Source: Octopus vulgaris
Lineage: Eukaryota
Direction of reading: 5' to 3'
Length of the DNA: 64,000 nucleotides
Assembly (NCBI GenBank): GCA_951406725.2
Contig: OX597816.1
Coordinates: 151,218,001-151,282,000 of the forward strand
Shown in pieces: positions 1 to 64,000 of this stretch. Positions within the stretch are counted from its first letter, which is position 1. Every line of letters starts with the position of its first letter. Under the pieces are notes generated by a model that did no database searches, was not told the DNA's origin, and saw nothing but the letters and a program-made list of their open reading frames with translations. The position numbers and the translations under genes were made by a program.

Positions 1-478
1 TACCAGTCAAACATTGGAACTAGTGTGATTGAATATGTTTGCAGCCTTGATTCTGTTTTAGAAATAATTATAACTATTATTATTCACTTTTACATAGTTT
101 CATGGACTGACTGAAAATTATTAAACACCAGTCGTGCATGCTATATTGTAATCCCTGGGCATATAAAATTAAAATGAATTACTTGATCTTTGTGTGCTAA
201 CAGTTTTTCTCTGTGTATTCTTGTGCTAGGTTATATAGAAATGGTTATAATACCACACCTTCGTTAGCTAGGGAGCAAAAATAGTTTGTTTTTTTTTTCC
301 TGTAAGGATAATCAGGAAGCAACCACTTCTCGAACGCCCCAATTATGTACCTGGCAGTAGGTGTAAAACAGAGTTAAATAAAGCAGATTCAACTCGGAAA
401 TTAAAATCAAGTCATGAAGTTTGTTTGCCAAAAACTTACCACAGGACTAAATGTGCATGTACATGCACAACTCATGCA

Positions 479-487
<9 letters not shown>

Positions 488-536
<49 letters not shown>
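488..536. repeat. (TA)n microsatellite
   Basis: Perfect TA dinucleotide run. Confidence 0.95.
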
Positions 537-538
<2 letters not shown>

Positions 539-1270
539 TTTTAATTTGTTTCAGTTATTTGACTGTACCCATGCTAGAGCACCACTGTATCAACCAAACT
601 GTCAGATGTTGTTATACACTGCTGAACACAATGTGCTCCCTTACATTGTAACTTTGAATGATGCCATCGTGCTTGCTAGGTGGGCAGATCAACATTTCAC
701 CAGAACAGAATGCCAATCACAGGGTTACCTAATTGCAGTTGAATAGACTAGGCAACATGAAATCAAGTATTTTGCTCAAGACCACATTGCACTGCTGGTG
801 TGGGAAAGATTGTGAATTCAACACCTTAACCACTAGGCCAAGCACCTTTACTATGTTTGTGCGTTTGCATGCACAAGCATACCCATCTGGATAGAGGCAT
901 GGTGAAGTGATTAGAAGTTTACTCTGTATTCATAGCAACCCAATTTGGCAACATTGGCAAGTGCATTTTCCATAAGCTTTGGTCAGCATAAGCCTTGTGA
1001 GTGAAACTGGGTTCACAGAAACTTTGTGGAAGCCCACTGGATGGATTGCATTTGTAATTCCAAAAGTCCAGACTTGCCACATTTTGTTTCCTACTGATTC
1101 TGCCTGAGAATTACACATCCATAGAATATTCAGTCACTTTATCTTGATTAAACCATTTATTTACACTTATGTAAAAAACAATGTATTCTGTTTGTGAATT
1201 AAAATTGGTTGCTCTGCTGTTGCATATTTATTGCATTCTTTCATTTAATTTATTCTTTCCTTTATTTCAG

Positions 1271-1431
1271 TGGTTGGTAATAAAGTGGATCTTTCTACTC
1301 GAACAGTAGACACAAAGCAGGCAAAGCAAATGGCTGAAAGTTATGGAATCCCTTATGTTGAGACCTCAGCCAAGACACGACAAGGTGTTGATGAAGCATT
1401 TTATACACTAGTTAGAGAAATAAGAAAATAT
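1271..1431 (+). CDS. Ras: Ras GTPase (KRAS/NRAS/HRAS family), penultimate coding exon
   Basis: Acceptor tttcag| at 1270 and donor TAT|gtaagt at 1432. Translation [53 protein letters not shown] contains G4 (NKxD) and G5 (ETSAK) and closely matches KRAS residues ~113-166. Earlier exons lie before the window. Confidence 0.95.
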
Positions 1432-2197
1432 GTAAGTACTATTGTGGCTGATTTATTACTGTTTAGAACTACTGGGGTTGATGATGAACTAACCCCTTCC
1501 CTTTAAAATTTCAGTCTTTGTGTTTATGTTACAAACTGTTATTAAAGCAGTGGTTAAGATCAGAGGTAGTAATGGTTTATACAGGAGATAAATGCTTGGT
1601 GATTGTCATAGTCCTTAATCTTGACTTATGTTTCATCATCAAAAACTTTTGCTCACAAGTGTTAGTTAAACCAAAGAAAACAAGGTATTTTTAAACAAAA
1701 TCCTTTAGGTTTGGAATTTTTTCTTCACTGAAAGCAACATGAAATTTCATGATCAGAATTAACTTTAAAAAACAAATCAGAATGCTGCATATCACTTTGA
1801 AGATAATTTGTTCAGTTTGAGGCTTGGCTGTAGTTTCATCAGCAACAAACGTGGAGTTGATACCAAACTTAGTTCACTTTGTAACATTTTGGGACAATTC
1901 AGCATGATGATCCATTAACTTGAAATTGTAATTGCTTAACTTTTTCACTATAAAGTTTTAAAATGAATAAATTGCCCCTTTTCCCTTTCTCAGGAAAATG
2001 TAGTTAGTTCATAAATGCCTTTATGCTTTTAAACATGTCATATGTTAAGGTGTTTTTCCCTTGCAAGTTTGTGATCAAATTCATTGAAATGTGTGAGTAA
2101 TTTGACGGCAAATACAAAATCTGATATCCAGTTTTTATTATACAGTTTTAGAAAGTTTAAAAAAAAAAGTTTTATATCAATTTTCAAATTCCTTATT

Positions 2198-4316
2198 TAC
2201 AGAGGTATCAAGCTGTTGGATCAGGTGATGAAGGTTACAGAGAGGGTCATAGCCCAACTAATTAGAGAGAGAGTTAGTTTAGATGAGATGCAGTTTAGGT
2301 TTGTGCCAGGGAAAAGTACTACTGATGCTATATTCCTGGTAAGGCAGCTGCAGGAGAAATACCTAGCCAAAGATAAGCCCCTGTACCTGGCTTTTGTTGA
2401 CATGGAGAAAGCCTTCGACAGGGTCCCCCGATCCCTTATCTGGTGGGCAATGAGGAAACTAGGGATAGATGAATGGTTAGTGAGAGCTGTGCGGGCCATG
2501 TATAGAGACGCTGCTAGTAGGGTGAGGGTTGGAAACGAGTACAGTGAAGAATTCCGTGTAGAGGTAGGGGTCCACCAAGGCTCAGTACTCAGCCCCCTCC
2601 TATTTATCATAGTCCTCCAGGCAATAACGGAGGAATTCAAGACAGGATGCCCTTGGGAGCTCCTCTATGCTGATGACCTTGCTCTAATTGCTGAGTCGCT
2701 ATCAGAACTGGAGGAGAAGTTTCAGGTGTGGAAACAAGGATTAGAATCGAAGGGCCTCAGAGTCAATCTAGCTAAAACCAAAGTCGTAATCAGTAGGAAG
2801 GTAGACAAATCACAAACGCCTTCAGGTAGATGGCCCTGCTCGATCTGTAGAAAAGATGTAGGTAGAAACTCTATAAGATGCACCAAGTGTAAGCTATGGA
2901 CACATAAGAGGTGCAGCAATGTCAAAGGAAGGCTAACTAGGAAGATGGTTTTTGTATGTGGCAGATGCTCAGGAACAATAAATACTGAAAATGCTCTGAG
3001 ACCAACTTCCGTCACTTTCCAGGGAGAAAAACTAGAAATAGTTGATAGTTTCCGTTACCTAGGTGACCAAGTCAGTAGCGGGGGCAGGTGTGCTGAAAGT
3101 GTAACTGCTAGAGTAAGAATAGCTTGGGCAAAGTTCAGAGAGCTCTTACCTCTGCTGGTGACAAAAGGCCTCTCGCACAGAGTGAAAGGCAGACTGTATG
3201 ATGCGTGTGTACGAACAGCCATGCTACATGGCAGTGAAACATGGGCCGTGACTGCTGAGGATATGCGTAAGCTCGCAAGAAATGAAGCCAGTATGCTCCG
3301 ATGGATGTGTAATGTCAGTGTTCATAATCGACAGAGTGTAAGTACCTTGAGAGAAAAGCTGAACCTAAGAAGCATCAGTTGTGGTGTGCAAGAGAGACGA
3401 TTGCGCTGGTATGGTCATGTGGCGAGAATGGATGAAGATAGTTGTGTGAAAAAGTGCCACACCCTAGCGGTTGAGGGAACCTGTGGAAGAGGCAGACCCA
3501 GGAAAACCTGGGACGAGGTGGTGAAGCACAACCTTCGAACTTTAGGTCTCACTGAGGAAATGACTAGAGACCGAGTCCTCTGGAAGTGTGCTGTGCGCGA
3601 GAAGACCCGGCAGGACAAGTGAGTCCATAACCCGTGGCCTTCTACTTGGGATGGAGCCAGCCTACGTATGCATACCTTCCCTTCTTGGGACACAAAACTC
3701 TACTTGTGAAGACCTGTTGAGGCAAGTGAGGATCAGAATCGAAATCGATCAATGGAAATTGCAGATGTGTTACCAGTGCCGGTGGCATGTCGAAACTCTA
3801 CTTGTGAAGACCCGTTGAGGCAAGTGAGGATCAGAATGGAAATCGATCAATGGAAATTGCAGATGTGTTACCAGTGCCGGTGGCATGTCGAAACTCTACT
3901 TGTGAAGACCCGTTGAGGCAAGTGAGGATCAGAATGGAAATCGATCAATGGAAATTGCAGATGTGTTACCAGTGCCGGTGGCATGTAAGAGAACCTTCCG
4001 TTTCGCGACCGTTGCCAGCACCGCCCCGTTTCGTGTCCGTTGCCAGCCTCGCCTGGCCCTTGTGCCGGTGGCACATAAAAAGCACCATCCGTTCGTGGCC
4101 GTTTGCCAGCTCTGTCTGGCACCTGTGCGGGTGGCACGTAAAAAGCACCCACTACACTCACGGAGTGGTTGGCGTTAGGAAGGGCATCCAGCCGTAGAAA
4201 CACTGCCAGATTTGACTGGGCCTGATGAAGCCTTCTGGCTTCACAGACCCCAGTAGAACCGTCCAACCCATGCTAGCATGGAAAACGGACGCTAAACGAC
4301 GATGATGATGATGATG
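2198..4316 (+). mobile_element. 5'-truncated RTE-clade non-LTR retrotransposon (RT ORF open to stop at 3622, 3' UTR, (GAT)n tail) in Ras intron
   Basis: YRGIKLL, FVDMEKAFDRV, GVHQGSVLSPLLF, YADD, FRYLG, RLRWYGHV and RGRPRKTW motifs; no stops over ~1.4 kb; ends in gatgatgatgatgatga. Confidence 0.95.
3695..3987 (+). repeat. Tandem repeat, 3 x 98 bp, in the LINE 3' UTR
   Basis: aaactctacttgtgaagacc...ggtggcatgt recurs at 3695, 3793 and 3891. Confidence 0.9.
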
Positions 4317-5243
4317 AATTGCAATCTTGATCTAAATGTAACCAGCATACACTTGTGTTGTAGGAGACATCATTGTTCTACTTGCTGTTCTTACAAAATA
4401 TTCACAAACTACTTGTGATTTAAGCCATGCTCTCTAATGTAATTTACAATACCTGTTACTGTGTCTCCTCCATGATTAAGCTTCAAAGTTTTTCTGCATT
4501 GGGGCTCTTGATGTATGAAGTAGTGCAAAAAGACGATCCCTTCAGTATTAATTTCATTAACCTGATTTTGGATTCCTTTTGGTTGCTTTCTATTTGTTCC
4601 AGTAAGACTTGAGAATTCATCTGTTGTTACATTTATTAGTTTTTCCCATTTTAAGCCTCATTTGTTTACACACCGTTCAACTTCTCCAAGCAAGTCTTTT
4701 GCCATTGTTGTACTTCATTAAATAGATGCTCACTCTTAGAAGTAAAGACACATCATCACTTACAATCTTTCATTTAATTTTAAAATAATTATAAAAGCTA
4801 CAATCATAATGTGCAATTCATTTAAATAATTAGTATACAAATCCCAAACAGCACATTGTAAAATTAGAAATGCTAAACCTGACAAGTCTGTGGATGAGAG
4901 TACACTTGGTTGGTTTCAGTGTTCCAAAGTGCAAAATGCTTTGATTTAACACAATCACTTATTTAATCTTCTCTACAGACTATATATCAATTGGAAAGAA
5001 ACAAAGAAAAGGTTGTATGTGTGTGAAGATGTTGGAAGGGTATATCTATAAATATTAAAAATTCTTGGGTTCACCTTTGATTTGAAAGCTCCCTCACAGC
5101 AGTACCATCGCACATTAAATTGTATTAGGATCATTGATGCCTTTCATTTCCATTTAAACAATTACCAGAAATTTGTAGATTTGTTTCGATTTAAGAAATT
5201 GGTGTAATTTATTTAACTAATTCTGTCTTCTTTAATCTTTCAG

Positions 5244-5303
5244 AAAGAGAAGAAAGGCAAGAACAAAAAGAAGCGACGCCGATTTCCCTGTGTCCTTTTG
5301 TGA
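5244..5303 (+). CDS. Ras: Ras terminal exon: polybasic hypervariable region + CAAX (KEKKGKNKKKRRRFPCVLL*)
   Basis: Acceptor tctttcag| is phase 0, matching the phase-0 donor at 1431; polybasic stretch and CAAX box precede TGA. Confidence 0.93.
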   Translation, partial: KEKKGKNKKKRRRFPCVLL

Positions 5304-5866
5304 GGTTTTTTTTTTCCCAGACATTTCAGTCAGTGACAGTTGACTTGGCAAACTTTACTGTTTCCTCTTTATCTTGATGGAGAAATTTACTTAAATTTTG
5401 GGGTCTTTCTTATTTTTGTACTCTATGGATCAATGTCCCATTGCAATTTTGAAGAATGTAGTTAACACCCATGTCATGTCTTCTACAAATTGTTTTGAAT
5501 TAGGTTAGCAATTAAGCTCCTTCAATTCTGTCATTTCATTAAACCCGTGATTATCTTTTCTTTTTTTTTTTTTTTTAATTACCAAGTGCTGTCCTAATTT
5601 TCATTGGGTTTAAATAATTTTTTTGTTGATTCAATTCTTATTAATTTGTTTTTCCTGTAAAGGTACACAAATGCTCTTTTGTTTTTATAGGGTTTAAATT
5701 TTGTCCTTATTTGTGTGTGTGTGTGTGTGTGTGTGTGCATGTATATAATTATATATATATACATGTATGTATGTCTATATATATGTATGTACATGTAAGC
5801 ATATGTGTAAGAATATATATATGTATGTATGCATATATGTGTAAGAATAAATATATAATATATATA

Positions 5867-5912
<46 letters not shown>

Positions 5913-7760
5913 GACTGTGGGAAGGAATGAAGTCAAGCTATATTGTTTTTATCATCAGATTCTTATTTTTCTCCTTTTTCAATAAATAGAGCAGTAAACA
6001 AGAATGCATATAACAGACATTATATATAACATGCATTTGTTTGGTTTCAGTCTAACATCACACACACACACACACACATGCACATTTACTATTGCTCTCT
6101 CAGTTTGTAGTTTCTTCTACTCCTGTCTTTATTTCTAATTTATTCCTTGCTGGCCAACTTGTGTTGAATCTTCTGTCTCTTATGTGACTATGTTGTACTC
6201 TTTCTTTCTTTCTTTTTTTTTTCATCAGTAAGTTGTATTTCTGTGTAAAAACAGTTATGTACGTGCACATGTCTCCCTTATAAATTCGTATGTTCCTGGC
6301 CAAATTGTGCAAAATAGAAAAAAAAACAAAAAAACTTCTGTATTTTTCTTTCCTAAGATGTTCTCACATATATTTGCATGTTCAGCTTTTTTATAGCTTT
6401 CATTTAATAAATTATTTTCCTAAGCAACCCCTTCCCCTTTTTTCATCTTTGCTATAAAAAAATTCTGAATAAATAAAAAAAAAAAATATTTGAAAAGAAG
6501 GATTTATAAACCTCTTAAATAACCTACTTTAAAGAGGAGACATTTTTCTCTTTGATATTTTCTGCTGCATTTGTTCAACTTGAACAAATTATTTTATGTG
6601 AAGAATTTCTGTTCTCTCTATCACTATCTACTGTACCTTTTAATGTTTTTTAGGGTGTTATTAGGCAGCTAAACAGCTGTGGTTTGATCCACAGGCAGCA
6701 TCATTTGTCACTGGCCTCCCCATTCCACATCCCCAAATTGTTGGAGTTGTACAACTATATTGATGCCATAAAACTCGCTCATTTGAGTGAATGACTTGAG
6801 CTTTAGATACCTCAAACTAAGGCTGGCACAAACCTACCATGAGACTTCCTAGGAAGAAATAGGATTGTCCTCATTTGATGAATGGAATTTCAAATTGAAA
6901 TATAAAATATACTTCAAAAAAACAAAAGTCATTAGGTAATTGTGAAACTATTGTAGCAGCTGTGCCACATGAATACACGCACATATAATTGATACTCAGG
7001 TGGTATGCAAAAACTTAACAATTTCTGAAGGCCGTGTACTCCAGACAGCTTTAGAGGGCTCTGAGATGAATGTTTCTTTTATTTCAATCTTTGTCTGTAG
7101 AATTGTAATCAAAGCTGAAGTGGGTGGTTGAAATGTTTGCTGCTTAGAGAGTGGAGATCTGCAAATCACGGTTAAACAAATGGAAAGCAGGACAATTAGG
7201 AAACTTTTGAAACTAACAAAATTATATTTAATGGCTTGAAAATTTTTTTTCATTTTATGATAAATTTAGATATCTTTTATTCCTTTTCAACTAAATATTA
7301 TATTGTTATGCTTTCTTCCTTTTCGTAAATTCTATAAATTCTAATCCCTCTCACCTGCCACTCTCTTTATTTTTTCTTTTTCTCTTTTTTTTTTTTTATT
7401 TTGTTTTTGGCTCTTTCCAGTTTCTGTTGGTCAAAAATTCCCACCTTTACCAGAGCCCTTTTTATGTTTGGAGTTTATTTTTAACCAATACTTTATTTTT
7501 AGATCGTGTTTTATATTAATGTGTGAGGGTGTTTTAGTGTACGCCTATATACACTTTCATTTGTATTTGAACACAATGTCCTGTAAACTTTGTCTTAGCC
7601 TACTTCCTTCAGTTTCTGCTGCTACTGCTTGCTTCCCAAATTTTGCTGCTGACAGAAGAATGAAGAAAGTTGTTGCTGATCTGTGGCAATTTCTAAAATA
7701 ACCCCCCTCTAATGTACGTCCCATAAACTGTAATAAAGTATCTTGAAAAAAAAAGAAACA
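5304..7760 (+). other. Probable long Ras 3' UTR with AATAAA signals (~6468 and 7732)
   Basis: U-rich, mostly TE-free stretch after the stop codon; AATAAA at 7732-7737; the end point is inferred. Confidence 0.5.
5712..5908. repeat. Compound (TG)n/(TA)n microsatellite
   Basis: Direct inspection. Confidence 0.9.
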
Positions 7761-10329
7761 AAAATTTTTGTCACTTGTTATATATTCCATTTTCAAAATA
7801 TTTTATGCTAACATGAGATTTATTTTCATAGAATAATTTTATTGATAAAATTGCTGTAAGATTTAGATTGCCAAGATTTCCTGAGCACTCAGTCTGCATT
7901 AGAACCTCCTTTGGTAACTATAATGACTAAAAAGAAAGACATTTTTGAAGATTTACAATTGGATGTCTGAAAATTAGTAGCTGATCCAGTTGATGGTCCA
8001 TTTCAAAAAACACTAGTTCTGCACTGCATCTCAAAGCTGCTCAACAATCCCTATGCTATTTAATTTAATTAGTCACCACACAGATTATGCACTGCCATAA
8101 GAAGCACAACCACTGTATAATTGTGTTCACAAAGTGTGAAGTTTCCAATCTTTCTCTGAGTAAAACAACATCACTACTTTTTGCAAGGTAGTCAAAAGAA
8201 AAATAGTTGCAATGATTTTTTTTTTTAAGTCCTCTCAGACTGATATAAAAAATGCAGTTACTGCTCAGAATTTTATAAAAAGAAAAAATCTGAGTGGGGG
8301 ATTAAGTGTAGTAGTATAGTAGGAATGAAAAGTTAAAGATGGTGGCCCTGAGTTGAGAATGGTATACAGATTGCTAGTTATGAAAAATGGTCCATTGTAG
8401 TAGAAACAAAACAGCATTTTTTAGTGAGTTTTTGTTAATCAGCCAAATTGGTTTTTTTAATATGGTCTTGGGTATTTTTGTATGTGTGTATTGCAGCATC
8501 CTCATATTGGATTTTTGAACAGTACTCTAGTGTGTTGCTTTGAGCCTTTTAAAAGATGAGTTCTCTGGAAAGTTTGTGACAGCATTAATGTAAAACATTC
8601 CTATGGAACATATTTCTGCTCATTAAAAGAAATAAATTGTTATGGAAAGGTAAAATAGTGGGTTTAACACTTTAGAAGCAAAGCCTACCAATGATTCTGC
8701 CCAAAAGAATTTCGAACTATTTTTGCAAAATACAAAAAGAATGGGTTACTTAATATTCTGAAAGGTTGGCAGGTAGCACACTAAAAAACATTTTACATAA
8801 TGCCTGGCATGTTTAGTCCCTTCAAATTCTGAACTCAATTCTTGTCAAGTGTCAACTTTGCCAGTCATCTGTCTGTGGTTTAATTACAATTTCAATATTA
8901 GTGTTGATTTAAATCAGCCATCCCTACCCCCACAAAGATAAATAAGAATGAAAACATTGTCTTGTGTTGGAAATTTATATTTTTTCTTTATTTACAGAAT
9001 TTTAACTCTACAGGCATTATAAAGTATGTTCCTTAAGAGATTGTCTCTTCATTTTCACACGAAAAACATGCTGATATATTAGCTCAGTTGTTTTATAAAT
9101 GTTAAGACCAATAAGGATAAGAGATGGCTTAAACATTGGAGAGCAGAGATGAATGAGGCTTTATAGTGTTTGGTTTGACACTTTGTTGGTTAAGTTTAAC
9201 TCATCATCATCAATGTCCATTTTCCATGTTGGTAGAAGCTGGACAAGCTGGCAAGATCAGGGGCCACACTACGTTCCATAGTCTGTTTTGGCTTGGTTTC
9301 TACAGCCGGATGTCCTTACTTTATAGAGTGTACTGGGTGCTTTTTATGTGGTGCCAGTGCCAACACTAATGTTAAAGTTCACAAAATAAATCCCATTTCC
9401 TTGGATTAAACCCAAAAAAGGAAAAGGTTGTTGCTGGACCAGAATTAGACATAAGTTACACCAAAATTTCTAGAACTTTTCTTTTATTACTTGTAATATA
9501 ATTTAAGTAATGATTTGACACTATTAGGAAAGGTGGCCATTATTTTCACAAAGATTTAGGATTCATTTGTTAGTTCATTTTATGTCCATGCTAGCATGTG
9601 TTGAACAACTACATACTACTGAGGTGTTCTACAGCCAGATACCCTTCCTCTTGCTAACCTCACTTTTTTTTTTCCTCCAAGTAAGGCATAAATTTGCTCT
9701 ACTTATCTTTGAAGGTACAGGGCTAGAGAACAATTTGTGTGTGTATAATATATACACGCACACATCATAACAAATATAAATATGAAAAATGGAACACTGT
9801 CCTTTGCAATCTTTCAAACAAGAAAAAAATTTGATAAGGAACAATTTGCTAAGAGAATGAAAGTTTGACAGCATTTTGTATACAAGTCTAGCACAATCTA
9901 TCACTGAGGCATATGAGAGGAGCCATGGAGGCTTTCCTTATGCTATCTAAGCCCTGGTGGATATTTTAAGTGAAATCTTCACTGAGAGGGGAGCATATGG
10001 CAGTTTATGTCATCTTTAAAACCGAGGTTGGAGCTAAACTACAAGCCTAAACTATATGATACATCTGTGCATAAGCTGGTTTTGACATTAATTGGAAAGA
10101 AAGAACTCCAAGGTTACCATCAGGTGACAATGTTGACCAGCTCTTGTTACCCAGCTTGTGGTGACTTTCTTGCTACAGTACAGGGAGGTGCAGGTACAAC
10201 TTAAATGTGTTTGGGTGAGATCATCATAGACATGACTGAGCAAAACTACCAGAACTAGATCCTATAGAAGGTGCTGAAAGGAAGACCTTAAAATTCAACA
10301 TCCAATGTTGTCTAACACAGCTACTACTG

Positions 10330-10797
10330 ATCATCATCATCATCATCATTTAGTGTCCACTTTCTATGCTGGCATGGGTTAGATGGTTTGACTGGAACTG
10401 GAAAGCTGAAGTGCTGTACCTGGTGCTAGTCTGATTTTTGGCTATGTTTCTACAGCTGGATGCCCTTCCTAATGCCAATGACTCCAAGAGTGTAGTGGGT
10501 GCCTTTAACATGTGACTGACACAGGTGCTTTTATGTTCACCAACGGGTGCTTTTGCACATCACTGACACTGGCCACAACTACAATTTCACTTGACAAGTC
10601 TTCTCAAGCACAGCAAATCACCAAAGGTCTCGGTCACTTGTCATTGCCTCCATGAGACCCAACATTTGAAGATGGTGTTCCACCTTGTCCCATGTCTTCT
10701 TGGGTCTACCTCTTCCACAGGTTCCTTCCACAGTTAGAGATCAGCATTTCTTTATGCAGCTGTCCTTGTTCATGTGCATCACATGACCATACCAGTT
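10330..10797 (-). mobile_element. Degenerate RTE LINE 3' fragment
   Basis: Reverse complement gives WYGHV...EGTCGRGRPKKTWD and the same 3' tail as the 2198-4316 element; (CAT)n at the left end. Confidence 0.8.
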
Positions 10798-12667
10798 TGG
10801 TCATCAAACAAAATCTGCATAGAAAACCTGAAAGAACAAAAGTAACAAAAATAAATCATAGAGGTTGCTGGTTTTAAAGTGAAACTAGGTACCACTTGTG
10901 AATTGACAAATAAAATTACCTCATCCTCATTGTCAGGAGCAAATCATGAGACCCAAGAACCACCTTCCTCAGTTACAACCAGTAAAGACTAGGATGTCAG
11001 CCATAACTAAACTAAATGACCAGAGATTACTATTTCAACAGTACCAAGCAAAATTCTTCAAAAAAGTTTTTGAAATTAAGAGGCTATAAAAAAAGGATGA
11101 AGTAAGTATACAACTGTGAAGAGGAGACATTTTACAATGAGGAAGAACTAACTCATGACCTATGAACAAGAATCAATATCCTGTCAGGAGAAGCCAGTCT
11201 TTCCTAGAGTGAAATGAAATTGACAGTTCTTTGCAAGACAAACAGATCTCTAATAACACCTGCAATATACTCAAGGAATGCCTAGATGAAGTATAGCTCA
11301 AGAAAAAGAATTACATCTTAATTAAACTTCTTATTCAGTCTCTGATGATCTTTCTTAGTGACCTTGTAACATAAATAAAGCTGCTCTGAATGCTTAGCCT
11401 TTCTCTTCAGCATTGATCAATTGCTGACTCTTTACAAAGCTCAAATAAAACCTACAATAGATTACAACATGTACAATGTTGCTATTACACATATAAAAGT
11501 TCAAGATATAACAAAAAGATTATCTAACTGATTGGGCAACACACCACAACTTCTTACCCTCAGATGTTCTGTCTCTGGTCTACCTGTTGTATTAATACAA
11601 TGGCCTCTGAAACTCTCTCCTACCAAGGTTTCGGTTACAACCCATTTTCCTGACTAAGCCATAAAAAATCTATGCACCAGACTACTACTACTACCACCAC
11701 TCAACTAAGGAAAGAAAATTATTGTGGTTCAGTGCCAAATTAACTCGGAAATTGTTAAGTGGTTTGCAGTACAAAGATTGAATTCTTTCACATGAGAATA
11801 TAATTGTCTATTATATTACAGCTTCTTCAAGAGTCACTACTGTATTGACATTTATTTGAGAAAACCACATTTAAATTTGCCCCATTATAATGTTAGCCAT
11901 TCATACCACATTGTTTCAGTACCAACAGTTCACCACTGACAGTAAATGGTAGATAGAGTGAAAGAAAATAAATAAAACACTAATAAATAAGAGTGACCAA
12001 AGAAACACAGATACAACTTTGCTGTAGAAAATTATAGAGCAGTGCACAGAGTATGAAATTAAACTCTAAAATTTATTTTAGATCGAGGCTAAATATACAT
12101 ATTTTTATATAGAATTAACAATTTTGTAGATACGTATACTCAAAATGTTATCCAGTCAAAAGTTTCTCATAATATATCATGATTATGTAATACTGGGCAT
12201 TATAAGCACTTATTTGAGACTGCAAAATGATATAGATCCTCTGGCTAAATTCAAATAACAGTTAACAGTATAATGGTTGAGTTGGACTAAACACAAGATT
12301 TTTTATTTAAAAGGTAAAGTGAAGTAGTCAATAACTGTTGTTCCAGTTGATAACTCATGTGCAAAATGCATACAATGGTGAGAATCTCTTAAATAACTGA
12401 ATTTGCAAGCAAGTTCAATTCCTAGCTCAGCATTTTCATTTCATTTCCATGCACATGTAATTTCCATTTGTTAGCACCATGTGGGTGAATGTGCTTTAGT
12501 TATTTGTTCCTGACATTCTTCATGAAGATGAACTCTTTGTCAGTAGGTACAAGATGATTTTTCATTACAACTTATCTTATTGCTCCCAAAGAGTCTGAGA
12601 TTTAAATTGGTTTACCTTGAGATATTAAATATTAACTTCAATAAGCAATATGCTCACTGAAAGTGTC

Positions 12668-12898
12668 AGGAATCGTGCCGGTGGCACATAAAAAGCACCA
12701 TCCGATCGCGGCATTTGCCAGCCTTGTCTGGCACATAAGAAGCACTCACGGAGTGGTTGGCGTTAGGAAGGGCATCCAGCTGTAGAAACATTGCCAGATC
12801 AGGCTGGGCCTGGTGCAGCCTTCTGGCTTCCCAGACTACAGTTGAACCATCCAACCCATGCTAGCATGGAAAGCGGACGCTAAACGATGATGATGATG
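12668..12898 (+). mobile_element. Short RTE-tail element (SINE-like or highly truncated LINE)
   Basis: Nearly identical to 4060-4316; (GAT)n tail. Confidence 0.8.
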
Positions 12899-13189
12899 AG
12901 TTCTTCAAAATAGTCCTTAAGACTATTTAGTCATTATATCTTCTGTTTTCTGAGAAAAGGCCATTAGTAGTTGCATTAACCGATTAAAATTCCTGAGAAT
13001 AATTGTCAATGGCCATTTTATACCATATCTTGAACAAAGCATGTTAATGATTATTCTTTTCTCCCCAGTGGAACAATGTTTTTTACTACATAGAGTGATT
13101 AGCTTTTCTATGGCATGTTTTTATAGCAATGAGAGCTGGACTGTTGAGACTTAAATGGCTTTATGAAGGACAGCTTCATCAACATCAGT

Positions 13190-14103
13190 GATAACATTCA
13201 AACTGTCACCAATCCCTTCAGTAGGTTGGCCAGCACCTAAAATTTAGACAATTCTAAATTTTGATCATATTCACTATATGGTGATGGATGACATGCAATT
13301 GAGTATGGATCAAATAGACAATGCTATTAGTATACCCCATGAGAGAGTTGAGAGTATTCTGTACAATGAATTTGACATGAAGGTTTCTGTTCAGTGGTTA
13401 CCATGTCTTCTGACACCTGATCAAAAGTGCACCAGGCTAATCACATCACAGGAAAACCTGGCATTGTTTGAGGCAGATCCAGCTAGTTTCCTTGAATAAT
13501 GTTGGCTTCATCACATTGAATCAGAGACAAACAGACAATCTATACAGTGGAAACACTCTTCCTCACCACCTCCAAAAAAGGCCAAGGTCATTTCATCTGC
13601 AGGGAAGGTGATGGCCTCAGTTTTTTGGGATGCAAATAGCATTGGGTTTATTGACTATCCTCAAAAGGGCCACACCATCAATGGAGAGTACAATGTCACT
13701 TGCTGAAGCAGTTTATCAAGATCATAAGCCCAGGAAAACTGACGAAAGGGTTCTTGTTTCATCAGGACAATGCTCCAGCACACAAGTCCTCACTTTCAGT
13801 TGCTATTGTGCATATCTATGGCTTTAAACTAGTTGATCACCCTCCTTATTCTCCTGATTTGACTCCATCTATCACCTGTTCCCCAACATGGAAAGACACT
13901 TGGTTGGGAACCAGAATTGCAGTGAAAATGACATCATATATGCTGTACTTTTTTTACCAACGGATTGAAAGCTTCACCAATGGAACACTGATGGAAGAAG
14001 TGTGTGGACCAACAGGAGGACTATGTTGAAAAATAAACCTCATTTGCTCACAATCTATGAGAGTGTCTTGGTCAGCCTATGAACTTTTCAGCCAATCCTT
14101 GTA
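13190..14103 (+). mobile_element. Degenerate mariner transposase remnant
   Basis: WLPCLLTPDQK, ETNRQSIQWKH, SAGKVMASVFWD, FHQDNAPAHKS and HPPYSPDL motifs, split by frameshifts and stops. Confidence 0.85.
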
Positions 14104-15368
14104 TGTATTGTAACTGAGGGAATGATGTGTCTGTAGAAATTGTGAGCAAGGTTACTTGTCAGTTAATTTAAAGAAATTATGCCAATTTACAGCAAAATAT
14201 ACTTATTTATGACAAGTATGATAATCAAATAATCCAAGCCTATCCAAAATGAAGGAGTGAATCATAAATTGTTCTTTATCTTCTTGTTTTCTGGATGCTC
14301 ATTCCCAGTATACAGAAGTTGTCAGATGGAACCAATGAAGTTTTAGCACAAGAACATTTAAATAACAATGGTCATTCCATGACTTTTATTGCATATATGA
14401 CACTCATATGTTCTTGTACTTACTTTTTATTTATTTATTTTACATCACAGTTGTTGATCAATAGAGTTACTGATTCAAGGACAATATTGAAAATAGAAGT
14501 TTCTTAGTTGGGTTATTTTGCCAATACAATTCTCTTCAGGTTTTAAATTTGCAAAGAAAATTAATTTGTTGGCAGTCTTGCCCTCCAAATTTTAATGAAA
14601 GGTAGATGAGAGTTACCAGTAAGTAATATATATCTGGAATCTGGAATGTTGTCAGGCACTATAACCCTCTACCAGTTTGGCAATGCAGCTAGCTGAGCAT
14701 TAACCCCTTAGCATAGTGTTTATAGTCAACTTCCAGAAATTCCTGGTTTGGCAGTGCTACTTCACTAGATTTGCTTGAGGTCAGATCCATTTAAATATTG
14801 CTCTGCTGCCTTTCTTTGGACTGAGAAGGTATGCAGTCTCCCTCTTTCTGGTAGCTATGGTAACAGAGGCAATGAAGTGGCTGGGATTGAAATGACTGAT
14901 GACAGTCTCTTTCCTCTTCAGTTTCTTCAATTACCCTATGGTAAGGAAGGTAAGGGTTAAGAGAAGTGCTGCCCTCCAATTTATTTGTTGAAAGGTGAGT
15001 GAGAGTGCCAAGTATGAATCTGTTCTCAATATGTGTCTGTAGGCCACAGAATGCCACTGGGAAATGATATTTGCCCCTATCAGAGAGGATATCAGTGGAA
15101 TTTCTCAAGTGACTCAAGTGGATTGTCTCCTCCACTCAAGGTGGCCTTTTTTTCCAGTTCTTCTTTTGTATTTATGTTATTTTTCATGCCTGTTTTTCTC
15201 ATACTTGATTCCGTCAAATCCCCACCTTATTTATGATTTGCCCCTGTCATGTTCTCTCATCATGTTCCCATTGTCAGGATAGAGGATGATAAAATTGGTG
15301 GAATTTCAGACAAAATATCTTGCAGTTTTGAATCATGTTCTGATATATCCTATCAAGGCCCACTTTAA

Positions 15369-15588
15369 CCCTTTCGTTACCAACCCGGCTAAAACTGGCT
15401 CTGGCTCTGAGTACAAATGTCTTGTTTCCATAAGTTTTGAATTAAAATCTTCCTACAAACCTTAGTCACAATTTATGTTCCTAACACTAGCTTAATGATG
15501 ACTAAGTTATTTTACTAAATTCTTTGTTATATTTAAAGTAATTGAAAGAAACACAGAGCATTTCAAAATGAATACAGTAATGAAAGGG
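15369..15588. mobile_element. piggyBac-type MITE nested in a SINE
   Basis: TTAA on both flanks; TIRs CCCTTTCGTTAC / GTAATGAAAGGG (1 mismatch). Confidence 0.8.
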
Positions 15589-16379
15589 TTAACTTTCATC
15601 CTTCCAGTGTCAATAAAATAGTATCAGGTACATATTTGAGTTGATCTAATCAACTAGACAATCCATCACTGGCTAATCATGACACCAGCACCTGTTCTGG
15701 CACTGTTTTTCTATATATTGCTGGCAGAGAAATGTGTCACTGCTGTCTCTAGTGGTCAAACGTCCATCGTTGATAAGACTAAGGAAGGTCAAAAACACAT
15801 GATCAAGTGGTTTCAGCACTGGAGGTGGTAGGGATTTATCTCCTATTGATATAAACAAGCTTGTATTTTGTACCAAAAGCCAATATGACAGCTTCTCTCA
15901 TGGTATCTACTACAGTATAGTTTGTTCAAACAGAACATCCACATTTAAGTGAAGATACAAATTACCTCTGCTGCCTCTGTCACTAATATATATTTGCATA
16001 ACTTTGTGCCTATGTTAGAAATCATATATATATATATATATAAAATGTATACAGTGCTCAGGTGCACTACAACTCATCAGAAAAAGTAACCAAAACTGCA
16101 TGAACAGTACATAGAATATGCACAGGAAGTGAACTGTGAATAAGTCTTAAAAAAGAGAAAAAAGCAAGAAGAAATGGGGTGGGGGACATCATGTATACTG
16201 TTGATGAATTTCAGGAAGCATGAAAGTTTTGAAGGATGTAGTGCCTTGATAGCTAATAACTGATGCAAGTAGTTTATTTCATGCTTCAGCAGTTCTGAGC
16301 ATGAAAAAATGTTTCTGAAAGTCATGGGTGCCATGTTGTTTTTTGATGAGTGTTAGATGCATGGAATTCAAAAAAGTGC

Positions 16380-16870
16380 CCAAGATTGTTGTTAGAAAGA
16401 TGGTAGGTAATCTTGTGGGTGTCTCGTACCTAGTCAGCTGCCAAATGTCAGATCTTTAATGTGTCCATGCCCAGGGAAGCAAGACATTCGGAATATGGTG
16501 CCTGATGGCAGGTATTCGTCTGGTTGGAAGTTTCTGAACAGCTTCCAGGAGATTGATATGCTTATAGGGGTTCCAGAGGGGTGATGCAAACTCTAGATGT
16601 GGACATACCATAGTCATATGCAATTTAAATAGATAGCTGGAGAGCACCTGACAATGGTCTTATTGAGTGATGCTAAGACATCCTTGGCCTTCTTGACCAT
16701 CTTAGAGACATGGTTTGTTCAATACAGATCATTGTTAACAATAATACCCAGGTCACATTCACCAACAGACTTTTTAAGATTGGTGTTGTTGAGGGCGTAT
16801 TTAAAGCTGGGTTTTTCATCCCAAAATGCATGATGTTGCATTTATTCTCAAGTAGAATAATCGTATCAGT
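16380..16870 (-). mobile_element. CR1/L2-like LINE ORF2 C-terminal fragment (degenerate)
   Basis: NKCNIMHFG and PHLEFASPLWNPY...LLEAVQK motifs on the minus strand. Confidence 0.75.
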
Positions 16871-17317
16871 CATTTAAACACATACATATATACCATTACA
16901 TTCATTTTTGTTTTATTTCTTAATTATACTGTATACTATAAAGTATCAAAAAGTTTTGATATACATCTGAGACATAAGATCACGCTATGATAAGGTTGCA
17001 GATGAGCACCAAAACTTGTTGACACTTCATTAAGAAATAAAACAAAAGTTATTGCAATGATATATGTGTGTGTGTGTGTGCATTTTAAATGGTTAAATGA
17101 GTCAGCTTTTCAGTTTCAACTCAAGTCTCAGATTAAATCATTTACAAAGCAAGTATGAACACAGAAAGTCTGTGTGGTTCGGAAATTCATCCCATAACCA
17201 TGTGGTTTCAAGTTCGATCCCACTGCTCAAAACTTTGAACAATATCTTTTTCCACAACTTCAGTTGATCAATGCTTTACAAGCAGTATTTGGAAGATAGA
17301 AATTAAACACATATATA

Positions 17318-18607
17318 TTAGGTTGTCAAGTATGAAATTTGTAGAAAAGGAAAAAAAAGTTTGCTAATGTTTTATAAATACAAGGAATAGATTTATTCAT
17401 CAAGGTATGCATCCATATTGTCAATACACTTTTGCCATTTCAGTGGTAGCTTGTCCAGCCTGGAACTGTAAAAGCCTGGCAATCTAGGGTCAATAAAATT
17501 TTGGAAGGCCTGTTTTACAGCATCATCAGAATTTTTTTTTTTTTTCTATCAAAAAGTTATCCAAATTCTGGAAGAAGTGGTAGTCAGTGGGGGCAAGATC
17601 AGGTGAGTATGGTGGATGATGGAGAACTTCCAACTCCAACTCGTGTAGCTTCGCCTATGCCATTTTTGCGATGTGTGATCTGGCATTGTCTTGCAATAAA
17701 ATAGAAGTGGATCTGTTGACTAATCTAGGCTGTTTTTTTTTTGGAAGTTTCTGCATCATTTGGTCCAGTTGGCTGCAGTTTACTTCAGCTGTGATTGATG
17801 AGCCAGGTTTAATGAAATCAAAATGGATCACACCTGTGCCAGACCACCAAACCCACACAATCAGCTTCTTTTCATGAATTTTGCTTTTTGGACTGTATTT
17901 TGGTGGCTCATCTTTGTCTAACCATTGTGCTGAACATTTATGATTGTTGTTTTGGATCCATTTCTCATCATGTTACAGTTCAATTCAAAGATGATTCATT
18001 TTTGTGACAAGAAAGTAGCATAATGCAAGCTTCCGAACATTACTGTTTCTGATTTTCATTGAGGTCATGTGAAACCCACTTATCCAACTTTTTCACTTTA
18101 CCAATTTGAACTAGGTAAGTCAGTATTGTTTGCTTGCTAACACCAAACAACAACAATAATTCACAGGCACTTTGAGATGGATCTGACTTGACAGTGGCTT
18201 TCAGTTCATCATTATCCACCTTTGTTTCTGGCCGACCGCATTGCTCATTTGTGAGATCAAAATTACCAGAATGAAATTTTGCAAACCAATTTGATACTGT
18301 CTGTGTAATAATAACATTAGAATGAAATACTCCATTAATATTCCAAGATGTCTGTGATGCTGCATTTCAAAGAAAGAACTCATATTTCAAAACTGTACGA
18401 CTCTCCAGCTTATCCATCTCTAAACAAAAACAGCAAAAAACGATTTATAAATACTTTATAAAGCACAAAATGAGTTAGAATAAAGAAATAGATGTGTCAG
18501 CTTTCTAACAAAAAATAAAGATTGTCACCATATAATAATGGCTCAAAATGAGTAGCGGACAAAGTTTACCATATACCTTACTACAAATTTCATACTTGAC
18601 GACCTAA
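17318..18607 (-). mobile_element. Full-length (1290 bp) mariner element, transposase pseudogenised
   Basis: 27-bp TIRs TTAGGTTGTCAAGTATGAAATTTGTAG / CTACAAATTTCATACTTGACGACCTAA (1 mismatch); TA on the left flank; fragments VWWSGTGVIHFDF and ILLQDNARSH. Confidence 0.92.
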
Positions 18608-19719
18608 TGCATTATATACAAACGCATGTATATACCCAGACACATGTATATGTCCGGGTATATGTGATTTGTTGTAAATCGATGAAGGATATAAATGTAA
18701 GGAAACCAAAAACAAAATGCTACTCTACGAAAGTTCCTAGCCATATTTGTTCTGCACCGAGTTACAGACACTCCTTGGTTGTTCTTACTATCAGAAATGA
18801 GATAAATCAGTGATTGGCCCGTTGAAAACCTGTAACCAACTAACGACGCTTTTGTTCACCATTTACGATAAATAAGTACAATCCCGACATTATCGTTGTT
18901 ATTGAATTAATCTGCCAGTTAGCTGAATATGTGACCTAGTTCCGATTCCCGATTGCAGTCTATATATCATCCCTGCAATCTCATTTTCTCACTTTTTAAA
19001 ACGTTGAATAAGAAAATAATGTAAAGAAATTTATAAGAAATCCTAGACAATAACGCTGTGAGTCAAACAAAATTATTTTCTACATTTATTCTATGTTGTG
19101 AGTTCGAATTCCACGTCTGTCGACTTTCCCCTTCACTTCTCCTGTGTCAATAAAACAGGTACCAGTATTATATATTGGATTAATTTAACTGACTCAATCG
19201 ATTAATCTTACGTCTAGACGAAAGAAGTGAGTGAAGCTTTTCCTTCATTCTTACATTCGTTCATTCCCTTACTTAGTGTATTCTGTTATTCCATTCGCCA
19301 TTATTGCTATCTTTATCTCGTGAAGTCGTGACACGTTCTGCCGTGATCGTGAGACAAAATTCTTCGCAAGCTGCTTCATTGTTTGACTCCAGTACATAAT
19401 TTCCTTAGAAAATCACGTCTTAAATTGACTTTATTGTACGTTTAGATATCTAAGAAACAAAAGGAGAAAAAGATATACATAATAGAACAAAATCTGAATT
19501 ATCAACTTGTTAAAACTTACGTGAGATACTTATGAAAAATCATAAATTATATTGCTGAAATTACATTCATGGAATAATTTGGATTATATATTTTATATAA
19601 CAAACAGAAAAGCGAAATATTATTCATGTGTGTATTTATCCACATCCCTATTTATATAATTATTTGTGCAGATAAGTATATTTTTTGATATTGTATACTG
19701 GATTTCAGTTGTTACATTC

Positions 19720-20162
19720 TTCCCGCCATTGTTTCCAAGCATAGATATATCGACTCAGGAGTTGTTGTTTTTTAGCCCCATATCAACTCTGATCGAATAA
19801 GCCTATGATTAAACGCATTCCCGTATGCAGGAAACATTAAACAACCTTTGAGGGTGTCATTTGAAAGATTCGACTGCTATTTCTAGTAGGTTGACTGACC
19901 ACATTAGAGGCTCTTAGTCGTTGCTGAGTGGCGTGAAAATGACTCTGCAAGACAATAATACTATGAGAAAGTTATTTTCCAGGGTAAATCGGCAGATTTT
20001 TTTCGTCTGTAGATCTAGATCCAACTAAATGTCATGCAACTATTCGACCCAACTCTGATCTTTCTTCTATTCAACAACAACCAACCATCCGGACCTCAAC
20101 TGAGTTGAACCGTCACAGATGAAATTACTCTTTCTCTCTCTTCCTCTTTTTCTCTCTCTGAG
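19720..20162 (+). promoter_or_regulatory. Candidate promoter / 5' UTR exon for the CG-1 exon
   Basis: CpG-enriched relative to background; YY1-like CCGCCAT at ~19723; pyrimidine tract followed by possible donor gag|gtcagc at ~20162. Confidence 0.35.
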
Positions 20163-20516
20163 GTCAGCTTTGATTGCTTTTATTTATATTTTATTATTTT
20201 TGATTTGTATAATTCCACTAAAAATCACGCCACAGAATATCAAGTTAGTAATATTAGACATTAAATCTCGACAGTATCTTACATAAACTCAGCAACAATT
20301 ACATTTCATGATTATGTTAACATACTACAAATAGAAAGTAATTTATTTTTCTCTATAAATAGTGCGATAGCGTAGAATTTGATATTGTGAATATCGAAAT
20401 TTATAGGGTTTAAAAAATTTTATCGTGAGATTTATTTGTTCATATATAACTTTCATATAAATTACTGTATTGGAGTTTTGATACCCGAACTTAACGAAGG
20501 AAACAGGATCATAATA

Positions 20517-21029
20517 ATGGAGCCTTATACAAGAAGAAGATATACAAGACTTGAGACAATAGAAGCTATGAAGCTTTTATGTCTTCCAAGTTCGAACTTT
20601 GTATCAAAAATTCCAAATCGTCCTGCTGGGGGAGAAATCTATTTATTCCAACCTAGACTTCGTATGTATTTGGATAATTGGCGAACAGATGGCTATCGTT
20701 GGTCGAACAGAGGTACATCGACTATGTCCCTCAACAGACGCCCAGCTTTACGGAAAAGTTTCTTCTATTTAATGACCAAAGAAGGACAGAAAAACAATTT
20801 TCAAAAGCATGTCTACAGATTACTGGACAGTGATCAGAAAGTTGTTATTCATTATATCGGCGACGAAAAACTGTGTACGGATACGTCGGTTGCTCCCAGC
20901 AGAAAAAAAAGCCGACATTCTTCGCATTCAGTTCGATCCATCTTACCTTTGCCTGAACAACTTATTAGAAAGAAAGATTTATTTGAAAGGAATAATGGAC
21001 ACGTTATGAAGAAAGCAGATATATTTGAG
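20517..21029 (+). CDS. First coding exon encoding a CG-1-like (CAMTA-type) DNA-binding domain
   Basis: RPAGGEIYLF...WRTDGYRW...FQKHVYRLL...VVIHY parallels the CG-1 consensus (RPxxGSxxL...RKDGYxW...FHRRCYWLL...VLVHY); intact 171 codons; strong phase-0 donor GAG|gtaagt. Confidence 0.75.
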
Positions 21030-22619
21030 GTAAGTTTTATCTTAGACTTGGGTTACTTGTTTGAATTGTAAGAATTGAAAACTTATTTTGAAAGAATATA
21101 CATAACGGAATGGAGAAGTAACCCGTACATCTTTATTACTGATAGGTAACAAAAACTTACACTAATCAATGTATAAAGTGTAATAAAAAGATAATAAGTT
21201 AATTTGATTTTCTATTCGAGTGCAATATATTGCAGATATATTTTAGAAATAGCGTTTTATGTTTTTTTAATTTTTTTCGGGAGAACCGGGGAGAGGAATA
21301 TGATAATTCTGTAACAGTTCAAAATTTTTTAAAGATCTTTCAAACGAAGGACCATGTAATATATGGAGTTAGGTTTAATATATAGTATAGTTTAGCGTGT
21401 TCCTCCTAACTAGGATAATAACTGGTCCTCGGTATTGAAAACAAGCGTATTTATAATAGAGAAACAACTGATCATCGATCTTGACTAAATTGTTTCTAAA
21501 TGTAAATTTGTGCTCGAGCACAATATAATTGATATTTTACTTAAGCACAGATAGAAATACATTATAGTCAGGAATGCAGTTATATATTGTAAGCAGGCTC
21601 ATAGAGAGATATATAAAGTACTATTATAAACATCGCAGAGCTGTTTTCTGCTAATGTTGTGTCTGGCCTATATTCCTAATTGGTATGACTTTTTTGTACT
21701 GATAGCGTTAATGCACTTTGGAAATGTATCAATACCACACGTTCCTATATTTTTATTCCATTTTTATCACTATGTGAGGTGAGTTCATGTTGAGGGAGAG
21801 GGAGAATAAATGCTCCGTGTTTAATAACTCATGGTTCTGAATTGTAGTTTTTTTGCCGGTTCCCTCCCTCCGAAACAGGAAGTGAACTCTTAGCAAAGTT
21901 GACACGCCCACTATTACAACTTGGTTTTTAATGCTTACCAAGCAATTAGAACTTTAGATAGTTTAATTTTATTTTTCAAACATTAAGAATGGCTGTATTT
22001 AATTTTTATTTATATGAAATCGCACGAAAAATATAAAAAAAAAATTGTAAGCTAAAAAATAAATGTATGCTTGACTGGATCTCTTTAGGTTGTTTCCAAC
22101 AGATCAATCTCCACCCTTTGTAAACTGTACGCTTGTAAAACAGGAGTTTATTTATGAATTAAGTTGGCCCAAATGGCAAGGCATCTGACTCAATGCTTTA
22201 CTTACGAAAACAATTGTCAGTTATTTAGTTCCCTAACTGAAGTGGTGTCAATTTGTCCAAGATGCATAAAAAAAAGTCATTTCAAATCAGCAGCGTAAAA
22301 TTATAATACCATTAACATTTACCTTGCTTTATTCTACACTTCTGTTCTCTACTCCGTTTTAACTCGTAAGTTACCAGGTCTGTACCAGAAGTCATACTTA
22401 GTCGTAGAACAAGTGTTCTCAGTCTAGCGATGGAAAGATATGTTTTAGTTATATTATGCCATTAGTGATTGGTTGTGAAAATTGTATATTCCTCTCAAGT
22501 ACACTGTTAAACATGCGATTTAAGAATGAATGCTTGTTTTTATAATCAGATTTTTCTCTGCTAATTAAAATACTAGTACTGATACTGCAAGATGTTCAGA
22601 CTAAATTTGATAGTTTGCA

Positions 22620-23200
22620 TAAAAGGAAAAGGAAACATATCAACTAGATTATGCCTGGGAGATAACAGTTTACTTAAAGTAGCTGCTCTCAGGTTTCACC
22701 TCAGCCTCAAAAAAGGCTCCAGAACCTGACTCATGCATTCTTCAGTGTCCCTGTGAAGATCTTCAAACATCTCCTTAATCTTGGCCACCAGCTTAGCCTT
22801 GTGTTGCAGGCTTCACATAGCAGTCTGAATTGAGCCTGAAGATCTGTTCAAAGATGTGTGGATGAATTTCAGTGTGCAACCACAGTCAGAAAGCCTGCTG
22901 TGGCTCTTCCTACTAGCCATGACTCCATAGTCTCTGTTGCAGCTGTTCATGTCTCGTCTTACAACCCTTACAGTATTCAACAGGCATTGAGCAGTAGTCA
23001 TGATGTTAGCATTTTGATACTCAGTGCAAAGCATCATGATACTGGTAACTCTTTTCCAATATTCAGATTGCTTCCAGTCCTTTGTGTCAGCTAACTTTTT
23101 CTCAACCACAACTTTAATCTTTATGCTTTCCAATGCTGTTGATTGTTAACCAATACATAAAGCTGTTCCTGAAAAAAAGAGACATAAAAAATTGTATATA
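22620..23200 (-). mobile_element. Degenerate, internally deleted Tc1/mariner-like fragment
   Basis: Minus-strand fragments such as AKLVAKIKEMFEDLHRD resemble the C-terminus of maT/Tc1 transposases. Confidence 0.4.
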
Positions 23201-23419
23201 CCATGTTTGTTTTCAATATTTTTTCATGATCTACTCTCAGTGGGTCTTGCAAGATTTTGTGCACATGAACCTTTCAGTGTCCTTTCTATCACTAAAGATC
23301 TTAGTTGTGTTTTATAAGAAAGAGACCTCATAAATATGTGTAAACTTTTATTACATTCTTTTATTATTGAGGTAAGCTTTAGTCCAAAATCAGTTTTTGA
23401 GTGATGAGGACACTGAGCT

Positions 23420-23780
23420 ATTTTCAGTTAGCTAAATCTATCTAGGTGTATATCATTAAGCTAGTATGAGTAGGGCATATTCCAATATTCCAAGAGGCTA
23501 ATTGCTACTTCATCTCTGGAAGTATTGGATTTTATTTGCCATGTATTGACCCATGCTTCTAATGATGATAGATGAGACTTTGTTAAAAAGAATGAGAATC
23601 ATTGTTAGTATTTTAGGTTTGTACATCAAGACATCATCTGCAAACCATTTTAATGGAGAGGATGGGTTTACTGAGGATGTCATTTACATATAACAAGAAT
23701 AGCAAGGGACCTAAAGCAGAACTGTGGAATAGTTGATATAATCATGGTTACTATTAATTTAAGACCATTCAGTAACACCT
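23420..23780 (-). mobile_element. Degenerate CR1-like RT fragment
   Basis: Minus-strand SALGPLLFLLYVNDI and FADDV motifs. Confidence 0.6.
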
Positions 23781-23879
23781 GTACCATTCTCCTTACTCAG
23801 GCATCTTATTGTTGTCTCACTCTGTAGTAATTGTGTATTCACTTACTAAAATACTGTCAGCTCTTGCAAGATCTCATCT

Positions 23880-24356
23880 TTGATAGTGGTTAAGGGTATT
23901 CTGCTCACAATCGTAAGGCTGTAGTTCCAATTCTTGGTGGTGAGTTGTGTCCTTGAATAAAACCCTTCATTTCACATTGTTCCAGTCCACTCAGCTGGCA
24001 AAAATGAATAGTTCCTATATTTGAAAGGGCAAGCCTTATATTCTGTATCATGCTGAATCTCACTGAAAACTATATTAAGGATACATGTGTCTGTGGAGTG
24101 CTCAGCCACTTGCACACTAATTTCATGACAAGGCTGTTCTGTTGATCAGACCAACTGGACCCCTCACCATTGTAACTAACAGAATACCAGTTAGTATTTA
24201 ATTAGTACATAGCATTAGGAAGGACATCCAGCTGTAGAAACTTTGCCAGATCGGATTGGAGCCTGGTGCAGCCTTCTGGCTTGCCAGTCCTCAGTTAAAC
24301 CATCCAGACCATGCCAGCATGGAAAATGGATGTTAAACGATAATGACGATGATGAC
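23880..24356 (+). mobile_element. tRNA-derived SINE followed by an RTE-tail fragment
   Basis: A-box-like TAGTGGTTAAGG head; RTE 3' tail with GAT repeats at ~24213-24356. Confidence 0.6.
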
Positions 24357-27327
24357 GCATTATTGATTTTGGAAAGATGGCAGTCTTTTGCAGAAAGATA
24401 ATTTTAATTAATAATTTCCACACCTGATTAGTCACTTCTGTTGGGGTGTTTTCACTTATAGAAGATTTTAATACTATTATATATTTACCTAAGCTATATA
24501 TGTCATTCAGAAATCATTGGATTAAAGAACTGATGAAATCACCAATGACATTTGTTTCAAGATTATTGATAAATATAATGGAATTGATGCAATCGGAAAA
24601 AAAAAAGTGGTAGTGAGATTTATTCATTACTTAGATTATTAGGTCTCAGTTGAAATTTCTGATATGTTAACTTGCAGATTGTTTTGTAGTTAACTGACAG
24701 TTTTCAGCATTTATTATTTGACTCATGCAATAGAACTTATTTATAGAATTATTTTCCTTGCAGCAATGCAGAAACAGACTTAAAGAAAATAATTCATATT
24801 TGTTAAGCTGTAAAACTACAGTGGAGGCGTGAAATGAGTAATTGCCATAAAAGAATTGTTTTATTGTTATTGAGTTTATACAGGGTTCAAGGTTTGAGAT
24901 TATTTGTCCAAAAGACATGGTTTGAAACTTTGTTACAAACCAAACATTTCATGCCACTAAACTCACTCCAATTATCTGTTATATGTGAAGTAGTCTGTAT
25001 TGGTAAGATTTTGTTCAATAAAGTTTATGAATTAGAATAAGTTGGTGTAGCGGAAATGAATTATAACTATATGGACTAGGCTCCTTCATCTGTGAAGGAA
25101 TTATGAAAATTAAATGGCTATAAAATAGGATTGAAGCATAGAAATGGGGAAACAAACAGGCAATGAGAGGAAATGAGAAGAGTTAGTGGATGCCACTTTT
25201 TGGTAGTTCAGCTGCTGTTTAGTTTTCAATCAGCCTTAATTAAGCAGGTTTATGATCAAAAGTATCCTAGCTGTGAGAATCCCATTTTTTCTATAAGAAG
25301 TTAAAATCTGGATTCCATGGAAACTGATAGAAAAGTTTGATAAGTTCAATTGTTGTGAGGAGTGAAGAATTTAACATTTATGTCCATTGCTCTCTGCCTG
25401 AGATTGAGAAATAGAAGAATTAGTCTTGTGGCAGCACCATTTTATCTCACTTCCTCATTTTCAGATGAAGAGCAAGAGCAAGAACCAGAAATATTAGATT
25501 CTCCACTTCTCACAATATTTTTAACATACAGAACTTTTCAATGCTGTTTTAGCAGTATTTCGTCTGTCTTTACATTCTGAGTCCAAATTCTGCCAAGGTC
25601 GACTTTGCCTTTCATCCTTTCAGGGTTGATGAATTAAGTACCAGTTGCTTACTAGGGTTGATCTAATCAACTGGCCCCTTCCCCCAAAATTTTGGGCCTT
25701 GTGCCTAGAGTAGAAAAGAATATTTAATGCTGTCATCATCTGTTTGAGCTTGCTTGGATTTGCCTAACCTAATCACACCACTCATGATCTTGCATAGACA
25801 CTCAAGAGGTTAGCTGGACAAAATCCTGTCCAAACAGAGCTGGACAATGGTTTGTACTGATTGGTTGACCTGAGTATATTTATATGGGGTGTGCGTAGGA
25901 GGGTATTACAGAATAAAATTTGCTTATTGTTGAGAGGGGGTGGTAAGGGAAAGACTATTATGGAAAGGGAAAAAGTAGTGTCAAGGGGAATAGTGAGTGA
26001 CATTTATAGTGATAGGATGATGGGGAGGGTTGAGTAGGAGAAAATGCAATGCTACCTCACCTTATACTCAAGTGAATAAAGTGGAGTGTAAAAGAAAGAT
26101 AAGATGGAAGGAGGTTATAAAAGAGAAGGAAAAGCAGTTCCAAGGTATTAATGAGAGAGTGATAAGTGTGATTGGGTGGGTTGAGTATGAGGTGATGCAG
26201 TGCTACCCCACATATGTAGGTGGGTGGTGTGTAGAAGAGATATGAAAAGTCAGAGTATATCCTCAAGGGAACATGTCCAAGAGAATGTGGTGATAGATTG
26301 AGGGAGGGGAGAGAGATTGCCCGCATGCTCTCCTATCAAGCATCATGATTTGGGAAGACATAGGAAGGTGAGGTTGCAGGATATAGGTGTCGGGCGGGAG
26401 AGATATATTCTATATGCACAAACCGAGTATTTGCCTTCAATGAGAGGAAGGCTCGTATGATGGGTAGAAGAGATGAGTGCATAGAATAGGCATTTGTAAG
26501 GGGTGGGGATAAGAATGCTTACCCAATATAATAGGCAAGGTGAATTTTTACTATTACACTCGTCTCGTGGGACGAGTATAAACTTTGATTTATGGACTTT
26601 CGGAATAACTATCTCTCCCTCATGGGGAAGGAAAAGTTTAAGGAAGTGTGTATGTGGGGGGGGGGGGGCTTTTGTGAAAGCATTTGTCGTCCCAAAAAAA
26701 AATCAATTTTTTTTTCACATTTTTATTTCTGTGCCTTTTCCCGGCAAACTTGTGAGACGGGTGTAACAGTAAAATAATATACCCTCTTTAATTACGTATA
26801 CATTTACATGTAGCAAGCATGCATAAACCTATTATTATTATTCACTGCAATACTATGCATTCTGTCCTGCTCGCAAGCGGAAACTTATGTAAATTGTTAA
26901 AACAGCTTCCATTACCCATCTGTGACTCACGTATATGTTTGTCCATACTTTGTACTGATCCCAACTGACAGCATGTAATGTGCGGACAGGTGTGTATGTA
27001 ATTATGCTGTTGACAAGTTTCTTATCCTGGTTGCTAGCCTGGTCAAATAAATAACTTCACCCGCCTTAAAATAACCGATGTTCTTCTTACTTTCAAACGC
27101 CCCAGTCACCTTCTTTCTTGCCGTCCACTACTTTATCGCAATATCTAGGATGGGAGAGGTGGGTGGATATTGATTACTTGTTATATAATGACGAAACTTG
27201 TTGGTTTGATCCTCATTTATTTAAAAATAAACACTAAAATCCGCCCCCGACCAAAGGGAAAAAACAACAGCTAGATTTTACCAACTTAACCCTGTAGTTT
27301 AAGGGGGAATAACTCACGTAAAATATT

Positions 27328-27719
27328 CTTTTCTACTCTAGGCACAAGGCCCGAAATTTTGGGGGAGCCAGTCGATCAGATCGACCTCAGCACGCAACTA
27401 GTATTTAATTTACCGACCCCGAAAGATGATAGGCAAAGTCGACCTCGGTGGAATTTGAACTCAGAAGTAAAGACAAACAAAATACCTATTTCTTTACTAC
27501 CCACAAGGGTCTAAACACAGAGGGGATAAACAAGGACAGACAAACGGATTAAGTCGATTACATCGACTCAGTGCGTAACTGGTACTTAATTTATCGACCC
27601 CGAAAGAATGAAAGGCAAAGTTGACCTCGGCGGAATTTGAACTCAGAACGTAATGGCAGACGAAATAGGACAACGCATTTCGCCCGGCGTGCTAACTTTT
27701 CTGCCAGCTCACCGCCTTA
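27328..27719 (-). mobile_element. tRNA-derived SINE with internal duplication and 17-bp TSD
   Basis: AACTCACGTAAAATATT at 27311-27327 and 27720-27736; minus-strand head GGCGGTGAGCTGGCAGAA; B-box-like GAGTTCAAATTCC occurs twice. Confidence 0.85.
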
Positions 27720-28215
27720 AACTCACGTAAAATATTGCCCATAACTTCGTGAAAATGTTTTCGTTTGGAAGATTAATTTAAATACAAGTTTTAAACATTA
27801 CTGACAACAGTACACATAGAAATATCACCAGTAGCAATGACAACAGACACAACCAAAGAGATAATAACCAGAGAAATGATAGGATAGAAAGTAGTACAAC
27901 AGGTATGATACTAACCCTTTTCATACCCTATTCATCAATCCACGTGATAAATCATACAATATGTGTTGTATTTATCCGACAACCCTACCCTTCAACAAAA
28001 GAGTTTGCATCCCTCAACAGACAAATGACGAAATAGAAAGGATGCTTTACCATAGCCAGTGCTAAGCTAAAGACAAACTTTAGAACAATATGCTAGTAGA
28101 CGGAGTGGTAGTGAGGCACAGTAACTCAACAAGAAGTTCGCAAGTAGCCTGTATAAGCTCATACAGTGCACAAAAATTAGGGAAGTAGAGTGCTTCCCCA
28201 CGGACAAGACCGGTA

Positions 28216-28370
28216 GGAGTGGCTGTGTGGTAAGTAACTTACCTACCAACAATATGGTTCTGGGTTCAGTCCCACTGCATGGAACTTTGGGCAAGTGTCT
28301 TCTACTATAGCTTGAGCTGATCAAAGCCTTGTGAGTGGATTTGGTAGACGGAAACTGAAAGAAGTCTGTC

Positions 28371-28414
<44 letters not shown>

Positions 28415-28625
28415 ATGTTTCTGTGTCCATCCCGCCAGCATCGCTTGACAATCGATGTTGGTATGTTTACGTCCCCGTAACTTAGCAGTTCGGCAAAAGA
28501 GACTGATAGAATAAGTACTAGGCTTAGAAAGAATAAGCCCTGGGGTTGATTCGTTCAACTAAAGGTGGTGCTCCAGCATAGCTGCAGTCAGATGACTGAA
28601 ACAAATGAAAGAAAGAGTAAAAGAA
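28216..28625 (+). mobile_element. tRNA-derived SINE with internal (TA)n; related copies at ~895-1060, 17170-17310, 49320-49690 and 57500-57790
   Basis: TGGCTGTGTGGTAAG...GGTTCAGTCCC A/B boxes; shared body ttgggcaagtgtcttctactatagc. Confidence 0.8.
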
Positions 28626-28649
28626 AGACATCCTGCTGAACTACATCCA

Positions 28650-29372
28650 AGCACCACATCACCACAGAAGTATGAGGAGAGAGAGAAGATCCTCAATGCT
28701 CACAATAATGACATCCTCACACTGTATGGGCTCTGCAAGGACCATAAGGCAACCACTGACCGAGTAACAGGACCACCAACAAGACCAGTCTGCAGAGCCA
28801 ATGTTGTCAACAACTACCAGATCTCCTACTTCCTCTCTGTGATCATATACCTTCTGATCGAAATGTCCCCGGATGTGTGTGGCAGCACAGAGGACCTCCC
28901 CAGCAGAATCAATGACTGCAACCATGCCTATAACCTGAAGGGATGCATAATATGCAGTATGGACGTAGTATCCTTATACCCATCCATTGATGTTGATTTT
29001 GTTGTGGAGAAATGTGTGGAGGTGATCAGCGAGAGTGATGTGGAGTTTCATGGTGTTGACACTGAGATTGACATGTGACAATGGTTACTTAGATACACTA
29101 GATCGGTAAGAGGTAGATCCGCCCCCTACTATAATTTCTATGGCCAGGAAGACACCTAGAGGGAGATGGAACTGGTGGACCAGAGCTATATAGACCCTCG
29201 AAAACGATGATCAGGTTAAAAAGACGGTCGCACATATGATGGGTGTGAGTACTAAGATCACAAGCATTTTATAGTTGGGATACCCAGCACTACCAAGAGG
29301 AAGGTATAGCCATCAGTGTAAGTATTGCTGGCGATGTGGCTAACCTATTTATGGTATTGTGGGATAGGAGAT
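28650..29372 (+). mobile_element. Penelope-like element RT fragment (degenerate)
   Basis: LYGLCKDHK...PPTRPVC, STEDL, SMDVVSLYPSID and IAGDVANLFMVLWDR motifs. Confidence 0.75.
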
Positions 29373-32300
29373 TGTCGTTGTTGTTTAATGTCCACTTTCC
29401 ATGCTGGCATGGGTTTGACTGGGGGCTAGCGAGCCAGAAGGGCTTGTTATGCTGCAATGGCATAGGCCACAGTTACGGTCTCACTTGGTTTGCATATCAC
29501 CAACTGTCTTGGTCACTTGTCACAGCATTATTGGAACCCAATGTATGTAGAACTGCATTCCTAGCGAAAATAGTTCTCCAAACATTGACCAGTCATTAAT
29601 CCTGATGACTTCTGGCCAACCAGAAAATGCATTAACAAATCAACATAAGTACATAACCATTTGTGTACACATGATCATTGCTTTTCTTCAATTGACCAAG
29701 TATGCTCAGTAACTTTTGGTATGGGTTAAATTTGACATTTAGAGCAGTTTCAAACAATTTTCAACATCATTACAATATCCAGAACACCAGGCTTCTAGCC
29801 ACAGTCTACTTGTAGTAGTTATAGGCTCCACAATGATCATCTTTGTGTACAGCTTTTCTGAAAATTTGTCGCAACACCACAGGAACAATAGCCTTGTGTC
29901 TTCATCTAATCAATTGATTTTGAATAGATGAAAGCCAAAATTTACCTGGTTCAATTTGTAATTAGGGTCCAGAAGGATACCAACTACTGTAAAATATTTT
30001 AGTTCAGATTCTTCCGTCTCCACTAATAGAAATATTAATTATTTATGTTAGTAAAAAAAGCTACAAATGAATCAACCAGGATATGACTAGTATGTATTTT
30101 ATCAATCTCAGACAAATTCAGCAGAATTTGAATAGAGACATAACTAAATGCAGCAGTCTACTGTTTCTGCTACTCTAGCATTTTGGAATAAGAAGATATG
30201 CTCTTGGGATGAAGCATGAAAAAATCTTAGTTAATCCTAAATTAACATTAAAACAATTTCTGCAGCAAGAAGCAAATTTCATACTATCCAAGATTCAAAG
30301 CAAATAATTTTCTTAATACTTCATTAATTTCTTTGATAATTTACAAATAAAACTTTATCTTCAACTCTAATGGTATACGTGAAACTATTCTTTCCTTTTA
30401 GTGTATATAAAACTGTATTATTTGAAGTAAAATAATTAAATATTTCGTATTTGGATTTGGTTTGCATGATTCTTTATGTGAGTTCATGTGTTAAAGCATA
30501 TTCTCTTGTGTCTGGAGAGAGAAGGTTGCAAGACATAACAAAAAGTTTTAGAAAAATAAATGAGTGGAAATTTTACTGGTGAGTGTGTTAAATTATAAGG
30601 CACTAAAAGAGAATGACTCTTCCCAGACACAACAGAATTAACAATTAACTCTACTAATTTGCCGTTGTTATCATCATCATCGTAATTCGTCGTTGTTTTA
30701 TATTTTAGATAAAAAAAGTCTGGGAAAAAGTGGTCCCATCCCAATCTATATACAGCAACTACCTTCTGGATAGTCATCGTAAGTATTATAAAATATTTAT
30801 TTCATTCTATACATGTTACACGTGCTCATTTTTATAGTTTGGCAATCTTTGTCACTTTATTCAAAGTAATAAAAAATAGAGACATAAGTGATTTTGATTA
30901 AAATTTTACTAACAACAAATTCATGAGCTTAAAATATTATATATCCATTGTATTATGTCCCAGGATTAGTTATATCACTAGAAGACTTTACTGAGCTGAA
31001 AACTAAATGGTATAGTTGTATGGTCAATGGTTGGAAAGCCATTGAAATAGTTGCATAAGTATTATTCAATATTTTTTGTTTCTAATACATACATTTTATA
31101 ACAAGCTAGCAGTGTAAAGGTCTGTAAAGTAGTCTTTTACAATAATTGTGTTTTGCTACCTCTGTTTGTCAGACTCATTATATCCATCCAACCAACTCAC
31201 CAAAGGATACACTTTTTGTCACATATGTTTACATGGTTCATAGCTTTAAATATCCACTTCAGTGTATGCGAAATTAATGAAGCTGTGGGATTCAAATTTT
31301 GGGAGGGAGTAAAAATAATTTTATTTTTAATTGCTTTTCTTTTACAATTTATTGGAGTATGCAGGTAATCTGTCTTAAGCATGCTATGAACTACTTGTTT
31401 TAGGACAAACAAAAACAATAGAAACACATTGGTACAGATATGGTTCATAGCAACATGATTTTTTCAGCTATAATACTTAATAGTATTTGAATACATTTGA
31501 AACTACTATTTAATGAAAAACTTTTTTGTTTTTATGTAACCTTTTGGTAATATTGAGTCAGATATTTCTTCCAGTTACAGAATGGAGGGGTAAGCACGTT
31601 TCATTCTTCTCATCCATACCTATTATACTTCCATGTTCTCATTGAGAGCAGGATTTTTTTCACTTTGCTGTGAAAAAATATCAAATGAAAAGGACTTACA
31701 GAAACACTGATATCGGTATTAAGTTGTCTAATATCTAATTAATGCAGTGAAATCCTATTCTAATGAGCTATAACTTATATACTAGATTCTTCCAATCATT
31801 AAATAGAAAGTGAAAGAAAAACTTATTTTTCTTTGTATCTATTGAGTGCTCTTCTCAATTCAATCTATTTTCTATGATCTTTTAAAATTGGGTAACACAA
31901 AGAACTTCACAGACTATTGCTACAAGATATTTTCATGACTGCATAAGTAAATTAATGTGGCCAAAATTTGTAAGTGTAGAAAAAATTTGGGGGAATATTT
32001 AGATTGTAATAGGTCTTCCAGTCTTAACAGGTCACAAACTATAATGCATGAAGTTAGCAATTATGCAAATATCACTTTGAGAGGATTTAATTAATTTTAT
32101 GTTGGGTGTGTAAGAAAAATCCAAAAGCTAGCTTGGTTATAGATGAGCTGAAAATATATATGAGAAAAAACAAACAGATTTGATATCTGAAGCATTAATC
32201 ATCATTTTAGCTTCTATTTAACATATTTTTTATGTCATCTCCGTGAGGTTTAACTTTTTCAAGTTCTTGCTTAGATTTTTCTTGGGTCGATACCTTCTAC

Positions 32301-33020
32301 CATCAACTTATGGCACTTCAGATAAATTACATTGTTCAGATCATAAATCAACCTGAACTTTGGCCAGGGGACTATTTACCACCATTGTCAGCTACAATAA
32401 CACTTGTATCATTACTGCCACCACCACCACCCTACTATCATTCATATTACCCCTGATCAAGAGAACCATTATCCAGTCACTCATCCTGCTAAAAATAGTT
32501 GTCATATCTCCCTCAAATTGCACCTTATCATCTATAATAATAAAAGCAAACTCCTGTGTCCATCTTGGACCCCTGTATCTACATTTGCTGTATGTACAGC
32601 AAATGTAGACCCCGCCTACATTTGCTGTACATACAAATATTATACCTTTTTGAGGTTAATGTTGACATTATTACCTGGAAACGAAATCGAAAAAAAAAAT
32701 AATGCAATGGGTGTAAAAAAACAAAGATGTAGAAAACGAATATGGAAACAAAAATGCGCGGAAAGCAACAAGGGGGTGGGGAGAGAACTTCAGAAAATTC
32801 ACAAGATCTGAATTTTTCCCTCATAACTTTTAGGAAAATGGGTTTTTTTTAAAATGAAATTTTATATAAATACCTTTCAAACGGCAAAATGCAATTAACA
32901 ATATGAACAAATTACCTTCAAGTCTATGATGCAATACCGCATAAAAATTCAATGCGCACGGTTTATGTCGCAGGGATACTCCAAGTAATTTATCATTAAC
33001 AACAAGGTGAAACATTTTCA

Positions 33021-33734
33021 GATCTTTTCGGTTTGAACGTCAGTTTTTTAAAATAATTTCTATGTAACTAAAAAATTTTAAACTTCGTATACTGGTAGAA
33101 TGTGTTTATAAAACATCTTTTTCTCTTGGCTTTCTTGAGAAAATTCTATAGTTTGCAAGATATTTGGTCTTTAATTTCTTGCATTTCGGCAATTTCAACC
33201 AATCAATGACGTTTATTGAGGTGAAAACTATTTCTGTTGTAACATTTTATGGTAGCGTCATATGAAAATGTCCCTGTTTTTTATGAGAAAAAAAGATACC
33301 CTGTGGCCATGAACTGAAGGGTCACTCGTAAACAGAGCTGGATAACAAAACCGTTCCCTCTTTAGTGTCCACCCATAGTTATGACCCTAGTATCGATCTA
33401 TTGCATTTCAATCTGTTTTAGGGTTAGGGGTGGGGGGAAGGATATCTATTTTTTTCTTCAGAAATGTAAATAAACCCAATCTGTTTCTTAAACGAGGGAC
33501 ATTTTCATATTTCACCGCCAGAACATTTTACGGCAGATGTTTTCACCTCAATAGACGTCATTGATTGGTTGAAATTACCAAAACTGAAGAAAATATCTTA
33601 CAAATTACAGAATTTTCTCAAGAAAGCCAAGAGAAAAAATATTTTATAAACACATTCTACCAGTATGAGAAGTTTAAAAGTGTTTAGTTACATAGAAATT
33701 ATTTTTAAAAAATACCGTTCAAACCGAAAAGATC
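33021..33734. mobile_element. Foldback-type MITE with ~250-bp terminal inverted repeats
   Basis: gatcttttcggtttgaacg...gaggtgaaaac is mirrored by gttttcacctc...cgttcaaaccgaaaagatc. Confidence 0.85.
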
Positions 33735-33879
33735 CGGAATATCTTTTATCGGCGTAGATACAAAAATTCAATTCGAAAATAACTGCTCAGTAAAGTGGCA
33801 ATCCAAGATAAAGCTCTGAAACTTGGGGTGCCTGGAAATGACAAACTTTTCAAAACAAGCATTTCATAGTTGGGATACC

Positions 33880-34239
33880 CAGCGCTGGATTAACCACGAA
33901 GCTTAGGGGGTACCACAGAAATGGTAAATGGTTTACGGCACAAAAGAAATCACTTTAAACTTGCTGAAATAATATTCGGAATGCCTTTATCTCTAAGTAT
34001 AGATGCTGATGTGTTACCTAAGATTAATTTTGAGGATGTAGGAGAAAACTTTTCAAATATAAATAAAGTAAAACTATACAAAAATAAACATTTTCCCTCT
34101 TACTGTTTTATTTCGTTTCGAAAAATAAAAAATTATTTTATGGTTTGTTATTGTTTATATTTTGAATTACATAAGTTTTTATGAGGGCACCAAAATCTTT
34201 TAAGTGCTTAGGGCCTCGATAGGTCTTAATCCAGTTCTG
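33880..34239. mobile_element. hAT-type MITE
   Basis: 8-bp TSD GGGATACC on both sides; TIRs CAGCGCTGGATTAA / TTAATCCAGTTCTG. Confidence 0.8.
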
Positions 34240-34589
34240 GGGATACCTCGTTTCTTTTCTTTCTTCTAATGAAATTAAAATCTAAGGTGTTCGAGCATTT
34301 TAGGCAGAATAAAAATATTTATTATTTTCAAATTAAGGGTGAGGAAAATGTACGAGTGCAAAAGAATACCTTCCATAACTTATTAAGCAACACAAGAAAA
34401 TTCACATTTTCTTTTACAAAACACCAGACTTCTTGGTGTTTTAATTATGTATTATTACTTTAGAATTACAATGAATTTTAAACAGTTGGCATTCCGAAAA
34501 TGTTAGTGCAAATGATTTGGCTTCTATGAATAGCTTTTCAATAAGAAATTATAGGCCCTCATGTTGAGTCGTACAGAAAAGAGAAGTAG

Positions 34590-34763
34590 GTTCAATATCG
34601 AAACTCGAACCCCGTATCTAACACTTGTCAGACAGCCGTGTGTAACCTATTCATCAACAGAATGCCTGTAATGCAGTCGATAACGCGGTTGGGTTAATTC
34701 CTGGTTTTTGCCTCAATTTTGTTTCTTCTATCTCATATCATTTTGCGTTATACATCTTAGCAG
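34590..34763 (+). promoter_or_regulatory. Candidate promoter and non-coding first exon upstream of the THAP exons
   Basis: CpG-rich patch ending in a consensus donor CAG|gtaaat at 34763; candidate acceptors cggcag| lie 20 nt before each THAP ATG. Confidence 0.45.
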
Positions 34764-35199
34764 GTAAATTTTCGAAGATTAAAAATGACAATTGTAAACT
34801 TCAGAGCTCTTTTTTCTTTATTCACTAAAGAAATCCGAATTGCTTGATGTTATTTAATTTGTTGCAGCCGTGACAACTAAGGAAAGCTATATCAGTGTAG
34901 TAAATTTCCTTCCTCGATATATTTTGTTAACTAACCAAGCATTTACCTACACGATACCTATTTGATTATAATTTGTATTCCGTAACTTAGCTCACCGACA
35001 GTCACGTGATACACTTATTGCCTTCCATACTTTATGCTTAGCACCGCTACACAAAAAAATCTGTTATTTAATACTTATAAGGCAACAATGTTGTTATCTC
35101 ACTTTTATATTCATTGGAAACAACCAGTCTCCAACTTAGGACATTTTCTCAACTTTCATAATGTTTTAAAATACGGCAGGGTTTGAATGAATTTCCATT

Positions 35200-35452
35200 A
35201 TGCCGTCTGACTGTATTGTTAAAGGCTGTCACTCGAGCAGTCGTATAGACAAGTCAATAACATTTTTTCTACTACCTTGGGACAACATACAGCTCCGAAC
35301 AATCTGGGTTAGATTGGCCGGTTACGACCCCCTCGATGCCAACGACGTGAAGCACATAACTAGGGAGCATAGCATTTGTAGTCTCCATTTTGTTGATAAC
35401 CAGAATAACTTACTGCACAGCAGCATTCCGACTCTGAATCTTCCTATCCAAG
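35200..35452 (+). CDS. THAP zinc-finger first coding exon, copy 1
   Basis: C5-x4-C10...P26...W36...C60-x2-H63-F64...IPTL (AVPTIF box); in-frame stop just upstream; phase-1 donor AAG|gtacga. Confidence 0.88.
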
Positions 35453-36329
35453 GTACGATTGTTTATTCCCTAGCTTCGTTAAAACACAAACTCATGCTCG
35501 TAAACGAGTTAATCTATATTTATGTTTCGTTAACTTTCTATTACTAAATTGTATATTCTCCTTGTTTTGTGGGCGCGGAGGAATTTTTTCTTCGACGTCT
35601 CCGTACGAACTTATTTAACTAAGGGGATTATTTTGGAGCGGCACCGATTGAAGTGAGTCTTAAGTTTTGTCTTTTGAGCATAATGGGACGTAACCCAACT
35701 CTTCTAACAACATTAAATTTGTTTTTCCTTGAGGTAAAATAAGGCGTTTATTATTCCAACAGAAATGTAAAATAGAAATTATTACGTGAATGTTCATTAA
35801 CTAATATTTTTGATTGACGATCTTTGAATATGACGTACCCATTTCATTTCATGTTCAAGATGAAATATAAATTTGAGCGATGTTGCAGTATAAAGTACCC
35901 TTTTCACTTTCACAAAACTCGTTATTACTTGACTAGCTAAGCACCGAACTGCGTAAACAACGTTCAACATATTGAATGGGTGAAGCACGTATTCACTGCA
36001 TGACTTGTGAAGAGAAATATCAGTGTAGTAAATTTCCTTCCTCGATATATTTTGTTAACTAACCAAGCATTTACCTACACGATACCTATTTGATTATAAT
36101 TTGTATTCCGTAACTTAGCTCACCGACAGTCACGTGATACACTTATTGCCTTCCATACTTTATGCTTAGCTCCGCTACACAAAAAAAAATCTGTTATTTA
36201 ATACTTATAAGGTAACAATGTTGTTATCTCACTTTTATATTCATTGGAAACAACCAGTCTCCAACTTTGGACATTTTCTCAACTTTCATAATGTTTTAAA
36301 ATGCGGCAGGGTTTGAATGAATTGTTATT

Positions 36330-36582
36330 ATGCCGTCTAACTGTATTGTTAAAGGCTGTCACTCGAGCAGTCGTATAGACAAGTCAGTAACATTTTTTCT
36401 ACTACCTTGGGACAACATACAGCTCCGAACAATCTGGGTTAGATTGGCCGGTTACGACCCCCTCGATGCCAACGACGTGAAGCACATAACTAGGGAGCAT
36501 AGCATTTGTAGTCTCCATTTTGTTGATAACCAGAATGACTTACTGCACAGCAGCATTCCGACTCTGAATCTTCCAATCCAAG
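36330..36582 (+). CDS. THAP zinc-finger first coding exon, copy 2
   Basis: Same C2CH/PWF signature and phase-1 donor; differs from copy 1 by D4N, I20V and N70D. Confidence 0.85.
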
Positions 36583-38974
36583 GTACGATTGTTTATTCCC
36601 TAGCTTCGTTAAAACACAAACTCATGCTCGTAAACGAGTTAATCTATATTTTTGTTTCGTTAACTTTCTATTACTAAATTGTATATTCTCCTTGTTTTGT
36701 GGGCGCGGAGGAATTTTTTCTTCGACGTCTCCGTACGAACTTATTTATCTAAGGGGATTTTTTTGGAGCGGCACCGATTGAAATGAGTCTTAAGTTTCGT
36801 CTTTTGAGCATAATGGGACGTAACCCAACTCTTCTAACACCATTAAATTTGTTTTTCCTTGAGGTAAAATAAGGCGTTTATTATTCCAACAGAAATGTAA
36901 AATAGAAATTATTACGTGAATGTTCATTAACTAATATTTTTGATTGACGATCTTTGAATATAACGTACCCATTTCATTTTTTAAAAGTTCAGTTTTGACA
37001 GTCGGCTGCCAATTATTCGTAGTGTATTGCAAAAAACCTTTCTATTTCAAAGTTTTGATGTAATTTCATCAGTTTTCAGAATATTTTATTTCATGTTCAA
37101 GATGACATATAAATTTGAGCGATGTTGCAGTATAAAGTACCATTTTCACTTTCACAAAACTCGTTATTACTTGACTAGCTAAGCACCGAACTGCGTAAAC
37201 AACGTTCAACATATTGAATGGGTGAAGCGCGTATTCACTGCATGACTTGTGAAGAGAAACTCGATATTTCGCAGCCTTTTAGTGTTGTTTGTAAGAAAAG
37301 GGCATATTGCAATTTGCAAAATATGCCCGTGATGGCGTGCAGTTGGATATCGTTTATTGTTTCAGTAAGAAAAATGTATTTTTTTCTATAAAAGCAGTGG
37401 GTTTTTTGAGTTGCTGCTATTGATTTAAATGAATACCTATAACTAAATAATATAAAGTAGACAAAACCAGAATAATTAAAGACTTGTATGTTTCTGTATT
37501 TGCTACTGGGTTCAGAGGACCCAACTGTTACCGGTGGATTCAATTTAACGAAACGAAATATTTCCACAAAGTATGCAAGAGTCTAATTGAGAGGGTGTCA
37601 TTGGAGTTGCGAAGAAATGTTTTCTAGAAGTACTACATAACCGGAAAACACACTGTTGAATATTATAGGAAATAAAATTGCTCATAAGCGTTCGTATGTA
37701 AGAATGTCATTATGACATGCATTTAATTACTGCATTGTGGATCACGGTAGGAACTTTCATCAATACTGCTAACCGTCAAGTATGTTCCCCAGTTAATGAC
37801 TCAAAAATGATCTCATGTCAAGAAATAATTGAAGCAGGTGAATTTGGAAAACTTTTCAGTAGTTACTAAAACATGTCATTGCAAATTGTAAAATAGTGAT
37901 GTAGCGTAGGGTGCGCGAATAGCACAGGGTGACCAATTAAATATACTTGTTTGCTGTAGGCAATTAAGGACGGGGACGGCCAATTTGGCTACTGTACAGA
38001 GCTGTTGAAGAGATCTGCAGTTGCCAAACTGGTATCAACAAACGTGAAAGTGACACACTGTACTCAGAGAATGCCTTTTTTGCCTGGATGTGGATATCTG
38101 CCTTCATATTTCAGCATTAAATAATTATAAAGTATTGGGGATTGAAATGAAATGATAGGATCCATATTGTACTGTAGAGATATGACTTGCTCAGAAGGCA
38201 ATTTCTTAGATGTCACTTGTATACATAAATAGAATTTTGGTATAAGAAAATAAAATACAATATTTCATTATATAGTGGGAAATTCCTCATGGAAATTATC
38301 AAAACATCTACAACTTTAAGAAGGTTATGTGTTTGATAAATAGTTATTGGTCTGACAAAATAAGATGGCAATATACACAAGAAAGAAAAATAGGATATAA
38401 GAGAGGCTTGATAATGGATGGTAAATATGAATATATTGCTTAATGTGGGGTGCAGCAAAATCATGCAATTGATCTAATTTTAAATAAAGAAAGCACACAG
38501 TAAAAGCACTCTTGTATAGTAATGTGGTCCAAGATTAATTGATACTGCTTATATGGCAACAAGAAAATGTAAATAGCTCTTCCTAGAACCTTGAGCTTGT
38601 ACTTTTTCCCAAACAGGAATTTCTCCCAGTGACACACATATTGCACATAGTTGTTTAAATATACTTCAGCATTTAGAAAAATTTCTATTCATATCATATA
38701 CTAGGTTTCAAACTTGAAACTACTCTTTCATCCTATAATTATATGAATGTGCCTGAATTGGAATCAAATAAAAATGGAATTTGGTATAGTCAGCTTGTTA
38801 ACTGTCACTCCTTTGGAATTTCTCATGCATAAACTGGTGTTATTTCTTTAGATAAACTTTTACAATGCTAATGTTGTAAATCACACTTAATTGTTAAAAT
38901 ATCACCAGTTTTATTTCACTGTTCATTTGTGTGTATGTATGTATATATATATATATATATAAATATATATATAT

Positions 38975-39538
38975 ATCATCATTGTCCGCTTTCCATGCTG
39001 CTATGGGTTGGACGGTTTGACTGAAGACTGGCAAGCCAGGAGGCTGCACCAGGTTCCAATCTGATCTTGCAAGGTTTCTACAGCTAGATGCCCCTTCCTA
39101 ACGCCAACCACTCTGAGAGTGTAGTAGATGCATTTTACATGCCACTGGCACGGGAGCCAGTCAGGCGAATCTGACTGGCTCCTGTGCTCGATGCCAGTAG
39201 CCTCTGACTGGTTCGTTTGCCGTGGCACATAAAATGCACCATCTAAATGTGGCCGATGCCAGTACTCCCTGACTGGCCCGTGTGCCAGTGGAACATAAAA
39301 AGCACTATCCGAACGTGATCGATGCCAGGTCCGCTTGACTGGCTTCTGTGCCAGTGGCACATAAAACGCACCCACTAAACTCTCGAAGTGATTGGCATTA
39401 GGAAGGGCATGTAGTTTAGCAGTAGAAACATTGCCAGATCAGATTGGAGTCTGGTGCAGCCACTAGCTCTCCTGGCCTCAGTCAAACCATCCAATCTATG
39501 CCAGCATGGAAAATGGATGTTAAACAATGATGATGATG
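38975..39538. mobile_element. Head-to-head pair of RTE-tail elements forming an inverted repeat
   Basis: Minus-strand tail with (CAT)n on the left and plus-strand tail with (GAT)n on the right. Confidence 0.75.
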
Positions 39539-40060
39539 TATATTTTTATTAATATTTAGCAACAGTGACTCAAAGTTCAAAAGTTTCGTGTATCAGGACA
39601 TATATATATATACATACATACATACATCCTGTACACGCGCACACACACACACACACACACACGTGTGTTTCACCTGACAAAGCAGATGACAGAAGGTCAT
39701 ATCAACTGATGGTTCTACAGAAGATCTGACTTCGTGCACAAACTCTGCATACACACCTCCCTTGTCTATTGTTTTGTGCATGCATCCATCTATGTTTATT
39801 GTCCACTCTATACCTTTAGGATACATTATTACTGCTCAAATTGATGATATAGGACTTGATAGGTTGCCTTTTCTTACTCAAGACAAGGCAACCTCTATAA
39901 TTATAAAGCTCTCAATACTATCTGGTTTAGGAAGGACATCCTACCATAAAAACCATGCCAAAAGTGAGACATTGGAGCAAAGCATTGTCCTTCAACTAGT
40001 TAAATCTTCTCAAACTGTCCTACCCATGCTAGCATGGAAAATGATGATATATCTCTATAT

Positions 40061-40691
40061 ATCATCATCATCGTTTAACGTCCATTCTCCATGCTAGCAT
40101 GGGTTGGACGGTTCGACCGGGGATTTGGGAAGCCAGAAGGCTGCACCAGGCTCCAGTCTTGTCTGGCAGTGTTTCTACACTGGATGCCATTCCTAATGCC
40201 AACCACTCCTTAAGTGTAGTGGGTGATTTTTATGTGCCACCTGCACAGGTGCCAGGCGAGGCTGGCAACAGCCACGGTCGGACTGGTGCATTTTACGTGC
40301 CACCGGCACGGAAGCCAGTCGAGGTGGCACTGGCATCGGCCATGATTCGGATGGTGCTTTTTACGTGCCACCAGCACGGAAGCCAGTCGAGGCGGCGCTG
40401 GCATCGGCCACGATTCGGATAGTGCTTTTTACGTACCACCAGTCCAGGGGTCCTGGCATCTGCCAGGTGCCAGTCATAGGATTGGTTCAATTTCGATTTC
40501 ACTTGCCCCAACAGGTCTTCGCAAGCAAAGTGGGGTTGGCATGGGTGCCTGTCGTCGGATGAGATTCGATATCGACTTCGCTTGCCTCAACAGGTCTTTG
40601 TGTGTCCAAGGGAGGAAAGGCATGCATAAGTGGGCTGGACTCACTTGTCCTGCCTGGTCTTCTCACGCACAGCATATTTCCAAAGGTCTCG
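40061..40691 (-). mobile_element. RTE LINE 3' fragment of the same family as 2198-4316
   Basis: Reverse complement reads LWKYAVREKTRQDK* followed by 3' UTR and (GAT)n. Confidence 0.85.
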
Positions 40692-41021
40692 ACGGCAAAA
40701 TGTCTGTGTGTGTGTCCTTTATACAAATTCACAATTTTTCAGTTAGAGGGATTGCACTTTCTATGGTCATTCAAAACCATTCAAGGGTGGTCGTGCACAT
40801 CTTTACATTTCCCCATAAAAAAAATCAATAGAAGTGACTTTTTTGTGAATTTTCTATCCAAAATCCAATCAAAATGCCCGAAACTTGATACGCCAATTAA
40901 ATGCCAGCTAGCTGTATGTGATTGGTCGGAGATTTGGACAGTACTCGCATGTATGTGCGCACGCAGCTGTATATGCATGCACTAGCACTATGACCCGGCG
41001 TTGCCAGGTCATAGTGCTAGT
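40692..41021 (+). mobile_element. Non-autonomous Helitron-like element (3' part; the 5' end may be at ~40050, interrupted by the RTE)
   Basis: Ends with hairpin gacccggcgttgccaggtc followed by CTAG|T; atgtctgtgtgtgtgtc near the start. Confidence 0.5.
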
Positions 41022-41833
41022 GTATGTATATAATAATGGACTCTCTTGTTAAGAACAAAACATGACTCAGGAGGAAACAAAGCATTGTTGTTGAACAACA
41101 TGCATAAATTTACTTTCAAATCAAATTTGTATGGAACTTATCTAATGCACTCCTTTTGTAACCTGATGTGCCAAGTTATGCAAAAAGAAAAAAAAAAAAA
41201 AAGAAGCATGTTATGGAATACAGAGATGCCAAGCCCAAACAGATGATTGCTGATCTCTTTTTACCAGTATCATGTGGCAAGTTCCCCTTGCTGAAAAGTT
41301 TTGTCCAATACTACATAACATGTGCCTAAATGGATCATAGGCACAAACTGGAATACAGAAAATATTATATACTTAATGCTATGTTGAGATTTATAGAGTT
41401 CTATCACTCTTCAAGTGGTCTTACAATGTCACCATTTCTCATTTCAAGTACTTATACAACACCACTACTTATCGCTAGAAGTACCTTCCATGTGGGGAGC
41501 GGGTAACTAACATATAGTTTTTATTACTACTAACTAGCGTTCATATCAAATCTCTTTTATATAAAACTATGTAAAAAGTAGGTGTAAGACAAAATGAAAA
41601 CGCTCTCCTAAAGGTAGGGCTATTTGTACGAGGTGAATGCAGAATATCAAATTCTGGTGTACATCTGAAGCCATGTATGTTTACGGTTTTAATGTAGGGA
41701 TGTTTTGGAGTGAACTCACTCTTTTGAAAGTTACCAATGTAGACTGAATTCAGATTATAATGTTGCAGAAGAATCCACTAGCCTTTATTCAAGCCATTGT
41801 TGTATCTCACGAATTTAAGATTTGAAACTTTGG

Positions 41834-42278
41834 TTAATGTTGACAAATCGAAAAAAAAAAAAAATAGTGCAACGGGTGTAATAAAAAAAGGTGTAGGAAA
41901 CGAATATGAAAACAAAAATTCCGGGAAAGCAACGGGGGTGGAGAGAGGCCTTCGAAAAATTCACAAGATCCGATGTGTTTCCCTCATAACTTTTAGGAAA
42001 ATATGTTTTTTTTTAATGAAATTTTTTATAAATACCTTTCAAACGGTGTAGATTACTATTATAAAGAAATTTGTGGGGAAAATCTTTTCCTGGGGGCTGA
42101 GGAGAGGACTATGGAAAATTCACAAGATCCGAGTTTTTCCCTAGTAACTGAAAACATAATCCTTTTGAAGTCACAAATTAGGCTTTTCCTCAGGAATTTA
42201 AATGCTAAACGTCCCTTTGAAAGGTTCAGGTCCTTCTATATATTATATAGATAGATATGTGTGTGTGTATACATACAT

Positions 42279-42321
<43 letters not shown>

Positions 42322-42873
42322 GTAGGACCCAAACCCTCTTCAGAGGGATGTTTAGCATCTAAGTTCCTGAGGAAAAGCCTAATTTGTGATTTCAAAAGGA
42401 TTATATTTTCCTCAAAGTTACGAGGGAAAAACTCAGCTCTTGTGAATTTTCCGAAGTCCTCTCCCACCCCCGTTGCTCTCCGCGCATTTTTGTTTTCAGG
42501 TTCGTTTCCTACTTGGGTGTGAAGTAGAAAGATGTACATTTTCCTCTATGTTACGAGGTAAAAACATCGGATCTTGTGAATTTTCCATAGTCCTCTCCCC
42601 ACCCCCTCGGAAAAGATTTTCCCCACAAATTTCTTTATAATCGAAATCTAAACCGTTTGAAAGGTATTTTTTATAAAATTTCACTTAAAAACACCTTATT
42701 TTCCAAAAAGAGGGTAAAGCATAAGATCTTGTGAATTTTCCGAAGGCCTCTCCCCACCCCCTGTTGCTTTCCTGGAATTTTTGTTTTCATATTTGTTTCC
42801 TACACCTTTTTTTTTACACCCGTTGCACTATTCTTTTTTTGATCTCGTTTTCTGGTAATAATGTCAACATTAA
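41834..42873. repeat. ~1-kb inverted repeat with a central TA/CA microsatellite; partial copy of one arm at ~32656-32885
   Basis: ttaatgttgaca...gtgcaacgggtgta...ggaaacgaatatgaaaac is mirrored by gttttcatatttgtttcc...acccgttgcac...tgtcaacattaa. Confidence 0.85.
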
Positions 42874-45490
42874 TCGAAATTTTTCCTGTTTTTAACAGAA
42901 GCTGTAACTATTCTGCTACTCGCTTAAAAGTTATTCTAAAAATAAACAATCACATCATCAAGATCTCAGAGCTGTGATATAATTGATGAGTTATTGAAAA
43001 CAATGTGAATAATGAGAATAATCTGAATGCTTAAGAGTTACGGAGCATTGTTTAGGTGTTGGACAATTACATCAAAAATGTTTCTGAAATTATATTAAGA
43101 TTATAGTTTTAGAAACAAAAATATTGGAGAGACATTTTATTAATAATATTTATGATATTAAATGGAAAGACCCCCCCCCCCATTTTCTCGCAATTTTTTT
43201 CCCAAAAACTCGCGTTTTCGGAATTTTTAAATGTCTGCACCCCCCTTACTACCTCCCAATTTCTTCGTTTTCACTTCTTTCCGTAACCTTAACTCTAAAT
43301 TAGTGGTGGGGTACAAAAGGAACTCTTGCCTATTATATTCTCAGGTGATAAGAATTAGAGCAATCAAAACAATCGCTTTTTAAATGCATAAATGCAACGC
43401 ACTGCCTTTAATATCACAGAAAAACCAAGAGGGTTTATGGGAATTTTTCTGGAATATAATTCAGATTTTAATCATAAAATGTAATTGTTGTTTTTATCTC
43501 GATTGGGATGTAAATGATTGTCTTTGGAGTAACTTGTCCTGTTCACTTTTCAGTGTATCTCATGTACGGAAAACTCACCGACCAACAAGTTACCTGTTAG
43601 CAAATTCACTTTTAAGCAATTCGGTTTATATTTAATAAAAGCTTAAATTCTCTTGTCATTCGAACATATGATAGTTTTTGTAGTTTTGGGAGGGTCATTA
43701 CGTCGGTAATAATAAACACACGCACTATTATTATTAGTGCAATGAACCTCCCAAGACACAAGATTTGTTTCAACACGAATTCACATCAAGAATCTTGCAA
43801 ACCAAATGCATAAATAAAATGATAGTTCAAATGTTTTTAAAATATAACGTTTGAATTTTTCGAATCAAAGAGGATACAAAAAAATGTATATTATTAGCCA
43901 TTTTATTAAAGAAAAACAACTGAAAAAAGACAGTACTGTGGAAATGTGTGAAATATCAAAAATAAGCCATAGACGAATGAGTACAGTCGGTGACACAAAA
44001 GTGAACACACCCACATTGTCGATGCATCAAAAATTTGTGAGTTAACTTTTTAACAAGTTGTTGATCACCGTTGATCGGCAAATTGCTGTTGGGGAATTTG
44101 TAAGCAGTGCATTTAAAACTTCGTTATTTAATGTATCTTTTTTGTGAATTGTAGTGTATCGAGCATATCGATTGATCACATAGAAGTTGTCTCGTTGGCT
44201 TGTGTTAGATTGTTTTTCATGAGTGCTTTTGCTATTGTATTTAATGAACGTATATATTCGATAATGAACATTTTCTGTTTTAGTACTTTAAAAAAAAATT
44301 CAATATGTAACTTGCGGGTGTGTGGTAGAGTTACGCCCCTTTATGCCTAATTGAAATGATTTTGAAAGTCGGTCGTCTCCCTGCAAAATCCCCCAACAAA
44401 ACAAGTAGACCGTAGCACAGTTTCAAAAGAAAAGAATTCTTCCGCGGATACCAAACTATTTATTTTTCTCCTGCACAGAGGTCCATGTTTATTATTATTT
44501 TATTAATAGTTATTCATTTCTTACGTTGACATACGACGTTAGAATAATTGAGTTGCCGATTTGAGAATATGTTCATTGTTTTCTAACGAGTAACAATTCG
44601 TGTGTTTAATAGCTTACAGCCGAGATTCAAAACGAGTTATGCTTGTATACAATAGGACTCATCACTAAGAAGGTAATAAAGATAACTGCTGTGAGAGTGT
44701 CCTTTCAAGAGGAAATTACAAATCTATTTCTTTTTTAATGTACTTTCTTTCTAATTCAATCAGAATGTCTCAAAATTAATGTTATTTATTTAAAATTGCT
44801 TTCTGAAAATTAACTGCCCAAACTGTGTAAAATAACTTAGTTTCTTTCTCTGAAGTAATTTACTTTTCTCCCTTCTCTATACTTTCGTTGGAAGCAAAGT
44901 GAGTAGTCATTAAAATATCCACTAAATGATCAGAAGTTTGCATCCTCTGATTGGTTTGTAATTTGGCAAAGACGATCGGTAACTAAATGGATACCATAAA
45001 ACGATGATTTACTACTAAGTAAAACGGAATCACGAGAAAACACGAGCGAAAAGGAGAGCCTCTACGCAGTCATTTGGTTGGTAGAAATAGCAGCCAAAGC
45101 TCATATCTACACATAGGTGGAGAGGGTTGAATATTACATCTGTGAAAACTAATATATATAATAGAGTATAATTGTGACTTCTTCATTTAAATACTTGCAT
45201 TAATAAACCGATTCCTTTTTGAGAATTTTGATCACTTATATTGCCGAACATGTTAAAGTGTAAATCCTTTCATGTGCAACTTAAAATATTCTCGAAGCGC
45301 GATAATGCAAATTATTTTAATTTGCTTCGAGATTAAAATAACCTCGAAACAAATTAAAATAATCTCAGAGCAAATTAAATAGATATTTTTTTATATGAAA
45401 ACGTAACGGACGTTTGTGTTTTGAAGTGCTTGGATTTACGTTGGATAGTTTTAAATTGGAATACATTGCATCGTTTAATTTATCCCTACA

Positions 45491-46657
45491 ATGCTACGTT
45501 TGCTTACAGATAATGAAAATCAGTCCGAAAACAGCGAAAGCTTGACTCAAAGTATAAGTACTTCTATTTTACGAGGTGTCAAACGAGGAAGCAAGCGAGG
45601 GCCATACAAGAAGTCTGCACTCGAAACTCGAAAGCGTGTACTGTCTGCAGCTGAACGAGGAAAAGATTTGAAATCTATTGCTGCAACACATGGCGTGAAG
45701 AAGACAACTGCATATAATTGGGTGCGCAGAGATCGTGCATCGCATTTGCGCCGTGGAGGTGTCCGTGATAAGGTGAAGAAGATAGAGCATGAACATATCG
45801 AGTCACTTATTGAGAGGTTAAACGAATGTCCACAATTAACATTGAAGAATCTTTGCGAACATTTACTTTCAAAGTATGGATTGATTGTGTCCGAACAAAC
45901 TATAGCCAGTCATCTAGATGGAAGAATGATTTCATTGAAGCAAGTACATTTATGCCCAGAGACGGTCAACAATCAGAAAAACAAGCTTTTGAGGAAGGAG
46001 TACATCGAGACAGTGATGAAATCATCTGCTGAAGGAAAGTTCTTTGTATATATCGGCAAGTCAAATGTCAACCTTTTCCTTAGAAGAAGTAAAGGCGGGT
46101 TAATGAAAGGAACACGTTCAGTTGCGCATCTGCCTTCTTCCAAAGGTCCGACTATCCATATGATTGGGGCTGTTTGTCAAGCTGGATCGATCGATTTCCA
46201 AAGAACAAGAGGAAGTTATCGGAGTGACTCGTGCAATGTGTGGGTGCGAGACCTGTTGCAAAACGTTATTGGCAATGGTACTTCGTGTGAACAAATAGTG
46301 ATGGTTACTGACAATGCCCCTTGCTACTCGGATTTAGAAAACGTCTTAAGTGAGTTCCAAGGAGCAACACTTCTTCGTCTTGCGCCTTATTCACCCATGT
46401 TAAATCCAGTTGAGGGTGTCTGGAGTGTGATTAAGACTCAACTCAAACAGAAGGAAGCCAATCAGCTTTCCGAATTGATAGCAGGTGATCCACAAAATAT
46501 ATTATCAAAATCTGAATGGAAACTTAGATTTGTGGAAAGGTTGATTGACGAAAGTGTAACCGTCATTACGCCTAGTATGTGTTTGAATTTCGTTAATCAC
46601 ATCCAGTTGTTATTTGGACGTGCCCTCCAAATGAAAGATATGCCTGTTGGTCAGTAA
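45491..46657 (+). CDS. Intact Tc1/IS630-like transposase-derived ORF (388 aa), first catalytic Asp lost; possible terminal exon from 45510
   Basis: N-terminal HTH (LKSIAATHGVKKTTAYNWVR); YIGKSNVN in place of YIDExxF; VTDNAPCY and LAPYSPMLNPVEGVW (D-x33-E) retained; phase-1 acceptor tttgcttacag| at 45509. Confidence 0.85.
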   Translation: MLRLLTDNENQSENSESLTQSISTSILRGVKRGSKRGPYKKSALETRKRVLSAAERGKDLKSIAATHGVKKTTAYNWVRRDRASHLRRGGVRDKVKKIEHEHIESLIERLNECPQLTLKNLCEHLLSKYGLIVSEQTIASHLDGRMISLKQVHLCPETVNNQKNKLLRKEYIETVMKSSAEGKFFVYIGKSNVNLFLRRSKGGLMKGTRSVAHLPSSKGPTIHMIGAVCQAGSIDFQRTRGSYRSDSCNVWVRDLLQNVIGNGTSCEQIVMVTDNAPCYSDLENVLSEFQGATLLRLAPYSPMLNPVEGVWSVIKTQLKQKEANQLSELIAGDPQNILSKSEWKLRFVERLIDESVTVITPSMCLNFVNHIQLLFGRALQMKDMPVGQ

Positions 46658-47227
46658 AAACAGTTTTACAAACTCATCATGTGAGAATGTTGTTGGTATG
46701 GCTATTTATATGACTGAATCGTTTTAACTTGAGGTGTGTAGGTACTTTGGGCTTGTAACTGTAGTTCTAAAATAGATGATGCCCATAAATTCATGAAAGA
46801 TATTTTGATACTTGTTCTATAATTATTGCCAGTTAAAATTAAACTAATTTATTACTCGTTAGATAAAGGCACCGGGAATATGGTAGGTGGCATTACCTAA
46901 ATTAGAAAAGCAAAACATTAATTTTGTTTCGAGATTATTTTTATGTTTCATTGTTATTTTATTTCGATATTATTTTAATTTTCAATGAAAAGGATTTGGT
47001 TCTGTGGTGAAAATGCACACTAACCACTGTATTTAAAACTGGGAAAACGATATCGTAATGCGTCGTCTTAAACGCCGAGAACTTAGAAATGACGGTCTAA
47101 CGTCTACAGTAATCGGGTTGGGTGAACCAGACTCATAGCGCTTGCGCGAGATTGTTAGTTGTTATCTTGGTGTCACATGCGTTGTGACTATTGTTTCTAC
47201 GATTTCAAGATATCATAAAGGCTCGTC

Positions 47228-47767
47228 ATGGCGCAAACACCTACACGAAGGAAATACCAAGCTGGGTTTAAGTTGAACGTAATAGCATATGCAAAGAAGC
47301 ACAATAATTGCGCTGCTGCACGAGAATATGGTGTAACGGAGAAGGTGGTGAGAGATTGGAGATTAAAAGAAGATATATTAAAGAAAATCCCTAAGAGCAA
47401 ATGTGCAATGAGAAGAGGTAGTGCACATTGGCCAAATTTAGAAAATTATTTAGCAGATATAGTTTGCGAGTATCGAAAAAATGGATACGGTATATCAAGA
47501 AATAAAATCCGCAATATGGCACTCGAGTGGGCAAAAGAAAATCAAGAGGATTGTAAAGACTTCAAAGCCACCGCTTCATGGTGTAGTCGATTCATGGAGA
47601 GACATAACTTAGTATTGAGAAAGAGAACCAAATTAGCGAAGAAATTACCTACAGAGCTTGACACCGAAATAACTTATTCCCGTCGTTCTAAATTAATGCA
47701 GCGTAAAAAAAGTAATTACTTTCTTTATATCCCTTTGTCTTTTTTATTTGTAATTTCCGGCCTCTAA
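47228..47767 (+). CDS. pogo-type BrkDBD + CENP-B HTH DNA-binding module (POGK-like N-terminus) without the DDE domain
   Basis: RRKYQAGFKLNVIAYAKKHNNCAAAREYGVTEKVVRDWR, WPNLENYL and FKATASWCSRFMERHNLVLRKRT; possible phase-1 donors at 47703 and 47712. Confidence 0.8.
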   Translation: MAQTPTRRKYQAGFKLNVIAYAKKHNNCAAAREYGVTEKVVRDWRLKEDILKKIPKSKCAMRRGSAHWPNLENYLADIVCEYRKNGYGISRNKIRNMALEWAKENQEDCKDFKATASWCSRFMERHNLVLRKRTKLAKKLPTELDTEITYSRRSKLMQRKKSNYFLYIPLSFLFVISGL

Positions 47768-47934
47768 CATGCTATATTTCGTGTGAAACTTTGTCTTATA
47801 CGTTAAATATAAGACGAAATAAACATTTTGAGGGGAAATTTACGAAGTCGTCTTATATACCTTGTCGCATTATAGACCGACCCACACGGTCATTTTTCTA
47901 TCGGTGCATTATTATAGTCGGGATTAACTTTTCT

Positions 47935-48200
47935 TGACACCGCCATTAATGTTTATGTTGGCGTTTGTTGGTATGTGAAAAGTTGCACAACGCATAATTC
48001 AAAATCGAAGGTGGTACGAAATCTCGAAGCGAAAAAGATAAAATAGCTTGTTTACTGTTTGGATTAAAAACCCATACGGCGGAAGTAAAGAACATGAACT
48101 GCACCCACTTTCGGCTTTTGGGGAGTTTTTTTCCTACAGAAACCCACTTTTTTGACTGCAGAGATTCCGAATCGGCACTTCTTGTTACTTTCACTCTTCC
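47935..48200 (+). promoter_or_regulatory. Candidate CpG-rich promoter (YY1-like and ETS motifs)
   Basis: CCGCCATT at 47940, CGGAAGT at 48080, locally high CpG density. Confidence 0.45.
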
Positions 48201-49905
48201 TACGAAATTGTGGGTTTCTTGCATAAGTTTTGTTGCACTTTTTCAACTCTTTACTAAAAATTCCCTGATAGGAATAAAAGTAATGTTTTATAACTTTCTT
48301 GGTCCAAGCTAAGTATTATATGTTTCTCTTCAGAACATGTTCTCGGCTGGTGTATGTTCCTGGAAAAGTATTTTAGAATTTGGTGCCATTTAATCAGATT
48401 GTATGTCTGTCATCGTACTTCAATAGATGAAAATGAAGGGGGTTTTTTTTGTTTTTTTTGTCCCAAAGGTTTATAAGTAAATGGCTAAGACAACTAGCAC
48501 ATTGGTGTAAATTGATATTCCACAACAAGCATTCATTGTGTTACTTAACTGTGCTTACCGAGGAATTATGAAAAATATATGATTTAGAATACGTTACACT
48601 TCTGCTTTATCTGTTTTTCGTTTGCTGCTAGAGTCACTATTGTTAAGGGCTCACAGTTTTCAACAATTCGTGAAAGCGTGAACATTTACTTTCTTTTTTT
48701 TTTTTTTTGTATCAAATATAGAAGTTTTAAAATTATTACTTAAAACTGTTACTAATAATTTTAAAATGTAGATTATATATTGTTATCAGTGAGAACTCAT
48801 AATAGTTGCTCTTTGTAATGGGATAAACCGTTAATAATTAATGTATCTGATAATTATTTGGAAGGTGAAGATCCAACGATGGTAAATTTTTACTATTACA
48901 CTTGTCTCGTCAGTATGTATGGGTTTCTTAGAGAACAAGTGGAGTCCGACGGTTTTGATGGTCATATTCGTTCAAAACTCGTAAAAAAAGACTTAGGAAA
49001 AACGTACATATTATCTTCAAAGTATGACAGATGAAATAGTACGACTTTGGCTTATTGAGATTATGGTATACTGAGAAATTATTTCCGATTCATGATCCAC
49101 ACATTTTCAAAAAGTAACTCAATAATGACTAAGTAGGTATAAGCTGTTAGCAGTCTGTAACCAAATCGTTGCTTATTTAATTTTCATGAATAGCTCTTTT
49201 CTTTCATCACAAATGCATCTAAAAGAAAATAAAAGAGTATTTCAAGAAGTGTTATCTTTATATCGTCCATGTAGTATTACATGAAAATTATTGAACCTAT
49301 AAACCACAAATGAATTTGTACGTGGTTGAGAAGTTTGCTTACCAACGACATGATTTGGGGCAGTCCCTCTGAATGGCACCTTGGGCAATATCTTCTTCTA
49401 TAGTACTGAACTGATCAAAGCTTTATGATTGGATTTGGTTGACAGAAACCGAAAGAAGGCCATCATATGTGTGTTTGCATCACATGATAGTTGTAAATGA
49501 GCATCACCATACCAGTGGTGTCCTTCGTTTCTAAACCTCTGTGAAACCATGTCTGACCAAGGGGAAATAATACGGTGCTTGGAAACAGGCGGGTTGGCAA
49601 CAAAGGCATCAAGCCATAGATGATTTGCTTTGACAAATTCTGTCTGGCTCGTATAACCATTGAAAAGTGGAGTTTAAAATGATGATAGCAATTTAATTTG
49701 CTTCCTTAATTACACTAGTAAAAGTTGACTAATGAGTTAATTAAAACAAAGCTTTATTGATTTTAGAACTTTTGTAGCCACAGCATTTCTAAATTATTCT
49801 GAATAGTAATAGGGTTAATTTACCAGCACATAATTTCATATTTAGTAAATATGGTTATACAACCATTGGGGTATTAAATTAAGATGGACAGTAATCCACA
49901 ATCTG

Positions 49906-50270
49906 TCATCATCATCATCGTTTAACGTCCACTTTCCATGCTAGCATGGGTTGGACGGTTCAACTGGGGTCTGGGAAGCCAGAAGGCTGCACCAGGCCAG
50001 TCAGATCTGGCAGTGTTTCTACAGCTGGATGCCCTTCCTAACGCCAACCACTCCGTGAGTTAGTGGGTGCTTTTTATGTGCCACTGACACAGGTGTCAGA
50101 CGAGGCTGGAGAACGACCACGCTCGGATGGTGCTTTTTACGTGCCACCGGCACGGAGGCCAGGCGAGGCTGGCAACGACCACGATCGGATGGTGTTTGTT
50201 ATGTGCCACTTGTATGGAGGCCAGTTGATGCGGTGCTGGCTACGACCACGTTCAGATGGTTCTCTTATGT
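49906..50270 (-). mobile_element. RTE-tail element
   Basis: Reverse complement of 4000-4316-like sequence; (CAT)n at the left end. Confidence 0.8.
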
Positions 50271-50380
50271 ATGCCTGCAAATTAAAAAAAAGTATTCATA
50301 ATATATTCATTATCAGTATAAATAGTAAATAATATGAAGACTGTATCAATGTATTTGACACTGTTTTATTTAAATTTCAG

Positions 50381-50445
50381 GTTCCAATGAGTATGACAAG
50401 ATTCTTGAAACTGCCTCAGAACTCTATACAGCTAATCAACTTCCG
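50381..50445 (+). CDS. BTB gene internal exon A (phase 1 to 0): (G)SNEYDKILETASELYTANQLP
   Basis: Acceptor aaatttcag| and donor CCG|gtaaaa; 65 nt, with the end phase matching exon B. Confidence 0.65.
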
Positions 50446-50629
50446 GTAAAAATAATATTAAAATTTCTTAGTAGTAGCTGGCTGTGTTAAAAGGGTTTCA
50501 TCCAATTGAAAAGTTATGTAAGCACTCTGCTGCCCACACTATTGTTGACCCAATACATCATGCTATAAATAGATATAAGTATATGGACCCTTCCACATTT
50601 ACATGTACTTTTTCTATATTAGTATAGAG

Positions 50630-50830
50630 CAGGGATGGGCAACTTTTCCTCAATTGGAGGTCACATCGTACCATTTCCAAGTGGAAAAGGTCCACATGAT
50701 AAAACACATGCATGAAATATTACTTGCCTACTTTACACTGAATTTTTTGCAGTTCTTCTTAATTTTATTTATCTTAGTATGAAATTAGTAATCTAGAAAC
50801 TTGTTGAGGGCTGCAGGTTGCCCATGCCTG
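50630..50830. mobile_element. hAT (Charlie-like) MITE
   Basis: 8-bp TSD GTATAGAG on both sides; TIRs CAGGGATGGGCAAC / GTTGCCCATGCCTG. Confidence 0.88.
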
Positions 50831-51324
50831 GTATAGAGTCATGCACTTAAATTGTGCTATTAATAAAATTTGTAGACTCGAGTTCAGGTAGTCAATTCTT
50901 TGGAAAAGCATAATGTGCTTCACACTGTGATGCTTCCCAGCAATGACAAGTGTTAATAGAAACTAACACATCTTTTATTGTTTCCCTTATGATTTTTGTG
51001 CAAAATAACATTGTTTTTTCTTCAATATTAACCTAAAGTTTTTGGGAATGCCAAGTAATATTTCCATATTCTTTAAATAACATCTTTTTTACACAAATAA
51101 AGGATTGAGATTTTTAATTGGGGATCTGAAAATTATGCCTTCCCCAGTGTCTTTAGTGACATGTCAGCCAATATTGATATTAGGGAATTAAAATCATGTC
51201 CAAATCAGATTAGAAACTGGCAACACATGAGGTATTGAGAAAAAAAAGAATTACTGAAAGGTATGTTAAGTGATATTCACAACCAACTATTTTAATTTTC
51301 ATTTACTTCTATTATTCCTTGTAG

Positions 51325-51515
51325 GTAAAATCACAAGTGATTAAATCAGCCCATCAACAAATTACTCCTTCATATTCTTTAAATAAGTTAGATGTGGAAC
51401 ACCGGCGGAAAAATCCTTCTTCTTCAGCATCGAAATCCATCAATAGCTTATCAGATGCAAACCAATCATTTTCACCACCTGCAAAAGTTCCTAAAAAACA
51501 TAACTTCTCTAAACC
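51325..51515 (+). CDS. BTB gene internal exon B (phase 0 to 2), S/P/K-rich linker
   Basis: Acceptor ttccttgtag| and donor CC|gtgagt; open frame VKSQVIKS...KHNFSKP. Confidence 0.7.
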
Positions 51516-52844
51516 GTGAGTGATTTCAGATTCATAACTTTTTTTTATTTTTAATTAATTTATTTTTTTAGATGTATTCATATTATTCATGCCATTAAGC
51601 TATAGGAAAAAAAGAATCATGGATGGATAAAAGTTAAGTTGCTTTCTTCCTGGCTAAATGGGTAATAATGTGTATTCTGTTCTGTTGTTAAAGGAAAATG
51701 CTGAATTTCTAGACAAGACAATTCATAGTCAAACTGTCCAACCCATGCCAGCATGGAAAACGGATGTTAAACGATGATGTGAAAATGTATCTTCTACTGG
51801 TTAAAATGATGAATATTTCTGTTGTTCAATCAGCAAGCTCCTTAATCATTTGGATTATATTGTGTATGGGGCTAAGTATTCCACAGGTGCACATGCCCTT
51901 AATGAATCGGGATCAGTATGACACAGTGTATCACAACACTGGCTCTTTGAAGTACAAGGACTGTCCATTTGACAGGCTTCTGTAGATTCCACCTACCCAG
52001 TTTCACCCATAAGACCGAAGGCTATGGCAGAAGACACTTGGCCAAGTTAATGCACAGTGGGATTTAACCCAGGACCTCAGTAGTATTGAGTAAAGTATTA
52101 ACTATTTTGCTAGTGTAAGTTTTACTTTCTGTTTTGAGTACAAAATTACATCTACTCAGAATAACTAGCATCTCAAGACATTTTTATTTATGATATCTTG
52201 TTAGGAAGGGCATCCAGCCATAAAAACTATGCCAAAACACACTCAGAAGCATGGTGCTGGCTCCCACCTAGCCAGCTCCATGCCAGCATGGAAGGAGGAT
52301 GTTAAACAATGATGCTGATGATCTTCAGTAGCAATGCAATAACAAAATGCTTGAATGTTATATAGCTGAAAGAAACTATAATAGCATTCTCAAAATTTAT
52401 GTTCTATGTTTTATACCCAAGGTTGATTTCAGTAGAACAAATACCTATGTAGCAAGCAGTGCCCTTATTCCTAAAGACTCATCAGTGAATTCAAATGGAA
52501 CTTATTGTCAGCTAAGCCATGAACCTTGTTATGAACCTTGCCCAGTAAAACCTGTAATAATTCTGCACTAGCCTTTATTTCATTGATGAAATCAAATTAT
52601 TTTAAGGCTGTCTTTAATTCTAGTTCTCTTTGTGTGATGAATTGTTTACTATTTCATGATATAAAATTTTTTGATATTAGTTTTACTTTTTGAAAGTTTA
52701 TCTAAAATTCTCATACAATTCTATTTGCTTTTCATTATTAAAGTAACTTTTGCTGTAGATTTAGAAAATTATCAAAAATGATTTGGTTGGATTTTTTTTC
52801 TGCCTATAATTGACTTTTTTTATTTATTTTTTTTTTTTTACTAG

Positions 52845-53175
52845 TTTTATTTCAGCTGGTCAAACTCATGTTATTGACAAACCAGCTGCTGTTTCATCGT
52901 CAACTACTGATACTAGATCCCAACCAATAGATTGCTCTAGTAGCTCTTCCAAAAATCAAAGTTTTTCATCAAAAAATATTCAAAAACCACAAACTGCTCC
53001 TAAATCTGAGAAACAGTTGCAAATGAGTCCAACAATAGATGTATCTCACCAAAAAGAGAAACGCATGCTTGTAGTTCCAAACCATCAGTCATCTGTTATG
53101 TCAAACATGTCATCATTATGGAAAGCTGGTCGGTTGTGTGATGCTTACATCAGCAATGGTACAGTTAGTATTATG
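52845..53175 (+). CDS. BTB gene exon C (phase 2 to 0): linker + N-terminal part of BTB/POZ
   Basis: Long poly-T acceptor ctag| and donor ATG|gtaagt; HQSSVMSNMSSLWKAGRLCDAYI. Confidence 0.82.
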
Positions 53176-54731
53176 GTAAGTTTGCATTCAGACTATGTTT
53201 GTAGATTCTTCTTCCCTTCTCTAGAAGAAGAGTTAATTAAAATAGCGTTTACTTTTATTTTGCTATTTTGTTGGAAGTTATAAGTATAGTTAAGTGACTC
53301 CAGATATGAATGCCTGAGCAAAGTATTGAAGTGAAAAGAACTAAGAAAGGAAAACAGTGTAGATGGAAGTAAGCAAATAATATGAATGACATTTATTATG
53401 TCATTGCCTTTCTACTGTTTGTTGACTACCACCACTATTAAGTGGAAGATAATGACAATTCTGATGACCACATAATGCTTTTCTTTGAATGTATTTTTAT
53501 TGGTGGGTGAAGACTATTGCATTTACAATTTGGAACTGTTGAGGATTCTTGAACTTTCTAAATACACTTAGAATAAATCATCAGCAAACAGCTACACTAA
53601 TTTTTCTCAACTATATGCATATTTGGTTCCAGTATTGACAACAGATTTCATTGTTATGTAAGAGTCAAAGATGGAGAACACTGGGATGGTTCAGCAGCCA
53701 ATAGTTATGGGTTGGGAATGTTGACAAATTAAATATTGGCATATGACAGTCTCAGCTTTTTACTGCGTCATATTCTATTTAATTCCGTTTTCACTGGACC
53801 ATTAAAAGAACACCACACTATCACACTAATTACAAAACAAGCATCCTTCTACTAGGAAACTAATATAATTTGACTTACTGCAGCTCTTTTTAGAAAAAAA
53901 AAACTATATAGATGCCATTTTGAACTCAACTGGTTTGATGTTCTTGTCCTCCTCATCGACCAATTTTACTCAGTTAAAAATTTTGGGAATACATTTAGTT
54001 TTGATTTAACTTGAGTTATGTTAATACTTTAGTAAAAAATTCTAGTATAAAAAATATATTTTACTGCTATAAAGCCCAGTTTTACTTAATAGTAAACTTG
54101 AAAGGAATTAACATGAATTTGTTAGGATTGTGGGATGTGAAATAAGTTAATCCAAAGACCAAGCCTTTGGTAATACAATAGTGTTAATTTCTAACATAGA
54201 CACCATCATACTATTTGGTAAAGAGTATAAATGATTATGTGACATTTAAATAGGTGAACGGCAAATTTAATCTCCGGATTTGAATTCAGAACATAAAAGT
54301 ACGGAACCAAATATCACGATGCAGTTTATGTGATGTTCTATTGGTTCTGTTAATCCATCATCTTCTCTAGACAAGACAATTCATGGCCTTAAACATTGGG
54401 CCAGAAATTATAGAGGAGAGGGTTAATTGATTATATCAATCCTAGTGTTCAACTGGTACTTATTTTAACAACTCCAAAAGGATGAAAGGCAAAATTGATC
54501 TCAGTTGAATTTAAACTCAGACCACAAAGCCTGAAGAAATGCTGCTAAGCACTTAGTCTGATGTGCTAACGATTCTGCTAGGTTGCCACCTTACTATCTT
54601 TTAATAATACTACTAACTTGTGGGATTTGAAATTAGGGCAAATGGGATTTGATTGGAATATGTTCCCTCTGGGGATAAGTTAATCTTTTGTTTTCATTCT
54701 ATTAATTTTTGCCTTTGATTTTCATTTGCAG

Positions 54732-55721
54732 GTTCATCAAATTGTCTTTGGAGCTGTATGTCCCAAAGTGTTACCTGTATTTTACAATGCTTTTCATTCT
54801 GACTTACCTGCTGTAACATTCCCTTCCACTGTGAGTGAAGAAGCACTATTAGCTTTCTGTGAGTATATGTACGATGGTGTGCTGGAACTAGATAAAAACA
54901 TCCTGTCGCAATTGAAAATTATTGCCCAGTGTCTTGACATGCAGGGTTTTGATCAGCTTTGTAACAACCAGTTAAAAATAGCAGAAAATTCAGTAACAGT
55001 ACCAACAGATATGTTGGAGTCAATACTTACTGAACCTTGCTCTTCATCAGGACTTATCTCAGACAATGCTACAAACACTCAAATTACATGCCAAGATAAT
55101 TTCACTCCTGTTTCTCAAGTAATTCCTTCCAAACTTATCACTCTTTACAATCGTAATCTTGAGGAAAATTCCAATGTACTTTCCAGCAAATTTCCAACAG
55201 AGATAAAAAGAAAAGTTGTGAAACAGGAAATTTCTGATACTAGTAATGAACAAGATGATATTAACAGTAACCATGAAGATGACCTGATTAACAAACCACA
55301 AATCAAAGTAGAATTGATTGGTCCAGATGATCATCGATATGGATACCAGGACTTTTTGTTAGCACAACAAGGGTCAGACATTTCTGATGCAGATTTAACT
55401 CAGTCAAGCTTACTTTCTCATAACACATCTCTGGATAACTTTGAACAAAATTCTGATATACAGCAAACTGAACAATCATTATTATCATCTTCATCCCTCT
55501 CTCCTCATTTCTCACTTCATTCAGAATCTCATCCAGTTGGCTACATAACTCCTACATCAATCCGTAGACTAGTAAGTTGTGATAAATTCCAACATCTGAA
55601 AAATTCTGAGAATTCTAAGCCTTATCCTGTTAGTTTGTTCAGTGCAAATTATGAACCAATATCATTATCTTCATCCAACTTACAGTTAGTAAATGTTAAA
55701 AAGAAGCATATAGCTAGATGA
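54732..55721 (+). CDS. BTB gene terminal exon D: rest of BTB/POZ + disordered tail
   Basis: Phase-0 acceptor ttgcag|; VHQIVFGAVCP...VSEEALLAFCEYMYDGVLEL...LKIIAQCLDMQGFDQLC matches the BTB consensus; psi-KxE motifs VKQE and IKVE; stop at 55721. Confidence 0.85.
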   Translation, partial: VHQIVFGAVCPKVLPVFYNAFHSDLPAVTFPSTVSEEALLAFCEYMYDGVLELDKNILSQLKIIAQCLDMQGFDQLCNNQLKIAENSVTVPTDMLESILTEPCSSSGLISDNATNTQITCQDNFTPVSQVIPSKLITLYNRNLEENSNVLSSKFPTEIKRKVVKQEISDTSNEQDDINSNHEDDLINKPQIKVELIGPDDHRYGYQDFLLAQQGSDISDADLTQSSLLSHNTSLDNFEQNSDIQQTEQSLLSSSSLSPHFSLHSESHPVGYITPTSIRRLVSCDKFQHLKNSENSKPYPVSLFSANYEPISLSSSNLQLVNVKKKHIAR

Positions 55722-58132
55722 CACCAAGGATTACTTATACTGGGTTTCATTTCAACAGAACAACATAAACAGATTCATTTTCTTTTTTTATTTTAGGTAT
55801 CATGTATTTATTTTGTCACAAGTATGATTCTACTGCATAAGAGAAAAGTTTGTCATATGGGTGGTTATTCTCATTTATTCTAAGTGTAAAAAAATATCCA
55901 ACCTATGTAGCTTTTGTTTTAGATTACCATTAGAGTTTGCAGGCTATTTCTTTACAATGTTGTCTTTCCTTTTGATGTGGTAAGTGCTGCAGAATGTTTT
56001 AATTTTCAGTTTTACTAAAGTTCTTGTCTGATTCTGTACCTATTCAAAAGGAAATCATAAGTATTTCTCTGGTGATTCTCAATTTGAGAAAAGATAGCCT
56101 TTTTTTTATAATTGTAAACATTTTAGAATGGAAGGTGTTGTAATGAGGGAGCAAAAAAGCAATTCACATTGAATTTATTAAATTATAAAATTGACAAATC
56201 ATGTATAAGACATGAAAAACTGCAATTTTCTTTCAGATGGAAATTTTTTTGTTATTTAGATCCCAGGAGTATGTCAAAGCAAACATTAATACATGCATAA
56301 AAACATTTTCAGGTAATTTTTTGTGTTTTGGTTTTCTTTTTGTGAAGAGAAAATGTTGAGCTGCTGCATATTCTTTGTTCTAGTTTCATGGCATCAAATG
56401 AATTTTGCACAAGACTAGATATGAATTCTTGACAGTTCAGTGAACTGAAACATGTAGACTTAATGTACTGTAAAAATATAAAACAAAGCACTAATAAGTG
56501 GATTTGTAGTCCCAACCAGTGAGCTGGTAACTAATATTTACTCACCTACCACCACAACTATAAAAATGCCGAACATAACATTGTGCTACAGCTTGTCTTT
56601 ATTAGTTTCTCGCCAAAAGATTTATACCAAGATCTGCTACACTCTTGGAAAAAGCTCCCACTTAAATGTCCCATTTGTATACCGCTCCATATTTCTCAAA
56701 CTCAGCAGAACTCCTCCAACATTGTTTCTTCTCTGCTCTACAAGCTTGACCACTACTCAGACACCAGATGCAAACACATCTGTCACTTTAAACCAATAAG
56801 ACAATTGGTGCTAACAACATTTATATCACTGTCAGACACTGTATCTTCTTTGTCCCTCATTCTTTTTTTTTAACAGGTATTGAGGCTGATCTTTAGAATT
56901 GCATGGTACAGTGCATCTCATTCTCAAGAGGGGCAACTTCTCTGACTTTGCCAGCTCTCACTTTTCTATATTTTAAAAGTGATGGAAAGGCATTAAGTTA
57001 CTTTCCCTAATACTTGATTCCCTCTCCCTTTTTTGTAATAACTACCTCATGTAAAGCAGTTGGTAAATCTACATTAGTAACTTGCCAGATTATCCACTTA
57101 TTTAAGTTTATGGATTGACCTCAAGATGTTTTCCCCAATGATCTGCAACAGGGTGATCAAATGTTGAGTAAAACAAATTGAAAAATACATCACTTTTATA
57201 TAGGAGTCAATAGAAATAGTGTATTCTAAGTAGCAAAATTATCAATGTGAATTTACACAGTTCTTGCCCTTCTTCCATCTCTCAAAGTTGAATACCGTAG
57301 GGTTTTTTTTTTTTTTGTCTCTTTACAAGTTAGTGGCATGAGGAAGAAAATGAGTGAAGAGAATGACAGTATCAAAATATTAAGCTAGATTGTTGCATTG
57401 ATTTTAACTTGGGTTGCCAAGTGAAAATACTATGTAAATGAAAATGTAGGAAAATTAGTAAAATGCTTTCGCCTAGTTGATTGTCCTATCAACACATTCA
57501 TGGCTGTGTGGTTAAGAAGTTTGCTTTTTGACCAAGTGTTTTCAAGTTCATTTCCACTGTACAACACCTTAGGTAGGTGTCTTCTACTCTAGCTGTAGAC
57601 AAACCAAAGCCTTGTGAGTGAATTTGGTAGACAGAAACTGAAAGAAGCCCATCATGCATGTGTGTGTTTGTTTACAGTTGCACTGTACCAAGGTCATGAG
57701 CTATAAGCATTCTTGTGTATTGTCTTGTGCCTTCACAGGGGTGTGAATTAAGAGATCCCCTTAACTGTAAAACAAGTAAGGGTTAAGTGCTTCAATAATG
57801 TATTCATCTAATCCATAACTCATAATGAATGAATAAGCTGCTAGAAATATATTAAACTAACTTGACTATTAGTTTTCATGCTGATGGTATTCAATAATAA
57901 TTTCTCCCAGTAATTTATTTGTTCAGATATAGTGGAATAATGTGAAAAAACATTTTCTTGAAACCTTTATTCTTTAACTTAACATAAGCATTTTGTTTCT
58001 ATTTTCCTTATTTCTTTACATTTAATTTCACAAGTACTATGTGAGGACCCTCTAATACAGTCATGCAGCCTAACAAATAAAACACTCTGCAGTCTTATAA
58101 AAGGAAAGAAAAAAGTGACCAACAGTTTAGAT

Positions 58133-58333
58133 CAATGGTTCTCAAACTGACAAATACCAGGCAATGGGGAAATGTTTTGCCCCACCTTCCCCAGCCTATT
58201 TAATTAGAAGGAAATAGGGTTTGAATCCTTATGATTTTTTTTTATCACACCATGATGTAGGATAAGTTTTAAATCACCATCTTATATTAAACATAGCAAT
58301 TTGTCCATCTCCTTTCTCCTATGAGAACTATTG
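58133..58333. mobile_element. Degenerate hAT (MER5/Charlie-like) MITE
   Basis: Termini CAATGGTTCTCA / TGAGAACTATTG; flanks gtttagat / tattagat. Confidence 0.55.
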
Positions 58334-61300
58334 TATTAGATAATGTGCTCTTAAATATATTGCTGGATCAGCATTGACTTTCTCTTTTACAGTAATGTAA
58401 GCTGAAGCATCTGCAACAGTATTATCCCTTAGTTATATCTCTGACCAAATACCCACTCAAACTACTCTTGTTCTCTTTCCAACTTCTAAATTCAGCCTTT
58501 GCCAAACTACAATCATATTTTATCCTGGCTGCTTAAAATTTAGTTTCACCTGTTTTACACCAGCTATACCTAGACGACATACATCACCTTTGAATCATTT
58601 AAAATCATCCCCTTAAGTATGTTCCTTAAAAGTTTCTCACAACTAAAACACAGATTTTCAAATAGGTTCATATGCAGTAATACAGGTGAAGAATATGGCC
58701 TATGATATCTTGAGAAACTCAATAACTGTGGATTTTACTCACAGCTACAACTCCTACCAGACTAGCCAGCTGAAAGAAAATGATGTTTTGTGCATCACAC
58801 AAACTCTGAACTCTCTTACTTTGAAATTGCAGCAAGTCTCGGTCCTTTAAGAGAGTCTCTACCTACTTTGTGGAATCATACCATGAAGTATGTCATCTCC
58901 AAGAAGAGTAATCTCTATGAATTTGCCATCTATTGACCTATTGTTTTCACTTCCAACATCTCAAAGGTGATAGAAAGTCATTAACAGTCACCAATACTTA
59001 GGTACCTGGTTAAAATATTCACTTCACAATCATGAGCTACTGTACTCAATCCAGTTACTTGGCAAGTGCTTTCTATTGTAGCTGATCAAAACCTAGTGAG
59101 TAGAATTATGTTGACAGAAACTGTGCAGAAGTCCATATACGTCAATATCTTTCAGTGAAGGATATAAACATTGGCAAAAACCCAGTCCTCTTGGGGAAAA
59201 AGCCCTCTGCATAAAATTCCAGATGCTCCCTTACCTCTTGTTATCAGAGATATAGTGAACCAGTGATTGGCCCAATGAAAGCTCTGTAACTAACATTACT
59301 ATAGTTAATAACACTGAATATACCTCATTACTAATCATCAGTATAGTCTCCTGTTCTTATTTGTCAGTCACCAATGATCCCTCACTCTCGAAAAGTTCAA
59401 CAAAAGTAATGTTGGGATGCATTTGACTGTCTCATATGAAAATATCAGCTAACCTACCTACTTACAGGTGTCTCTGGGTTTGGATGTTTCCTGACAGATC
59501 ACATCACCCATACTATCTCCTTAACCAGACTCTGCACTGATCACTATATCAAATCTTTCTTCACTCTCACAATGTCAACTGTTCTCTTTCTACAGATGTC
59601 AACTTCCAAATGTATAAACAACTTCAACCATTTCATTCACAAAGATCTTGGCCTACAAAAGTCATGGCCAGAGTCCCTTCCACTCGACTAATAAAACCAA
59701 CAGTGAAAGTTTCACACATTTCAGTATGTTTGTTTAGGGTGTAAATACATTTCCACGTTCAATTAATTATAAATATTATAACTCTTACACCTGCATTTTT
59801 TCAGCTCATTCACTCCTTAGAGGCAATGTTTTTTTTTTGTTTTTTTATAGGAAAAAAAAAGACAAAACTCAAAAAGATATAAACAGTAAAAACAATTGAA
59901 TTTTTTTCAGAAAGCATAAACTAAAAAAGTAAATTTATGTAAAAATAAAGTTTATAAAAATTGCAATGAGGAACCTGAGACAAACATGAATGCCAATAAA
60001 GTAGAAACAAATGATTTCAGAAAGCAGGACAGCAGATATGAGTCAATCAGTTTGAGGCAAAAGGTGTTTGATCATGTTCAGATTCTTGACAAATAAAGCA
60101 CACTACAAATCCCTTTGTCCCACAGTGTTGAATAAATGAATTTTAAATGTTTCAAATCATTTCGATTTTTCTCTTGAAAACAAGGCAATCTATCTGCCCT
60201 ATTTTCAATCCCTGCCATACTCCAAGGGTATCAATTTTCTCTGAAAAATACTGCTATAACATATCCTGGATGTGTGTAGAATTACAACTGAAAACAAAGT
60301 GATAGCAAATGTTAGTTGGAAGCAGGAACCTATTGCAAGTCTATTAGAAAAATAATGCATCTTTAATTTTACAAATTCACATTAAATCAGTTTCAGCCAG
60401 GTTTAAATTACATTTTCATGTTGATTTTGGAGATAATTTGAAACATTTAAAACTTGTCCAACACTATGGCAAAGAAAGATAAAGTAGAAGGATGCAAACT
60501 TGTCTTCTCACTAATGAGAGGGGGACACCGAAAAATTTTCCTAATATTTTAGTGCTGTTTGCTTGGTAGGAAGTGGGAATATCTTTGCTGATACATTCCT
60601 TATCTCTGTGGGGCAGGTATCATTATTTCAGAAACCAAGGAATGGAATGATTTTTTAAAAAAAGTGAAACTGGAAAAAAATCACTTTTCAGAGCCTTGGT
60701 TTTTATTTTTAGCATGTTGAATGCCCACATTGAGGCTTCCCTTATTTCATCTGGTTCCAACAGACATCCATTCATACACAATGCACATTCTTATCTAATA
60801 ACTGGGAATGGGGGTGATTTTTTTAAAAAAATGAAATTTTGAAAAATTATTTTTCAAAGATTTAGTTGTCATTTCAAGCATGTCAAACAACTAAAGTATC
60901 TCTCATTTCATCTACTGGTTCAATAAGAATGCATGCATGCAAAAATAAGTAGCTGAGTTTAAAAACATCTGGAATGTCGGTATTGGGGTGAAGTAGTTAT
61001 GCCAAAAAGCCAAGAGAGGGAGAGCAAGCAATGTTAACAAAACTGAAATTTGGAAGAAAATATTTTTTTCTTTCTCAGAATCACAGTCTGTACTTTTCCA
61101 AGTAGAATTCCCCAAAATTTTTTGATAAAAAGTAAAACAAAAAATTTGGGAGGAGTAGGGTATTAAAATTTTGAAAAGCTGTTTTGGAAACCAACTCGTA
61201 ATCTCTGCTGGTGAAAACAGGATTCTGAAGAAATTTTTTTTAAATAAAAAAAATCATAAAATGTGATGGGGTAAATATTCAACACAACTCATTTTTTCCA

Positions 61301-64000
61301 CTTTTCAAACTGTTTATACTAATTAATTGCAACTACAGTCCATCACCACTTAGCTCAGATCTTTTTTTAAATTTTATGTATACATGTGTTTATTTATACA
61401 TATATACAAAAGCGAGATGGATGGAGTTTAGTTATTCAGTGATCATCCTCAAAATTGACTTTTTACTAAATTGTTTTCTACAATACCAATTTGGACATGA
61501 GTTTTCAGTATTAGATTCCTCTCATTAGGTTAAGAAGCCTAATTATGCCAATTGTTTGTGAAAAAGTAAATGTTGGCCACAGCAATAAGTGAATGATATA
61601 AAATTTTCTTGATCACCAAAAGCCATTCACATAAGAATGGCCATTGAAAAGTGTTTACACTGGCAGTGCCCCAGTATGACCACAGCCTATGGACTGAAAC
61701 ACATAAAAGAATAATCAAAGCAGAAAGATTTGAATACAAATCTAACATTATATATTCTCTACATTATTTGTAAGCATAGCATACTGATGAGCAAATGAAG
61801 GTGCTCTATGGACTAGCTTGACTGGCAAGAAATAGCAGCTAAATCCCCCTACTGTCTTAAAAATGGAACACATTAGATTATATAGTCTATGATATACAAA
61901 ATGACACAATGATCATGCCTAAAACATAGGTCTGCCTGATCAGAGTTGACCTGAATCTAAATGATAACTATAGTGTTGTATAAATATATGACAGTTATAT
62001 AACATAATTGTCTATCACATTCTATGGTATACCATTGTCTATAGCTAATTTTGGAGATACAATTTTCCATTTGCATCAAATTTTAACAATGAAGCTTATG
62101 AGATTTCTTACTTCTATTTTTATACTTTAAGTGAAGGCAAATGAGTACTCTTTAGGCATCTCTAGAATCAATGATGTTAAAAGATGTTGCTCATGCTATA
62201 AAATGGTCAGTGATAAGAAGAGCATCCAGCCATAAAAATCAACAAAATTAGTGCTTTTTTCTTTGCTGTTGTGTGTGTATCAAATGACAATGGACTGAGA
62301 CGAGTGAGATGCTGACATGAATAAGTAAATGTGAATATAATGATGCTGATGAGTCATAACTGAACAATTGTCCTTATAAGACATGATGCTTTACAATATC
62401 CATTGCTATGACACTTAACTCTTGTTGAAACAGTTGCATATCTGTAAATGACTGAGGAAGTGTAGTATTCCAAAGGATTCTATAACTAACAGATGTTTTG
62501 CTGATCTTGAAGTGCAACTTCAAATCAGTTTTAGTGGGTTTTTATTCCTGGTCTGCAGGAAGGAATGTGTCTATGGCTGTCACAAGCTTTTCAAGACCAG
62601 TAAGATTAACACAATAATATTCCACTTGAATAGTTTCAAATTTACATCTACACAATAAACATGTGTAGGAAGGGAAATTTCAGAAGAACCAAAGTTTTGG
62701 AGAAGTGGTTATGGAGTTTGGTGGAGGAAGCAATATTAGTGACAAGAGGTACACAAGTGACTCTAGACTGCCTAAGCAGAGGTGAGACAAGACCAAACAA
62801 GGACTGTTATAGTAGCAGTTGGAAAGACCAGAGTGAGGAGAGAGCATGTATGAGTTGGCTAGTTACTTATGCCAACAAGATGGGTTACCTCTTTTTGGAT
62901 GTCTGTATGTGTAGCAGTACTCTATTGTGAGGCCCCAGTTGAGCTTTGTAAAGGATAAGTAGTTGTTGGGTCAGTAGAATTTTCTAGCCCTGGAGAGAAA
63001 GGCCAGTTTTGCTGTGTTGACAGTGTGAAAATGCCAGGAAAGATCTTCAGCTATGGTAAGACACAACATCTGTAGTGACCTTGATGGTTATAGTTGCATG
63101 TTGTTCATATTTAGATGTGCTGTACAACATTTTTTCAATATCTGGAGTCGGATGTGAAGTGGCTAGGTTGCATAGAGATGAGGTTGGTTGTGGAAAGTTA
63201 AGAAGGATGAGTGGCATTATCTGCATATGAGTGGACATTACTGGAGTGCAACACAACTAAAAAGACACTCTTCTGAACTCAAAGTGCTTGTCAATTATAG
63301 ATGAATGCATTTGATCAGAAAAGGTTAAGACATTGGTTGACTAACTCATTTTTGTAAGATAAATAGGAAAGGAAAAGAAAAAAACAAGATGAAGTGGTGG
63401 AGTGGATATAATTCTCTCATAGAAGACACGGAGATGGTAGAGTTAATGCATCAGACAATAGTTCAAATCACACCCAGGTCACCTTTTATTCTTTGAGGGG
63501 AGGGAGTTAACCAATAAAATAAGTACCAGTTGAATAGTGGGGCTAATACAATTGGCTATTTTCTTCTCCCAAATAAAACCAATAGGGCTGAGTATCAATG
63601 ATACTAGTGCATGGATCGATAAACCATAATCATAATTCTCTTACAGTAGCATTAAAAGGACATCAGAGAAACCACTACCTTTCTTCTCACCATCATCATG
63701 CATTTTATATTCTTTTATTCTCTTTACTGGTCTCAGTCACTGGACTATAACCATATTTGGGCACTATCTTCAAAGATTTAGTCAACCATATCAATTCTAG
63801 GACATATTTCAATTTGACACATATTTTCTTAATCATGATTTGTCAAACAATTATAAATGTAGCTAGTGCTTATGGAGCACTCTATTTGAAGTACACTTCA
63901 TCGATTCTGTTGTGCCCAAGGTTGGTTCATCCTCACTACCACACCAGGAAAAGGAAAGGGTTTTTAATGTTTTGGACGCTAGTCCTTCATCAGTAAAAAA

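Follow-up and report, generated by a model that had tools for sequence, protein, structure and literature searches.

In Drosophila, broad, fruitless and tramtrack are, like mod(mdg4) and lola, BTB genes with multiple isoforms, while clustered protocadherins and UGT1A splice alternative 5' exons to constant 3' exons. Over 30 isoforms are described for mod(mdg4) (PMC13490949). BEAF-32A and BEAF-32B have alternative N-terminal DNA-binding domains and a common C-terminal self-association domain (PMC5021357). In KRABINER and KRAB-transposase fusions, transposase exons are spliced to a host regulatory domain (10.1101/2020.05.07.082677), and in ZBTB11-type proteins a mobile-element (integrase-like) domain precedes the BTB (PMC12062965). 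A BTB is present in most THAP and CENPB factors of Octopus, with THAP-BTB, CENPB-BTB and Psq-BTB among the Octopus entries (PMC10027918). In the supplementary table of the same paper, LOC106877732 takes 11 rows under different gene names (8 of the 11 viewed).

We analyzed a window of 64,000 nucleotides from Octopus vulgaris (contig OX597816.1). It probably holds one BTB gene, in which alternative 5' heads that likely have their own promoters splice onto exons A-D, yielding predicted dimeric DNA-binding proteins. A first-pass annotation had already proposed variable 5' DNA-binding exons feeding a constant 3' BTB region, and isoform models, contigs, paralogues and abalone proteins agree with it. 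The features of the locus are:

20517..21029, + strand: variable coding exon 1, CG-1; phase-0 donor (GAG/gtaagt); Pfam, models P0002, P0007, P0008 and P0005
30709..30778, + strand: linker exon L, a collector exon of 70 nt absent from the first-pass annotation; entered in phase 0, left in phase 1
35200..35452, + strand: variable exon 2a, THAP; phase-1 donor (AAG/gtacga); Pfam, model P0004 begins with this THAP type
36330..36582, + strand: variable exon 2b, THAP; second copy of the tandem pair; model P0001, 609 aa
45262..45380, + strand: left terminal-inverted-repeat (TIR) relic of a Tc1/IS630-like element; 76-85% complementary to 46917-46997
45491..46649, + strand: variable exon 3, Tc1/IS630-like transposase; intact 388-aa ORF, phase-1 donor (TTG/gtcagt)
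46917..46997, + strand: right TIR relic; complementarity to the left relic, flank alignments
47228..47711, + strand: variable exon 4, BrkDBD and Tc5/CENP-B HTH; phase-1 donor (AAA/gtaatt); model P0006, 686 aa
50381..50445, + strand: constant exon A; phase-1 acceptor common to all variable exons
51325..51515, + strand: constant exon B, linker; in-frame join and public gene models
52845..53175, + strand: constant exon C, linker and N-terminal BTB part (dimerisation extension)
54732..55721, + strand: constant exon D, remaining BTB and an S/T/Q/D/E-rich tail of about 240 aa

All the domain identities given beforehand were matched in Pfam searches of the window's ORFs: CG-1 (E 2.5e-9), two THAP domains (E 2.4e-9 and 3.6e-9), DDE_3 with an HTH in the 388-aa ORF (E 1.1e-17), BrkDBD (E 4.2e-14) with HTH_Tnp_Tc5 (E 1.3e-11) in the ORF at 47228, and BTB (E 5.4e-6, scored on the full model P0006), all on the + strand. 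The five modules described as intact hold as domains but not as separate specificities, since the two THAPs are near-identical (3/84 residues differ). The mobile DNA transposons of the window had been noted as decayed, and the mariner-type fragments at 13.2-14.0 and 17.6-18.4 kb are indeed broken. Exons A-D have AG/GT ends and stay in frame behind a phase-1 exon, and frame analysis confirmed phase 1 for the THAP donors (AAG/gtacga at 35452). Recomputed from the exon joins, THAP+ABCD gives 609 aa and HTH+ABCD 683 or 686 aa depending on the donor. The ATG is preceded by an in-frame stop, three codons away in THAP and HTH and four in Tc1. The BTB occupies residues ~242-362 of 609, with the extension MLVVPNHQSS. 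The tail of exon D contains two psi-K-x-E motifs, which we take to be SUMO-like, and GPxDxxYG and YPxxLF, presumably family motifs. Exons C and D each have a single 100% match in the genome, so a retrocopy does not explain the joins.

Public models labelled Octopus vulgaris, possibly built on this very genome, comprise four isoform types, and further models come from O. sinensis, O. bimaculoides and Argonauta. Among the joints listed for contigs of presumed RNA type (runs X1, X2, X5 and X13), 30778->50381 (GT..AG) occurs in 4/4 runs from four studies. The L-to-A splice is thus directly seen. L follows CG-1: at exon L, X2 record 17 has 1727 more letters upstream, and its 10-nt extension (1 mismatch) fits the CG-1 exon end. 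A direct join of the phase-0 CG-1 donor to exon B (21029->51325, 674 aa) had been proposed; it is rejected, as the models of four species (P0002, P0007, P0008 and P0005) go from CG-1 through L to A, giving 719 aa. For the other heads, contig ends fit the expected donors. Exon 2a contigs of X1, X5 and X13 end at 35450 with 31-32 letters left over, and exon 2b (X2 record 19) at 36580 with 30. At 47711, contigs of X1, X2 and X5 break off; X1 record 6 does so at 46648, matching the Tc1 donor, and 30 letters are left over in each. Donor-exact ends with 30-32 letters over were found for THAP in 4/4 runs, for HTH in 3/4 and for Tc1 in 1/4, and the overhang is the same as at 30778->50381. Both proposed HTH donors (47702 and 47711) are phase 1, but among the pieces listed no contig ends at 47702. 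The Tc1 donor, three nt upstream of the stop codon and absent from the first-pass annotation, appears in model P0009 (911 aa). Joining of THAP, Tc1 and HTH to exon A is indicated by the contig ends together with the models.

The heads had been described as transposon-derived, which is supported for Tc1 and HTH and not for CG-1 or the window's THAP. The transposon origin of the Tc1 exon is shown by the TIR relics and a dispersed, decayed family. A TIR sub-repeat occurs at 5 further genomic places (control 0), and the element's flanks align with dispersed relatives at 68-92%. Stops interrupt 26/28 relatives (>=40% identity) whereas the window's ORF is open, and this is the only near-full-length copy found in the genome. 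The ORF carries FVYIGKS, presumably part of the catalytic motif, with no acidic residue where the first catalytic one would be expected. It matches O. bimaculoides at 335/372, less conserved than CG-1, THAP or the constant part. A pair of overlapping X2 contigs runs unbroken across 45423-47711, so RNA that reads through or retains introns is present as well, and it could yield a stand-alone Tc1 protein. Exon 4 is a pogo-type DNA-binding region without the DDE part, and its 149 dispersed relatives among 150 scored support a transposon origin. CG-1 has 2 matches genome-wide, and no such origin is demonstrated for it. The THAP exon pair is 97.9% identical over 963 nt (unit ~1.13 kb), and X2 record 18 bridges the duplication junction near 36017; judged by this similarity, the pair is a recent tandem duplicate with one specificity rather than two.

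The window's gene is a four-head member of a family whose heads cover at least nine Pfam types. The largest member (G000:C3:149.17-149.36 Mb), a paralogue 2 Mb from the window's gene, carries ~30 heads and nested collector exons. Its DNA-binding-type ORFs with Pfam matches number 28, are spread over 180 kb and all share the strand of the gene. DNA-binding/transposase-type Pfam matches were found in 28/52 array ORFs on the gene strand and 0/24 on the opposite strand. The best donor has the phase of the next shared exon in 28/30 ORFs (binomial P about 2e-10 against control donor phases of 114/81/91 of 286), and the best donor shifts to phase 1 only in the block that is followed by a phase-1 acceptor (5/6). 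The same layout thus recurs in paralogues with strand and phase concordance beyond chance. The paralogue also contains half-THAP exons, in which the THAP is completed by a shared exon. In the 2.8 Gb, 16/31 THAP matches lie upstream of a family BTB on the same strand. In the big locus, THAP identity is 94% against 42% for the flank. A dispersed THAP family that includes one O. bimaculoides head has 23 matches in this genome, but the corresponding locus is not among them.

Outside Octopus, 89/92 residues of the CG-1 domain (97%) are the same in Argonauta, whereas linker identity is 56% and BTB identity 87%; of this gene's heads, only CG-1 was seen there. Cuttlefish-type Logan proteins share an 838-aa suffix behind a THAP or a ZSWIM3_N head, and a 718-aa suffix behind a THAP or a FLYWCH head. 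All 12 proteins fetched from Haliotis rufescens combine differing N-termini with one 638-aa BTB suffix, and in 9 of them the route includes an HFVGG.GPT..HPDP exon resembling the octopus collector. Abalone heads include C2H2 and MADF exons, and half-THAP heads are 46-57% identical between octopus and abalone. A quick BTB-only tree (120 columns) places the abalone domain outside the clade of cephalopods, so one-to-one orthology between octopus and abalone is unsupported. These likenesses point to an old molluscan way of obtaining many likely transcription factors from one gene.

It is possible, though we consider it unlikely, that the locus serves transposon surveillance, with captured domains steering a BTB corepressor to remnants of their own family, as KRAB-transposase fusions repress via cognate TIRs (10.1101/2020.05.07.082677). 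Cognate remnants exist for Tc1 (the TIR motif and relatives) and HTH (the 149 relatives), and one head appears lineage-specific. However, many heads are without a demonstrated transposon family here (CG-1; the abalone C2H2 and MADF), and the ancient half-THAP heads suit host regulatory roles better. Surveillance is compatible with the multi-head gene and may describe a first stage.

The variable exons differ from the shared ones in their CpG content. Every variable exon has a CpG-retaining island (o/e 0.99-1.31 in the 600 nt upstream of each of the five; 1.03 for CG-1), whereas the shared exons have none (0.00-0.68 upstream of L and A-D). In the big paralogue, o/e is >=0.57 at 29/30 variable starts (median 1.06), 0.18-0.20 at three collector exons and 0.22 (median) at 12 D exons; the sole exception among the variable starts (0.10) belongs to an exon that models P0084 and P0085 use internally. 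A high o/e alone does not make a promoter, because DNA upstream of the big locus keeps CpG too (0.7-0.95 beyond 149.36 Mb). The THAP and HTH contigs listed extend unspliced upstream to 34889, 35138, 36238 and 47032. Each variable exon likely has its own promoter, with which the CpG islands and upstream stops fit. It seems improbable to us that a single upstream promoter serves all heads through mutually exclusive or cassette exons, or that the heads are trans-spliced like those of mod(mdg4). Models P0003, P0004 and P0010 do use Tc1 as a cassette (acceptor near 45510) behind CG-1+L or THAP, AG dinucleotides lie ~20 nt upstream of both THAP ATGs, and 26 letters of X1 record 5, upstream of 45441, are unplaced. 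The separate islands, the in-frame stops just upstream of the ATGs and the unspliced THAP and HTH contigs argue against one promoter; as every head shares the gene's strand and they follow in order, cis-splicing suffices.

Tolerated noise, in which intronic transposons supply promoters, splice onto later exons and give low-level chimeric RNAs recorded by annotation pipelines but ignored by selection, is very unlikely for the locus as a whole. It would agree with the TIR relics and dispersed relatives of Tc1, the recent THAP duplication, the O. bimaculoides head without a counterpart here, and the single-digit summed contig depth over the THAP, Tc1 and HTH bins, which is a poor measure. It does not agree with domains more conserved than linkers against Argonauta, the 28/30 phase matches with complete strand bias, a Tc1 ORF open where 26/28 relatives carry stops, or the half-THAP identity between octopus and abalone. 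Noise may account for the youngest heads. We give hardly any credence to heads acting mainly as protein-interaction or short dominant-negative modules in unspliced head-only proteins: a stop follows soon after the donor in each head ORF and Logan head-only proteins exist (P0011, possibly from DNA contigs), but every head belongs to a DNA-binding family and the domain itself is the conserved part.

The BTB of the shared region is predicted to pair as a homodimer (ipSAE 0.85, best control 0.01, pLDDT >=90, runs agreeing in 100% of contacts), passing an ipSAE mark reached by 21/30 solved homodimers and 0/23 monomers (eukaryotes, 17/29 and 0/30), though the pass may reflect memory of solved BTB dimers. 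In the preferred reading of one BTB gene with alternative heads, each variable exon would open the coding sequence under an unmethylated promoter of its own and be cis-spliced to the next phase-compatible shared exon. New heads would arise when a DNA transposon inserts upstream or in an intron, bringing promoter, DNA-binding ORF and donor, or by duplication of an existing head. Because the BTB is identical, co-expressed isoforms could form mixed dimers reading two kinds of site, and the products might act as repressors or chromatin-architecture factors via the BTB and the SUMO-motif tail. The family would then consist of multi-promoter BTB loci that collect DNA-binding exons and make dimeric factors differing in specificity. 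The literature searched contained no account of such a locus design, and the molluscan design is apparently undescribed.

The locus shares with mod(mdg4) and lola one BTB region and many isoforms differing in a DNA-binding-type exon. The first-pass annotation called it their mirror image, built from captured transposon domains; the orientation stands, with heads 5' and N-terminal and the BTB internal, and the capture applies to some exons only. Octopus heads also span many unrelated families, trans-splicing is unnecessary in a cis-compatible layout, and the octopus BTB, without FxLRWN, is not of the N-terminal TTK type. That Tramtrack motif was not found in Mollusca, according to the part of PMC11426971 available to us. 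The variable exons of protocadherins and UGT1A are paralogous, whereas octopus heads come from unrelated families with only subsets duplicated; their products are not transcription factors, and promoter choice is presumed in octopus. PMC10027918, in the part available, treats the BTB as a transposon component and its entries as separate domestications; we found no mention of alternative exons there, and its supplementary table nowhere lists LOC106872006, the locus of the window. ZBTB9, ZBTB17, ZBTB18, ZBTB7A and PLZF resemble the octopus BTB weakly (E 8e-5 to 0.02) in having an N-terminal extension, and a dimerising BTB with a beta1/alpha1 extension is predicted here too; the octopus DNA-binding domains are instead alternative and N-terminal, and the window's models have no C-terminal C2H2 zinc-finger array. 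As a host-transposase fusion, the Tc1 exon has the transposon origin, and its join to A, like that of HTH, is indicated by models and contig ends. KRABINER has its host domain at the N-terminus and its transposon in an intron further downstream, whereas the octopus captured part gives the start and many captures use one acceptor. BEAF-32A/32B is the closest in orientation of the systems compared and shares self-association (the octopus dimer being predicted). It has two isoforms with BED fingers and BESS, neither of which had a Pfam match among the window's ORFs or models, whereas octopus has a multigene family that places 4 to ~30 heads on a BTB and includes nested collector exons.

Five variable 5′ exons ("heads") and four shared downstream exons lie where the first-pass annotation had placed them, and gene models reveal an additional linker exon:

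20517-21029, + strand: CG-1 head
30709-30778, + strand: 70-nt linker exon (L)
35200-35452, + strand: THAP head, copy 1
36330-36582, + strand: THAP head, copy 2
45491-46649, + strand: Tc1 head
47228-47711, + strand: HTH head
50381-50445, + strand: shared exon A
51325-51515, + strand: shared exon B
52845-53175, + strand: shared exon C
54732-55721, + strand: shared exon D

Pfam confirmed CG-1, both THAP domains, a DDE_3 transposase with N-terminal HTHs, and BrkDBD with a Tc5 HTH; the proposed in-frame joining of A-D after a phase-1 exon also held. Four isoforms labelled Octopus vulgaris have a common 524-aa end beneath the CG-1 (719 aa), THAP (609 aa), Tc1 (911 aa) and HTH (686 aa) heads, although these models were possibly built on this same genome and would then not be independent of it. 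Matching models exist in O. sinensis, O. bimaculoides and Argonauta, and in three of that set Tc1 is a cassette behind CG-1 or THAP. The annotation had proposed a splice from CG-1 straight onto exon B, which is in frame (674 aa), yet none of the models examined contains this join; the linker exon takes CG-1 to exon A and CG-1 to B is therefore not the route. The D-like exons further downstream, each accompanied by a separate C exon, were rejected as alternative last exons of the gene and belong to distinct paralogues.

Four runs from 4 studies, out of 24 listed, supplied contigs (their RNA label is a guess, and no DNA run was included), which were aligned to 30560-50559, a stretch that covers the exons from L to A. 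All four runs list the joint 30778->50381, with GT..AG borders, 19.6 kb skipped and 30 letters on the short side. The joins of THAP, Tc1 and HTH to exon A are read from contig ends and are not among the joints listed: THAP contigs stop at the predicted donor in 4/4 runs (three on copy 1, one on copy 2), HTH contigs end at 47711 in 3/4 and a Tc1 contig ends at its predicted donor in 1/4, each with 30-32 letters left over. Among the contigs listed, none ends at the other HTH donor, 47702. One Tc1 contig carries 26 upstream letters that were not placed. Cover of 45423-47711 is unbroken in sequencing run X2; therefore, read-through or intron-retaining RNA exists. A retrocopy was rejected as the source of joined contigs, since exons C and D each have a single 100% match in the genome. 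An assembly artefact was likewise rejected for the tandem THAP pair, whose duplication junction is bridged by a contig from another study (X2 record 18). In run X1, a THAP contig (window 34889-35450) shows copy-2 letters at five listed places, though placed on copy 1, and may represent an allele, gene conversion or a chimeric contig.

The heads differ in origin. The Tc1 exon is an entire transposable element. Inverted-repeat relics flank it on both sides (76-85%), the repeat unit recurs at 5 further genomic places (control, 0), and flanks and ORF align with dispersed relatives at 67-92%. With 125 of 965 candidates scored, 28 relatives had at least 40% identity; 26 of these contain stops and none spans more than about one third of the query. 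The ORF of the window is open, is identical at 335/372 positions to that of O. bimaculoides, and lacks an acidic residue at the expected first catalytic position. The HTH exon corresponds to the DNA-binding front part of a pogo-like family, with 149 further matches among the 150 scored. The two THAP copies arose by recent duplication and share 47% identity with two heads of a large paralogue. For CG-1, which has one other match in the genome, the proposed transposon origin was not demonstrated. In comparison with Argonauta, the CG-1 domain is 97% identical, the linker 56% and the BTB 87%. No link between CG-1 and transposases was established in the one literature listing consulted. Two further elements were observed. 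Units of ~21 nt that match the inverted-repeat unit of the Tc1 element form an array at locus L093:1395-1711, perhaps a satellite or MITE that arose from its family. An open 515-aa RT ORF of a non-LTR retrotransposon, containing a PHD-like finger, lies at window 2075-3619 (+), with similar copies at neighbouring loci.

Start sites are not visible in the contigs, and CpG o/e was used as a proxy for promoters. It is 0.99-1.31 in the 600 nt preceding each window head, versus 0.00-0.68 preceding L and A-D, and drops to ~0.1 past exon D and within the body of the Ras gene. An exon of this Ras-family GTPase lies at window 1249-1503 (+), and the CpG-depleted 3′ region of the GTPase comes ahead of the CG-1 island. 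Gene-body methylation is established in invertebrates, and the pattern fits unmethylated islands within a methylated gene body; non-genic DNA likewise keeps CpG. In the array of the large paralogue, CpG o/e is at least 0.57 at 29/30 head starts.

The observation is real and more extensive than the annotation stated. A genome search with exons C and D gives 23-25 matches. Four further genes follow immediately downstream, twelve lie on the minus strand (C3:148.96-149.17 Mb; C-numbers are contigs of the O. vulgaris genome, G000), and others are found elsewhere. The genes immediately downstream are in turn preceded by THAP, CG-1-like, CENP-B and STPR ORFs of their own. In total, 16 of 31 genomic THAP matches lie upstream of a family BTB on the same strand, counting a C2 case 39 kb off whose sequence was not retrieved; 6 of the remaining 15 are one dispersed family. 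Protein model P0149 combines the head and C exon of the fourth plus-strand paralogue with the D exon of the fifth (G000:C3:151358547-151382728, loci L016-L019), which may reflect an exchange of 3′ exons by adjacent genes or an error in the model. The minus-strand paralogues (G000:C3:148965000-149130000, L024-L040) have STPR-type repeat heads amid Helitron remnants, which suggests Helitrons as donors of these heads.

The paralogue at 149.172 Mb has a head array spanning 180 kb. DNA-binding or transposase-type Pfam matches (E <=0.01) were found in 28 of 52 gene-strand ORFs (50 via the filter, 2 by hand) versus 0/24 on the opposite strand, and comprise THAP, CENP-B/Tc5, BrkDBD, Psq, FLYWCH, DUF3504, DUF4817, and Tc3 or related families. 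Outside this array part of the 317 filtered ORFs was run on Pfam, and head counts of other paralogues are lower bounds. RefSeq isoforms of the big gene in O. bimaculoides are numbered up to X36, and 32 retrieved proteins have the constant start of this gene. Three collector exons, shared exons that receive several heads, are nested in the array, one of which completes several half-THAP heads by providing THAP's final histidine and tail. The THAP fold is split across exons: at least 4 half-THAP heads end at C-S/T-K and are finished by a common HFVGG exon (G000:C3:149197378-149197473 (L047), 149210876-149227135). Scanning with a generic donor matrix placed the best post-domain GT in the same phase as the following shared exon for 28 out of 30 array ORFs; the 30 were 27 Pfam-positive ORFs and 3 chosen by eye, with domain ends set by hand and one Tc5 fragment and one ORF crossing the locus edge left out. 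By block, the three at phase 0 gave 8/9, 10/10 and 5/5 matches and the one at phase 1 gave 5/6, against control phases of 114/81/91 of 286 ORFs (P ~2e-10). The N-terminus of P0084/P0085, an O. bimaculoides head, falls in a THAP family that has 23 dispersed matches in O. vulgaris (57-84%; C1-C11) and none at the corresponding locus, which fits recent capture or loss. Four DUF3504/QRICH1 ORFs (330-400 aa), which we take to be of tyrosine-recombinase/Crypton origin, act as heads (G000:C3:149176239-149231256, C23:26793582-26794793). A further Octopus BTB locus, LOC106879774/LOC115220336 (P0162, P0163, P0297, P0301, P0302), has at least 7 isoform models, with DUF3504, three FLYWCH and CENP-B heads.

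In a word-index search with the BTB profile (63 matches among 8000 scored), named matches were all cephalopod, and Logan proteins clustering with or near cuttlefish records showed long common suffixes beneath different heads. A full HMMER search extended to abalone; three of 10 representatives looked up were Haliotis. At H. rufescens LOC124116851, 12/12 retrieved proteins, all of them gene-model predictions, have different N-termini (THAP 2, half-THAP 5, FLYWCH 2, C2H2 2, MADF 1) on one 638-aa BTB suffix, and 9/12 run through an octopus-collector-like segment and break at the same place. Octopus and abalone half-THAP heads are 46-57% identical (15 pairs). A quick BTB-only tree of 120 columns, in which many forks are unsettled, does not place abalone within the cephalopod clade. 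Common ancestry of the octopus and abalone loci is likely; the alternative is parallel capture from one THAP family. The ESM Atlas returned generic BTB clusters only. In the tree, P0177-P0179, P0195 and P0197 have near-identical N-terminal BTBs with differing C-terminal domains (DDE_1, CENP-B, C2H2, zf-Tnp_2) and are possibly lola-like loci from other animals.

The BTB carries the dimerisation extension of ZBTB/KLHL types. Its homodimer was predicted with an ipSAE of 0.85 (best control, 0.01); predictions agreed in 100% of contacts, and pLDDT was >=90. Of the solved structures, 21/30 dimers and 0/23 monomers pass this mark, and the BTB pass may be the predictor's memory of known BTB dimers. 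Because the BTBs are identical, co-expressed heads would form mixed dimers. The tail is of low complexity with psi-K-x-E motifs in 20/22 family proteins checked, which suggests a SUMO-linked repressor or scaffold. We are highly confident of the architecture itself. Alternative promoters and cis-splicing, yielding what would be dimeric regulators of variable specificity, are the probable mechanism. Surveillance of cognate transposons, which is compatible with it, is doubtful. Transcription from a single promoter, or trans-splicing, is quite unlikely, and neutral chimeras are very improbable. Roles of the heads outside DNA binding can hardly be credited.

A more speculative and rather unlikely reading takes these loci as an ancient molluscan "landing pad" system. 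The loci would predate the gastropod-cephalopod split and have grown into a family in cephalopods. Any DNA transposon landing among the heads with suitable orientation and phase would donate promoter and DNA-binding domain, and the captured head would become a BTB-linked repressor, of its own family first and of host genes later. Cell-specific promoter choice and BTB dimerisation could then give hundreds of head pairs per gene (465 from 30 heads). Such loci would parallel, in protostomes, the KRAB zinc-finger system and, beside octopus protocadherins, might serve as a code of cell identity.

The isoforms are present in RefSeq as uncharacterised. No description of the locus design was found in the literature searched, with subscription papers and most supplements outside its scope, nor in the available part of an oyster TF paper (PMC12111275). 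The five LOC numbers appear in no main text; one occurs in a supplement, so further supplements and subscription journals may contain more. In PMC10027918, Octopus THAP/CENPB-BTB proteins were noticed, but isoforms of one locus were entered under separate gene names, and a supplementary table has 11 rows for one locus. Part of the reported cephalopod THAP, Psq and CENP-B gene "expansions" is thus isoforms of few loci, which gene-level RNA-seq and single-cell atlases would merge. The loci offer a natural series for how transposase domains turn into transcription factors, and candidates with which combinatorial regulation and the control of transposons could be tested in molluscs.

Protocadherins and UGT1A are comparison systems for variable first exons. 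The window design resembles a mirror image of mod(mdg4) and lola, from which it remains distinct. It looks like a much enlarged version of BEAF-32 without belonging to that system (PMC5021357), and it is partly built by transposase capture, overlapping incompletely with the KRAB-transposase type (10.1101/2020.05.07.082677). PMC11426971, PMC12062965 and PMC13490949 also served for comparison with known BTB systems. If our reading is true, THAP, a DNA-binding fold, is finished across the junction of a variable and a shared exon, captures whose ages differ widely coexist at the same loci, and a second phylum has an independent, mirror-image answer to the lola/mod(mdg4) problem, with far more varied heads.
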